Assembly: GCA_963706795.1 (NCBI GenBank)
Contig: OY970170.1
Location: forward strand, 990,001 to 1,022,000
Origin: Candidatus Saccharimonadota bacterium
GTDB taxonomy: Bacteria > Patescibacteriota > Gracilibacteria > BD1-5 > UBA2023
Length of the DNA stretch: 32,000 nt
Direction of reading: 5' to 3'
Shown: positions 1 through 32,000 of the stretch, one piece after another
Numbering within the stretch: the first letter of the stretch is position 1
How the letters are laid out: the number at the start of each line of letters is the position of its first letter
Translations under genes and position numbers: made by a program
The notes under the pieces: generated by a model
Seen by the model: only the letters and a program-made list of their open reading frames with translations
Databases searched by the model: none
Told to the model about the DNA's origin: nothing

Positions 1-405
1 AAATACTCGAAAACTGAGACGACGATCGTCTCTAAAAAGTACCTCTCTGAGATTGCAAGAGCTCGATATTCTGAGATTCTCTATTTTGTAAATACTGAGC
101 TTAAGCGTATTGGTAAAGACGGAATGCTTCCAGAAGGTGCGGTGATTACAGGAGGTGCTGCCAAGATGCGCAACCTCGTAGATCTCGCAAAAGAAATCCT
201 CCGACTTCCTTCGGTGATCGGAGTTCCTGAGGATTCGGATCATATTTCGGGAACCTCGATTGGTGACCCACAATATGCGGGTATCGTCGGTACACTTCTT
301 CTCTCACAAAAATTCTCTCCGAATAAGAGCAGAATACGCCTCAATATCTCATTCGGATGATTTTGGCATTCGGTGAAAAATCTCTTTCAAAAAATCCTTC
401 CATAA
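1..405 (+). CDS. ftsA: Cell division protein FtsA, C-terminal part (5' end lies outside the window)
   Basis: Frame 1 is open from base 1. The sequence ...GAVITGGAAKMRNLVDLAKEILRLPSVIGVP... is typical of the FtsA actin-like C-terminal subdomain, and the gene sits directly upstream of ftsZ. Reading TGA 358-360 as Gly adds GGFWHSVKNLFQKILP, an amphipathic tail like the FtsA membrane-targeting helix. True stop is TAA 403-405. Confidence 0.9.
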
Positions 406-423
406 TCTCTCACATCTGTATAT

Positions 424-1623
424 ATGTCAGTAGCAAAGAAATCAGACGACAAGCTCAAAAATCTCCTCCGCGGTGGTGATATGCGATCGGCAGTAGAGGA
501 AATTAACGTCTCAGACTACATTTCACCTGTTGCCAATATCAAGGTTGTGGGAGTGGGTGGAGGTGGAGTCAATGCGGTTAATCGCATGATCCAATCAGGT
601 CTCGAAGGCGTAGAATTCATCGCTGTAAATACCGACGCTCAGGCGCTCTTTACATCAAAGGCTCCAATCCGCATCAATATCGGACGTGCGGCAACTCGTG
701 GTCTCGGTGCCGGAGCTAATCCTCAGATTGGTCAAAAGGCCGCAGAAGAATCAAGCGAAGAAATCAAGCAGGCACTCGCGGGTGCTGATATGGTGTTTAT
801 TACTTGTGGACTCGGAGGTGGAACAGGAACGGGTTCTGCACCAGTTATCGCTGAAATTGCAAAGGGTCTCGGAGCGCTCGTTATCGCGGTAGTTACCAAG
901 CCATTTTCATTTGAAGGTCAGCGTCGTTCGCTTCAGGCAATCGACGGATATGAGAAACTCAAGGATAAGGTGGATACACTCATCACGATCCCAAATGACA
1001 AGATCCTCTCAATCATCGATAAAAAGACTCCTCTCCTCGATGCATTCAATATTGTAGACGAAGTCCTCAATCAGGGTGTACAGGGTGTTTCGGATCTCAT
1101 TACGCTTCCTGGTCTCATCAACGTAGACTTCGCGGACGTTCGCTCGGTTATGGAAAATGCAGGTTCTGCGCTCATGGGTATTGGATATGGTTCTGGTGAA
1201 AACCGAGCTATCGAAGCTGCTCGCGCTGCCGTAGATTCTCCGCTTCTCGAACTCTCAATTGCGGGAGCTCGCGGTCTCCTCTTTAATATTACGGGTGGTA
1301 CTGATCTCTCAATGTTTGAGGTTGATGAAGCAGCTCGCATCATTACTGAATCATGCGATCCAGAGGCAAACATTATTTTTGGAGCAACCATCAACGAAAA
1401 TTATACTGGTGAAATCAAGATCACGGTTGTTGCCACTGGTTTTAATGAAGAAACTAACCAGCGCCATCTCGAGGTTTCAAAGCACTCATCAAGCGCAAGC
1501 CCGTTTGGTAAGAAGCTCATTGGACACCAGAGTACATTCTCAAATCCTGCTCCGGCTCCACGCCCAGCAGAGTCACAGTCTGATCTCGATGTTCCAGCTT
1601 TCCTCCGCAACAAGATGAAATAA
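424..1623 (+). CDS. ftsZ: Cell division GTPase FtsZ (399 aa)
   Basis: Intact ORF with ATG start and TAA stop. Contains the tubulin signature GGGTGTG ([18 protein letters not shown]), NTDAQAL, and the C-terminal peptide [11 protein letters not shown]. No in-frame TGA. Confidence 0.98.
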
Positions 1624-1640
1624 GCGAATAATATTCGATA

Positions 1641-1684
1641 AAAAATCCTCTGAAGCTCGCAAGAGCAAAGGAGGATTTTTTCTT
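1641..1684 (+). terminator. Rho-independent terminator after ftsZ
   Basis: Perfect 10-bp stem, aaaaatcctc (1641-1650) pairing with gaggattttt (1671-1680), followed by a T run. Confidence 0.7.
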
Positions 1685-1772
1685 TGAATTTCGGGTCGTT
1701 TTCTTTGCTTTTTAGTTTCCGGCACATACCCTAGATTCCAATAGCGCACTTTATATCTTTCCCATAACCATT

Positions 1773-2177
1773 ATGGAGACGCAAGAATTTCAGTCACTCG
1801 TACTACAGAAGTTCGATTCGATCGATAAACGTTTCGATGGTCTTGAAACTCGCTTCGACTGACTCGAAACTAAAGTAGATGGTCTTGAAACTAAAGTGGA
1901 CGGTCTTGAAACTAAAGTAGTTGGTCTCGAAACCAGATTCGACTGACTTGAAACTAAAGTGGACGGCTTCAAAACCCGCTTCGACTGACTTGAAAGCAAG
2001 GTTGACCACCTCTCCGAAGACTTCCAATCGTTCCGTGAAGAATCCAGAGCTGAGCATGATACGACGCGAGCGCTTCTCTCACAGGCATTCGGACATATCT
2101 CGGAAAATGTGTCTCACGAAGTTCGATTGCGGTCACTGGAACGTGAAGTCTTCCCAAAACGCCTCGTCAAAGCCTAG
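1773..2177 (+). CDS. Small heptad-repeat coiled-coil protein (134 aa); function unknown, possibly division-associated
   Basis: ATG 1773, TAG 2175-2177. Three in-frame TGA codons (1860, 1944, 1986). Product: METQEFQSLVLQKFDSIDK-[RFDGLET/KVDGLET]x9-...REVFPKRLVKA. Lies between the ftsZ terminator and its own terminator. Confidence 0.8.
1830..2018 (+). repeat. Nine tandem 21-bp (7-codon) repeats encoding (R/K)(F/V)DGLET
   Basis: Contiguous in-frame units: cgt ttc gat GGT ctt gaa act / cgc ttc gac TGA ctc gaa act / aaa gta gat GGT ctt gaa act, and so on. The fourth codon is GGT or GGC in five units, TGA in three, and CAC in the degenerate last unit. Confidence 0.9.
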
Positions 2178-2190
2178 GGAAATTCCTTAA

Positions 2191-2222
2191 AAAAGATCAT
2201 CTGAGTAGAGGTGATCTTTTTA
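2191..2222 (+). terminator. Rho-independent terminator after the heptad-repeat gene
   Basis: Stem aaaagatcat (2191-2200) pairs with gtgatctttt (2211-2220), with one G-U pair, and runs into a T tract. Confidence 0.65.
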
Positions 2223-2270
2223 GTTCTTCCTTTTGGACTTTCTTTTGATATTCAACTTCGAAACCCTAAA

Positions 2271-4988
2271 ATGACGTCCATGCAATTTATAGTAGTAGAC
2301 TTAGAAACCACCGGTTTAGATTCAAAAACCGACGCGATTATTGAGGTCGCGCTTTTACGTATCGATGAGACCGGCAAAGAGCTCGGACGATATGAGACGC
2401 TCATCAATCCTGGCTTTGCGATCAAAGAAGACATCACCTATATCACTGGGATTACCAACGAAGATCTCGTAAATGCTCCGGTATTTTCAGCTGTGCGAAA
2501 TACTCTCGCAGAGTTTTTGTGAGTGAGTCCGGTGATCGGGCATAATGTCGATTTTGATATCGCATTTTTGCGTGAATACGGACTCGATTTTAATGAGACG
2601 CTCATTATTGATACCTTTAAACTCGCGGAGATTTTGATGCTCCATGAGAAAAGTCTCAATCTTACAAGTATCGCGACGAGTCTTGGGTATAGCCATGTCT
2701 GAGCACATCGTGCGATGGCAGATGTACTCGCAACGGGATTTGTATTTGCGCATTTCTTCAAACAAATCCAGGATTTGGATGATGCACATCAAAAGCTCTT
2801 TATTTCGATCGCTTCTCGTACCGAAGAGGGGAATATGCTCCGATTTTTTGCGAACAAAGTAATCGAACTTGAGCTTGCGCCGGACGAGCTTATTATCGGA
2901 ATTCTTGAGTCGAAGCTCACACGCATGCCGCTTCCTACGAGACTTGTGAGCGATGAGCCTGAGGCGATTCCAAATTTTGCAGATGTTCTTGCGGCTGCAA
3001 CCAATCTCGAGGAACGTCCCGAGCAAATGAAGATGCTGAGTCTCGTCCACGAAGCCTATACCGAGGGTAAAAAATATCTCATCGAAGCTCCCACTGGAGT
3101 CGGTAAAACCATTGCTTACTTGCTTCCTGCGATTCTACATTCTACAAAAGAAGGGTCTCAGATTTTTGTCTCAACCAATACTCGAACTCTCCAAGACCAG
3201 ATTATCGAAAAAGACGTACCAAAACTCCGTGCGCTTTTAAAAGAATTTCATCTCGACCATTTTTCGGTACAAAAACTCAAAGGAAGAACCAATTATGTGA
3301 GCCTGCTCAAGGCCTTTGAATTTATCGACAAAGAACGGTTTGAATACTTCGAGGCTATTTTTGCGATCAAGATCGCGTACTGGCTCATGGAAACCAAGAC
3401 TGGTGAGCTCGATGAACTCTCGTTTTATGGACCTGAATATTCGCTCGTAGATGACATTAATGCCTCGGACTCAAGAGTCCTCGGCTCCGAAAATCCCCAC
3501 AAAGATGACGAATTTCTCTTCCTTGCACGTGAGTGAGCAAAGCGGGCAAATATTGTGGTCGTCAATCATGCGCTCTTGCTTACCGAATTTCTCGAGGACG
3601 AGCTTCGTGGCGTGCTTCCAAAGCTCGATCATCTCGTGCTCGATGAGGTCCACAATCTTGAGGCGGTAGCGACGGATACACTTAAAGCAACTTCTCATAC
3701 TGACGATATCGATCATGTCCTTGTCGAAGTCGATCGACTCGTAAAACGTCATAACAAAAAAGAAATCGCCGATCCATTTCTCTTCCCTGAGGCAAAAGAA
3801 CAATGAGAATGAATGGTGCTCACGGCTTCGATGTTTTTTGAAGAATTGGATTTTTATCTCGCTTCAAAAATACGGATGGGAGGAGGGGATTCGTATGGCG
3901 CTGGTCGAGCGACGGACTTGCTGCTTGATGGTGAATTTTTTAAGCATGAAGTGTATTCAAAGCTTCTCAAACTTTTTGATTCACTCCAGTTACGGGTTGC
4001 GGATTTTGAACGCATGCTTTTTTTGGCTCCCGAAAAACTCATGCGCGAACTCGAGGGGCCGATTGGGCGACTTGATTTTTTTATGAGCCATCTCGGACGA
4101 TTTTTATCTGAAGCAAATACCGCAAGTATCCGCATCCTCTCAAAGCGAGAGGGGCAATCTATCAAGATTGTAACGACTCCACTCGCGATCGGACCGCTCC
4201 TTGCTGAACGACTCTGGAAGGATCGTAAGAGTGTTGTTGCCACGAGTGCAACGCTCGCAGTTGGTGGATCATTTAATTATATCACTCGCGTACTTTCGCT
4301 CTGAGGCTTTGATCTACATGTACTCAAGACCGATTTTAATTACGCAAAACAGGCGCTGCTCTATATTCCGTCTGAACTCTGAGATGTGCGCAAAGAAGAA
4401 GAAAAGCGAGCAATTTCTCAGTTTGTCCGTGATATCGTGCTTATCTTTGGCGGCCGCACGCTCATGCTCTTTACAGCCTTCACAGCGATCAAAGAAATGG
4501 CACTCGCATGTGCTCCAGCATTTAAATCCAAGGGAATCCAGCTCCTCACACAATGAATGAGTGGTGGGAAGCATAAGATGATCGGAGAATTTATGCGAAA
4601 CTCCGACCACAGCGTTCTTTTTGGAACGGAGAGTTTTTGGGAAGGAGTCGACTTTCCTGGTGAGAGTCTCGAGCTTCTTATCATCCATAAATTCCCATTT
4701 GCGGTTCCAACTGATCCGATATTTATGGCGCGATCAAAGCTCTATGATAACGCCTTCCGTGACTACGCGCTTCCTGCAATGATCATCAAACTTCGCCAAT
4801 GAATCGGGCGCTTGATCCGTACAAAAACAGACAAGGGCGTGCTCGTGCTTCTCGACAAGCGCATAACCGGTGAATGGGGAAGCGAAGTGCTCGCATCACT
4901 TCCCGAATGACTCCCGATAAAAATGGTATCAACTAAAGAGTTCCTACCACTTCTCGAAGCGTCAAGGCCGAAATTTGCAACGAAGTAA
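2271..4988 (+). CDS. dinG: Fusion of a DnaQ-like 3'-5' exonuclease and a DinG-family ATP-dependent helicase (905 aa)
   Basis: Six ORF-track fragments (2211-2522, 2715-3536, 3555-3806, 3813-4304, 4557-4802 and linkers) share one frame. Ten in-frame TGA codons join them (2520, 2700, 3534, 3804, 3810, 4302, 4380, 4554, 4800, 4908). Exo motifs: FIVVDLETTGLD, GHNVDFD, HRAMADV. Helicase motifs: APTGVGKT, DEVH box, FWEGVDFPG, Q-G(TGA)-IGRLIR. No Cys cluster lies between motif I and DEVH, so this is the Fe-S-less Firmicute-type DinG. Stop is TAA 4986-4988. Confidence 0.9.
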
Positions 4989-5001
4989 GGAGAATGGTAG
5001 G

Positions 5002-5871
5002 ATGCTTTTGTATCCGTCTATTTCATCCTTTATGGAGCCACAAAAAACACAATTTCTCTCCCCGCAAGAGGAGATGAGTGGAGAGAGTCTATTTAAAGAG
5101 CTCGAGAATGAGCTCGATTTTGGTGATCTCGCCAAAGACAAAGAAGATCTCGCCAACGAGAAAAAACATCCACTCCAGATCGCAACGCGAGTGACTGATA
5201 TTCTCTTTAAGGTTCTCCTCGTCGCTTCGTTTATCTTGGGAGTCGACGTCACCCTTCGTAATTTGGATGCGAGTGGTTTTTTGTCGAATCTCCCGATTTG
5301 TTCATATCTCGCCTGGGGCGTAGGGGACTATGACAATACCGAATGTAAGTTATACGTTGAGATCAAGGACAAACTTACTAAAGATCGTGCCCAATACGAA
5401 AAGGATCTCACAGTTCCGCTTGCAATCTTGGTCCCTAAAAAACTCCAATCGCAGAATGTCCTCAATTCACCCGAAGTGCAATTCATTCAACTTCACACTG
5501 CTGGACGTGTAACACTCACAAAGGTGCTTGATCAATTCAATGAAATCAAGGCCTCATCCACTATCCGCAGAGGTGAAGACATCGAATGTAAAAAACTTAC
5601 TCTCGATGAAAAGGGCATCCTCAATGTCAACTGTGACTGCTATGGATTTGGACTTAATTCTGGTACAGAAGAATCCAATACTTCGAGGTCTACAGCACTT
5701 GCACTCATCGATAAGCTCTCGGACAAAAATAGTCATTTCCAGATCGTCGAAGTCCCAAAAGCACTCGATCTCGAAAAATACTCGAGCTCAGACCTCGGTA
5801 TCAAATCAACATTTAGTACACACACCACGCTCAATCTCAAGCTTCGCTACGTAGTATCTAATAAGTCGTAA
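5002..5871 (+). CDS. Hypothetical bitopic membrane protein, first gene of the pilus-like operon (289 aa)
   Basis: ATG 5002 is preceded by AAGGAG (4987-4992). Acidic N-terminal region, one predicted TM helix (ILFKVLLVASFILGVDV), then a ~190-aa external domain. The stop is 1 nt before the next start. No recognisable motif. Confidence 0.75.
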   Translation: MLLYPSISSFMEPQKTQFLSPQEEMSGESLFKELENELDFGDLAKDKEDLANEKKHPLQIATRVTDILFKVLLVASFILGVDVTLRNLDASGFLSNLPICSYLAWGVGDYDNTECKLYVEIKDKLTKDRAQYEKDLTVPLAILVPKKLQSQNVLNSPEVQFIQLHTAGRVTLTKVLDQFNEIKASSTIRRGEDIECKKLTLDEKGILNVNCDCYGFGLNSGTEESNTSRSTALALIDKLSDKNSHFQIVEVPKALDLEKYSSSDLGIKSTFSTHTTLNLKLRYVVSNKS

Positions 5872-5872
5872 T

Positions 5873-7132
5873 ATGTACGCTCCACTCGATAAGAAAAAAC
5901 AATCTCGCCTGATCAAAAGCGTCATCCTTAATGGTATGTTCGTGGTGATTTTGAGCGCATTTCTCTGGCTCTATGTTTATGATGGCTACAGTGCGGTCGG
6001 CGCCAAAGTTGATACACTCAATGACATGGTCAAGAGCTTCAATGCTATGAAAAGCGATGGGATCGATGGCCGCAAATACCAGACCCTCATCAGCAAGCTG
6101 AACAATAATAATCGTCCCAAAGACGAAAAGGTAGACTATGACAAAATTACTGAGGTCCTCAAAAAGCCTGCAAATGTCTCAATGCCATATATGGATTGGA
6201 TCAAGTCAGAGATGACAATGGTTAGTGCGTATGACAAAATCATCGAGAATAACGCTCGTATTATTGGAAATATTCTTCCGACATTTAGTGATTCTCCGGC
6301 TGATCAGGATGATACATTCTCAAAAAATCGCATTACCCTCAAGTCGCTCGTAAAATTTGTCGAAGAACACCTCCTCAAAAAATTCAATCTTGAGAGTTAT
6401 TCTTCGGTTGGTCTCTCAAATATTGTATTTAGTACTTCACAGGTTGGAGTTGTAAATATTGGTAGCTACAAAGTGACCCTCGATATTGCGGGTACAAATA
6501 ATTCGATTCTTGCACTCCTCGATGCGATTCAGGCTTCTGGAACCCTTCCACTCAAGGATGGGAAACTCGTTGATACTGATGTTTCAACTAATTCAGGAAC
6601 GGTAGCAACTCCTGCTGCTGATACTTCGACGGATTCTGCACTTTCAAATCTGCTCATCACTGTAGATGCTGCAAAATTTGATACACCTCCTGAGCGCAAT
6701 GATAACAAAAATAAGGGTCAGCTCGTGCTTGTGCTCTACGTACGAGGAAGAAGCTATAGCGACTTCATCCAGATCCGCAATGAGCTTGCAGCCAATATCA
6801 AGACACTCAAAAAGAATATCGAAACCAATGGCGGACTCTGCAAGGATGGAAACTCTGATATTTGTAAAAACCCGATTGCCTTTGCTGCAGTGAACTCTAT
6901 CAAGAGTCTCCAAGATGACATTGGCTCGATCGATCAAAAGATGCAAGAATCTCTCAAAAGTAACACTATCCGCGATATCGGAACTGAGTTTGATACTCTC
7001 TATGGCGTGCTCACCAGCTATAACGCTATAAACGCAAACTACCAAAAGGATCTCACTGACATTACAAACGCACGTCAGGGAGGCTCGTCAGACACTCAGA
7101 CACCCGCAACCAATAGCTCTACCGCTCAATAG
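5873..7132 (+). CDS. Hypothetical bitopic membrane protein, second gene of the pilus-like operon (419 aa)
   Basis: Intact ORF with an N-terminal TM anchor (VILNGMFVVILSAFLWLYVY) and a large external domain ending in a Ser/Thr-rich tail. Ends 4 nt before pilB. No in-frame TGA. Confidence 0.8.
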   Translation: MYAPLDKKKQSRLIKSVILNGMFVVILSAFLWLYVYDGYSAVGAKVDTLNDMVKSFNAMKSDGIDGRKYQTLISKLNNNNRPKDEKVDYDKITEVLKKPANVSMPYMDWIKSEMTMVSAYDKIIENNARIIGNILPTFSDSPADQDDTFSKNRITLKSLVKFVEEHLLKKFNLESYSSVGLSNIVFSTSQVGVVNIGSYKVTLDIAGTNNSILALLDAIQASGTLPLKDGKLVDTDVSTNSGTVATPAADTSTDSALSNLLITVDAAKFDTPPERNDNKNKGQLVLVLYVRGRSYSDFIQIRNELAANIKTLKKNIETNGGLCKDGNSDICKNPIAFAAVNSIKSLQDDIGSIDQKMQESLKSNTIRDIGTEFDTLYGVLTSYNAINANYQKDLTDITNARQGGSSDTQTPATNSSTAQ

Positions 7133-7136
7133 TACC

Positions 7137-8396
7137 ATGGCTTTCCAAGCTCTCGAAGATCTCAAAAACGAAGTCTACAAAGGAGACAATGCTCAGCTCA
7201 TTTGTAATCTTATTATTTCGGCTGCCGTTTCGATGCAGGCGTCGGATATTCATATTGAGCCGCTCTCGAATTTTGTACGACTCAGATATCGTATAGACGG
7301 AGTACTCACAGAAGTTCTCGAATACCAACAGTTTCTTCACTCTCAGATTGTTGCGCGTTACAAGATCCTCGCAAATCTCAAAATCGACGAATCCCGAATG
7401 CCGCAGGATGGACGTATCTCAACAACGCTCGAAGAAAAATCACTCGATCTTCGTGTTTCGACGCTTCCTACCGTCAATGGTGAGAAAATCGTAATGCGTA
7501 TCGTCGACAAATCCAAAAAAATCCCTGAGCTCAGTGCACTCGGTATTGAGGGGCGCAACGGAGTTCTTCTCCAAAAAGCGATCAGCTTACCAAATGGTAT
7601 TATACTCACCTCAGGTCCAACCGGTTCAGGTAAGTCGACGACACTGTATGCTTGTCTCTCTAAGCTCAACAAGCCAAACGTTAATATTATGACCCTCGAA
7701 GATCCTGTCGAAAACACGATCGATGGAGTCTCACAGAGTCAGGTTTTCCCAGATATTGGTTACAATTTTGCATCCGGACTTCGCACCGCTCTCCGACAGG
7801 ATCCAGACATCATCATGGTCTGAGAAATCCGCGACAAAGAGACTATTAATATCGCTATCGAAGCTTCGCTTACGGGTCATCTCGTGCTCTCGACGATTCA
7901 TACGAATTCTGCATCTGAGACGCTCACTCGTATTCTCAATATGGGAATACCAGCATATCTCTTGCCAGCTTCGATCAACGCCATCATCGCACAGCGCCTC
8001 GTTCGCAGACTCTGTCCGCATTGCAAAAAGGCGATCAAGGCTGCAGAACTTCCACAAAAAATGCAGGCCTCACTCAAACGTGCGATTGCTCGCACCAACA
8101 AGGATGAACTCGTTAGTCGTGTAGGTATAGAAAAGCTCAAAGATCCAACCTTCTACGAGCCAGTTGGATGTAACGAATGTGGGAATACCGGCTACTCAGG
8201 ACGTGTCGGAATCTACGAAATCATGGAGATTACGAATCGCATCAAAGAAGCGATCGTCGCCGGAGAATCCAGCGTCGTCATCAATGAAATCGGTATCGAT
8301 GAAGGGATGATCTCACTCGAACAAGACGGTATCATGAAGGCACTTAATGGTGCTACTTCGCTCGAGGAAGTCTACGCAGCAGCAAAAGAAAATTAA
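7137..8396 (+). CDS. pilB: Type IV pilus / type II secretion assembly ATPase (PilB/GspE family), short form (419 aa)
   Basis: Fragments 7137-7823 and 7884-8396 share one frame. TGA 7821-7823 falls on the Gly of the conserved IIMV-G-EIRD motif. Walker A is GPTGSGKSTT; His box is LTGHLVLSTIHTN. Tetracysteine motif CPHC...CNEC is typical of PilB/GspE rather than PilT. Confidence 0.93.
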
Positions 8397-8405
8397 TACA
8401 CCAGT

Positions 8406-9548
8406 ATGGAGGATATCATCATCCAAGACACTCAATCGAGTGCCGAAGTCACCAAAAAATCATTTAGATTCTCACTCGAATCCTTTGATGCATGGCTCGT
8501 CGCTCACCAGCGAATGAAGCTCAAAGAAAAGGTGATCTTTTTCCGACTTCTTGCGACCATGGTTAATGCAGGACTTCCAGTACTCAAGTCCATCGCTATC
8601 CTCGAAAAACAAGAGCAAAATCCTGTCGTCAAAAACGTCTACAGCCGCATCATCGAATGAGTAAAGGGCGGAAAAAATCTCTCCCTCACGCTTCGTAGTT
8701 TTGATGGTACATTCTCTGATGCTGAAGCCTCCATCATCGAATCCGGAGAAAAAACCGGTAAACTCAATAACGCCCTCCTCCAGCTTGCTGATCAGGTCGA
8801 AAAGGTCGACAGTGTTACTAAAAAAATCAAAGGCGCTCTCATCTATCCTGCAGCCATTGTCATCGTCATGTTCGGATCGATCACCGTCCTCATGACACTC
8901 GTTGTTCCCAAGCTCGTTGAGATGTTTGGTGACAAAGACAAGCTTCCGGCTCTGACGCAGCTCCTGATGGCGACGAGTGATTTCTTTGTAAATTACTGGT
9001 GGGCTATGATCGGTACGATTGTCATCGCGATCGTACTCCTCGGTGTATGGCGCAAAAGTGCAGAAGGTCACTACAAATTTGACGCACTTCTCCTCAAACT
9101 CCCAATCTTTGGATCAGTGCTTCGTAAGGTAATCCTCTCAAAGTTTTCACGTGTTCTCTCCAATCTCCTCGGCAGCGGTATCTCGATCGTAGAGTCTCTT
9201 CGAATCGTCTCCGAAGTCGTCGACAACGAAGTCTATCGCCAGCGAATCCTCGCCCTCCGTGAAGACGTCAAACGCGGAGTCAAAATCGCCGAAAATCTCG
9301 AAGACGACAAACTCTTCCCAGAAATGCTCGTCCAAATGATCAAAGTCGGAGAAGAAACCGCCAAACTCGATTCTATCATCCTCAAGATCGCTGACTTCTA
9401 TGATGAAGAAGTCGACAACACGATCAATGCAATTAACAAGACGCTCGAGCCAGTGATCATCGTAACCATGGCCATCGTCATCGGTTTCATCGCCGTCGGT
9501 ATCATGCAACCAATCATGAATCTCTCAGAAACGATCGAAAACAAGTAG
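8406..9548 (+). CDS. pilC: Type IV pilus / T2SS platform protein (PilC/GspF family, 380 aa)
   Basis: Fragments 8406-8660 and 8868-9548 are joined in frame through TGA 8658-8660. Shows the duplicated GspF-type pattern (FFRLLATMVNAGLPVLKSI... and FSRVLSNLLGSGISIVESL...) with three TM segments. Stop is TAG 9546-9548. Confidence 0.93.
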
Positions 9549-9556
9549 TGTCCCAT

Positions 9557-9601
9557 AAAAAATTCCCCTCCAAAGCTTTGTGCAAAGGAGGGGAATTTTT
9601 A
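9557..9601. terminator. Bidirectional terminator hairpin between pilC and the convergent pilin gene
   Basis: Perfect 13-bp stem, aaaattcccctcc (9559-9571) pairing with ggaggggaatttt (9587-9599), with an A run on one side and a T run on the other. The pilin stop codon (9599-9601) sits at its edge. Confidence 0.75.
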
Positions 9602-10759
9602 TGGAGCGATGCAGATTTTGCAGGATATATTAGAACTCGTACTTGGCTGTCCTGCATTGTGAGAGCAGGCTCCCGCTGAAGCTGCACCAGATGCAGCAAT
9701 CGTTTTTGTAGATGATTGCCAGCCGGCCGGACACGCAGTCATAACCACTTCTGTTCCTGATGGGAGTAATCCTGCAGCTTGTGTACGGCAGGCAAGACAT
9801 GCTGTGCCGCTACTGCAAGCCACTGTTTGAGGTAAGCCTAACGCTACAGTACTATTCGGTGAACTAATGGATCATGTTGGACAAGATGCTCATGCAATCA
9901 AATAATCTACTCATACGGGCACTGTACTATTTGGTTTCGCACTACAGACTTTTGCTAATCAGGTTGTCGAAAAGCCGATTCCAGGCGCTCCACTTAAAAT
10001 CGCATTTGTCGTCGAAACTGACCATCCCTTCGGGCAATCTGCCATGACGACTTCCATGATCCCTTTGTAATTCATTTCGAGTCCTCAGAGCGCTCCAGTG
10101 CTGGTGGAGATATTTGCGATAAACGTCTTGTTATCGAGGATGGCCATAATTGCCCCTGTATTTACCTGTACATCTACTTGTGTGACTGTTGAAGCATTAT
10201 ATGTCTCTTGTATTGGCTGATTGAGAGTCGAGCCTGTGATAGTTCCGACGAGTATTCCAAGCTGCGCTCATCGAGTGAGTGGCACTCGAGTATCATAGTT
10301 TGCAGCGTATGCCTGTGGTATGACAGAGCTCATCGCTGTTACTCCATTGGTATTTTCGAGAAGTGCGAGAATCTGGTATGTACTGCCGCTCGTGTCCGTG
10401 CTGTAGGTGTAGTACTGATTGTCCGTCGGATCCATCCCTTTGCCCCCAAATCAGATAAATCCGAGTAGATTTTTACCTGCATATCATTGTGCACCGATCG
10501 CTGCGCCTGAGGCAGTAATCGTAATTACATTCGCATCCGGTTGAGGTAGTGAAATTCCTGTGGTAATCTGTGCTTCAAGTGCAACTCAGATCGAGGCAAG
10601 ATCGCTTGATCTCGTGCTGTCTCGCGCACTGCTCGAATATCCTTGGAGCGACAAAAATCCAATCGTCCCCAAAATCGCAAGAATCGTAATCACCACAATG
10701 AGCTCAACAAGTGTGAAGGCTGCAGATCCAGAGTAACTTTTGTCTCTATTTCGCATCAT
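9599..10759 (-). CDS. Large type IV pilin-like protein with a Cys-rich C-terminal module (386 aa)
   Basis: Hand translation of the - strand from ATG 10759 to TAA 9599-9601 is open when nine in-frame TGA codons are read as sense. The N-terminus MMRNRDKSYSGSAA-FTLVELIVVITILAILGTIGF is a class III (prepilin) signal with the conserved Glu at +5. A pilin-core-like YYTYSTDTSGSTYQILALLEN follows. The last ~150 aa carry 10 Cys. Confidence 0.85.
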
Positions 10760-10781
10760 AAGGAGGAAGAAAATAACGCGA

Positions 10782-10811
10782 ATATTATGGGATTTTTAAA
10801 ATGGGAAGCAA
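10782..10811 (-). promoter_or_regulatory. Candidate sigma70-type promoter for the pilin gene
   Basis: On the - strand: TTGCTT (10811-10806), an 18-nt spacer, then TAATAT (10787-10782), about 22 nt upstream of the ATG. Each hexamer matches consensus at only 4 of 6 positions. Confidence 0.25.
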
Positions 10812-10816
10812 ACAAT

Positions 10817-10845
10817 AAATACGCCCCGAAATTTGGGGCGTATTT
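10817..10845. terminator. Terminator hairpin downstream of the 10865-11485 gene
   Basis: Perfect 11-bp stem, aaatacgcccc pairing with ggggcgtattt, around a 7-nt loop with A/T-rich flanks. Lies 20 nt after the TAA at 10865-10867 of the - strand gene and insulates it from the pilin promoter region. Confidence 0.7.
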
Positions 10846-10864
10846 ATATTTAAATTTTCTTAGT

Positions 10865-11485
10865 TTATGCAACAGAGAGCCCTCCGAGAGCTTCTCCATT
10901 TGGTGGATCTTTTTGGATGTGCTCCTTGACCATGGCAAGTCGGACATTACGCTGCTCATTCATTTTTTCGAGTGCAAGCTTTTGTCGAGCATCTGCCATC
11001 TCTTTATGAAATCTCTGAAGCTGTTCTTTTGAGCGTTGAGCTTCTGTCTCGGCAGTAGCTGATTCTTGAGCTTTTTGCGCTCCTTTTGGGCCCTCGATAC
11101 TGCCTTGGAGACTCTCGAGTCAGGCTGTCAATTGGTGGTAGATCTTGATAAGAGCTTCTCGTTTTTCTTCGGGTTTTGATTCACTCTGGAGGATCGCACT
11201 TTTTTCTGCATCAAATTCCTTCGTGAGCTTTTCAGCACCTTCATCAAAGGTTTTTTTGTCCTCTGGAGCGAGAGAAGTACTGAGATTGGTCATGCTCGTC
11301 TCAACCATCTTCTTCAAGAGGGTATCTGTTTGAGAGTCTTTTCATTCTGTTTTACCGCTTTTGCTCAGCTCTTTTTCGAAGTCTGCATTGTCCTTGTTGA
11401 GCTCTTTGTCAGCTGTATCAAGGGTATTGTCTGGCTGATCAAGACCAACTTTGTCAGCCTCTTTTGTATTGAGTTTTTCTAGCAT
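10865..11485 (-). CDS. Hypothetical acidic, helix-rich protein (206 aa)
   Basis: ATG 11485 (MLEKLNTKEADK...). Fragments 11342-11485, 11120-11317 and the tail down to TAA 10865-10867 share one frame through TGA codons at 11342-11344 and 11120-11122. Lys/Glu/Gln-rich, with no TM segment or signal peptide. Confidence 0.7.
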
Positions 11486-11590
11486 AGGGTGGGGGTTTTC
11501 GATATTTTGCCCTAAAGAACGCTGAGATGCAAAAGTTCGATATATGATTCTCTTCGCTTTGCATATACTCTGTGTAACTAATCCCTCTCT

Positions 11591-12277
11591 ATGGCTACAC
11601 AAAAAAATACACCCAAGAGTAAACCGATCGTCGGAGCGATTATATTTCTCGTGGTGATCGTGCTCCTTGGGTACTACGCACTCTCGAACAATACGCCCAA
11701 AAAACCAGTTTGGAACGAAAATGACCGTAAGGTCACGCAAACGGGTACAACTACATCAGATACCTCTACTGGAGATACCACTCCTCCTGCTACAGATTCT
11801 GGAAGCATGACTCCTCCGCCTCCTGATGCCATCGTCAATACGCCGGCTGGTCGCGATGCACGCGACTCTGATCCTCTAGTGAATCCTCCGCCAGTAGTTG
11901 CTACAAACACGGGTACAATTACGAGTACGGGCACTACCTCATCGGGTGTAACCGAATACTGGAATGAATCACTTGGCTACGGATTTTCAGTACCCAAGGG
12001 TACGTACTACCTCGGTACAGGTCCTCGTGATGAGGCAGCTCATAGCGTAGCGCTTCGTGTAGGAACGGGGGCAACCGACTTTGAGAGCGCGGAGGTTCGA
12101 GTCTGGTACTATCCAAGAAAACTCCTCCAGCAGCTTGCAGAAGGGGAGAATGGATTCTATCAAGATGCGAATACTTCTCGCACATATATGAAGTTCGGAT
12201 CTGGAACTCTTGTTATTGGCGGAACATTCGATAGCTCAGTCGTGAAGACCATCATCCAAACAGCAAAAGTTCGCTAA
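11591..12277 (+). CDS. Hypothetical membrane-anchored protein with a Thr/Pro-rich linker (228 aa)
   Basis: Intact ORF. N-terminal TM anchor (IVGAIIFLVVIVLLGYYAL), a T/S/P-rich spacer, and a ~110-aa C-terminal globular region. TATACT lies 22 nt upstream of the ATG. Stop is TAA. Confidence 0.8.
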   Translation: MATQKNTPKSKPIVGAIIFLVVIVLLGYYALSNNTPKKPVWNENDRKVTQTGTTTSDTSTGDTTPPATDSGSMTPPPPDAIVNTPAGRDARDSDPLVNPPPVVATNTGTITSTGTTSSGVTEYWNESLGYGFSVPKGTYYLGTGPRDEAAHSVALRVGTGATDFESAEVRVWYYPRKLLQQLAEGENGFYQDANTSRTYMKFGSGTLVIGGTFDSSVVKTIIQTAKVR

Positions 12278-12280
12278 ACA

Positions 12281-12309
12281 AAAAAAGAGTCAGCAATGAC
12301 TCTTTTTTT
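12281..12309 (+). terminator. Rho-independent terminator after 11591-12277
   Basis: Stem agagtca (12286-12292) pairs with tgactct (12297-12303) around a gcaa loop. Flanked by an A run and a 7-T run. Confidence 0.7.
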
Positions 12310-12336
12310 AGGCTTCAATTTGCGCCATATTTCAGG

Positions 12337-12438
12337 ATGAACGTGGATAGTATGTGGTTTTCGAAACCGACTCACTGTGCGTCTCTGAGGTGCCCTCTGC
12401 TTTTGTCGGTAAGAAATACACATACTATCCACGTTCAT
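12337..12438. repeat. Hairpin A: 102-nt element closed by a perfect 20-bp inverted repeat (candidate structured RNA or repeat element)
   Basis: atgaacgtggatagtatgtg (12337-12356) is the exact reverse complement of cacatactatccacgttcat (12419-12438). The 62-nt interior pairs further (accgac 12365-12370 with gtcggt 12405-12410). Confidence 0.85.
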
Positions 12439-12464
12439 TATCGCCATACGACCTTTCATCGAAT

Positions 12465-12567
12465 GAAACCTCATAGAATATATCTTTTTCATTCAATCAA
12501 AGCCAGTGCGCACCTAGAATTCACCAAGGCTGCTTGAATTTCAAAAACATATATTCTATGAGGTTTC
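12465..12567. repeat. Hairpin B: 103-nt element closed by a perfect 19-bp inverted repeat (candidate structured RNA or repeat element)
   Basis: gaaacctcatagaatatat (12465-12483) is the exact reverse complement of atatattctatgaggtttc (12549-12567). The interior pairs further (ttttt/aaaaa, attcaa/ttgaat, gcc/ggc) around an apical GTGCGCAC palindrome. Confidence 0.85.
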
Positions 12568-12591
12568 TGGGAAGTTTCGAGACTGAGAAGT

Positions 12592-13260
12592 TTAGAAGCA
12601 TACCACAAACTCGCCCTTCATCGGATGAGTTTTAAAATGCTCGCGAACCTCGGTAGTAGTTCCGCGTACGAATTCTTCGAATTTTTTAGTGAGTTCACGT
12701 CCCACTACGATCTGGTGTTCAGACCCAAAATATTCCTCGAGTTCGGCGAGAGTTTTCTCAATGCGGTGGACGCTCTCGTAGATCACAACTGTATGATCTT
12801 TGTTTTGAAGGCTTTCAAAGAGGGTTTTGCGTCCTTTTTTGATCGGTAAAAACCCGAGATATGTAAAGTGGTGTGTCTGAAGGCCCGAGCAAATAAGTGC
12901 CGAAAGCACAGCCGAAGCTCCAGGAATAGGGCAGAGGGTGATCCCTGCTTCGATTGCTTTGCGTACAAGTGAGTAGGCTGGATCTGATATCCCTGGAGTT
13001 CCTGCATCTGAGATGAGGGCGATATTTGCGCCTTCTTCTAAGAGCTTAATAATCGCATCCTCTTTACCTGCACCCGTATGCGAATGGAACGAAATCGTCT
13101 TCTTGCCCGTAATTTCATAATGTTTGAGAAGAATCCCTGAAGTGCGAGTATCCTCACAGGCAATATAATCCGCCTCGCGCAATGTGCGAAGTGCTCGAAG
13201 TGTGATATCTTCGAGGTTCCCGATGGGTGTAGAGACGAGATAGAGGATTCCTGATGCCAT
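12592..13260 (-). CDS. rsmI: 16S rRNA (cytidine1402-2'-O)-methyltransferase RsmI
   Basis: Intact ORF. LYLVSTPIGNLEDITLRALRTLREADYIACEDTR, SDAGTPGISDPG-like motif (SDAGTPGISDPAY) and ESVHRI are typical of the tetrapyrrole-methylase-fold RsmI family. ATG 13260 (alternative TTG 13269). Stop is TAA 12592-12594. Confidence 0.93.
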   Translation of the reverse strand: MASGILYLVSTPIGNLEDITLRALRTLREADYIACEDTRTSGILLKHYEITGKKTISFHSHTGAGKEDAIIKLLEEGANIALISDAGTPGISDPAYSLVRKAIEAGITLCPIPGASAVLSALICSGLQTHHFTYLGFLPIKKGRKTLFESLQNKDHTVVIYESVHRIEKTLAELEEYFGSEHQIVVGRELTKKFEEFVRGTTTEVREHFKTHPMKGEFVVCF

Positions 13261-13269
13261 AGGGCTCAA

Positions 13270-13788
13270 TTACAAAATATTTAATCGTACTCCGTAATGT
13301 TCTTCGAGGAGTTTTGCTCCTCATAGGAAGAGATCTTCCTTTTTAAAACCCAGCGCTTCGGCTGCTTTTATCAGTGCCTCTTCACTCGGAGATTCGAACT
13401 CGATAAATACAGGAATAGTTCCATAATCATCGATCTCGTAGCGTGTATTATTCAGCGTATAGGAAGTGCGGTGTTTAATAATCTTTGCAATGCACTCAAA
13501 ACCTGTAGCTTTCAGGATGTAATCCATCGTATCAGGATTTTGAATCTCTATCTCGTACTCTCTTTCTTGTGTTGCAAATGCGCTTTCTCACGCTTTTTCC
13601 TTATATGTAAGCAGTGTCTGCACATTGTTGAATGTTCTCATCCGTACTCGTTTTCCATTCGGAGAAGTGTACGAAAACGAGACGAGTTCGCCATCAAAGA
13701 TCTTCTCCGCGCCAAGTGAGAGAAGATTTTTTTCTACTTCTTCGCGGTTAATTTCGAGGATTTTCGCTTCGATTTCCAAAAATGGCAT
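13270..13788 (-). CDS. CYTH-domain protein (CyaB/ThTPase-like triphosphate tunnel enzyme, 172 aa)
   Basis: Fragments 13588-13788 and 13321-13527 are joined in frame through TGA 13588-13590 and extended through TGA 13321-13323 to TAA 13270-13272. The N-terminal MPFLEIEAKILEI is the CYTH ExExK signature, and later strands alternate charged residues (REYEIEI, RYEIDDY, VFIEFE). Confidence 0.8.
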
Positions 13789-13797
13789 AGAGAAAAA

Positions 13798-14292
13798 TTA
13801 CCGTATAAACCCAAATGCTTCCATTCCTCATCTGCGAAACTCTGTATCTGACATCTTAAACCGAGAGGGGATTGCAAGTACGAGCTTTGTATTTACAGGA
13901 TACAGGCGAGTAACGACCATTCCATGACTTTGGAGTTGCTGCCATTTACGGGGAGAAATAGTGATGGCCTGAACGAGGAGATCGAGTGTGCAGGATTCTT
14001 CTTCATCGCTTACACTCACAGTGAAGAGCTTTGGCGGTAAATCTTCATCTTCTTCATCTCTAAAGCCCGTACATTCTATATTTTGCAAAAATGTCTGAGT
14101 TGAACTCTCTCGAAAATAGATGTCGAATTCATTGCTGCCATCCGTGAACAATGTGCTCACAATAATTGACGGATTCTCTTTCTCAAGGCTTTCATTTAAG
14201 CGCTTTTTTGATGTCTCCTGTATACCAAAAGACCCTCGATCAGAGAGGAGATCGGAGTCTTTTTGATTTTCGGAGGAGGCAATCGTATTCAT
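13798..14292 (-). CDS. Hypothetical acidic protein directly downstream of dnaA (164 aa)
   Basis: ATG 14292 lies 9 nt after the dnaA stop. ORF 13828-14292 extends through TGA 13828-13830 to TAA 13798-13800. No recognisable motif, and it is not a sliding-clamp (DnaN) sequence. Confidence 0.7.
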
Positions 14293-14301
14293 ACTTGGAA
14301 A

Positions 14302-15699
14302 TTATAGTCCGAGTTTGTCGCGGATAACATTCACTTCGTAGAAGAGATTTTGGTCCTTTTTGAGGATGGATTCGAGCTTGCGGCAAGAGTAGAGAACTGC
14401 TGAGTGATTGCGCCCTGAGAAGATATTTCCAATTCGCTCGTAAGTGAAATGGAGTTTATTCTTGAGGAGGTACATTGCAACCTGACGCGGGATCATGTGC
14501 TCCTTGCGGCGGTCTTCTCCGAGGATAGCCTTCTTGTCGATGCCAAAGTGCGAGCTAACAGCTTCTACGAGCTCATCATAGCTCTTGGTGGCAGTTTTTT
14601 TGTTGCGGTGTGAGACGAGTGTATCGGTAACTCCGAGGCGATTCATACGCGCTCCAACATTGTCTATAGTAGGAGGTGTATTGTGGAGTTCGTATTCTGC
14701 AATGATCTGGTTGAGGATTCCTTCGAGTTCGCGGACGTTTGATACTGCGTTATATGCAATGAATTCAGCGACTTCCTGCGGCAAGATAAACTCTCGTGCG
14801 CGGGCTTTTTCTTGGAGGATGGCGAGGCGAGTCTCAAAATCAGGTGCTCCGATATCTACGATGATACCCCACTCAAATCGACTCTTGAGTCGTGGCTCGA
14901 TTTCTTCGAGCTCACGAGGTGCACGATCTCCGGAGAGGATAATCTGCTTACCTGACTCATACATCACATTAAATATGTTGTAGAGCTCGTCCTGTGTGCG
15001 TTCTTTTTTAGCGAGGAACTGGATATCGTCGATGATGAGGACATCGATTCCGCGATATTTTTCGCGCATTTTGTCTGTTGTGCGTTTTTTTACAGAGTCG
15101 ACATAGTCTGTAATAAAACGATCGGCAGTTGTATAGATGACTTTCTTATCCTTAAATCGTGCTTTAACAGCGTTACCGGTAGCTTGGAGGAGGTGAGTTT
15201 TCCCGAGTCCAACTTCTCCATAGATATAGAGTGGATTGTACGCAGATCCTGGCTTGCGAGAGACTGCTTCGCACGCAGCGAATGGGAGCTGGTTTGCGGG
15301 TCCTACGATAAAATTCTCGAGGCGATATTTTTCGCTGATGAGGCGAGCATTGATTCCGCCGACTTCGTTTTCGACTGCAACTTCTTCTTTCGTCTTGGTA
15401 GTGAGGCCCTTGTATTCTTTGGCGCAATCTACAACCAAGAGATTAGAGGGATTCTCAATAGTGGTATCTACTACAAATCCAACGGTTGTGACTTCTGGAA
15501 TGCATGACTGTGCAGCGGCGAGGATTTCAGCATCGAATTTATGGAGATTGTCTCGCATAAATGCTGATTCTACACCGAGTACCAATCGTCCTTCTGCAAA
15601 CTCGACAAATGACAACTTTTTAAAGAAAGTCAGGAAGTCCTGCTTGCGAACCTTGGAGGCGATGTGGCGTACGATATCTCGAAGCGTCTGAAGTTCCAT
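14302..15699 (-). CDS. dnaA: Chromosomal replication initiator DnaA (465 aa)
   Basis: Intact ORF. AAA+ Walker A GEVGLGKTHLL, Walker B VLIIDDIQFL, sensor motifs, and the C-terminal DNA-binding domain (RQVAMYLLK...FSGRNHSAVLYSCRK). No in-frame TGA. Confidence 0.98.
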   Translation of the reverse strand: MELQTLRDIVRHIASKVRKQDFLTFFKKLSFVEFAEGRLVLGVESAFMRDNLHKFDAEILAAAQSCIPEVTTVGFVVDTTIENPSNLLVVDCAKEYKGLTTKTKEEVAVENEVGGINARLISEKYRLENFIVGPANQLPFAACEAVSRKPGSAYNPLYIYGEVGLGKTHLLQATGNAVKARFKDKKVIYTTADRFITDYVDSVKKRTTDKMREKYRGIDVLIIDDIQFLAKKERTQDELYNIFNVMYESGKQIILSGDRAPRELEEIEPRLKSRFEWGIIVDIGAPDFETRLAILQEKARAREFILPQEVAEFIAYNAVSNVRELEGILNQIIAEYELHNTPPTIDNVGARMNRLGVTDTLVSHRNKKTATKSYDELVEAVSSHFGIDKKAILGEDRRKEHMIPRQVAMYLLKNKLHFTYERIGNIFSGRNHSAVLYSCRKLESILKKDQNLFYEVNVIRDKLGL

Positions 15700-16040
15700 G
15701 TACTAAGGAGAGAAAATGGACTCTAAAAATGTCCAGTAAGGTGTATCCGTTTCAAGGTTGATGTCAAAAATTAAAACACGCTTGACGCGTATTTCTGTAT
15801 AACTTTTTTATACGACCAACTGGCTGGCTTCCTGTTGGGGAAAGCTCAGGTCCTGCAAAATCTAAGTTGAGAATAGTTTTTAACAATTTCGCAACTCAAA
15901 ATTATCTTTTGTTCGGCCTTCTTTTTATATCATTCAGAACGCGATTTTTCAGCAAGGAAAGAATGTGTTTGTTGGATTCTTTTCTCTCGTTTTTTGAGAA
16001 GGGGAGTCTACTGATTTTTTGGAGATTTGAAAGCGAGAAT
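15700..16040. other. Non-coding region upstream of dnaA; candidate replication origin / dnaA promoter region
   Basis: A 341-nt gap with no credible ORF in a window that otherwise has 0-20 nt gaps. Contains A/T-rich stretches (for example 15870-15950). Only degenerate DnaA-box-like 9-mers are present, with no perfect TTATCCACA. Confidence 0.3.
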
Positions 16041-16295
16041 TTATCCTAAAACGCTCTTTATTTCGGTTTGTACCAGCTGGATCACACCTTCGATATTTTT
16101 GGGTGAAATTTCTTTGATTCCTTCTTTTCTGTCATCAACGAGTGCACAGATTTTACGCTGTGTTTCATTGGTGAGACCATTCGTTAGTCAGTGCACAGGA
16201 AGTACGAAGCTTGGATAACCTGCAGTTTTGAGTGCAAACTCGAGTGTGTGTGGATTTACCGAAAGCGTGTCTTGTGATGATACCGTGGTAGTCAT
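16041..16295 (-). CDS. Hypothetical small protein (84 aa)
   Basis: ATG 16295, one in-frame TGA (16188-16190), TAA 16041-16043. The C-terminal half (ETQRKICALVDDRKEGIKEISPKNIEGVIQLVQTEIKSVLG) looks protein-like. The N-terminal half overlaps DnaA-box-like 9-mers, so the call is tentative. Confidence 0.55.
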
Positions 16296-16362
16296 GGGAT
16301 ACTGGATAATGGATATTTCCCGTATACGTGAACAGTGGTGACTATATGATGTCTGCTTCGTT

Positions 16363-16701
16363 CTAATTACGTCTTTTTTTGAGGGCAACGACTTCTGCAC
16401 GAGTATCTCGGGCTTGCGAGTGGACTTCGGCAAGAAGTGCTTCAAATTCGGGGATGTTTTTGAGTTTTTGGTGGAGACTTAGTTTCTTTTCGGCGTTTTC
16501 GGGTGTGATGCGTCATTCGAGAATATCCTCGATATATTTGAGCACAAAAACCTGGAGCATCTCGTGATCAGCATGCGTACCACTCGGAATATGCTCGATG
16601 ATTTCTTCTACGCGCTTGGCGTATTTTTTGATGATATCTGCATGAACCACCTCGTGATTCAAATCATGGATTTTGTGTACCATAGGAAGTGGAGTAAACA
16701 A
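16363..16701 (-). CDS. Hypothetical His-rich protein (about 112 aa)
   Basis: TTG 16701 is preceded by GAGGAA (alternative ATG 16683). ORF 16513-16701 continues in frame through TGA 16513-16515 to TAG 16363-16365. No recognisable motif. Confidence 0.65.
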
Positions 16702-16804
16702 ATAATTCCTCGCCGATCTCAGGCCACCTTACTAGATAATGCCCGCTTTTTCAAGATAAAAAGTGTGGTTTCGTACTTTGGAATGTAGATGTTTCTTTTG
16801 TCGA

Positions 16805-18271
16805 TTAACGACCGCTCCTTCCTCATCGGTAAGAGCTTCGCTGGCTTCAAGGACGAGCTGCATTTGGTCTTGGTGCTGCAGGTTTTTTGCTTGGAGCAGG
16901 ACCAGCTCCGTCTTTGTGATCTGGCTTGCTAAATCCTTTACCAGTGAGATTTTTATCTTTATGGCGATAGGCAGAAGGTCCGGCTTTTGGTCCTTCTTTT
17001 TTGGCACCATGGACTGGATTGTTGTGTCCACCGTTCCCAAATGGTCGGGGTCCACGCTTTTGTCGGCCAGGTGGAGTAGGTTTTCTCTCTGGAGAATTAT
17101 CGACATACGGATGATTTTCGACAACATCGATTTCTTTGGCGATGAGTTTTTGGATGTCTCTGAGATATCCTCGCTCTTCTGCATCACAAAACGAAACCGC
17201 AAGTCCACTGGCTCCTGCACGACCCGTACGACCGATGCGGTGCACGTAGGTTTCTGGCTCGTTTGGGAGATCAAAATTTACAACGTATGATAGTCCATCA
17301 ACATCGATTCCACGGGCGGCAATATCAGTTGCTACGAGTACAGAAATTTCTCCTGCCTTAAATTCATTGAGTGCTCTTTGGCGCGCATTCTGTGACTTGT
17401 TACCATGGATCGCTTGTGCAGCGATTTTGGCCATACCAAGCTCTTTAACAACGCGATCTGCTGCATGCTTCGTGCGAGTAAATACGAGTGTAGATTTTTT
17501 GCCGTTGGCTCGAATGATATCTTGAAGAAGGGCTTGTTTGTCATTTTTGGTGACAAAATAGACGGACTGCGCGATCTTTTCGGCAGTGGAAGATACTGGA
17601 GTAACCTCTACAGTTACCGGATTTCGCAAAAGAGAATTCGCAAGTGTGCGAATTGCTGGCGCCATCGTTGCAGAAAAGAATAAAGTCTGACGTTTGTCAG
17701 GAATTTTACCAACAATTTTTTTAACATCATTGATAAATCCCATATCGAGCATGCGATCAGCCTCATCGAGGATAAGCATCTCAACATGCTGCAATTTTAC
17801 AAAACCTTGCCCCATAAGATCGAGGAGACGACCTGGAGTGGCAATCAAAATATCTACACCCTTTCCAAGCTTGTTGGTTTGAAGCCCCTGGCCAACACCA
17901 CCAAAAATCACGGTATGCTTGAGTCCAGCAAATGCGCCATAGGATTCGAAACTCTCGTCAATCTGTACTGCGAGCTCTCGTGTTGGAGTGAGAACGAGAC
18001 ATCTGATTGGGCGTACTCGATGTTCTCCTGCAGGTTTTCGACCAGCAAGGATCTGAATAGTAGGAATAGCGAATGCAGCGGTCTTACCGGTTCCTGTCTG
18101 TGCACATCCGAGCAAGTCGCGATTTTCGAGGATAACGGGAATAGCTCTCTCTTGAATAGGAGTAGGGGTCTCGTATCCCTGAGAGTGAAGAGCCTGAAGA
18201 ATTGGCTCGATAAGGTTGAGATCTTGAAAACGTACGGACAATGTCGAAGGGGTAAAAAAATGATGCAGCAT
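16805..18271 (-). CDS. rhlE: DEAD-box ATP-dependent RNA helicase (RhlE-like, 488 aa)
   Basis: Q motif (F..L.L...GYETPTPIQ), [18 protein letters not shown] ([10 protein letters not shown]), [13 protein letters not shown]. The basic Gly/Pro/Lys-rich tail continues through TGA 16847-16849 and 16823-16825 (GSQRSSYRGGRSGR) to TAA 16805-16807. Confidence 0.93.
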
Positions 18272-18540
18272 GTAATATGCAAGACTCAGGCCACCTAAGG
18301 GCTTGAAAAGTCTTTTGAACGGGCCGTATTATAGGGTAAAGCGGCTATTTAGCCAGTTGCTTTTATTTGACGTGAGGGTTTCTGTGAGAGAAATATTGAG
18401 TGATTTTCTTTGATTTTTTTGGGTGCTTTTGCTCATAAAAGAGGCAAAAAGTGACAAAATTAAAAATTGAACGAAAAAATTAAGAAAAAATTAACCATCA
18501 TCCGTAAGCTAGTGCTTACCGTACTTCAAATGAGCTCTTT

Positions 18541-19074
18541 ATGATGTACTCAAAAATAGGAGGTGTGGAAATACTACTCTCCTGCATACAAAAACACATA
18601 GATGAATCCGACCACGCTCGGATTGGTCATTTAAAGACCCTCTTCAGAAGACTTACCGATTTGAGTCTCTGAAGCTACGGACTACGGCGCGTGATACTCA
18701 AAATCGAATCCATGAGTGTTACATTTTCGCCAGACGTCCAATGAAGGATTGGCCTCGAGATTCAACGAATTCTTGAAAGTCACATCGAAAATTGGCTCTC
18801 AATATGAGGCCTTCAAGTCTATAATTTGCTCGATATCGTGAGTCCTGTTGGATACGATGCAGCATCCCCCTATCTAAAACTTTTCAATTTTGAATGGTTT
18901 ATTCAGAGAAAAGATCGCTTCTTACCCGCTGCAAAGCGCGGTTATAGCGCGGCGCTTCGGACATGTAACGCAGGCGTCGTCGAAAAATTAGAACAATTTT
19001 TCCCGTGACAACTTGCTACTACAGTCCCATATCACATAGCCTTTTCTGCAAAACAGATGGTTCACACAAAATAA
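18541..19074 (+). CDS. Hypothetical protein (177 aa)
   Basis: ATG 18541. The frame-1 reading contains the track ORF 18826-19008 and stays open through four in-frame TGA codons to TAA 19072-19074. Followed by a strong terminator. No recognisable motif. Confidence 0.7.
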
Positions 19075-19088
19075 ATATTCATATATTT

Positions 19089-19131
19089 AAGTCTCCAAAA
19101 CTCTCACTGAGCAGTTTTGGAGACTTTTTTA
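19089..19131 (+). terminator. Rho-independent terminator after 18541-19074
   Basis: Perfect 12-bp stem, gtctccaaaact (19091-19102) pairing with agttttggagac (19113-19124), followed by TTTTTT. Confidence 0.75.
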
Positions 19132-19230
19132 GTTTATTTTGGACACAAAAAAATTTTTTACCTTTTTTTGTAACAAAAATGTAACGCTTAGGTGTTAAAA
19201 CGGTAACACCTACCCTTTTACTATTTGTAT

Positions 19231-20136
19231 ATGAACACACCAAATACCAATCTCAGCATTCAGGCCGTAAACCCAAAAGACCTCGCTGAACAGGACATCG
19301 TTCGTCTCAATGAAGTAAGTCAGGATATGTGGGCATCCGAAGCTGGACTCTGAGAGCTCGCACAGTGCACGAGCTGTAGCAAAATGCACTCCAAAGAAGA
19401 CGTATTTTGAGACCTTCCCAAGGAACTCTTCTCAAAAACAGTGGCAGAAATCATGACCGAAATCGGCATACATGATATCAATTGTCATGCCTGTGGCAGT
19501 AAAACGCGCATGGTCTATGGACCAGAAAATGTCGAGTTTATCAAAGAGCGTATTAGAGAAGAAGCCTTCTTAGTACTCTGTCTTAATGATCAAAAAAAGA
19601 TCGTTGGATTTGAAGAATGATATATCTCAAGTCTCCAGAAGATATTTGATCTCGACCTGCACTACCATTACAAAAATGTCGGTCTTCCCGAGATCCGTGC
19701 GCGCGTGAGTCGTGCACTTGATGGGCATGTGCCACCGAGGATGTTGGTGCTTTCTTCGATCGGACTTTTAGAGCCGTATCGCAATTTTAATAATCTCTTT
19801 GAGATTCTTAATCAGTTTTCAAGAGCTATTCCAGATAAATATATTGATCTTCCAGGTATAACGGAGCTGGATAAGGACAACGTTATCCATAGAATGTCTG
19901 CGAAGCTCAATACTGGTATCTCTCTCGGCATCAATGGCTCGCCAGAATGGCAGCATAAAATCACGAATATTGGTGAAAAATATAACACCGATCTCATTGT
20001 CTACCGAGATCCAGTAAGAATCTACAAAGAGAATTTTACGCATGGATCAAAGCAGTTTTTGCGTCTCGCACGTGACAGCAGACCAAAAATTGAAGTGCTC
20101 ACGACCGCCACAGAATCCGAAGCAGTCGCCGCATAG
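19231..20136 (+). CDS. Hypothetical protein with a Cys4 (CxxC...CxxC) insert; possibly a GNAT-like fold (301 aa)
   Basis: ATG 19231. Same frame as track ORF 19705-20136, joined through three TGA codons. Has CTSC...CHAC pairs, then FLVLCLNDQKKIVGFEEGY and LSSIGLLEPYRNFNNLFEIL, which loosely resemble GNAT beta4 / motif A. The family assignment is weak. Confidence 0.7.
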
Positions 20137-20145
20137 TTTTGTAAA

Positions 20146-22326
20146 ATGAGTAGTTCTCTTAAGATTTTATCCGCTTCTCGTAATTGAGGGGCGGATTCTC
20201 GCGAATTATTCATCACTGCATCGCTCATGGGCTACTACGTCAGTCTCTATGCCTTCTCAACTATATTCGCACTGTTTTGAGGAGCGATGGTTTTCCGTAA
20301 ATATCGCAATCCTTCAGGGCTTTTCTTCCTGTTGTTTTCGTTTTTTGCGTGTGCGTGGTTTATTCTCTATTTCCTGTTTTTTTCAGGTATTCCGAACAAG
20401 GATTGGCTGCTGATGATCTCGCGTTTGGACTTCGCAATCGGGATTTTGGGTGTGTACAGTTTGTTAGGCTTTATCTACTTTTTTAATACGAAGCCGTCGA
20501 AACTCTTTGTGAAAGAAGTTCTTTGGATACTTGGATGGATGCTTTCGGTGCTGGCCTTTTATGTATTTACCAAAGGTATCATCGCGGGACTTTATTACGA
20601 AGCGAGTGAAAAAGTATTCCGAGAAATCCCTGGTAAGGTCTTTGCTCTGCATATCGCGCTCCATGCAACCTGTGTATTTTTGTTTTGTTATTTTTCATTT
20701 AAGCAGCTCAAAAAACAAACCTATCTCAATCGCATCCGTCTCAAGCATATCCTGACATCAGCATTTATGCTGGTGTTATTTTTGATTGTTTTCCAGCTCA
20801 TTTTACCTTCTTTTGGTATCTGGATTCTCGAAAAAGAAGTCGTGTTCTCGCTCGCGATTTTTGTCCTCTATATCTATCTTACGATCAATCGTTATTACTT
20901 CTCCCGTGGCTTTGGTATGGGGAAGGCTTCGGTAACAGTACTCTCGGCAGTCCTCTGAGTCTTGCTCTTTGAGCTGATCAAACAAGGATATTTTCCGATT
21001 TATTGAAATCTCCTCGCAAATTATTGGAATCTCACGGATGAGTATTCGATATTGGACCCCGCTCTCGCGATCATCTTCTTTATATTTGTGCATTTCGTAC
21101 TGCGTAAGACACTTCTCGGGAGTACGTACCGACAAGATCTCAAAAAGAAAATGCAGGATATCCACAGAAGTATTTCGCACGCGACTTCTCTTGAGCGTCT
21201 CAATGACTACATCCACATGGGTATCAGAAAGGTCTTTAAGACAACCTTTTCAGAAGTGCGTGTCTTTGTAGATGAGGCTGAAAAGACTGAACTCCAGAGC
21301 TTTTTTGAGTACTTTCCGGACAAGATATTTATTAATGATTTCGTATTTATCGAAGAAAATAAATCTAAATTCGACCGCAAAAAACTCCTTGCCGAAATCC
21401 CAGAAGAAGCCTTTCTCGTACTGCCATTCTTTAATAAAGAGTGAGATGTGTGTACTGGCGTGCTTATTGCAGGTAACAAACTCTTCTGAGATTTTTATAA
21501 CTCCGACGAGATCGAAACCCTCAGGGATTTTTCGTTTGGACTTGGACTTCATATCAAATATATCAAGACATACGGACAAATCCGCGATCTCTCGATTAAT
21601 CTCGATAAAAAAGTCGACCAAAAAACCATGGAGTTCAACAACCTTATCAATCAACAAAAAGAATTCATCAGTGTGATTTCCCATGAGATTAAGTCGCCGA
21701 TTGCGAGTGCGATTTTTCAGGCAGATAGCATGCTCGATGATCTCGCTAATGATGAACTGCCACCAGAATTACTCAAAAAAGAGCTCGATCTCCTTAATAG
21801 TCAGCTCATCAAGACCTGAGAACTCATCTCTACACTCTTCTCTGTGCAGTATTTTGATATCCACTCTGTTTCACTTTTTCGCGAAAATGTGCAAATTAGT
21901 TATTTATTACAGACAGAATATGAAGTATACTCTCGCATGCATGGACATATACAGTTCATGAATGAGATCAGTGATAAGATTGGATTTGCTTCCGTCGATC
22001 GTATCCAGCTGCAGCAGGTTGTTGCCAACCTCCTGAATAATGCAGTCAAATTCATCGACAAACAAGACCCGATTATTCTCGTAAAAGCGGGCAAAAAAGG
22101 CGGATTCATAACGATCACGATCGAAGACAACGGACGTGGATTTCAGTGAATTAACGTAGCGCAACTTTTTGAGAAATATACAACATTCGGAGGAGGCGAA
22201 TCGACGGGTCTCTGAATGGGGCTCTATCTCTGTAAAAAGATAGTTGAAATGCACGGATGAGAAATCACCGCAGGGAATTCCCAAAGATTGTGAGGCGCCG
22301 AATTCACTATCAGGATCCCTGTATAG
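20146..22326 (+). CDS. Multi-pass membrane sensor histidine kinase (726 aa)
   Basis: Five track fragments (20287-20958, 21052-21444, 21628-21819, 21844-22149 and linkers) share frame 1 and are joined by eleven TGA codons. About 8-9 N-terminal TM helices. HisKA H-box is SVISHEIKSPI. HATPase N box is NLLNNAVKF; G1 is DNGRGF. The G2 box TGL-G(TGA 22213)-MGL and MHG-G(TGA 22258)-EI place TGA on canonical Gly. Stop is TAG 22324-22326. The start could instead be ATG 20287. Confidence 0.9.
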
Positions 22327-22347
22327 TAAAACTAAAACAAAACCCCC

Positions 22348-23058
22348 ATGAATATACTCATTATCGAAGATGATGTATTTTTGGCAGGCAAAATATGAAA
22401 AATATTCGAGTCTAAAGTCATTGCCAATCGTGTTAAAATACTTCATTCTTTTACTGAATTTTTAGACGAACTTTCTATTATCAGCTCATACGATATCGTA
22501 CTCACAGATCTCAAGCTCTCGGCCAATAGCAAAGAACTTTGTGGATACAGGATTATCAAAGCTATTCGAGAAAAAAAAGCACAAATGCCGATCGTCGTGA
22601 TCAGCGGTTTTAGTGACATTGACCGACTGAGAGAAGCCTTTGAATACTGAGCCAGTGATTACATCGTCAAGCCTATACGGCTTAAAGAACTCGAGTTACG
22701 AGTCTCGAATTGGTTCAAAAACTACTGTCTCTCTAAGCTGACTTCTGCCTGAAAGGGAAACGTGTATCACTACAAAGAACTCAGTTATCACCTCGATAAA
22801 AACGAATTTTATTTCAAACGAACCCATATTCCACTCACCAAAAACAACAAATACATTCTTTCGCTCTTTTTTACCTCTCCGGAGCGCCTGCTTCGCGAAT
22901 CATTTTTAGTAGAAAAGATCTGGTGAGATATTTGTATTACGGTGGATCGCAATCTCAGGGTGAGTATTTTGCGACTCAAAAATTCGCTCAGTCCTTTTGG
23001 GCTCGATACCTGGATCCACAATATTCGCTGAGAGGGATATATATTTTCGGAAGAATAA
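22348..23058 (+). CDS. OmpR-family response regulator (236 aa)
   Basis: ATG 22348, 21 nt after the kinase stop. Receiver (ILIIEDD...DIVLTDLKL...VKP) plus winged-helix output. Five in-frame TGA codons, including the Gly of the conserved R-G(TGA 23029)-EGY motif. Stop is TAA 23056-23058. Confidence 0.9.
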
Positions 23059-23061
23059 AAA

Positions 23062-23082
23062 ATGTCCTCTAGTCGAGGACAT
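23062..23082. terminator. Shared hairpin between the two convergent two-component operons
   Basis: atgtcctc (23062-23069) pairs with gaggacat (23075-23082). On the - strand it is followed by TTTTTT, giving a good terminator for the - operon. It overlaps the - strand stop codon. Confidence 0.6.
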
Positions 23083-23734
23083 ATCCGTGATTGTAGATCG
23101 TTTTTGGTGTAAAATTACCACTGAGTTTCTTTCGTACTTTGGAGATGGTCGCGTTGATGGTATTATCCGTAATATCGTCGGCCTGACCTCCTCCCCAGAC
23201 GCTTGTCACGAGCTGCTCCCGTGTGAGAATTTTGCCCTGATTTGTGAGAAATAACTCAAGAATCAGGCTTTCTTTTTTGGCGAGATGTACTCCAATATCG
23301 CCGATCTTTACCATCTTGGTATCGATATCGAACACGAGATTTTTGTAGGTTATAATGGTGGAACTCACAAAATTGTTGGGTCGTCTGAGCATTGCCTTGA
23401 TGCGAGCCATAAGCTCCTCAGGCACGAGTGGCTTAATGAGGTAGTCATCTGCACCGAGCTCGAGTCCATAGATGATATTTTGACTATCTCCGTGACCCGA
23501 AACCATGATGATAGGTACATGAGAATTGCGATTTTCGCGCAACCATCTGATGATATCAAATCCACTCCCATCTCCGAGCGAAAGGTCGACAATATAGAGT
23601 TGTGAATCCGCATTGCCACGTCGCATAAAATCTTCGTAGCTGTAGTAGGCACTGGTTGCATAGCCATTTCCTCAGAGCTTTTTCATGACTTTGTTTACGA
23701 GAATTTTTTCGTCATCGATGATTGAAATATGCAT
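23069..23734 (-). CDS. OmpR-family response regulator (221 aa)
   Basis: ATG 23734 (MHISIIDDEKILVNKVMKKL-G-GNGY...). One TGA joins it to track ORF 23069-23626. Has the receiver Asp pocket (IVDLSLGDGSG) and a winged helix (LTREQL...VRKKL...GYVLD). Stop is TAG 23069-23071. Confidence 0.9.
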
Positions 23735-23844
23735 TTGGCCTTTACGGGGAATAGAATAATTATGAAAAGGAGAAAAATTTCTGTGAATTTGAGAAAGTAT
23801 ACCGAGTTGTGCGCGAAGTTCAAATACTCTGAAACAAACAAAAT

Positions 23845-26223
23845 CTATGTGTTTTCTTCTTGCGGATGAGCAACAAGTGGAATAGTAAAATGAAAATTTG
23901 ATCCCATTCACAAGCGGCTTTCTACCTCGATGCGTCCACCCATCTGACTGACGATTTCCTGAGAAATAGCGAGTCATAGTCCGCTTCACATATGTGTCCT
24001 CGTAAAGACATTATCAAGCTGAGAAAATTTTGAAAATATTTTTTTGGTGCCTTCTATATTCATACCGATACCAGTATCGATGACTTCTACTTTGAAGGTT
24101 TCTTTGTTTACTTGGGTTGATCGGACAGTGACGGTTCATCCGCGGGGTGTGAATTTAATAGCATTTCAGATGAGATTGACGAGCACTTGTTTGAGGAGAT
24201 TGGGGTCGGTCGTGATCGCTATGGATTCGTCTGTTTCGAATAGAAAATCAAGTCCGGCTCGCTCTGCAATATTGTCGTACTCGTATTTGATCTCTGCTAA
24301 AAATGTTTGTAGATGGATGGTGCTATTCTCGAATTCCATTTTGCGAGACTCGAGTTTGGCGATATTGAGCATGTCATTGACGAGTTTGATGAGGCGATTA
24401 CTTGAGTCAAACATCACCTCGAGTGGCTTATACATAGGCTCGGCGAGCTCTCAAAAATCTCCTTCGAGCAACATGGATGCGTAACCCTTGATTGAGGTCA
24501 AGGGAGTGCGAAGCTCATGCGAAGCAATATTGATAAAATCATCCTTAAGCGCATTGAGATCCTCAAGGTGTTTGCGTTCTTTTTCGAGGGTACGATATGC
24601 TCGGAGGTCCGTCATCATACCGACACTTCAAGCACTTCCAAGGGGTATTCCGGTGAGTCGGACAGGGATAATTTCACCATCTTTTGCGAGGAGTTCTACT
24701 TCGTATTCGGTTTTTGCGCCCTCGCGCCTGAGAGTAATATTGTCCTCGAGTGATTTTCGGCTTTGCGGTGTAAAAAAATCAAATGACTTCTTGCCAATAG
24801 CTTCTTCGGGTGTGTATTTGGAGAGTTCTGTGAATAGACGATTGACAGATACAGTCGTCTCATCGATATTGCCCATCCAAATCGCCACTGACGAATTATC
24901 GATGATATCTTTGTAGGATTCGGTATACCACTGATGGGTTTTATTGATTTCTTCAACCTTGCTCTTTATATCTATTTGGAGCGACTTATTGAAGTCTTCT
25001 AGCTCTGTCGAGGTCACATTTACGAGATGTAGCAGTGCCTGAATCGTGTCGAGATATCTGCGATTTTTACTCGAAATAAACGGAATGGGCGAGATATGAG
25101 ATCGTTTGTTTTCTTCTGCGTGCTCAGTGAGTCCGAGTACAGTCATCGTTTGATTGAGAAATTCATTGTGCTTGTTCGCATGAAAAAACTCACCATATGT
25201 AAAAAATCCACTTGTGGCTGCAATCATTTCAAGGGGCTGCATCTCGAGTGAGATATGTTCCTGCAAAAATCTGCGCCTCGCCATGCACGAATAAATAAAA
25301 AATGTCTCCATCGTGATATCCTGAAATCGCTCATACATTTTATGAGAAGTTTCTAGGACAAGACGAGCATCGCCAAGTCCAAATTGCACAACTGCTCATT
25401 CGTGAATATTGCCTCAAAATGAGAGCGAGCCATCAGGGTGTTTGGTGAGTGGAGCGCGTGCCACCCTTTGTCCATTCTTTAAAATAATCAGCGGAAACTC
25501 GATACCGATAGCCGGAAGTCTCTCGGCGGTTTCGTTGCCAAAGTATTTTCTGTAGATCTCGGTGGTCGGAATTCCGTCGATCTCATAAACACGATTGCGG
25601 TCAGATTTGGTGATGGTGAGTTTTTTGCCGATACTGATCCAATCAAAGGCGTAGTCACTTTTTACTGTCAGATGTTTACTCTCGAGCGCTGCTCACACGA
25701 TCCCTGTAGTCGAGAGAATTTCTTCTGTAAAAATATATGTCCCAATAAAGGTTCCATTGTCTCCTGCGAGTCCACCAGCAATGACGATGTCGGGATTGAT
25801 GCTCTCGATTCATTTGAGGAGTTCTTCTCCATTGGTGTGAAGTCACTCGCCAAAGAGAATGAGGACTTTGGTGTCGGATTTGCAAATAGCTTTGGTAATT
25901 GCAACTCCTGCTAAAAAGCTGTCGGTTGCAGCATCGGCAATATGTTCGGTCGTAATTTTTGTATTTTCAAAAACACTTATCGAAATCAGGACGCTACCGG
26001 TTGCGACATTGCCGCGGTTAATCTCGCCGTCAGTGGTTGCGCCGATGATCTTTGCAGAGGGGAGAAGTCCTTTGATTTGCATACGAAGATCCTCTAAAAA
26101 AACTCGATCCAAAATCCCCGAAAATACCTGTACCAAGACATTTGGTTCCTCCGAAAAATGGTTGTCTGTTGCAAATGCTTGGAGCTCTTCACGAGAGGTA
26201 TACGTCAGAGTTTTGGTATACAT
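23845..26223 (-). CDS. Cytoplasmic FIST-PAS sensor histidine kinase (792 aa)
   Basis: Track fragments 25843-26223, 24628-25389 and 24166-24435, plus linkers, form one frame with twelve TGA codons. The N-terminal ~400 aa resemble FIST_N/FIST_C (IIGATTDGEI, IAGGLAGDN, EFPLII). A PAS-like segment follows (SVNRLFTELSKYTPEEAIGK). H-box is IASHELRTPL, N box NLI-G-NAIKFT, G1 DTGIGM, G2 M-G-SGL-G-LAIS (TGA 23986 and 23974). Stop is TAG 23845-23847. Confidence 0.9.
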
Positions 26224-26239
26224 AAGGCATTGCTAGAGG

Positions 26240-26752
26240 CTAATCCGTACCATCCGAAAAATCAACAGTTACCTTAATTGCTCTCTGGCATCAGGGGCAA
26301 TGCGCACGTACTACAAAACAACGCTCATGATCCGCAATGGGGATGAGCGTACATTCTGACTCGGTATGAGGAAGACCTAACATCTTTTCAACGATATCGA
26401 GTGCCTGCTTTGGTGTGGTATCAGCCTTGGTTACATATGCGTCGGCTCACATTTGCATGCACTGTTCGACCTCGGTTTTGCTATTGAGATTTGAGAACAT
26501 CACGATTTTTGTCGTGAGAGATGGGGCGAGCCTTCGTATAGTCGAAAGCGTCTCGATCCCATCCATTGATGGCATCATAATATCCAAAAAAAGGATATCT
26601 GGCGTGAACTCGATGATCTCCGTCACTGCATTCAGTCAATTGTCGCAGACTCGGACCTGAAATCCTGCATTCTCGAACTTCACTTTGTACATCGTGGAGA
26701 GTGATTCGTCATCTTCTACGAGCATGACTTTGGGAGTTTCCATACGAGACAT
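26240..26752 (-). CDS. CheY-like receiver protein with a short Cys-containing C-terminal tail (170 aa)
   Basis: ATG 26752 (or 26743). Receiver domain: VMLVEDDESL, FLDIMMPSMDG, Q-M-G(TGA)-ADAYVTKA. The tail CTLIPIADHERCFVVRAHCPGC has 4 Cys. Stop TAG 26240-26242 lies 16 nt before the kinase start. Confidence 0.88.
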
Positions 26753-26812
26753 ATAGGAATATCACCTATGGTATCAGAATTATGGAGCACCCGCCAGTCA
26801 AATTATTGTCGA

Positions 26813-28075
26813 CTATCGAAATGTATTAAGTATAGGATATGCAAACACTACAAATGCTGTCCAGAGCGTGTATACGGGGAGATAGAACCCAATCCATTCT
26901 GTTGTCTTGGAGAGCGGCTTGTTTTTGAGAAGGTGTCCGACGTAGTGATAGAGAATTCCTAAAATATGTACGAATACCAAAATATTCATCCCAAGCACCA
27001 CGACTCTGTTGGGAGTTAAACCATACGAAGCAAGTCTAAAAAGCATTGCTGCGAGTGCGACTCCATCAATCATGAGCGAAATTGCGAGAAGCGCGACCGT
27101 TATAGCACTCGTAAGCTTGCTCAACTTTCAGGCTCAGAGCTTGGATGATTGTTCTGTAAGTACGAAAATGCAAATTGCGAGCACTCAGAGCAACATCGCA
27201 TTAAAACTTATCAAAAATTCTCGATCGATAAAAGGGTTCTTACCTCAAATGATCACCATCACGAGATACGTCACCAAAGTAATAAGGAGAAGTGGAGAAA
27301 ATATTCGTGCAACGAGTGGAGCAATGCGCGATTGGTAGGATTCGCGAATTTCGCTGATATATGTTGCGATAATGGGACACGCAACAGCTCCAAATACTAC
27401 GATCCATTCGACATACCAGTCACGGATATCGATGCCTGTTACCGAAAAGAGTCCGAGAGTGAGGCCTGTAAGAATCCCTCATGTAATGGCGAGTACTCCA
27501 GTATATATGAGCATTTCTCCATTATATTTGAGATAGTCTACTCGTGTCGTTAGGCTCTTGTATTTTGGTAAAATATACGCAAGTCCGACCACTGACCACA
27601 AAAAGAATGGCATATGCAGGAGTGCAAGCATGAGTGTATCCGAAGAACCTGGACTCGGGAGTAGATTGGCATAGAGGGCAGTACCAGCAAAGAGGATCAC
27701 TGGAATGAGCGCCTGTTTAAGAGTCGCTTTTTTCTTTGCTAAGAAGTATGCAGCAAGGCCCGCAAGTACAAAGATGGGAGTATTTCTCTCATAATACCAA
27801 CTAGCATCAATCGAAGAGAAAATCGCAGGAAGCTTTGCAAATACGCCTACAACGAGTGCAATTAGAATAACAACTGCGAGTGGGGGCATCTGAGTCGATG
27901 CTTCTTTTTTTGAAGCCTCGAAGTGGATTCGCTCGTTCCACACTTTGAGGATTTGGGAGTTCGGATATTCCAAAAATATGGCGTCGAACTCTTTTTCGAA
28001 TGCTTGAGGATTCTCTCGGTAGAGGGATTCCAATCAAGCGGTATTTTTAAGGTTTTCTAGGATGCGATCTTTCAT
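26813..28075 (-). CDS. Polytopic integral membrane protein, unknown function (420 aa)
   Basis: ATG 28075. Fragments 27479-28033 and 26813-27124 plus the 27125-27478 linker share one frame through six TGA codons. A ~50-aa soluble N-terminus is followed by about 10 hydrophobic helices. Stop is TAG 26813-26815. Confidence 0.8.
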
Positions 28076-28258
28076 GTCAGATGATTAAGAATACCAAATT
28101 TGCGGAGCTCTTTTAAAACATTCGCAATCCTCAGGATACAGATGAACTATGATTCTGCAAAGAAGAGAATATCAATTTGTCTTCACTTCAAACTCACATG
28201 CTTCTTTTTGGAAATGTGCTTTTGGTGTGGATAATGATTGTCTCTTATCCTTCTTTTT

Positions 28259-29584
28259 ATGAAGCTCCGTTTGCGATTTTTTGCTCTTTGTTTAGCGGGA
28301 ATAATCATGACTCAGACAGTGTGAGCGGCCTTTCCGGATATAGAGCATTCTTGGTATAAGTCCTCCATTAATTCACTCTCGGATGCTGGGGTTATTAGTG
28401 GCTATGATGACGGCAATTTTGGTCCGGAAGCACTCGTCACTCGCGCCGAAGTTCTTAAAATGGTCATGAAAATGGCCAAGATCGAAATCTCAAAAGATAC
28501 ATCCGAACAGTGTTTCCCTGATGTTGCAGTAACACAGTGGTACCATCCATATATCTGTACTGCTAGTACACTCTGAATCGCGAAGGGATTTGATACAGGG
28601 AAATTCTGACCCAATGATACGGTTACCACTCTTGAAGCGCTGACTTTTGGACTGCGAGTCTTTAAGCTCGCGCCGGAGCAAACTGGGGCTCATTGGTATG
28701 ATGCGTACCAAAAACTCGCAGATGGATTTAATATCATCAAGACGCACGAATACACGCTCTCAACCAAGATTTCTCGTGGCAAGACCGCTGAGCTCATCGA
28801 GCGCATTGCGGCATATAATGCCACAAAATCAAAGCTAGATTTTAAGAGTCCAGGATGTGTAAAGCCTGGTTCGCTGGCCAAAGAAAATTTCATCAAGATC
28901 GATGGTATCAATCGTGAATACAATCTTGCGGTGCCGAGTTCGTATTCAAAAACACAAACCTATCGACTGATTATTGCCATCCATGGCCGAACAAATAGCA
29001 ATGACATGGTGCAAGGATACATGGGCCTAGATAGTTCTCGTCGTGGTACACAAACGGATTCCATCGTGGCATATCCGGCTGGGGTCGCTGTAAAGGGCGG
29101 ATATTCGTGGAGTGAATACTCAAATATTAAATTCTTTGATGCAATGATCGATCAGATCGCTGCAAATTATTGCATCGATCGCAATCAGATAGATATTGTT
29201 GGACACTCACTTGGCGGCTGGTTTGCAAATAAGCTTGCTTGTCTGCGCGGTGATGTGATCCATGGATTATTTGTAGTTGGCGGACCGAGTTATTCAGGAG
29301 AATGTACCGGACCTGTGGCTACTCTTCTCATGCACAGAACGGATGATGCACTTGTGCCATATGCGTGAGGTAAAGCAGCAGAATCCTTCCATAAAGTAGT
29401 CAATCAGTGTTCGAATATGTCTCACGATATCACATTGGCATGATATATTGGACGACAGTGGGATGGATGTACTTCGGGTGATCCCGTTATGTGGTTCGAA
29501 AAATATACAACTTTCCAGAATGATCCTCATAGCTGGCCAAAGTCTGGCGGAGCTGCGGCGTTGGAGTTTTTTAGGGGGTTGTAG
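28259..29584 (+). CDS. Secreted SLH-domain esterase (alpha/beta hydrolase, PHB-depolymerase/feruloyl-esterase-like; 441 aa)
   Basis: ATG 28259 gives the signal peptide MKLRLRFFALCLAGIIMTQTV-G-AA. Three SLH-like repeats follow (FPDIEHSWY...GVISGYDDGNFGPEALVTRAEV, FPDVAVTQWY...GFDTGKFGPNDTVT, HWYDAY...ISRGKTAE). The hydrolase core has YRLIIAIHGR and the nucleophile elbow GHSLGG. Five in-frame TGA codons. Stop is TAG 29582-29584. Confidence 0.85.
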
Positions 29585-29600
29585 GGAATGATTCTAGGTA

Positions 29601-32000
29601 CTACGGAATTTTAGGAATTCTTGCTTCAAAATTTTGGATTGCAGCTCTCATCTGAAGCTGAATAGCTTTGTTTAAAACGCTATCGGAAAGAAATGATCTG
29701 AAATATGTGATCATCTCATGAATATCGAATGATTCCTCGTGAAACATTAAATGCTTGATAAGCATTTCTATGACATAACCGTGATCATCTTCTCTTCAGT
29801 TATGAGTCTCTAGTAGTGTTTTTATGAGATTGCGTGTCTCCTGGATAGTGAAATGACAAGCCTCGAGGTTCTTGGGCGATCTGAGGTATCGTATTGTATT
29901 AGTGAGATTCTCTCCGGAAGTTACTATATCAATAATCTCATGTGCGGTATAATCACGCCGAGGTTCGGGTAATTTTTTGTTTATAGGGGTATCGATGTGG
30001 CTTTGATGCACTGATGACGCATCAGTGAAATATAGCTCATTGTACATCTCAGGTGTGAGATATACAATAGCAGATTTCCCTGTGTCCTCACGATTGTATA
30101 CGAATACATATTTTCGCTCTTGTCCATCAAATCAAAGCAAATTTAAGAAAAACGAGCCTCTTCAGAAAATTTGGGGCGTTTTCAATTGTCGCACATCGTC
30201 TACATGGACTGGCAATGCGATTGAACCAGTCATGAGATCTTGTAGGATTGATAGATCTCATTTACTTTTTCAGTAAGTGACTGATCTTGATAGATAGGTG
30301 GGTTTTTCCTGGTTAATGGCAACTTCAAGATATCCCTGAGGAGCTATTGTGGCATCTCTCGCTCAGAGTGTTATGTGATTGCTCAAGCTAGTGGCATCAG
30401 GAGACACCTTTACTCCCGAGGAACAGCTGGGAAACCAAGCATTTACGTCGAAGGGTTCATGCTTTTTGTTTGCTCGTTCTTTTGAAATTCCTGACCACTG
30501 TATGCTTTTTTGATGAGATGGAAGTATGCTTCGACTTGCATATAATAGCCCCTCTCAGAGTCCAGTAAACTGATGACCTCATAAACGATTCTCATTCCAG
30601 TATGACAAAGAAATCCTGTTAATCATTGGTGCGTATTCTTCTGCCAATGATACCTTGCCCTTGGGAACAGCTGTTGATATATATGGAGCTCTTCCTGTAA
30701 TTGTTACTATAAGGCTATGTAGGTCGAAATAATGAAGTGCCTCTTCTCAGATTTTTCCCTCCCAGTCGAGTGGATCGGAGCCGAGATATAATGTGGGTTG
30801 AAAATCCCTGCCATACGATGCTGCTAAAAGCAGTATGTCAGAGATAGAAAAATGACTCAGATCTTTTGATTTTTTGCGCGACGGCTCAAGGGAGCAAAAT
30901 GCACACCCAACACTACATCCGTTAGATAATTCAAGCCAGTGGATGTTTTTTAAAAGAGCATCGCCTGTTTGGCGTGACTTTGTGGTATTAAAAATCGAAT
31001 GACTGAAATCGGGTCTTTGCTTTAGCGTATCTTGAAGTATTTGAATGACAGGCTCAGCGCTTAATAAGGACAAAAAAGCTATTCTATCTTTTTGGGGAAT
31101 ATCCCTAAAAATTTGCACCAATTGGGCTATCAATTTTTGACTATCGTCTCATTTTTCAATTGCATCTGTGACCTCCTGATAGGGAATACGGTCATTCTTG
31201 ATTTTATAACTCAAAAGAAGCTTGTTTCTCGAAACGATTACAGATTCTGGAATATCGCTCGACTGATTTCAATAGTAAAAATGAGTTAAAAAGTCAAAAG
31301 TGAGCAATTTCGCCTCTACAATAGGTGAAATGAGTGTCTCAGTGAACAACTTTTCTCTCAGAAAATCCCCGTCTATATCAGGGAAGCTGTCAATTATTCA
31401 ACAAATGAATTTTACAACGTCTGGATGACAAGAAGATCCATCTTTTTCCTTTGTTTTAAGGCTTTCTAGTAATATCTTTTTTTGAGAATCTTGTTTTGTG
31501 CTTGTGTAAGAAAGCGATCGATCTCACAGGGGGTATCCTGTCATCTCTTTAGATGGGATATCTTTTCGGTATATATGTCAGAGAGAGTAGGCTGGTGGAG
31601 TATTAGTGACACTGGGGGCATTCATCTGTGCGAGTATTGCATCGACCGACAGTCTTAAATCATCTGGGGTATCCCGTCTTGCTGTCACCTTTCGTTCTTG
31701 TTGGGCTACTGAGTATTCTGCTGGGATATCCCTTTTTTTCTTTTGCCTCGGGGTTTTTTCTCATAGTAAAATACGCTCAACTGCACCAGATGAATTCATA
31801 CATACTTTCATAACTCCCTCCCGAAAGTCGAGAAAATTAATATCAGACAATGTAGCCTCCTGAGGAGTTCATCATTCAAAAAACTCTACCCTTGTGCTTA
31901 TGGGGCAAGAAATGGGTTTTTCATTTACAGGGAAGGATACTATCCCTGCTGGATGATTCGTTGAGGACCATGTCGGCACAGAAGTGGAAACGATAGATTC
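29601..32000 (-). CDS. Large protein with a radical-SAM-type core (at least 799 aa; N-terminus outside the window)
   Basis: By hand translation, one - strand frame is free of TAA/TAG from base 32000 down to TAG 29601-29603. It contains at least 17 in-frame TGA codons. It has LELSNG-C-SVG-C-AF-C-SLE (CxxxCxxC, about 30895-30920) followed by YLGSDPLDWEG (GGEPL-like). The ~350 aa upstream and ~380 aa downstream of the core have no motif I recognise. Confidence 0.7.

Follow-up and report, generated by a model that had tools for sequence, protein, structure and literature searches.

The 32,000-nucleotide stretch of DNA analysed here (the window) holds 26 genes over about 95% of its length when TAA and TAG are taken as the only stops (Table 1). 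Neither a tRNA gene nor prfB was found within these 32 kb. In-frame TGA codons, 99 in all, are spread over 20 of the 26 genes and account for every interruption: there are no frameshifts and no in-frame TAA or TAG inside any gene. Translated with table 11, the genes break up at their TGAs; e.g., the translation of the FIST kinase contains 12 stop codons, and at least four of its table 11 pieces end precisely on TGA positions. With TGA read as sense, the longest stop-to-stop ORF grows to 937 aa, compared with 494 aa otherwise, and Pfam domains continue uninterrupted through the TGA codons. The fragmentation of ORFs by in-frame TGA is real and is confirmed here. An earlier note on this DNA had counted at least 20 genes broken at TGA, which is exact, and all nine codons that it cited (358, 4800, 7821, 22213, 22258, 23029, 23986, 23974 and 24166) are TGA, at the positions and in the peptide contexts given there. 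Its statement that TAA or TAG closes every gene holds for 26 of 26 genes but is partly built in by the stop definition used; Pfam matches that stop only a few residues short of the predicted C-termini back TAA and TAG as real ends.

Table 1. Genes of the window, with in-frame TGA codons and terminators.
Gene	Coordinates	Strand	In-frame TGA	Stop	Remarks
FtsA, C-terminal part	1..405	+	1 (358)	TAA	Weak Pfam FtsA match, E 1.2e-4, below curated cutoff; relatives have G or TGA at 358
FtsZ	424..1623	+	0 (among 42 Gly codons)	TAA	
Coiled-coil protein	1773..2177	+	1860, 1944, 1986	TAG	Nine 21-bp heptad repeats (1830-2018); coiled-coil Pfam matches
DnaQ-exonuclease/DinG helicase fusion	2271..4988	+	10 (2520, 2700, 3534, 3804, 3810, 4302, 4380, 4554, 4800, 4908)	TAA	Pfam RNase_T, DEAD, Helicase_C_2
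Hypothetical protein	5002..5871	+	0	TAA	Orthologues in related loci L003-L005, L008
Hypothetical protein	5873..7132	+	0	TAG	
PilB/GspE-type ATPase	7137..8396	+	1 (7821)	TAA	Pfam T2SSE, E 4e-125
PilC/GspF platform protein	8406..9548	+	1 (8658)	TAG	Pfam T2SSF
Pilin-like protein, N-methylation motif	9599..10759	-	9	TAA	Pfam N_methyl
Glu/Lys-rich hypothetical protein	10865..11485	-	2 (11342, 11120)	TAA	
Membrane-anchored hypothetical protein	11591..12277	+	0	TAA	
RsmI-like methyltransferase (TP_methylase)	12592..13260	-	0	TAA	
CYTH-domain protein	13270..13788	-	2 (13588, 13321)	TAA	Pfam CYTH
Hypothetical protein	13798..14292	-	1 (13828)	TAA	
DnaA	14302..15699	-	0	TAA	Exact protein in Logan contig and 1,267,896-bp NCBI/ENA contig
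DEAD-box helicase	16805..18271	-	2 (16847, 16823)	TAA	Both TGAs in Arg/Gly-rich C-terminal tail; Pfam DEAD, Helicase_C
Hypothetical protein	18541..19074	+	4	TAA	
Hypothetical protein	19231..20136	+	3	TAG	
Membrane histidine kinase HK1	20146..22326	+	11, incl. 22213 (G2 box), 22258 (MHG-G)	TAG	4 TGAs lie within Pfam HisKA and HATPase_c
OmpR-family response regulator RR1	22348..23058	+	5 (22396, 22648, 22750, 22924, 23029)	TAA	Pfam match
Second OmpR-family regulator RR3	23069..23734	-	1 (23672)	TAG	
FIST-PAS histidine kinase HK2	23845..26223	-	12 (25843, 25810, 25693, 25414, 25396, 24628, 24451, 24166, 24136, 23986, 23974, 23908)	TAG	Pfam match
Receiver-domain protein RR2	26240..26752	-	3 (26636, 26447, 26291)	TAG	
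Multi-pass membrane protein	26813..28075	-	6	TAG	
SLH-domain esterase	28259..29584	+	5 (28322, 28574, 28607, 29366, 29441)	TAG	Pfam SLH
Orphan protein, CxxxCxxC motif	29601..32000	-	17, highest share (17/43 Gly-type codons)	TAG	Runs off window; no Pfam matches and no homologues

Informative alignments were available for only about 45 of the 99 TGAs. Alignments of the FIST-PAS histidine kinase (n = 119) and the DnaQ-DinG fusion (n = 28) to standard-code homologues contain 19 alignable TGA sites, and columns with at least 80% Gly are found at 9 of these 19, at 40 of 81 GGN codons and at only 4 of 1432 codons of all other kinds. In these two-protein alignments TGA is enriched in conserved-Gly columns (P ~9e-19), at a rate that does not differ from that of GGN (Fisher p = 1). 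Summed log-odds at the TGA sites are +17.5 nats for Gly, -26 for Ser, -42 for Cys and -49 for Trp; in a control, TGG sites were assigned to Trp at +14.7 nats. Mapped column by column, TGA thus favours Gly and behaves as GGN, with Trp and Cys strongly rejected, the outcome that the earlier note had expected. Of the 10 TGA columns of HK2 that could be aligned, 8 are dominated by Gly across its 119 homologues, and the DinG columns of TGA 2520 and TGA 4800 are Gly in 26/28 and 28/28 homologues, respectively. A few sites are exceptions: at DinG codon 704 all 28 distant homologues have Pro, with Gly or TGA in closer relatives, and at HK2 codon 270 Ala is found in 113 of 119 distant homologues. The N box TGA at 24166 had been described as an invariant glycine, which it is not: the column is variable, with Ser at 79%, Gly at 12% and Asn at 6%.

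Alignments to PDB entries place TGA on invariant glycines of the G2 box (three sites) and of the MHGG motif, on the receiver GADDY Gly (two proteins) and the receiver alpha1 Gly, and on Gly of OmpR RGxGY and of SLH. PilB TGA 7821 is the Gly of (I/V)M(I/V)GEIRD in 4/4 alignments, both named TGAs of HK1 (22213 and 22258) are opposite Gly, TGAs 22648 and 23029 of RR1 correspond to the GADDY and RGxGY glycines, two TGAs of RR2 fall on conserved receiver glycines in 4/4 alignments, and the HK2 alignments likewise agree with Gly. Repeats inside the window's own proteins tell the same story. The SLH esterase has TGA in its second SLH copy where the first has GGN: TGA 28574 is matched by GGN there and by Gly in Sap, and TGA 28607 is likewise opposite Gly of the first copy. 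As reported earlier, nine 21-bp units make up the array at 1830-2018; their fourth codons read GGT, TGA, GGT, GGT, GGT, TGA, GGC, TGA and CAC, so that TGA alternates with GGT/GGC at one repeat position. The claim made earlier for the FtsA tail, restored by reading through TGA 358, is borne out: this tail is conserved in relatives, with Gly at the TGA position.

A raw, annotation-free codon comparison with 80 related loci provides a further line of evidence: window TGAs are opposite GGN 28 times, TGA five times and TGG never, and in the reverse direction 289 of 357 TGA sites in the relatives are opposite GGN in the window. Four independent lines, namely homologue columns, PDB alignments, internal repeats and the codon comparison, support the reading of UGA as glycine, equivalent to GGN.

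The related loci share synteny as well as in-frame TGA with the window. FtsZ carries in-frame TGA in 25 of the 80, with up to 34 TGAs in FtsZ orthologues of other Gracilibacteria. The best DinG matches (51% identity) are labelled Candidatus Gracilibacteria, as are the MAGs that provide the nearest FtsZ loci (up to 88% identical); NCBI labels of the neighbours are inconsistent, some being ‘Peribacteria’. An uncultivated Gracilibacteria-type bacterium is the source that these similarities support, in keeping with the taxon guessed earlier; the best relatives so labelled also have in-frame TGA.

Translation table 25 is the code of Candidate Division SR1/Absconditabacteria and Gracilibacteria, in GTDB the class JAEDAM01 with orders BD1-5 and Absconditabacterales. 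The match to this table had been proposed before and is supported: in the window UGA is a GGN-equivalent sense codon, UGG encodes Trp, and translation ends at UAA or UAG. The small CPR-type genome (1.27-Mb contig) and nearest relatives labelled Gracilibacteria are further likenesses to table 25 lineages, from which there is no difference in kind; this genome has a moderate GC content (43.8%) and makes modest use of UGA. Almost certainly, the DNA follows table 25, with UGA as Gly, UAA and UAG as the only stops and UGG as Trp, and its source is very probably a Gracilibacteria/BD1-5-type member of the Patescibacteria (CPR). By analogy with this lineage, a dedicated tRNA-Gly with anticodon UCA would read UGA, and release factor 2 would have been lost, so that UGA would no longer be recognised as a stop; no tRNA with anticodon UCA was found in 60 related loci. 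Earlier work has established that Gracilibacteria and Absconditabacteria read UGA as Gly, have a tRNA-Gly(UCA) and have lost RF2 (PMC8629427, PMC4032931, bioRxiv 10.64898/2026.05.24.727570), and the recoding seen in the window is real but represents an already known alternative code.

Public pipelines read these genes differently, translating the organism and its relatives with TGA as Trp, and a protein collection lists RR1 in its Trp form. Table 4, in which UGA encodes Trp, is used by Mycoplasmatales, Hodgkinia, Zinderia, Nasuia, Stammera and some Eggerthellaceae, several insect endosymbionts among them; TGG is one mutation away from TGA, and 61 of 92 DinG relatives show excess Trp. In the window, however, UGA falls on Gly columns, never on Trp ones: standard-code homologues have Trp at none of the 19 aligned sites, where the log-odds for Trp are -49 nats, TGG is never opposite TGA in the related loci, and the motif glycines of the G2 box, GADDY and RGxGY are incompatible with Trp. 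The ‘Trp’ of W-rich database proteins itself sits on conserved-Gly columns (791 W vs 233 G), and these entries are therefore mistranslations; tryptophan decoding has a negligible probability. The same negligible weight attaches to TGAs as true stops in pseudogenes or as products of assembly or sequencing errors: ORFs are indeed fragmented under table 11, but interruptions confined to one codon, with neither TAA/TAG nor frameshifts across 20 genes, argue against decay, as does protein-level conservation that persists downstream of the TGAs; an independent assembly from Logan matches the window at 100% identity over 13.3 kb, and the pattern of in-frame TGA recurs in relatives.

Somewhat less improbable, yet still very unlikely, is a dual or context-dependent TGA, read as Gly inside genes and elsewhere as a stop (with RF2 retained) or as selenocysteine. 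The core genes FtsZ, DnaA and RsmI are nearly free of TGA, and the DEAD-box tail has two TGAs shortly ahead of its TAA, as this model might predict; against it, not one gene in the window needs TGA as a terminator, conserved sequence follows the C-terminal TGAs of FtsA and HK1, and RF2 is described as missing from the lineage. Selenocysteine insertion requires SECIS elements and concerns no more than a handful of sites, which align to Cys. UGA readthrough inside genes is common to such recoding and the window, whose UGA sites, by contrast, align to Gly in 20 genes; the 99 sites, far too many, and Cys log-odds of -42 argue against selenocysteine.

An extended Absconditabacteria code combines UGA to Gly with CGA/CGG to Trp (Shulgina and Eddy, 2021). 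The window shares the former, but its CGA, a frequent codon (96 occurrences), is still Arg: it falls on invariant arginines of DEAD-box PTRELA, DnaA (two sites) and PilB LRQDPD, with Trp log-odds of -40. CGG is rare (15 codons in the window) and weakly informative; in an OmpR regulator its column holds Lys, Arg or Gln, and homologue columns give no Trp signal for it. For CGA the additional reassignment is thus absent; for CGG there is no indication of it.

UGA use is strongly uneven across genes. UGA makes up 15.6% of Gly codons and almost none in core genes: its share is zero in FtsZ, DnaA and RsmI and about 3% for the DEAD-box helicase, PilB and PilC taken together, but 20-45% in two-component regulators and 40% in the orphan gene. 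Sister lineages differ, some relatives using UGA for most FtsZ glycines, whereas the FtsZ of the window has none. A tentative explanation, which we consider possible but somewhat doubtful, is that in this clade of moderate GC tRNA-Gly(UCA) decodes UGA at a cost, being slow or error-prone, and that selection disfavours such decoding in core genes with high expression; the clade would in that case represent a natural low-usage stage of stop-to-sense reassignment.

Once TGA is read as a sense codon, the window (43.8% GC) resolves into 26 genes, a set from which antisense shadow ORFs were dropped and to which two genes missed by the greedy pass were added, and 20 of these carry a total of 99 in-frame TGA codons. 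About 95% of the window is covered by non-overlapping ORFs bounded by TAA or TAG alone, and the longest stop-to-stop ORF is 937 aa, vs 494 aa with standard bacterial decoding. Pfam domains (HATPase_c, Response_reg, Trans_reg_C, FIST, T2SSE, Helicase_C_2 and SLH) run across the TGAs. An earlier note, made by a model from the sequence alone, had claimed that genes are fragmented only at TGA and all end in TAA or TAG. Both points hold: any table-11 annotation of the contig breaks 20 of the 26 genes, the FIST-PAS histidine kinase HK2 acquires 12 stop codons in translation with at least four of its ORF pieces ending exactly at TGA positions, and every one of the 26 genes terminates at TAA or TAG. 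The nine coordinates cited there are all TGA, in the peptide contexts given, and the alternation of TGA with GGT/GGC reported for an array of 21-bp repeats is confirmed by its fourth codons, which read GGT, TGA, GGT, GGT, GGT, TGA, GGC, TGA and CAC.

The amino acid itself can be read from homologue columns in two proteins aligned with TGA masked as X. For HK2, the best 120 matches are nearly all standard-code proteins of Campylobacterota type; Gly occupies the TGA columns in 116/117, 112/118, 102/119, 118/119, 105/118, 118/118, 118/118 and 76/117 sequences, one column is Ala (113/119), and two sites fall in alignment gaps. The description of the cited sites as invariant glycines stands only in part, since the HK2 N-box site lies in a variable column (Ser 79%, Gly 12%, Asn 6%). 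In DnaQ-DinG, which has 10 TGAs, the 28 clearly standard-code matches have Gly at two sites (26/28 and 28/28) and Pro at one (28/28), the remaining sites being variable; at the Pro site, Gly or TGA is found in more closely related Gracilibacteria. When the 19 alignable TGA sites are pooled, columns with at least 80% Gly hold 9/19 TGA, 40/81 GGN and 4/1432 other codons. TGA is thus strongly enriched over other codons (binomial P ~ 9e-19) and indistinguishable from GGN (Fisher p = 1), so that the tabulation which the earlier note had proposed as a check places TGA in Gly columns at the same rate as the regular Gly codons.

Alignments to PDB structures place TGA on further motif glycines. TGA falls on two G2-box glycines of HK2, whose third site, near the C-terminus, is Gly in all three distinct structures; on the G2-box and MHG-G glycines of the membrane histidine kinase HK1; on the Gly of G-ADDY and R-G-xGY in the OmpR-family regulator RR1; on the alpha1 Gly and G-ADAY of the receiver-domain protein RR2; on the Gly of MV-G-EIRD in PilB; and on an SLH Gly in the SLH protein, whose own first SLH copy has GGN at the equivalent place. 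A codon-by-codon, annotation-free alignment of orthologues from 80 FtsZ-anchored loci of GTDB species representatives, restricted to positions with well-aligned flanks, gives the same picture: opposite window TGAs the relatives have GGN at 28 sites, TGA at 5, other codons at 13 and TGG at none, and opposite the relatives' in-frame TGAs the window has GGN at 289 of 357 sites. The FtsA tail past TGA 358 (G-x-FWHSVKNLFQKILP) is conserved in relatives, where the codon aligned to 358 is either Gly or TGA; this supports the claim that a sense TGA restores an amphipathic C-terminal helix. Homologue columns, motif glycines and codon comparison agree that TGA encodes Gly.

Other explanations of the in-frame TGAs fare poorly. 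Pseudogenes and assembly errors are rejected as their cause: none of the 26 genes has an in-frame TAA, TAG or frameshift, and a 19.8-kb contig from the independent Logan assembly of run ERR12037365, nearly all of it within the window, matches with 100% identity over 13.3 kb, which means that the TGAs are not assembly noise. A Codetta-style log-odds sum for TGA is +17.5 nats for Gly, -26 for Ser, -42 for Cys and -49 for Trp, with controls as expected (GGN as Gly, +121; TGG as Trp, +14.7). Given these sums, and because no TGA falls on a conserved Trp, a conserved Cys or a homologue C-terminus in the alignments made, both TGA as Trp (table 4) and selenocysteine are rejected in favor of Gly.

UGA decoding as Gly, with a tRNA-Gly(UCA) and loss of RF2, is known in Gracilibacteria (BD1-5) and Absconditabacteria (PMC8629427; PMC4032931; gTranslate preprint bioRxiv 10.64898/2026.05.24.727570). 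The window probably belongs to this lineage: its top DinG matches are Candidatus Gracilibacteria (up to 51% identity), its nearest FtsZ loci (81-88% identical) carry the label Candidatus Gracilibacteria, except for some auto-labelled MAGs called 'Peribacteria', and the gene order FtsA-FtsZ-DinG-...-PilB-PilC is common to the window and the related loci L003, L004, L005 and L008. Its DnaA has an exact copy on an NCBI/ENA record and a 90%-identity cluster member named 'Patescibacteria group bacterium'. By analogy with the lineage, a dedicated tRNA-Gly(UCA) would read UGA and RF2 would have been lost; scans found no tRNA gene in the window and, across 60 related loci, none whose anticodon is UCA. 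CGA and/or CGG are also reassigned to Trp in Absconditabacteria and possibly in some Gracilibacteria (PMC8629427), and both codons were therefore examined here. The 96 CGA codons of the window include invariant arginines of DEAD-box motif Ia, DnaA and PilB, and CGA as Trp is rejected. CGG, with only 15 codons, occurs in a Lys/Arg/Gln column of the OmpR-family regulator RR3 and has no Trp signal in the log-odds test; AGG occupies invariant Arg columns of HK2. Judged from sequence, the code looks like unmodified table 25, sharing UGA as Gly with the extended code of Absconditabacteria but keeping CGA as Arg. It is the known Gracilibacteria/SR1 code, a textbook case that holds no new principle.

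TGA use is unequal across the genes of the window (chi-square p = 4e-7; see table). TGA occurs within FtsZ in 25 of the 80 loci, accounting for up to 34 of 49 glycines (34 TGA vs 15 GGN) in other Gracilibacteria and 0-1 in the clade closest to the window. Such unevenness among genes and sister lineages makes this a possible system for studying the spread of a reassigned codon through a genome.

Features of the window, with TGA as a share of Gly codons
Feature	Coordinates (strand)	TGA/Gly codons
FtsZ	424-1623	0/42
Heptad array (21-bp repeats)	1830-2018 (+)	
PilB		1/28
RsmI		0/18
DnaA	14302-15699	0/25
Gene-poor stretch, dnaA to DEAD-box helicase	15703-16804	
DEAD-box helicase		2/46
Two-component cluster	20146-26752	
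HK1	20146-22326 (+)	
RR1	22348-23058 (+)	
RR3	23069-23734 (-)	
HK2	23845-26223 (-)	12 TGA (21%)
RR2	26240-26752 (-)	
Two response regulators		5/11 and 3/7
Orphan gene	29601-32000 (-)	17/43

Many relatives, and the organism's own Logan-assembly proteins, are stored as table-4 translations with Trp at conserved glycines. A public protein collection holds RR1 with Trp at its TGA sites and lacks the Gly version; among DinG relatives, 61 of 92 exceed 2% Trp, and in these 61 the residues at 19 conserved-Gly columns are 791 Trp vs 233 Gly. Alignments, HMMs and structure predictions that draw on such proteins will be led astray. NCBI labels are inconsistent among related MAGs with 81-87% FtsZ identity (Candidatus Gracilibacteria, Candidatus Peribacteria or 'uncultured bacterium'), and choosing a translation table by label would therefore often be wrong for this clade.

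Several other loci merit mention. The orphan gene encodes at least 800 aa with a radical-SAM-like CxxxCxxC motif (CSVGCAFC) and extends past the right end of the window; it matches no Pfam family, and a search of 5.8 billion proteins detected no homologue, so the gene yields no column information on TGA. Within the gene-poor stretch of 1.1 kb, the Logan gene calls place just two short ORFs, of 106 and 84 aa, both unannotated. A DnaA-box scan of the window gave chance-level hits with no cluster in this stretch, an Rfam search gave no match, and no dnaN adjoins it; an origin located here would be atypical in these respects. HK2 has its closest homologues (41-46% identity) in Campylobacterota (Sulfurimonas, Sulfurovum, Arcobacter) rather than in Gracilibacteria, which suggests that the gene was acquired long ago by horizontal transfer, from a donor with the standard code; its TGA share is at or above the window average, and HK2 has thus adapted fully to the new code. 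The two-component cluster packs two histidine kinases and three response regulators into 6.6 kb, a density unusual for a CPR-type genome of ~1.3 Mb. In the heptad array, TGA is confined to 'RFD-x-LE(T/S)' units (3 of 4) and K-V-type units have GGT/GGC, a split that gives the array a 42-bp super-period (TRF period 42, 78% matches).

What the first reader, a model, noticed from the sequence alone, without database searches (positions are those of the whole stretch)
5002..9548. Minimal type IV pilus-like operon with two unrecognisable membrane proteins in place of PilM/N/O
Four genes are packed with 1-9 nt gaps: a 289-aa bitopic protein, a 419-aa bitopic protein, PilB and PilC. The ATPase is a short form of about 419 aa. 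It lacks the long N-terminal domains of classical PilB/GspE but keeps the tetracysteine motif (CPHC...CNEC). No PilM (actin-like), PilN/PilO, PilD prepilin peptidase, PilT retraction ATPase or secretin is present in the window. The two upstream proteins have the right topology (N-in, single TM, external domain) to act as alignment-complex analogues, but they have no motif I can recognise. They may be lineage-specific pilus machinery components.
Basis: partly seen in the sequence, partly recalled or inferred. Interest (0 to 1): 0.65.

Follow-up and report, generated by a model that had tools for sequence, protein, structure and literature searches.

The report
Divergent pilus assembly genes in CPR bacterium
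Two unannotated membrane-protein genes sit immediately upstream of the type IV pilus motor genes pilB and pilC in a bacterium that reads TGA as glycine; they keep that position in every relative found, and the larger one is predicted to fold like the pilus assembly protein PilO, so they are probably very divergent assembly-complex subunits.

Summary
Four + strand genes lie 1, 4 and 9 nt apart: ORF1 (5002-5871, 289 aa), ORF2 (5873-7132, 419 aa), a short PilB (7137-8396) and PilC (8406-9548). ORF1 and ORF2 each have one N-in transmembrane helix. Neither matches any Pfam or NCBIfam profile.

Both belong to real, conserved families seen only in TGA-recoded CPR bacteria. In all 15 distinct related loci the order DinG-ORF1-ORF2-PilB-PilC is kept wherever the contig reaches, including two loci with different outer flanks.

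The ORF2 model is confident (pLDDT 88). The only two solved structures it matches at probability 0.9 or above are both PilO, though E-values are weak (0.004 and 0.014) and phage tail-terminator folds score similarly. ORF2 also has a C-terminal helical extension, as in the large PilO of Gram-positive bacteria. ORF1 has an alpha-beta-beta repeat ectodomain with four invariant cysteines, but its fold matches are non-specific.

Best reading: ORF2 is a divergent PilO-like subunit and ORF1 is its PilN-like partner, working without a linked PilM. This is a new variant of a known machine. "Minimal" is unproven, because PilD, PilT or PilM could lie outside the window. A pilin gene and a conserved DinG gene flank the block.

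The parts
2271..4988 (+). DinG-like protein: an N-terminal RNase_T-type exonuclease fused to a DEAD/Helicase_C_2 helicase. It has 10 in-frame TGA codons. The start is uncertain (GTG 2211 or ATG 2271). It is a conserved upstream neighbour of the block and ends 13 nt before ORF1.
   Evidence: Pfam hits RNase_T 4.6e-25, DEAD 1.4e-13, Helicase_C_2 4.5e-36. It lies upstream of ORF1 in every locus that reaches that far.
5002..5871 (+). ORF1, 289 aa, a bitopic N-in membrane protein. It has an acidic cytoplasmic N-terminus with a conserved (D/S)(I/L)F(Q/K)EL motif, a KK(H/D)P stretch before the TM helix (aa 67-85, nt 5200-5256), and an ectodomain ending in an alpha-beta-beta-alpha-beta-beta(-beta) domain (aa 172-283, nt 5515-5850). 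Cys100, 115, 196 and 211 are invariant. It is the proposed PilN-like partner subunit. An AAGGAG Shine-Dalgarno-like sequence lies 9 nt upstream of the ATG.
   Evidence: family and conservation; model pLDDT 69 overall, 83-91 in the C-terminal domain; fold search; TM helix, charges, ribosome-binding site.
5873..7132 (+). ORF2, 419 aa, a bitopic N-in membrane protein. Its TM helix (aa 17-35, nt 5921-5977) continues into one long helix (aa 7-62). Extra helices follow, then an alpha/beta core (aa ~156-291, nt 6338-6745) and a C-terminal helical bundle (aa 295-403, nt 6755-7081) with near-invariant Cys323 and Cys331. It is the proposed PilO-like subunit.
   Evidence: family of 176 representatives; model pLDDT 88, pTM 0.72; PilO 3jc8_Oa prob 0.99, 2rjz_A prob 1.00.
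7137..8396 (+). PilB/GspE-type assembly ATPase, short form of 419 aa without N1/MshEN domains. Motifs: Walker A at aa 160-168 (nt 7614-7640), Walker B at aa 222-233 (nt 7800-7835, with TGA = Gly at 7821-7823), His box at aa 246-257, and the tetracysteine CPHC (nt 8013-8024) plus CNEC (nt 8169-8180).
8406..9548 (+). PilC/GspF-type platform protein, 380 aa, with two T2SSF repeats and one in-frame TGA (8658-8660).
9599..10759 (-). Large prepilin, 386 aa, with the class III signal '...GSAA|FTLVELIVVITILAILG' and a Cys-rich C-terminal part. It is convergent with pilC across a 50-nt gap. A pilin at this position was seen only in the window, not in the related loci.
   Evidence: PF07963 N_methyl 8.4e-06 and TIGR02532; motif scan of all loci.

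Best explanation
The window comes from a CPR bacterium of the TGA = Gly (code 25) Gracilibacteria/Absconditabacteria type. ORF1 and ORF2 are most likely the membrane-anchored assembly sub-complex of a monoderm-type type IV pilus, co-transcribed with the PilB ATPase and the PilC platform.

Proposed mechanism (inferred, not shown). Both proteins insert N-in. Their juxtamembrane helices and alpha/beta ectodomains pair into a PilN/PilO-like heteromer that rings PilC on the outer face of the membrane. That ring would stabilise the PilB-PilC motor and position pilins for extraction.

ORF2 is a highly divergent PilO-like protein. Its extra C-terminal helical bundle parallels the oversized PilO of Gram-positive pili. 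The bundle may reach into the cell wall or S-layer.

ORF1 would be the PilN-equivalent partner. Its short conserved acidic cytoplasmic peptide could dock a cytoplasmic partner, either PilB/PilC or a PilM encoded elsewhere.

Shown here: gene structure, topology signals, family conservation, invariant linkage to pilB-pilC, and fold-level resemblance of ORF2 to PilO. Inferred: heterodimerisation, contact with PilC or PilB, and ORF1's role.
For: Gene packing at 1, 4 and 9 nt.

Linkage: the order DinG-ORF1-ORF2-PilB-PilC is kept in 15 distinct related loci wherever the contig reaches. ORF2 identity falls to about 14-16% and ORF1 identity to 20-23%. Two of these loci (L014, L019) have different outer flanks.

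ORF2: the model is confident (pLDDT 88, pTM 0.72). In the PDB search the only two hits with probability >= 0.9 are PilO from M. xanthus (3jc8_Oa, E = 4.4e-3, 293 columns) and from P. aeruginosa (2rjz_A, E = 1.4e-2, TMt 0.51). The PilO-like Amuc_1100 also appears.

ORF1: the C-terminal domain is modelled as alpha-beta-beta-alpha-beta-beta at pLDDT 83-91. The PilO core 5uvr ranks fourth. Four invariant cysteines fit an extracytoplasmic domain.

Topology: positive-inside charge and a single TM helix in both proteins.

Precedent: in monoderms PilO is much larger than PilN, is PilO-like only in its N-terminal part, and in S. sanguinis was recognised only by HHpred (PMC6916266). Bona fide E. coli HofN and HofO also fail to find solved PilN or PilO by sequence, so the lack of sequence hits is expected for this kind of protein.
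Against: No Foldseek hit reaches E <= 1e-3. Phage tail-terminator and completion folds score at similar E-values, both in the PDB (0.03-0.2) and in BFVD (3.6e-3, prob up to 0.94). The core is therefore a generic two-layer alpha/beta sandwich.

ORF1's best PDB hit is a phage neck protein (prob 0.97), with PilO at only prob 0.51. The N-terminal half of its model is poor.

No profile signal for PilN, PilO, GspL or GspM appeared in 66 ORF2-family members (a single T2SSM hit at E = 0.013) or in 17 ORF1-family members (none), nor in the family consensus sequences.

The ORF1 and ORF2 families show no profile-profile similarity to each other.

Most related loci share the wider FtsZ...DnaA neighbourhood, so the linkage partly reflects general synteny.

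No PilM is linked, and the known PilM-binding motifs are absent from the window's ORF1.
Confidence: 0.55

Rival explanations
1. ORF1 and ORF2 are lineage-specific accessory envelope proteins, for example cell-wall or S-layer anchoring, host-contact or pilus-gating factors. They are co-expressed with PilB-PilC but are not homologues or functional equivalents of PilN and PilO. The alpha/beta sandwich resemblance is generic.
For: There are no sequence-profile hits to PilN, PilO or GspM. Fold E-values are weak, and phage tail-terminator-like folds score equally well. Both proteins are much larger than classical PilN/PilO (about 200 aa). ORF2 has a 110-aa helical extension. An SLH-domain protein in the window points to a wall-anchored surface layer.
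Against: The only two PDB hits with probability >= 0.9 for the confident ORF2 model are both PilO, and one of those alignments spans 293 columns, far more than the 189-residue PilO chain. The topology and the position directly upstream of pilB match assembly sub-complex genes. Large PilO proteins with extra domains are normal in monoderms (PMC6916266).
Confidence: 0.22
2. The functional unit is dinG-orf1-orf2-pilB-pilC, a DNA-uptake (competence or nucleotide-scavenging) module. ORF1 and ORF2 act as a membrane DNA receptor or channel adaptor. The DinG exonuclease-helicase processes incoming DNA that the pilus pulls in.
For: DinG lies directly upstream of ORF1 in every locus that reaches that far, including L014 and L019 where the outer flanks differ. 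The gap is 13 nt in the window. CPR pili are thought to serve DNA uptake, and ComEA is detectable in only about 31% of CPR genomes (PMC6744442).
Against: Nothing in ORF1 or ORF2 resembles a DNA-binding domain, with no HhH or ComEA hits. DinG is a general repair helicase, and its adjacency may be lineage synteny. L014 and L019 resemble each other, so this amounts to only two independent contexts. No ComEC or ComEA was found in the window.
Confidence: 0.12
3. ORF1 and ORF2 are divisome proteins (bitopic FtsQ/DivIB- or FtsL/FtsB-like) belonging with the nearby ftsA-ftsZ genes, and lie next to pilB-pilC by chance.
For: FtsA-FtsZ lie just upstream in most loci. The N-in bitopic topology with a coiled coil is also typical of FtsL, FtsB and FtsQ. 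One of 66 family members gave a weak POTRA hit (E = 0.011).
Against: L014 and L019 keep ORF1-ORF2-PilB-PilC without ftsZ nearby. An 0.6-kb gap and the DinG gene separate ftsZ from ORF1, whereas ORF2 and pilB are 4 nt apart. No FtsQ, FtsB or FtsL structure appears among the top 50 fold matches.
Confidence: 0.04

Closest known systems
PilN-PilO assembly sub-complex of monoderm type IVa pili (e.g. Streptococcus sanguinis PilN and the large PilO, formerly PilH)
   Same: Two consecutive genes for N-in bitopic proteins sit in the same operon as the extension ATPase and platform. The globular parts are alpha-beta-beta repeats. One partner (ORF2, 419 aa) is much larger than a classical PilO and is PilO-like only in part. 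As with S. sanguinis PilO, it is invisible to ordinary profile searches (PMC6916266).
   Different: There is no linked PilM and no recognisable PilM-binding motif in ORF1. Neither protein matches PF04350 or PF05137. ORF1 (289 aa) has a long acidic cytoplasmic tail and four invariant cysteines. PilB lacks its N-terminal domains. The genes precede pilB rather than follow pilC, and DinG is always upstream.
PilO of diderm T4aP (P. aeruginosa 2RJZ/5UVR; M. xanthus 3JC8 chain O)
   Same: These are the best structural matches by probability for ORF2, and a top-4 match for ORF1. They share the architecture of TM helix, coiled coil and ferredoxin-like core.
   Different: E-values are only 4e-3 to 0.1 and sequence identity is about 10-11%. 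ORF2 is twice as long, with inserted helices and a C-terminal bundle. No PilP or PilQ partners are present or expected in a CPR envelope.
GspL-GspM of type II secretion systems
   Same: They form a bitopic pair with permuted-ferredoxin ectodomains that clamps the GspE-GspF motor. PilB and PilC here score slightly higher against the GspE and GspF models than against the PilB and PilC models.
   Different: There is no GspL cytoplasmic domain, and PilB lacks the N1 domain that binds it. No secretin or GspC was found. The only signal is one weak T2SSM hit in 66 family members.
ComGA-ComGB competence pilus of Firmicutes
   Same: It is a compact machine with a short ATPase lacking long N-terminal domains, in a monoderm-type cell, with a likely role in DNA uptake.
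   Different: Com operons have no PilN/PilO-like genes. The ATPase and platform here score below the ComGA and ComGB cut-offs (253 vs 300 bits; 147 vs 240 bits). The ATPase keeps the C-terminal tetracysteine region, which lies beyond the 267-position ComGA model.
Unknown transmembrane gene families next to pilB/pilC/pilM in Patescibacteria (FESNov catalogue; conserved hypotheticals around pilBC in JAEDAM01)
   Same: Published surveys already note conserved, unannotated membrane proteins flanking pilB-pilC in CPR genomes (PMC10849945; PMC11393006).
   Different: Those reports give no structural or functional assignment. I could not check whether ORF1 and ORF2 are among the catalogued families.

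Membership tests
PilO (Pfam PF04350 / IPR007445), tested on ORF2 | Significant match to the family sequence profile | tested here: not met
   The window protein has no Pfam or NCBIfam hit at E <= 1. None of the 66 family members hits PilO. The family consensus also gives no hit.
PilO (Pfam PF04350 / IPR007445), tested on ORF2 | Short cytoplasmic N-terminus, one TM helix running into a coiled coil, N-in topology | tested here: met
   TM helix at aa 17-35, with 5 K/R in the 15 residues before it. The model has a continuous helix from aa 7 to 62.
PilO (Pfam PF04350 / IPR007445), tested on ORF2 | Ferredoxin-like (two alpha-beta-beta) ectodomain superposable on solved PilO | tested here: inconclusive
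   3jc8_Oa at E = 4.4e-3 (prob 0.99) and 2rjz_A at E = 1.4e-2 (prob 1.00, TMt 0.51) are the only hits with prob >= 0.9. No hit reaches E <= 1e-3, and tail-terminator folds score similarly.
PilO (Pfam PF04350 / IPR007445), tested on ORF2 | Encoded in the pilus assembly gene cluster | tested here: met
   The gene ends 4 nt upstream of pilB in the window. It is adjacent to pilB in all 11 distinct loci that reach that far.
PilO (Pfam PF04350 / IPR007445), tested on ORF2 | Forms a heterodimer with PilN | not testable with these tools
PilN (Pfam PF05137 / IPR007813), tested on ORF1 | Significant match to the family sequence profile | tested here: not met
   Searches gave no hit in any of the 17 family members.
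PilN (Pfam PF05137 / IPR007813), tested on ORF1 | Cytoplasmic PilM-binding motif: INLLP-type in diderms (e.g. E. coli HofN 'PINFLPWR'); RD(MILF)N(FYW)FS in monoderms (PMC6916266) | tested here: not met
   The window's ORF1 reads '...SLFKELENELDFGD...'. Some relatives read 'LGENFFKD', which shares only the NFF core. The motif lies about 25-30 residues before the TM helix rather than at the extreme N-terminus.
PilN (Pfam PF05137 / IPR007813), tested on ORF1 | Bitopic N-in protein with an alpha-beta-beta repeat ectodomain | tested here: inconclusive
   The TM helix (aa 67-85) and the secondary-structure order H172-186, E194-201, E206-215, H228-239, E246-250, E257-259, E273-283 fit. Foldseek is non-specific: PilO 5uvr at E = 0.097, and no PilN in the top 50.
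Type IVa pilus machinery (system level) | PilB-type extension ATPase, PilC platform, and a prepilin with a class III signal peptide | tested here: met
   PF00437 at 8.7e-127, PF00482 at 7.6e-54, PF07963 at 8.4e-06.
Type IVa pilus machinery (system level) | PilM actin-like protein, PilD prepilin peptidase and PilT retraction ATPase | tested here: not met
   None was found among the code-25 ORFs of the 32-kb window. The rest of the 1.27-Mb contig could not be examined, so absence from the genome is not shown.
Com (ComGA/ComGB) competence pilus | ATPase and platform reach the ComGA and ComGB equivalog cut-offs | tested here: not met
   ComGA 253.1 bits against a cut-off of 300; ComGB 146.7 bits against 240. 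The GspE, PilB and GspF models score far higher.
GspL/GspM (type II secretion) | Profile match to T2SSM or T2SSL; GspL cytoplasmic domain | tested here: not met
   One of 66 ORF2-family members hits T2SSM, at E = 0.013 only. hhalign against E. coli GspL and GspM found nothing, but that test had no power because the controls also failed.
FtsQ/DivIB or FtsL/FtsB divisome proteins | POTRA/FtsQ domains or fold matches to them | tested here: not met
   There was no Pfam hit apart from one POTRA match at E = 0.011 in 1 of 66 members. None appears in the top 50 fold matches.

The most novel reading that the evidence does not exclude
dinG-orf1-orf2-pilB-pilC is a self-contained, PilM-independent 'feeding pilus' module specific to TGA-recoded CPR bacteria. 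ORF1 and ORF2 form a new kind of stator around PilC: PilO-like in core but with a wall-spanning helical extension and a disulfide-stapled partner. The co-transcribed DinG exonuclease-helicase processes DNA reeled in from prey or host, replacing the missing ComEA-type step.
Probability: 0.12. Interest if true: 0.7.

Novelty: new variant of a known kind. Interest (0 to 1): 0.42.

Why it matters
Type IV pili are thought to be central to how CPR bacteria attach to hosts and take up DNA. The code-25 lineages, which include the predatory Absconditabacteria, are poorly annotated because standard gene callers break their genes at TGA.

This work assigns two conserved 'hypothetical' families to the pilus assembly sub-complex. 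That fills a gap in the parts list for these organisms. It also gives a natural example of a PilB-PilC motor working with PilN/PilO-like proteins but without a linked PilM or the ATPase N-terminal domains. That arrangement bears on the open question of what PilM, PilN and PilO actually do in monoderm pili.

The invariant DinG neighbour is a testable lead for a link between the pilus and DNA processing.

Tried and rejected
1. Pfam and NCBIfam scans of the window proteins, of 66 ORF2-family and 17 ORF1-family members, and of family consensus sequences gave no PilN, PilO or GspL signal and only one marginal GspM-family (T2SSM) hit.

2. Profile searches of both families against PDB sequences gave only noise. 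A PPR hit was a compositional artefact.

3. hhalign of the ORF1 family against the ORF2 family found no similarity.

4. hhalign of both families against E. coli HofN, HofO, GspL and GspM found nothing. The positive controls (HofO-GspM, HofN-GspL, HofN-HofO) also failed, so this test has no power. HofN and HofO also fail to find solved PilN or PilO by phmmer.

With A1 it gave 4 GTDB loci. The two metagenome scans gave 0 and 2 short loci.

6. A BFVD fold search was run to test a phage origin. It returned only weak tail-terminator-like hits, comparable to the PilO scores. This tempers the PilO assignment but does not replace it.

7. The idea of a conserved pilin next to pilC was rejected. The motif scan found a pilin at that position only in the window.

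8. Rfam found no RNA family in the window. The promoter and terminator scan showed nothing above shuffle expectation within the block.

9. The first hhalign script timed out.

Full report
**Observation**

With the standard bacterial code the region looks broken. Two clean ORFs (4975/5002-5871 and 5873-7132) are followed by a string of same-frame fragments (7137-7823, 7884-8396, 8406-8660, 8868-9548).

Translation shows that the in-frame stops are TGA codons at glycine positions of universally conserved motifs. One is in the PilB Walker B box 'DPDIIMV*EIRD'. The other is in PilC 'IIE*VKGG'.

Re-calling ORFs with only TAA and TAG as stops gives four tightly packed + strand genes:
- ORF1, 5002-5871, 289 aa
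- ORF2, 5873-7132, 419 aa
- PilB, 7137-8396, 419 aa
- PilC, 8406-9548, 380 aa

The gaps between them are 1, 4 and 9 nt. The window therefore uses code 25 (TGA = Gly).

PilB matches PF00437 at 8.7e-127 and aligns to positions 185-562 of the 564-position PilB model, so the N-terminal domains are missing. It keeps Walker A, Walker B, the His box and the CPHC...CNEC tetracysteine. PilC has two T2SSF repeats.

ORF1 and ORF2 each have a single strongly hydrophobic segment (aa 67-85 and aa 17-35) preceded by Lys/Arg-rich sequence, so both are N-in bitopic proteins. Neither hits Pfam or NCBIfam even at E <= 1. The description in the finding is therefore accurate.

**Surroundings**

Read with code 25, the window holds the following genes:
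- FtsZ (424-1623)
- a DinG-like exonuclease-helicase (2271-4988), ending 13 nt before ORF1
- the four-gene block
- a convergent 386-aa prepilin (9599-10759, minus strand, N_methyl motif)
- several small unknown genes
- a TP_methylase-like gene and a CYTH-like gene, named from the Pfam families of their homologues in related loci
- DnaA (14302-15699, minus strand)
- a DEAD-box helicase
- two-component regulators
- an SLH-domain hydrolase

No PilM, PilD, PilT or secretin is present in the 32 kb. The window is part of a 1.27-Mb contig, so nothing can be said about the rest of the genome. A paper on the related JAEDAM01 lineage reports pilB, pilC, pilD and pilT scattered through the genome, with one contiguous pilB-pilC pair flanked by conserved hypothetical genes (PMC11393006).

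**Are ORF1 and ORF2 real, conserved genes?**

Yes. The word-indexed search found 5 relatives of ORF2. For ORF1 it found 9 relatives, rising to 22 with a profile.

An exhaustive HMMER search with the ORF2 alignment found 176 cluster representatives at E <= 1e-3, of which 49 were at <= 1e-30. Most full-length members are 360-485 aa.

Conservation patterns are protein-like:
- ORF1 has invariant P98, C100, C115, I194, C196, C211, S228, A232, F246 and Y283. It also has a conserved cytoplasmic (D/S)(I/L)F(Q/K)EL motif.
- ORF2 has invariant or near-invariant Y39, W109, P136, E164, N259-L260-L261, Y289-V290, C323 and C331.

Some database homologues show Trp where the family has Gly. These were translated with code 4 although the organisms use code 25.

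**Linkage**

I collected 15 distinct related loci and annotated them locally with code 25 and HMMs (annotation). Every locus has in-frame TGA codons inside the homologous genes, so all come from TGA-recoded lineages.

Wherever the contig extends far enough, the order is DinG-ORF1-ORF2-PilB-PilC, with small gaps or overlaps. ORF1 directly precedes ORF2 in all 14 loci where both can be seen. ORF2 directly precedes PilB in all 11 loci that reach that far.

Most loci also share the wider FtsA-FtsZ ... DnaA neighbourhood, which weakens the inference. Two loci help here. L014 and L019 carry very divergent ORF2 relatives (14-16% identity in the alignment; E = 2e-10 and 2e-8). They have different genes on both sides yet keep the five-gene block.

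**Fold**

The ORF2 model was built on a 66-sequence alignment and is confident (pLDDT 88, pTM 0.72). It consists of:
- one long helix from aa 7 to 62, comprising the TM helix and a coiled coil
- a helical segment
- an alpha/beta core (H156-169, E196-208, H209-221, E262-269, E279-291)
- a C-terminal helical bundle from aa 295 to 403

Against 350,542 PDB chains, the only two hits with Foldseek probability >= 0.9 are PilO. One is the M. xanthus T4aP machine model (3jc8 chain Oa, E = 4.4e-3, prob 0.99, 293 aligned columns). The other is the P. aeruginosa crystal structure (2rjz_A, E = 1.4e-2, prob 1.00, TMt 0.51). The PilO-like Amuc_1100 appears at E = 0.06.

Two caveats apply. No hit reaches E <= 1e-3. 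Phage tail-terminator and tail-completion proteins, which are also two-layer alpha/beta sandwiches, score similarly in the PDB and in BFVD.

The ORF1 model is weaker overall (pLDDT 69), but its C-terminal domain is well predicted (pLDDT 83-91) as alpha-beta-beta-alpha-beta-beta(-beta). In the whole-chain fold search the PilO core (5uvr) ranks fourth at only E = 0.097. A phage neck protein ranks first. ORF1's fold class is compatible with PilN, PilO or GspM but is not specifically assigned.

**Sequence-level tests**

All sequence-level tests for PilN, PilO, GspL or GspM were negative, apart from one marginal T2SSM hit (E = 0.013) in 1 of 66 ORF2-family members. These families are notoriously divergent, so this carries little weight. 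E. coli HofN and HofO do not find solved PilN or PilO by phmmer. My hhalign controls among HofN, HofO, GspL and GspM also failed. The negatives therefore do not count against the assignment.

Pelicic's review gives a precedent. S. sanguinis PilO was recognised only by HHpred. [quoted passage not shown] ORF2 fits that description well.

**Interpretation**

The best-supported reading (confidence about 0.55) is that ORF2 is a highly divergent, enlarged PilO-like subunit and ORF1 is its PilN-equivalent partner. Together with PilC and a short PilB they would form the membrane assembly sub-complex of a monoderm-type type IV pilus in code-25 CPR bacteria.

The following are inferred, not shown: heterodimerisation, contact with PilC or PilB, and a docking role for ORF1's conserved acidic cytoplasmic peptide.

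The system departs from canonical T4aP in three ways. No PilM is linked. ORF1 carries neither the diderm INLLP-type nor the monoderm RD(MILF)N(FYW)FS motif; some relatives read 'GENFF', while the window reads 'ENELDF'. PilB also lacks its N-terminal domains.

The rivals are:
- Lineage-specific accessory envelope proteins with a generic alpha/beta fold (0.22).
- A DNA-uptake module in which the invariant DinG neighbour matters and ORF1/ORF2 handle DNA (0.12).
- Divisome proteins that belong with ftsA-ftsZ (0.04). The last is contradicted by L014 and L019 and by the fold hits.

**Novelty**

Most CPR bacteria carry recognisable PilM, PilN and PilO (PMC6744442). Conserved unknown membrane proteins next to pilB-pilC in Patescibacteria have been noted before without assignment (PMC10849945; PMC11393006).

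The contribution here is a concrete and testable assignment of two unannotated families restricted to TGA-recoded CPR. This is a new variant of a known machine, not a new kind of system. 'Minimal' remains unproven.

Noticed in passing
window 7821-7823 and 8658-8660; whole window: The window uses genetic code 25. In-frame TGA codons fall on conserved glycines (PilB Walker B, PilC). DinG has 10 in-frame TGA codons and the pilin has 9. All real genes end in TAA or TAG. Standard-code gene calling fragments PilB, PilC, DinG and the pilin here and in the public records of relatives.
   Followed up: yes
window 2271-4988 (+); also L001-L008, L010, L012, L014, L019-L021: A DinG-like protein (RNase_T exonuclease fused to a DEAD/Helicase_C_2 helicase) lies directly upstream of ORF1 in every related locus that reaches that far. 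This holds even where the outer flanks differ (L014, L019). In the window it ends 13 nt before ORF1, so it may be co-transcribed with the pilus genes.
   Followed up: partly
window 9599-10759 (-): An unusually large prepilin (386 aa) with a Cys-rich C-terminal part containing repeated 'CP.GW...S(S)T' segments, suggesting a modular adhesin-type pilin. A pilin at this position next to pilC was not found in any related locus.
   Followed up: partly
window 10815-10847: A perfect 15-bp-stem hairpin (ATAAATACGCCCC...GGGGCGTATTTAT) with T-rich tails on both strands, resembling a bidirectional terminator, lies between the pilin gene start and the next minus-strand ORF.
   Followed up: no
window 9500-16000: Cumulative GC skew reaches its minimum around 11-13 kb, and gene orientation switches near 9.5 kb. 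DnaA lies at 14302-15699 (-). The pilus block therefore sits next to the likely replication origin. Its genes point towards that region, which would be head-on to replication if the skew reflects replication rather than coding-strand bias.
   Followed up: no
alignment A5 (P0043, P0044, P0045): Several database homologues carry Trp at positions where the family has Gly (for example 'FYVRWIWF' and 'HQSWKL'). These proteins were translated with code 4 (TGA = Trp) from organisms that actually use code 25.
   Followed up: no
window 20146-26752 and 28238-29584: A cluster of two histidine kinases and three response regulators is followed by an SLH-domain alpha/beta hydrolase. The SLH domain points to a wall-anchored surface layer, consistent with a monoderm-type envelope.
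   Followed up: partly
window 5083-5124 (ORF1 aa ~28-41); alignments A3 and A6: A conserved acidic-aromatic cytoplasmic peptide in the ORF1 family: '(D/S)(I/L)F(Q/K)EL...'. Many relatives read 'DDIFQGLGENFFKD'. The 'NFF' core loosely recalls the monoderm PilN motif RD(MILF)N(FYW)FS quoted in PMC6916266, but the window copy lacks it.
   Followed up: partly

What the first reader, a model, noticed from the sequence alone, without database searches (positions are those of the whole stretch)
12310..12591. Two adjacent ~100-nt hairpins with perfect 19-20 bp stems between convergent genes
The 282-nt gap between the terminator of 11591-12277 (+) and the 3' end of rsmI (-) is unusually long for this compact window, and no ORF in it is credible.

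It holds two side-by-side elements of nearly identical size. Hairpin A (12337-12438) is 102 nt with a 20/20 bp perfect stem. Hairpin B (12465-12567) is 103 nt with a 19/19 bp perfect stem. In both, the interior folds further into a rod. The arm sequences of A and B are unrelated to each other.

A perfect 20-bp inverted repeat within 150 nt is not expected by chance in 32 kb (on the order of 1e-5 or less). The upstream gene already has its own terminator, and neither hairpin is followed by a U run on the rsmI strand, so simple termination does not explain them.

Candidate explanations are a pair of structured small RNAs, processing or anchor sites, a recombination or protein-binding site, or small non-autonomous repeat elements.
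Basis: seen in the sequence. Interest (0 to 1): 0.7.

Follow-up and report, generated by a model that had tools for sequence, protein, structure and literature searches.

The report
Palindromic repeat pair in Gracilibacteria spacer
The two 100-nt hairpins are real, and they are two diverged, oppositely oriented copies of one small palindromic repeat family found only in a narrow clade of Gracilibacteria; this is most likely selfish, ERIC/MITE-like DNA whose arms stay perfectly paired while their sequence changes.

Summary
Hairpin A (12337-12438, 20/20 bp) and hairpin B (12465-12567, 19/19 bp) exist, are far beyond chance, and are reproduced by independent short-read contigs.

The host is a UGA-recoded Candidatus Gracilibacteria genome of about 1.27 Mb.

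The arms of A and B look unrelated, but A and B are paralogues in opposite orientation. They share an 18-nt apical motif (AGGTGCSCNCTGSNTTTG) at the same offset, a GAA internal loop and a covarying 6-bp inner stem.

I recovered three more members from close relatives. One lies at a second locus of the same MAG.

- Occupancy of the rsmI spacer differs between strains: A-type only, B-slot only, or both.
- More distant relatives have no hairpin at this spacer.
- Copies share a 49-77-nt inner module at 95-100% identity, but their outer arms differ and are perfect within each copy.
- Orthologues A and S3429 differ at 4 stem positions, and all four are compensated Watson-Crick to Watson-Crick.
- No match was found in Rfam, phages, plasmids, IMG/VR or JGI.

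Best reading: a low-copy, lineage-restricted palindromic intergenic repeat (ERIC/MITE-like, but not a strict MITE). Its arms are kept perfect at the DNA level. A structured-RNA role is not excluded.

The parts
12280..12309 (.). Bidirectional intrinsic terminator (13-bp perfect stem, A-run upstream, T-run downstream). It ends the 228-aa gene and probably also rsmI transcripts coming from the other side.
   Evidence: (I4). Homologous terminators lie 18-30 nt from the hairpins in L006, S3429 and L053.
12329..12336 (+). 5' tail ATTTCAGG of element A. The motif is AYTTCMSR, also seen 5' of B, of S3429, and inside the arm of the L006 copy.
   Evidence: (TTCAGGATG shared by window and L006).
12337..12438 (+). 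Hairpin A, core-sense on the + strand. 102 nt with a 20-bp perfect outer stem. It is the orthologue of the single hairpin in strain S3429.
12366..12410 (+). Inner module of A: 6-bp stem P2 (12366-12371 with 12405-12410) enclosing the conserved apical region. The motif AGGTGCCCTCTGCTTTTG lies at 12388-12405.
12323..12329 (+). Left copy of a 7-bp direct repeat CGCCATA (right copy at 12442-12448). The pair brackets TTTCAGG + A + TAT and is a possible target-site duplication. The evidence is weak.
   Evidence: (D3). It is not conserved in the S3429 orthologue.
12442..12448 (+). Right copy of the CGCCATA direct repeat.
   Evidence: (D3).
12465..12567 (-). Hairpin B, core-sense on the - strand (the rsmI sense strand). 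103 nt with a 19-bp perfect outer stem. It is a divergent paralogue of A and occupies the same slot as the hairpin of MAG contig L006.
12498..12515 (-). Apical motif of B, AGGTGCGCACTGGCTTTG, at offset 53 of the element. The motif in A is at offset 52.
12568..12575 (-). 5' tail ACTTCCCA of element B, read on the - strand.
12592..13269 (-). rsmI (TP_methylase domain, 222-225 aa). Its 3' UTR would contain B in sense and A in antisense before reaching the terminator at 12309-12280.
11591..12277 (+). Fast-evolving 228-aa gene with no Pfam domain, convergent with rsmI.

Best explanation
A and B are two diverged copies, in opposite orientation, of a lineage-restricted, low-copy palindromic intergenic repeat of about 100-110 nt. 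It is a new ERIC/MITE-like family of one Gracilibacteria clade.

Shown: the family has a conserved, asymmetric inner module of 49-77 nt. This module comprises AT-rich alternating purine-pyrimidine inner arms, a GAA internal loop, a 6-bp stem and an apical motif AGGTGCSCNCTGSNTTTG. Outer arms of 11-20 bp differ from copy to copy but are perfect Watson-Crick complements within each copy. Copies sit 18-30 nt from bidirectional terminators in spacers between convergent genes. Occupancy and orientation differ between close strains. More distant relatives have no hairpin at this spacer.

Inferred: the inner module is the unit that is copied to new sites, by an unidentified trans-acting activity or by recombination. 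It lands in transcriptionally harmless, terminator-proximal DNA. The arms are then kept perfect, and extended into the flank, by a DNA-level process: intramolecular template switching at quasipalindromes during replication. This would let arm sequence drift while pairing stays perfect.

Side effect, also inferred: the rsmI 3' UTR carries two long double-stranded RNA rods that could act as RNase III targets or barriers to 3' exonucleases.
For: **Homology of A and B**
- They share the same length and the 18-nt motif at offsets 52 and 53.
- They share the GAA loop and the covarying inner stem P2.

**Further members**
- L006 8401-8506 and L053 7570-7671 lie on two contigs of MAG GCA_049315825.1.
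- S3429 was joined from L078 and L004.

**Sharp module edges**
- L006 and L053 are 94.8% identical over 77 nt, with unrelated outer arms.
- S3429 and L006 are 100% identical over 49 nt in opposite orientation, in a spacer that is otherwise unalignable. Yet dnaA third positions of those two strains are only 82% identical.

**Presence and absence**
- The window has two copies; S3429 has only the terminator-side copy; L006 has only the rsmI-side copy.
- L077 has rsmI 10 nt from the convergent homologue, with no hairpin. L071, a relative without the convergent-gene arrangement, also has none anywhere in its 10.8-kb locus.

**A half-element relic** lies next to the L053 copy.

**Pairing is maintained**
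- In the 5-sequence alignment 94.7% of cells pair and 20 of 32 pairs show double changes. No shuffle out of 500 reaches this, and slid controls pair in only 29-49% of cells.
- Orthologues A and S3429 differ at 4 of 17 shared stem pairs. All four are compensated and none is uncompensated. Their flanks are only 44-55% identical.
- Only one G-U cell occurs in the outer helix, which points to a DNA-level process rather than RNA-level selection.

**Context**
- Orientation relative to neighbouring genes and terminators is not fixed, and no promoter signal exceeds chance.
- No match was found in Rfam.
- Published work shows that quasipalindrome template switching makes inverted repeats 'perfect or more perfect' (PMC7202029).
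- Gracilibacteria rank second among phyla in inverted-repeat density (bioRxiv 10.1101/2024.09.29.615628).
Against: - Only five full copies are known. The strict core pattern found just two in the one related MAG present in the GTDB set, and a covariance model found no more in 119 kb of clade DNA. 'Dispersed repeat' therefore rests on two loci.
- No transposase, HUH nuclease or reverse transcriptase lies near any copy.
- Terminal inverted repeats are not conserved between copies, and the only candidate target-site duplication (CGCCATA) is offset from the hairpin and absent from the orthologue. Classical MITE transposition is therefore not demonstrated.
- The core is far more conserved than neutral sites: 49 of 49 positions at about 18% neutral divergence. 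The core-sense strand always folds 5-10 kcal/mol better than the antisense strand. Both observations would also fit a functional RNA or single-stranded DNA element.
- Template-switch maintenance is inferred from the sequence pattern and was not observed.
Confidence: 0.55

Rival explanations
1. A family of structured RNAs, either stand-alone sRNAs or 3'-UTR elements. A long stem presents a conserved apical loop (AGGUGCSCNCUGSNUUUG) and a GAA internal loop to a protein. The stems covary because pairing is selected at the RNA level.
For: - Covariation is strong and the core is conserved well beyond neutral expectation.
- In all five copies the core-sense strand is 5-10 kcal/mol more stable than the antisense strand.
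- U-G pairs in P2 and one G-U pair in the L006 arm are tolerated only on the sense strand.
- B and the L006 copy lie in sense orientation directly downstream of rsmI.
Against: - No Rfam family matches.
- No promoter-like site exceeds chance.
- A, S3429 and L053 are core-sense only downstream of an intrinsic terminator, and they lie antisense in the only obvious transcript.
- Orientation, number and position vary between close strains, and relatives with 77-82% RsmI identity have no hairpin.
- The outer stems are almost purely Watson-Crick, with 1 G-U cell among about 125. That is atypical for helices selected at the RNA level.
- The apical region has no consistent secondary structure across copies.
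Confidence: 0.2
2. A single-stranded-DNA hairpin site for a strand-specific recombinase or nuclease, of the IS200/IS605 TnpA or RAYT type, integron attC-like, or a Xer or single-strand-origin-like site. The conserved asymmetric core would be read in the folded strand, and the element would move as single-stranded DNA.
For: - The core is asymmetric and conserved, and one strand folds better in all copies.
- The stems are purely Watson-Crick.
- Copies differ in their arms but not in the core.
- Occupancy is polymorphic between strains.
Against: - No HUH, Y1, integrase or Xer-like gene lies near any copy.
- The ends do not match the attC R''/R' consensus (RYYYAAC and GTTRRRY from my own knowledge, compared by eye with the sequence).
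- At about 100 nt the elements are much longer than REP or IS200-type hairpins.
- No viral or plasmid relative was found.
Confidence: 0.1
3. Hairpins that evolved in place as RNA 3'-end stabilisers or atypical transcription barriers between convergent genes. On this view they are not mobile.
For: All copies lie between convergent genes, next to terminators. Stem pairing is preserved irrespective of sequence.
Against: - A nearly identical 77-nt module occurs at an unrelated locus (SOD / csp-like spacer) in the related MAG.
- The spacer already has a canonical terminator, and the hairpins have no U-tract.
- Relatives manage with a 10-nt spacer and no hairpin.
Confidence: 0.07
4. An invertible DNA switch (inverton). 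The arms would be the inverted repeats and the roughly 60-nt core would flip.
For: The core is found in both orientations at this spacer in different strains.
Against: - Orientation differences always come with different arms and flanks, so this is not a simple flip.
- The invertible segment would be only about 50-60 bp.
- No recombinase gene is nearby, and no promoter is detected in the core.
- Logan contigs break at the centre of the hairpin, not at the boundary between arm and loop.
Confidence: 0.03

Closest known systems
ERIC / IRU (enterobacterial repetitive intergenic consensus, about 127-bp imperfect palindromes)
   Same: Both are about 100-130-nt non-coding imperfect palindromes in intergenic or 3'-UTR DNA. 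Presence varies between strains, no transposase is known, and both can form long RNA hairpins that affect mRNA fate (PMC10969869).
   Different: There is no sequence relationship. ERIC has tens to hundreds of copies per genome, conserved along the whole element. Here only 2 copies per genome are known so far, and the outer arms are specific to each copy.
Bacterial MITEs such as Correia elements (Neisseria), RUP (pneumococcus) and QMITEs (Coxiella)
   Same: Similar small size, no coding capacity, arms that are inverted repeats, intergenic or 3'-UTR location, presence/absence polymorphism, and a whole element that folds into a rod (PMC10969869, PMC3184786, PMC2229807).
   Different: MITE copies share terminal inverted repeats derived from a parent IS and carry direct target-site duplications. 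Here the termini differ between copies while the centre is conserved, no parent IS is known, and the evidence for a target-site duplication is weak.
Quasipalindrome template-switch hotspots (E. coli thyA and lacZ reporters)
   Same: This is a DNA-level mechanism that converts imperfect inverted repeats into perfect ones (PMC7202029). It would explain strictly Watson-Crick compensated arm changes and palindrome boundaries that differ over a shared 5' tail.
   Different: It is known as a mutational mechanism acting on a few bases in experimental reporters. It has not been described as the long-term maintenance mode of a natural repeat family.
Stem-loop structured repeat families catalogued across bacterial genomes (PMC2267715)
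   Same: The same general category: genome-specific families of repeated sequences that fold as stem-loops.
   Different: This family is not in those catalogues. It comes from an uncultivated, UGA-recoded CPR lineage.

Membership tests
MITE | Small (<~400 bp) and non-coding | tested here: met
   The elements are 98-106 nt. ORFs across them have no Pfam hit and are not in the protein collection.
MITE | Terminal inverted repeats within each copy | tested here: met
   Each copy has 17-23 bp of perfect arms.
MITE | Terminal inverted repeats conserved between copies and shared with a parent IS | tested here: not met
   The outer arms of A, B, L006, L053 and S3429 differ, and only the inner 49-77 nt is shared. 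No IS or transposase was seen in any locus. The complete genomes could not be scanned.
MITE | Direct target-site duplication flanking the element | tested here: inconclusive
   A 7-bp CGCCATA repeat brackets A, but it is offset by 7 and 3 nt from the hairpin and is not conserved in the S3429 orthologue. None is seen for B, L006 or L053.
MITE | Multiple dispersed copies with presence/absence polymorphism | tested here: inconclusive
   There are two loci in MAG GCA_049315825.1 and two slots in this spacer, with strain-specific occupancy. No further copies were found in 119 kb of clade DNA.
REP / RAYT system | Short (20-40 nt) GC-rich palindromes, highly abundant, with a RAYT (TnpA_REP) gene | tested here: not met
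   The elements are about 100 nt, 35-47% GC and low in copy number. No Y1 transposase lies in the sampled DNA.
Any Rfam RNA family | Covariance-model score at or above the gathering threshold | tested here: not met
   There are 0 matches at gathering thresholds in 32 kb. The best sub-threshold hits are plant miRNA precursors at 29 bits against a cut-off of 100, which reflects only the hairpin shape.
Intrinsic terminator | Short GC-rich stem directly followed by a U-tract | tested here: not met
   No T-run follows either hairpin on either strand. A canonical terminator lies separately at 12280-12309.
Inverton | The same inverted repeats flank a segment found in both orientations, with a site-specific recombinase | tested here: not met
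   Opposite core orientations come with different arms, and no recombinase is in the window. Heterogeneity within a population could not be tested.
Integron attC | R''/R' core sites (RYYYAAC ... GTTRRRY) at the ends, and an integron integrase | tested here: not met
   The ends are ATGAACG...CGTTCAT (A) and GAAACCT...AGGTTTC (B), which do not fit the consensus (the consensus is from my own knowledge). No integrase is in the window.
Expressed small RNA gene | Own promoter, defined ends, detectable transcript | not testable with these tools
   Only a consensus scan was possible. It found one promoter-like site, inside B's arm, against 1.1 expected by chance. No transcript data are available.

The most novel reading that the evidence does not exclude
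The inner module of about 50-80 nt is a new type of mobile hairpin element of CPR bacteria. It builds its own outer arms after each insertion by fold-back (self-templated) synthesis over the flanking DNA. Every copy therefore carries locus-specific yet perfectly complementary arms around a conserved, strand-specific core that is read by an unknown enzyme. Alternatively, the core is the binding site of a clade-specific RNA-binding protein, and the family is a new structured RNA.
Probability: 0.12. Interest if true: 0.75.

Novelty: new variant of a known kind. Interest (0 to 1): 0.4.

Why it matters
If the reading is right, this adds a repeat family to a phylum where mobile and repeated non-coding DNA is almost undescribed. 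Gracilibacteria are uncultivated, UGA-recoded and have about 1-Mb genomes.

It also gives a natural example in which long inverted repeats stay perfectly Watson-Crick over substantial divergence while their sequence turns over. That pattern is what replication template switching predicts, and it may help explain why this phylum ranks among the richest in inverted repeats.

There is a practical point too. The hairpins break short-read assemblies at their centre, so they fragment MAGs of this clade. They also provide a hypervariable strain marker next to dnaA and rsmI.

If the element instead turns out to be an RNA or a single-stranded-DNA recognition site, the conserved 18-nt apical motif is a ready handle for finding its protein partner.

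Tried and rejected
- **Rfam.** Nothing at gathering thresholds, and only shape-driven miRNA hits in permissive mode.
- **Exact arm of A in 596 Gb of GTDB genomes.** 0 hits, so the source genome is not in that set.
- **Loose core pattern in IMG/VR.** 37 hits, none of them in a hairpin.
- **Stricter core pattern in GTDB.** 14 hits, of which 12 are a conserved Gallionellaceae coding stretch or chance and 2 are real.
- **The same pattern in JGI metagenomes.** 13 hits, none real.
- **blastn of the spacer against phages and plasmids.** No match.
- **Arms as 'spacers' against viruses.** No exact match for either arm in IMG/VR.
- **Covariance model R1 over 119 kb of clade DNA, and with filters off over 53 kb.** No new copies; the remaining hits are terminators.
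- **Recovering copies through mis-called ORFs.** The hairpin ORFs are not in the collection, and a chimeric six-frame peptide query found nothing. One look-up was wasted on window:424-1623.
- **Conserved peptide in the hairpin.** Rejected by eye from the sequences and the six-frame translations: the frame is open in the A-type copies but shifted by an indel in B, and substitutions are not biased towards synonymous changes.
- **DnaA boxes or oriC.** Only A's arm resembles a DnaA box (compared by eye with the consensus from my own knowledge), and the GC skew follows gene orientation. Rejected.
- **Pre-existing host hairpins as insertion targets.** The empty slots of related strains do not contain the arm sequences. 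The spacers are too rearranged for a clean test.
- **REP-like motif in L071.** Only one exact match, so dropped.

Full report
**1.

Between the bidirectional terminator of the 228-aa gene (12280-12309) and the stop codon of rsmI (12592-12594, minus strand) lie two hairpins.
- A spans 12337-12438. Its arms are 26 nt and 92% complementary, with the outer 20 bp perfect.
- B spans 12465-12567. Its arms are 25 nt and 96% complementary, with the outer 19 bp perfect.

Both fold into rods. The z-scores on their better-folding strands are -9.3 and -7.8 (-8.8 for B's other strand), and 0 of 200 shuffles fold as well. They are the only inverted repeats of this size in the 32 kb, and each arm is unique to its hairpin. 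The ORFs crossing the gap have no Pfam hit and are absent from a 15-billion-protein collection.

Logan short-read contigs of run ERR12037365 reproduce B fully and A as two halves that overlap by 18 nt. The structures are therefore not an assembly artefact.

**2. The host**

The window's DnaA clusters at 90% identity or more with a protein named 'Patescibacteria group bacterium', and it sits on a 1,267,896-bp contig. The nearest named RsmI homologues are all Candidatus Gracilibacteria.

Reading UGA as sense (table 25) fuses the fragmented table-11 ORFs into long genes. Relatives' rsmI calls stop at an in-frame TGA 36 codons before the true TAA. The genome is therefore a UGA-recoded CPR genome. 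It is compact, and it carries type IV pilus genes, two-component systems and dnaA next to the locus.

**3. A and B are paralogues**

The arms do not align. However, both hairpins carry AGGTGC(C/G)C(T/A)CTG(C/G)(T/C)TTTG at offsets 52 and 53: A on the plus strand and B on the minus strand. They also share a GAA internal loop and a 6-bp inner stem that covaries (ACCGAC/GUCGGU against AUUCAA/UUGAAU). They are inverted copies of one element, 26 nt apart.

**4. More members**

- Strains with 91% DnaA identity were fetched. MAG contig L006 has one hairpin between rsmI and the terminator, at 8401-8506.
- A pattern built on the shared core found, in 596 Gb of GTDB genomes, only that site and a second site on another contig of the same MAG (L053, 7570-7671). 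The second site lies between a superoxide dismutase gene and a csp-like gene, 29 nt from a terminator. A half-element relic lies 20 nt away.
- A third strain's hairpin, called S3429 here, was rebuilt from contigs L078 and L004. These end 10 nt past each other at the hairpin centre.
- JGI metagenomes, IMG/VR, phage and plasmid collections gave no true hit.
- A covariance model found no further copy in 119 kb of clade DNA.

**5. Comparative anatomy**

dnaA third-codon positions are 54% identical between the window and the other strains, which is near saturation. They are 82% identical between L004 and L006.

- *A and S3429 are orthologues.* They lie in the same orientation next to the terminator, and the flanking CTTCAATT is conserved. 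They are 77% identical without gaps over 102 nt, while their flanks are 44-55% identical.
- *Their stem changes are all compensated.* In the 17 shared outer stem pairs there are four substitutions. All four are compensated Watson-Crick to Watson-Crick, and none is uncompensated.
- *L006's hairpin sits in B's slot.* The flanks CATCGAAT and AGTCTCRAA are shared. Even so, its core is A-type and is 100% identical over 49 nt to S3429's core, in the opposite orientation. The rest of the two spacers cannot be aligned.
- *L006 and L053 share a module with sharp edges.* They are 94.8% identical over 77 nt, and their outer arms are unrelated.
- *Occupancy differs between strains.* It is A-slot only (S3429), B-slot only (L006) or both (window).
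- *More distant relatives have no hairpin at this spacer.* L077 (RsmI 77% identical) has the convergent homologue only 10 nt from rsmI. L071 (82%), where rsmI is followed by a different gene, has none anywhere in its locus.
- *Covariation across five copies is strong.* 94.7% of cells pair and 20 of 32 pairs show double changes. No shuffle out of 500 reaches this, and slid controls pair in only 29-49% of cells. Only one G-U cell occurs in the outer helix.

**6. Interpretation**

The pattern has five parts: a conserved inner module with sharp edges, a second unrelated locus, strain-specific occupancy, relics, and a location in terminator-proximal DNA between convergent genes. Together these are what a duplicative or mobile intergenic repeat looks like.

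It is not a strict MITE. Termini are not conserved between copies and no parent IS or transposase is seen. The only candidate target-site duplication (CGCCATA, 12323-12329 and 12442-12448) is offset from the hairpin and is not conserved in the orthologue.

The arms are nearly purely Watson-Crick and their changes are fully compensated. The palindrome boundary also shifts over a shared 5' tail: AYTTCMSR lies outside the stem in A, B and S3429 but inside it in L006. Both facts fit DNA-level perfection and extension by quasipalindrome template switching (PMC7202029). This is an inference, not an observation. It also fits the report that Gracilibacteria rank second among phyla in inverted-repeat density (bioRxiv 10.1101/2024.09.29.615628).

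**7. What keeps the RNA or single-stranded DNA reading alive**

- The core is more conserved than neutral sites.
- The core-sense strand folds 5-10 kcal/mol better than the antisense strand in all five copies.
- U-G pairs in the inner stem are tolerated only on that strand.

Against this reading:
- No promoter signal exceeds chance.
- Three of the five copies are core-sense only behind a terminator, and antisense in the obvious transcript.
- Orientation and number vary between close strains.
- The apical region has no consistent fold.
- Rfam has nothing.

In an rsmI read-through transcript, B would be sense and A antisense. Their apical motifs would be 14 of 18 complementary (counted by eye from the motifs), which is an automatic consequence of inverted paralogy.

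**8. Verdict**

The finding is real. It is best described as a new, lineage-restricted, low-copy palindromic repeat family that works like ERIC or MITE elements but fails the MITE definition on termini and target-site duplication. Its unusual property is copy-specific arms that stay perfectly paired.

Confidence is about 0.55 for that reading, about 0.2 for a structured RNA, and about 0.1 for a single-stranded DNA recombination site. Interest is moderate (0.4). The decisive tests are a scan of the whole genome and transcript-end mapping.

Noticed in passing
window 1-32000 (e.g. 2178-4985, 7032-8393, 8397-9545, 20137-22323, 23848-26232): UGA is a sense codon (code 25, Gracilibacteria). Table-11 ORF lists fragment real genes, so the window looks pseudogene-rich when it is not. 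With table 25, long ORFs appear: a DinG-like helicase/exonuclease, T2SSE, T2SSF and histidine kinases.
   Followed up: partly
L001 end / L002 end (window 12380-12397); L078 end / L004 end: Logan short-read contigs from both sides stop 5-9 nt past the centre of the hairpin in two different strains. L003 stops 19 nt after the rsmI stop codon. The stems are shorter than what I recall as Logan's k of 31 (my own knowledge), so this looks like a coverage or sequencing failure at the hairpin, or population heterogeneity. It is not a graph repeat.
   Followed up: partly
L053 7690-7745: A half-element relic (TTTTCGAGGAAATACACATACACCC, with 13 nt identical to A's inner right arm) lies 20 nt from the full L053 hairpin. 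This suggests repeated insertion or decay at the same spot.
   Followed up: partly
window 11591-12277 vs L006 8560-9279 and L077 10671-11393: The 228-aa protein without a Pfam domain evolves very fast. It is 57% identical between strains whose DnaA is 91% identical, and 37% identical in the next relative.
   Followed up: partly
window 9602-10795 (-): A large (about 390 aa) type IV pilin-like protein with a typical N-terminal FTLVELIVV helix and a Cys-rich C-terminus. It lies between the T2SSE/F genes and the hairpin locus.
   Followed up: no
window 1834-1995: A 21/42-nt tandem repeat inside an ORF. It encodes a repeated FDGLETKVDGLETK coiled-coil-like motif.
   Followed up: no
window, whole (sign change near 10-13 kb): GC and AT skew follow gene orientation: the coding strand is rich in C and A. 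The cumulative GC-skew minimum at the hairpin spacer therefore reflects convergent genes, not necessarily an origin, even though dnaA lies 1.7 kb away.
   Followed up: partly
L071 1-130 and 1400-1555 (also L072-L076): In the relative with 82% RsmI identity, all six Logan contigs start about 130 nt upstream of rsmI. These regions contain small GC-cored hairpins such as GATTCCCGCCTTCGCGGGAATGAC and GATCCCGAAACGAGTTCGGGATGAC, possibly a different short palindromic repeat family. An exact-motif search found only one match.
   Followed up: partly
window 12451-12468 vs 12487-12502: The A-B spacer (CTTTCATCGAATGAAA) is both similar and complementary to an interior stretch of B (TTTCATTCAATCAAAG). This gives an alternative pairing. 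The 3' flank ATTCGATG is conserved after the L006 hairpin.
   Followed up: no
window 12388-12405 (+) and 12498-12515 (-): Because A and B are inverted paralogues, their apical motifs would be 14 of 18 complementary (counted by eye from the motifs) within a single rsmI read-through transcript. This could allow a loop-loop interaction.
   Followed up: no

Follow-up and report, generated by a model that had tools for sequence, protein, structure and literature searches.

A recoded 801-residue gene encodes a probable radical-SAM protein whose nearest curated family is that of the PoyD-type peptide epimerases

Peptide epimerases serve natural-product engineering, and uncharacterized radical-SAM families are very common. 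The proteusin epimerases have no auxiliary cluster (PMC13012085), and the C-alpha radical formed by these enzymes is quenched by a conserved cysteine (PMC13012085; PMC8326336). Going by the nearest curated family, proteusin epimerases of the PoyD/OspD type are the nearest described relatives of the protein analyzed here, which is encoded on the minus strand at the end of the window (the whole 32,000-nt stretch of DNA that was analyzed). The parts of the protein are listed in Table 1.

Table 1. Coordinates and basis of the features of the 801-residue protein (positions are those of the window)
Feature	Position	Strand	Basis
Coding sequence, 799 of 801 codons plus TAG stop	29601..32000	-	Open frame; identity of P0032 and L042
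N-terminal region, aa 1-170	31491..32000	-	Conserved only in P0002 (~25-30%, including PTWSSxNH and DINF); pLDDT <50
Predicted all-helical region before the core, aa 173-351	30948..31484	-	AlphaFold pLDDT 55-95
Radical-SAM core, aa 353-478, four beta-alpha units	30567..30944	-	pLDDT 80-94; family alignment; Pfam Radical_SAM at aa 357-417
CSVGCAFC: Cys362, Cys366 and Cys369, presumed [4Fe-4S] ligands; Phe368 precedes the third Cys	30894..30917	-	
SDPLDW, aa 408-413, occupying the place of the SAM-binding "GGE" strand	30762..30779	-	Tyr405 and Asp412 invariant
STAVPKGK family motif, aa 442-449	30654..30677	-	Thr and Pro invariant
RISLSYWNENRL family motif, aa 462-473	30582..30617	-	Ser, Asn and Arg invariant
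FPSCSSGV, aa 523-530, with Cys526, candidate hydrogen-atom donor	30411..30434	-	>=90% conservation; hhalign pairing
PQGY, aa 554-557, pairing with PLGY of PoyD-like enzymes	30330..30341	-	Close to aa 561, where the homologous stretch ends
Second, beta-rich half of the conserved stretch, aa 479-635	30096..30566	-	52-62% identity to P0002; mostly low-confidence model
C-terminal helical bundle, aa 681-795, including Cys715	29616..29960	-	Conserved only in P0002; pLDDT 70-87

The minus-strand frame from 29604 to 32000 comprises 799 sense codons with 17 in-frame TGA and no TAA or TAG, and it closes with a TAG stop at 29601 to 29603. An initial annotation of the window had described this TAA/TAG-free frame of 2.4 kb running to the window edge; its lower bound of 17 TGA codons proves to be the exact count. 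The fragments to which table 11 reduces the frame had been put at 128 aa or less, which is correct for the longest callable ORF (128 aa), while a stretch of 133 codons (aa 285 to 417) is the longest without a stop. Logan contig L042, which is 100% identical to the window across 12,400 nt, supplied the remainder of the gene. The window end maps to L042 position 204, the start ATG occupies L042 positions 198 to 200, and the ATG and a Pro codon thus lie within 6 bases past 32000; an in-frame TAA is found 16 codons upstream of the ATG. An independent gene caller gave one product, P0032 (801 aa), which equals "MP" followed by the window ORF. The N-terminus had been described as incomplete, but it is not substantially missing, because only the Met-Pro codons fall outside the window. 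A promoter-like TTGAAT-17-TATGAT is present ~50 nt 5' of the ATG, and such sites are at least as frequent in shuffled sequences. An Rfam search of the window and the upstream regions gave no match.

Code 25 is the genetic code of Gracilibacteria and Absconditabacteria, and judging by the places where TGA occurs, the window is read with this code, TGA specifying glycine. TGA was found at invariant glycines of PilB (DPDIIMV-G-EIRD), of the G-boxes of two histidine kinases, and of motif VI of DinG (Q-G-IGRLIR), as well as within the RGxGY motif of a response regulator encoded in the window. All window genes (22 of 22) end in TAA or TAG; no tRNA genes were found in the window. In the alignment of the target with its orthologue P0002, of the 17 TGA codons in the target, 8 pair with P0002 positions called as W, and 16 W residues of P0002 pair with glycines of the target (W in P0002 being taken as TGA in both counts). 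Such W positions are seen opposite GGN glycine codons of the target, and the converse is seen as well. The TGA codons at conserved glycines bear out the earlier proposal that table 25 is the proper code and that the frame is sensible only with TGA readthrough. Reading TGA as Trp (code 4) was rejected because it conflicts with the same positions.

P0002 (807 aa) aligns with the target end to end, from residue 2 to the C-terminus, with few gaps (E = 8e-175, 39 to 41% identity). Its scaffold has a GC content of 36.5% and genes that are likewise rich in TGA, which points to a second recoded organism.

The family was searched with the stop-free stretch (aa 285 to 417) and later with P0032 in a version in which TGA was translated as Trp. 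HMMER with aa 285 to 417 recovered 16 motif-sharing proteins among 1.84 billion representative proteins, and the alignments place residues ~349 to 561 in a rare, unnamed radical-SAM family. Both motifs that had been singled out in the initial annotation were found, the cluster motif in LELSNGCSVGCAFCSLE (aa 357 to 373, containing Cys362, Cys366, and Cys369) and YLGSDPLDWEG at aa 405 to 415. The cluster cysteines (CxxxCxxC, the third Cys preceded by an aromatic residue) are invariant across 15 to 20 family sequences. The target itself scores 14.5 bits against Pfam PF04055 (E = 0.042, aa 357 to 417), short of the gathering threshold of 29.5, and three homologues pass it (P0008, 31.1 bits; P0012, 34.8 bits; P0013, 31.9 bits). 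The likeness to PF04055 takes in the loop that carries the cluster motif plus beta-alpha units one to four, the homologues covering profile positions 1 to 115 of 166, but the classic GGE is replaced by SDPLDW in the target. At this beta-2 position the family conserves LY-x-x-SDPLDW and not the canonical GGE, and PoyD-like enzymes have TDPFDN. With homologues above the PF04055 threshold and a 99.2% match to PoyD-type enzymes, the earlier assignment of the CxxxCxxC region to the radical-SAM superfamily is upheld, and the 801-aa protein is very probably a radical-SAM enzyme. Past the cluster motif the protein has no cysteines other than C526 and C715, and a SPASM/twitch cysteine cluster is therefore absent, as had been noted; searches of Pfam and NCBIfam likewise gave no SPASM match. 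Members of the family are 315 to 807 aa long and differ in their flanks, which are unrelated; the earlier description of the size as atypical was thus overstated.

Neither the 799-aa protein nor the alignment of target and P0002 gave a match when 5.8 billion proteins were searched by a word index. The single protein found no close relatives in GTDB genomes, where the core motif alone retrieved remote ones; neither protein nor alignment found close relatives in JGI metagenome contigs. IMG/VR viral contigs scanned with the alignment gave no match, nor did the PADLOC defence models. The best PDB matches of the family profile were SkfB (6efn; E = 0.0024) and EpeE/YydG (8ai1-8ai6; E = 0.018). These enzymes act on peptides, but the match is limited to ~30 to 45 residues around the cluster loop, and both have a Cys-rich C-terminal domain with auxiliary Fe-S clusters, a domain that the target lacks. 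A PDB match to IspF at E = 0.16 was rejected as spurious.

The sole curated family matched by the relatives is TIGR04517 (rSAM_PoyD), with E values down to 5e-14. The TIGR04517 cut-off (325 bits over a 446-position model) is not reached: the target scores 27.8 bits over 30 residues and the family relatives score 22 to 52 bits, versus 458 to 482 bits for true members. When compared by hhalign with eight true TIGR04517 members, the family gave a probability of 99.2% with E values of 9e-20 and 5e-19 over 193 to 194 columns. The aligned span corresponds to window aa 349 to 561; it begins at the cluster loop and takes in the positions of both Cys526 and PQGY. Like the PoyD/OspD-type enzymes, the target has a single CxxxCxPhiC motif and no SPASM/twitch auxiliary cluster. 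Both also have (S/T)DP(L/F)D following strand beta-2, a strand rich in Thr (STAVP here, TTTA in PoyD-like enzymes), the motifs R(I/F)S-L-S and P(Q/L)GY, and a cysteine that is conserved within I-x-C-x-x-G. PoyD-like enzymes and the target are nevertheless just ~20% identical; the N-terminal part of PoyD (positions 1 to ~100 of the model) is absent, the alignment starting at template column 159 of 496, and the target flanks of ~345 and ~165 aa are found in no PoyD-like protein. Cys526 pairs with the cysteine of TIAC, a residue that all eight PoyD-like sequences share. These sequences conserve two noncluster cysteines, of which the target family keeps the first and lacks the second ("SPC"); the donor of PoyD, Cys372, may be either the TIAC or the SPC cysteine. 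An equivalent of Cys526 is missing in P0005 and, to go by its representative P0022, in the Desulfobacteraceae subfamily.

Flanks of ~350 aa (N-terminal) and ~380 aa (C-terminal) had been left unplaced in the initial annotation. The first figure holds (~345 aa), and the second falls to ~165 aa because the family-conserved core extends to about aa 561 to 635; the region of aa 479 to 635 is also common to the recoded relatives P0006 and P0007. No match to the N-terminal ~345 aa was obtained by family search or by fold, and none to the C-terminal ~165 aa by sequence or fold search. When flank HMMs were run against other family members, the sole similarity was to P0006 (E = 1e-6), over the final ~60 residues of the N-terminal flank. 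AlphaFold models had a mean pLDDT of 70 for P0013 (core, >85) and 58 for the full-length target, and they show four beta-alpha units modeled with confidence, then beta-hairpins. Foldseek returned weak TIM-barrel noise for these models; against the PDB, radical-SAM structures included, the P0013 and full-length models gave nothing better than E = 0.2. The description of the protein as a novel fusion enzyme is unproven, since the flanks are conserved only in P0002 and match no known domain, and there is no sign of formerly separate proteins.

Hosts of the family are the code-25 bacterium, a Peregrinibacteria metagenome-assembled genome (MAG), a Woesearchaeota MAG, another archaeal contig, and Desulfobacteraceae. 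No conserved gene neighborhood was found among the relatives, and no NHLP/Nif11-type precursor gene or RiPP cluster lies beside those examined; their neighbors are housekeeping genes, e.g., ClpB, GyrB, LonB, and tRNA synthetases. No precursor peptide gene was found downstream of the target in the window, where the neighbor is a convergent SLH/esterase gene; the sequence covered upstream amounts to 197 nt. An MbnB/HvfC pair lies 2 kb from P0014.

Several properties of the frame would suit a decaying relic, a chance frame, or an antisense "shadow" frame of a recoded genome. The codon-usage log-likelihood of the radical-SAM gene (-0.08, versus 0.2 to 0.5 in core genes) is the lowest among the window genes, and its 17 TGA codons are near the 13.4 expected for random sequence. 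A further departure from the rest of the window is that TGA makes up 40% of its glycine codons versus 11% in core genes. Frame length by itself is no proof of coding, because antisense shadow frames of real genes elsewhere in the window stay free of TAA and TAG for up to 680 codons (7590 to 9629, minus strand). Pure chance had been called very unlikely as the source of the frame, and the numbers agree: the probability of 799 codons without TAA or TAG is ~4e-17 at the region's base composition, and shuffling the window 300 times gave longest TAA/TAG-free runs of 209 codons on average and of no more than 360 in any shuffle. A relic or shadow is rendered extremely unlikely by the lack of a competing ORF on the plus strand opposite 29601 to 32000, the absence of frameshifts, the preservation of all family-invariant residues, and an identity that holds across 800 aa to P0002, an orthologue from a genome of very different GC. 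The coding status of the 801-codon frame is, on these alignments, settled by homology evidence and not by length. The initial annotation had also raised the possibility of two or three genes or translation units that happen to share a frame. Conservation does differ by part (25 to 30% identity to P0002 in the flanks, 52 to 62% in the core), and the flanks of other family members are unrelated, both in keeping with separate genes. This reading is nonetheless very unlikely given that P0002 is collinear throughout and gap-free over both junctions. TAA and TAG are the only stops in code 25, none lies inside the 801 codons, and the code offers no further stop. The N-terminal junction also has no Met codon in its vicinity (Met residues are at 64, 68, 126, 153, 459, 590, and on), and the independent gene caller made one product of the whole. 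We therefore regard a single 801-residue gene in code 25 as almost certain.

What the enzyme does can be stated less firmly. In the reading that we prefer, one intact code-25 gene encodes a protein with a central radical-SAM domain nearest to PoyD/OspD that acts on a peptide or protein, with inversion proposed by analogy; taken as a whole, its chances are about even. The central ~210 to 290 residues would form the radical-SAM domain, in which Cys362, Cys366, and Cys369 would ligate a [4Fe-4S] cluster, and reductive cleavage of S-adenosylmethionine by this cluster would give a 5'-deoxyadenosyl radical. This radical would take a hydrogen atom off the peptide or protein substrate, and Cys526 would donate one on the other face, converting an L-residue to D as in PoyD and OspD. 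The lineage-specific ~345-aa N-terminal and ~165-aa C-terminal regions presumably choose the substrate or a partner. We infer a peptide or protein substrate at roughly even likelihood, and epimerization specifically, proposed from the PoyD and OspD analogy, is a tentative assignment that we consider less likely than not. The same gene and radical-SAM family might instead carry out nonepimerizing chemistry or act on a nonpeptide substrate, for example in C-C or C-S bond formation, in methylation-independent hydrogen abstraction on a small molecule, or in maturation of a cofactor or metal center, and we consider this a real if minority possibility. The PoyD-like similarity is remote (HMM scores are far under the cut-off), the relatives lack a RiPP-type neighborhood, and P0022 lacks the candidate donor cysteine. 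In addition, P0002 directly follows a metal-homeostasis cluster (Fur, two CobW, CooC-like, RcnA-like, and ZIP genes), and the Desulfobacteraceae subfamily genes follow DsrMKJOP-like genes. These contexts vary between relatives, however, so no context is a strong functional clue. Other chemistry must also be set against the facts that the sole significant curated family is an epimerase family and that the alignment goes well past the generic cluster loop to take in the conserved cysteine and P(Q/L)GY.

If the preferred reading of a PoyD-like enzyme is carried further, the code-25, Peregrinibacteria, and Woesearchaeota proteins might represent an overlooked clade of stand-alone PoyD-like enzymes in ultra-small symbionts or predators that modify full-length proteins. 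Full-length substrates are suggested because the genes sit among housekeeping genes without a precursor peptide. We think such a clade improbable, but if it exists, D-amino acids or another radical modification would be present in cellular or surface proteins and not in RiPPs, and the flanks would serve in substrate recognition.

Ordinary gene callers break the 801-aa gene into fragments. In a large public protein collection, the enzyme is present as standard-code fragments of 123 and 54 aa, and one further version carries tryptophan at all 17 TGA-encoded glycines. The gene is thus a concrete example of an alternative genetic code hiding protein diversity. As a rare, unannotated family that lies outside RiPP clusters and occurs in minimal-genome hosts, these proteins would make radical epimerization or modification of ordinary proteins a testable possibility.

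The minus-strand frame at the end of the window had been described as improbably long for chance, with at least 17 TGA codons and fragments of at most 128 aa under the standard code. All three points held: it runs through 799 codons without TAA or TAG and contains exactly 17 TGA codons, and the standard bacterial code leaves a stop-free maximum of 133 codons (aa 285 to 417) and a largest callable ORF of 128 aa. The probability of zero TAA/TAG in 799 codons, computed from base composition, was ~4e-17, and the longest TAA/TAG-free run in shuffled windows (n = 300) averaged 209 codons (maximum, 360); a chance origin is excluded. Open frames of 438 to 680 codons also lie antisense to real genes of the window. 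Since these shadows reach 680 codons, frame length alone is weaker evidence than the initial annotation took it to be, and a long open frame in a TGA-recoded genome is by itself no evidence of a gene. No competing plus-strand gene lies opposite the target, whose coding status was settled by homology rather than by length. Elsewhere, TAA/TAG-free ORFs overlap on both strands within 10525 to 11590, none of them clearly a gene.

Window genes were called with TAA and TAG as sole stops, which yielded densely packed ordinary bacterial genes, including those for FtsZ, a DinG-like helicase, PilB, PilC, a pilin-like protein, DnaA, a DEAD-box helicase, two histidine kinases, three response regulators, and an SLH-esterase. 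The table 25 reading was borne out: each of the 22 genes is terminated by TAA or TAG, TGA occupies invariant glycines (for example, within 7137-8396, 20146-22326, 23845-26223, and 2271-4988), and Trp has a separate codon, TGG. The whole window is read in code 25 (TGA = Gly), the code of Gracilibacteria and Absconditabacteria (SR1). The 32-kb window holds no tRNA or rRNA genes. Core genes such as ftsZ and dnaA have zero TGA, and less conserved genes have 1 to 2% TGA codons; TGA makes up 17 of 43 Gly codons in the target (40%) versus 11% in window core genes. The codon-usage log-likelihood of the target (-0.08) was the highest of its six frames and the lowest among window genes (0.2 to 0.5). Next to dnaA is a ~1.1-kb gap without a long ORF, and a replication origin in or near the window is suggested by the cumulative GC-skew minimum near 11 to 13 kb (11000-13000); DnaA boxes (TTATCCACA-like) showed no enrichment (6 found versus 6.3 expected).

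The stop-free stretch (aa 285 to 417) was used as the query in a full HMMER search of 1.84 billion representative proteins, which returned 16 matches. One of them, P0001, is a fragment of 123 aa that shares 99% identity with the query. Clustered with it at 90% are P0031, the final 54 residues of the target, and P0032, a Logan-assembly protein of 801 aa whose sequence is the window ORF preceded by "MP," with each of the 17 TGA codons rendered as W. P0001 and P0031 are standard-code calls from one 1,267,896-bp NCBI/ENA contig, for which the public protein collection contains the target only as these 54-aa and 123-aa fragments. L042, the contig that encodes P0032, shows 100% identity to the window across 12,400 nt and reaches 203 nt past base 32000. 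It places an ATG 6 bases beyond the window end and an in-frame TAA 16 codons 5′ of that ATG, so the protein has 801 aa, or 803 aa with initiation at a TTG two codons further 5′. The N terminus is indeed incomplete in the window, but by just two codons. The 197 known bases 5′ of the target are noncoding; they include a promoter-like TTGAAT-17-TATGAT ~50 nt 5′ of the ATG, and such sites are no commoner than in shuffles.

The orthologue P0002 (807 aa) comes from a second TGA-recoded organism, on a 487-kb ENA scaffold (GC, 36.5%) with TGA plentiful in all genes and 25 in this one. Its collinearity with the target begins at residue 2 and continues to the C terminus (blastp E 8e-175, 39 to 41% identity, few gaps); in 40-residue windows, identity was 25 to 30% over the N-terminal 340 aa, 52 to 62% over aa 361 to 640, and 25 to 47% over the C-terminal 160 aa. 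With W in P0002 taken as TGA called as Trp, 8 of the 17 target TGA codons lie opposite W, 16 W residues face GGN- or TGA-coded Gly of the target, and true Trp faces Trp in 6/6 cases. The initial annotation had allowed for two or three genes sharing the frame. We rejected this because only TAA and TAG are stops in this code and P0002 is collinear across both domain junctions; on this comparison of sequences, the target is one gene, nearly complete in the window.

Features of the window, the target, its family, and the full-length model
Feature	Position	Strand	Details
Target frame	29604-32000	-	TAG stop at 29601-29603
P0001 fragment	30747-31118	-	
P0031 fragment	29601-29765	-	
Antisense open frame	7590-9629	-	opposite PilB/PilC genes; 680 codons
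Antisense open frame	1-1770	-	opposite FtsZ gene
Antisense open frame	5861-7174	-	opposite gene 5873-7132
Candidate ORF, rich in Phe, Leu, Cys	10787-11482	+	TAA/TAG-free; between pilin-like gene and 11591-12277 gene
Candidate ORF	10525-11388	-	TAA/TAG-free; overlaps ORF on other strand
Candidate ORF	10865-11485	-	TAA/TAG-free; overlaps ORF on other strand
dnaA	14302-15699	-	
Gap without long ORF	15700-16804		
TGA at invariant Gly, PilB			DPDIIMV-(TGA)-EIRD
TGA at invariant Gly, histidine-kinase boxes			GL-(TGA)-MGL, HG-(TGA)-E, M-(TGA)-SGL-(TGA)-LAI
TGA at invariant Gly, DinG			Q-(TGA)-IGRLIR
TGA at invariant Gly, response regulator			R-(TGA)-EGY
Target cluster motif	aa 357-373		LELSNG-CSVGCAFC-SLE
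Target SDP motif	aa 405-415		YLGSDPLDWEG
Family motif			L-x-L-x-x-GC-S-x-GC-x-FC
Family motif			LY-x-x-SDP(L/F)DW
Family motif			P-x-x-STAVPKGKE
Family motif			R-(I/V)-S-x-S-x-x-N-x-x-RL
Family motif			I-G-C-x-x-G-V-x-x-x-P-x-G-x-x-N, then P-x-G
N-terminal ~170 residues	full-length model		unmodelled
Helical region	model residues 175-353		pLDDT 55-95
Core	model residues 355-480		pLDDT 80-94
Poorly modelled stretch, some beta-strands	model residues 481-682		
Helical bundle	model residues 683-797		pLDDT 70-87

Further matches (P0003 to P0016, 120 to 724 aa) and proteins from a family-profile search (P0017 to P0022) define a conserved core ~210 residues long, with similarity stretching to ~290 in the recoded relatives. 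The three cluster cysteines are invariant, as are residues of Tyr, Asp, Thr, Pro, Ser, Asn, and Arg, and a fourth cysteine (Cys526 in the target) is at least 90% conserved. The CSVGCAFC and YLGSDPLDWEG motifs of the initial annotation are present; so few cysteines follow the cluster motif (C526 and C715 only) that there is no SPASM-like cluster, again as annotated. The target scored 14.5 bits on Pfam Radical_SAM, below the threshold of 29.5, and its relatives P0008, P0012, and P0013 exceeded the threshold (profile positions 1 to 115), which supports the proposed membership in the radical-SAM superfamily. We found no description of this family in the literature. Other members (315 to 724 aa) carry their own, unrelated extensions.

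The only curated family significantly matched by the target or its relatives was NCBIfam TIGR04517 (rSAM_PoyD, radical-SAM epimerases of the PoyD type that act on RiPPs; E 1e-6 to 5e-14), at 22 to 52 bits, far under its 325-bit cutoff. Against a reference alignment of P0023 to P0030 (458 to 482 bits on the model), profile-profile comparison of the target family gave 99.2% probability (E 9e-20, 194 columns) over window aa 349 to 561, pairing FPS-C526-SSGV with TIA-C-xSGF and PQGY with PLGY. These eight PoyD-like sequences have two conserved noncluster cysteines, "TIAC" and "SPC," 19 residues apart; the target family keeps the TIAC cysteine and lacks the SPC cysteine. Proteusin epimerases lack an auxiliary cluster, abstract the C-alpha H, and rely on a conserved cysteine for radical quenching (PMC8326336, PMC13012085); this cysteine is Cys372 in PoyD (PMC8326336) and could be either of those two. 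OspD is a proteusin epimerase of the same description (PMC13012085). From this published chemistry and the core homology to TIGR04517, we infer a mechanism like that of proteusin epimerases, in which the target would abstract a C-alpha H and the candidate donor Cys526 would quench the radical. Retention of just one of the two noncluster cysteines, which may not be the counterpart of PoyD Cys372, weakens this proposal. In its working, the target would resemble these enzymes most, although it falls under the threshold of TIGR04517 and lacks the PoyD N-terminal region and genomic setting. Its substrate is probably a peptide or protein, and it is possibly an epimerase. The N termini (residues ~48-90) of P0023 and P0025 match NHLP-type precursor-peptide models below cutoff (NF038399, 28.6 and 24 bits versus 40; TIGR04509, 23.4 and 21.9 bits versus 34), and these epimerases look as if they carry a leader-like segment.

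Genomic contexts varied from relative to relative. The target and the SLH-domain esterase gene are convergent, 16 nt separating their stops. The P0002 gene (L043 10001-12424) follows, after a 345-nt gap, a same-strand metal-homeostasis-like cluster (L043 534-9655) in the order Fur-family regulator (called in L044), CobW, CooC/MinD-like ATPase, ornithine-decarboxylase-like, PALP enzyme, RcnA-like membrane protein (HGLLPGHSK motif), CobW, and ZIP transporter, both CobW proteins being COG0523 GTPases; a 117-aa ORF follows the radical-SAM gene. The P0007 gene lies behind gyrB, a Peregrinibacteria homologue lies behind clpB, a Woesearchaeota homologue adjoins lonB, and the P0013 gene sits amid archaeal ribosomal-protein and tRNA-synthetase genes. 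At one locus, that of P0014 (724 aa), MbnB/TglH-like (DUF692) and HvfC/MbnC-like genes, a pair typical of peptide-modifying systems, lie 2 kb downstream (L046 12249-13836). A remote ~550-aa subfamily (GCSNYCRRC ... GASDPLDWE ... TKVPKGKE) occurs in at least 30 Desulfobacteraceae MAGs (L008 to L041, e.g., L029, L040, and L011). At 16 to 18 of 20 loci examined, it lies on the same strand as a DsrMKJOP-like set and a few kilobases downstream, usually directly after it; the candidate donor cysteine is missing from P0022, which represents this subfamily. No conserved partner gene or precursor peptide was found beside the relatives examined, which argues against a classical RiPP pathway.

In the AlphaFold model of P0013, an archaeal homologue (18-sequence alignment; mean pLDDT 70, core >85), four beta-alpha units precede beta-hairpins. 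The full-length model used the P0032 sequence, thus has Trp at the 17 TGA positions, and had a mean pLDDT of 58. For both models, the PDB matches from Foldseek were no better than E 0.2, and PDB sequence and profile searches reached SkfB, YydG/EpeE, and RimO in their cluster loop only, so the fold of the core is a predicted one and the flanks are unplaced. The flanks (N-terminal ~345 aa, C-terminal ~165 aa) matched nothing in Pfam, NCBIfam, or PADLOC; flank HMMs (target plus P0002) found no similarity in other members' flanks except in P0006, which shares the last ~60 residues of the N-terminal flank.

The target architecture is known from two organisms only; at full length, it was not found in representative genomes of 185,579 GTDB species, 241 million JGI metagenome records, and IMG/VR. 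The radical-SAM superfamily is very well known, and uncharacterized members are commonplace. The target is a clean case of a protein family concealed by an alternative genetic code, and its link to peptide epimerases is testable.
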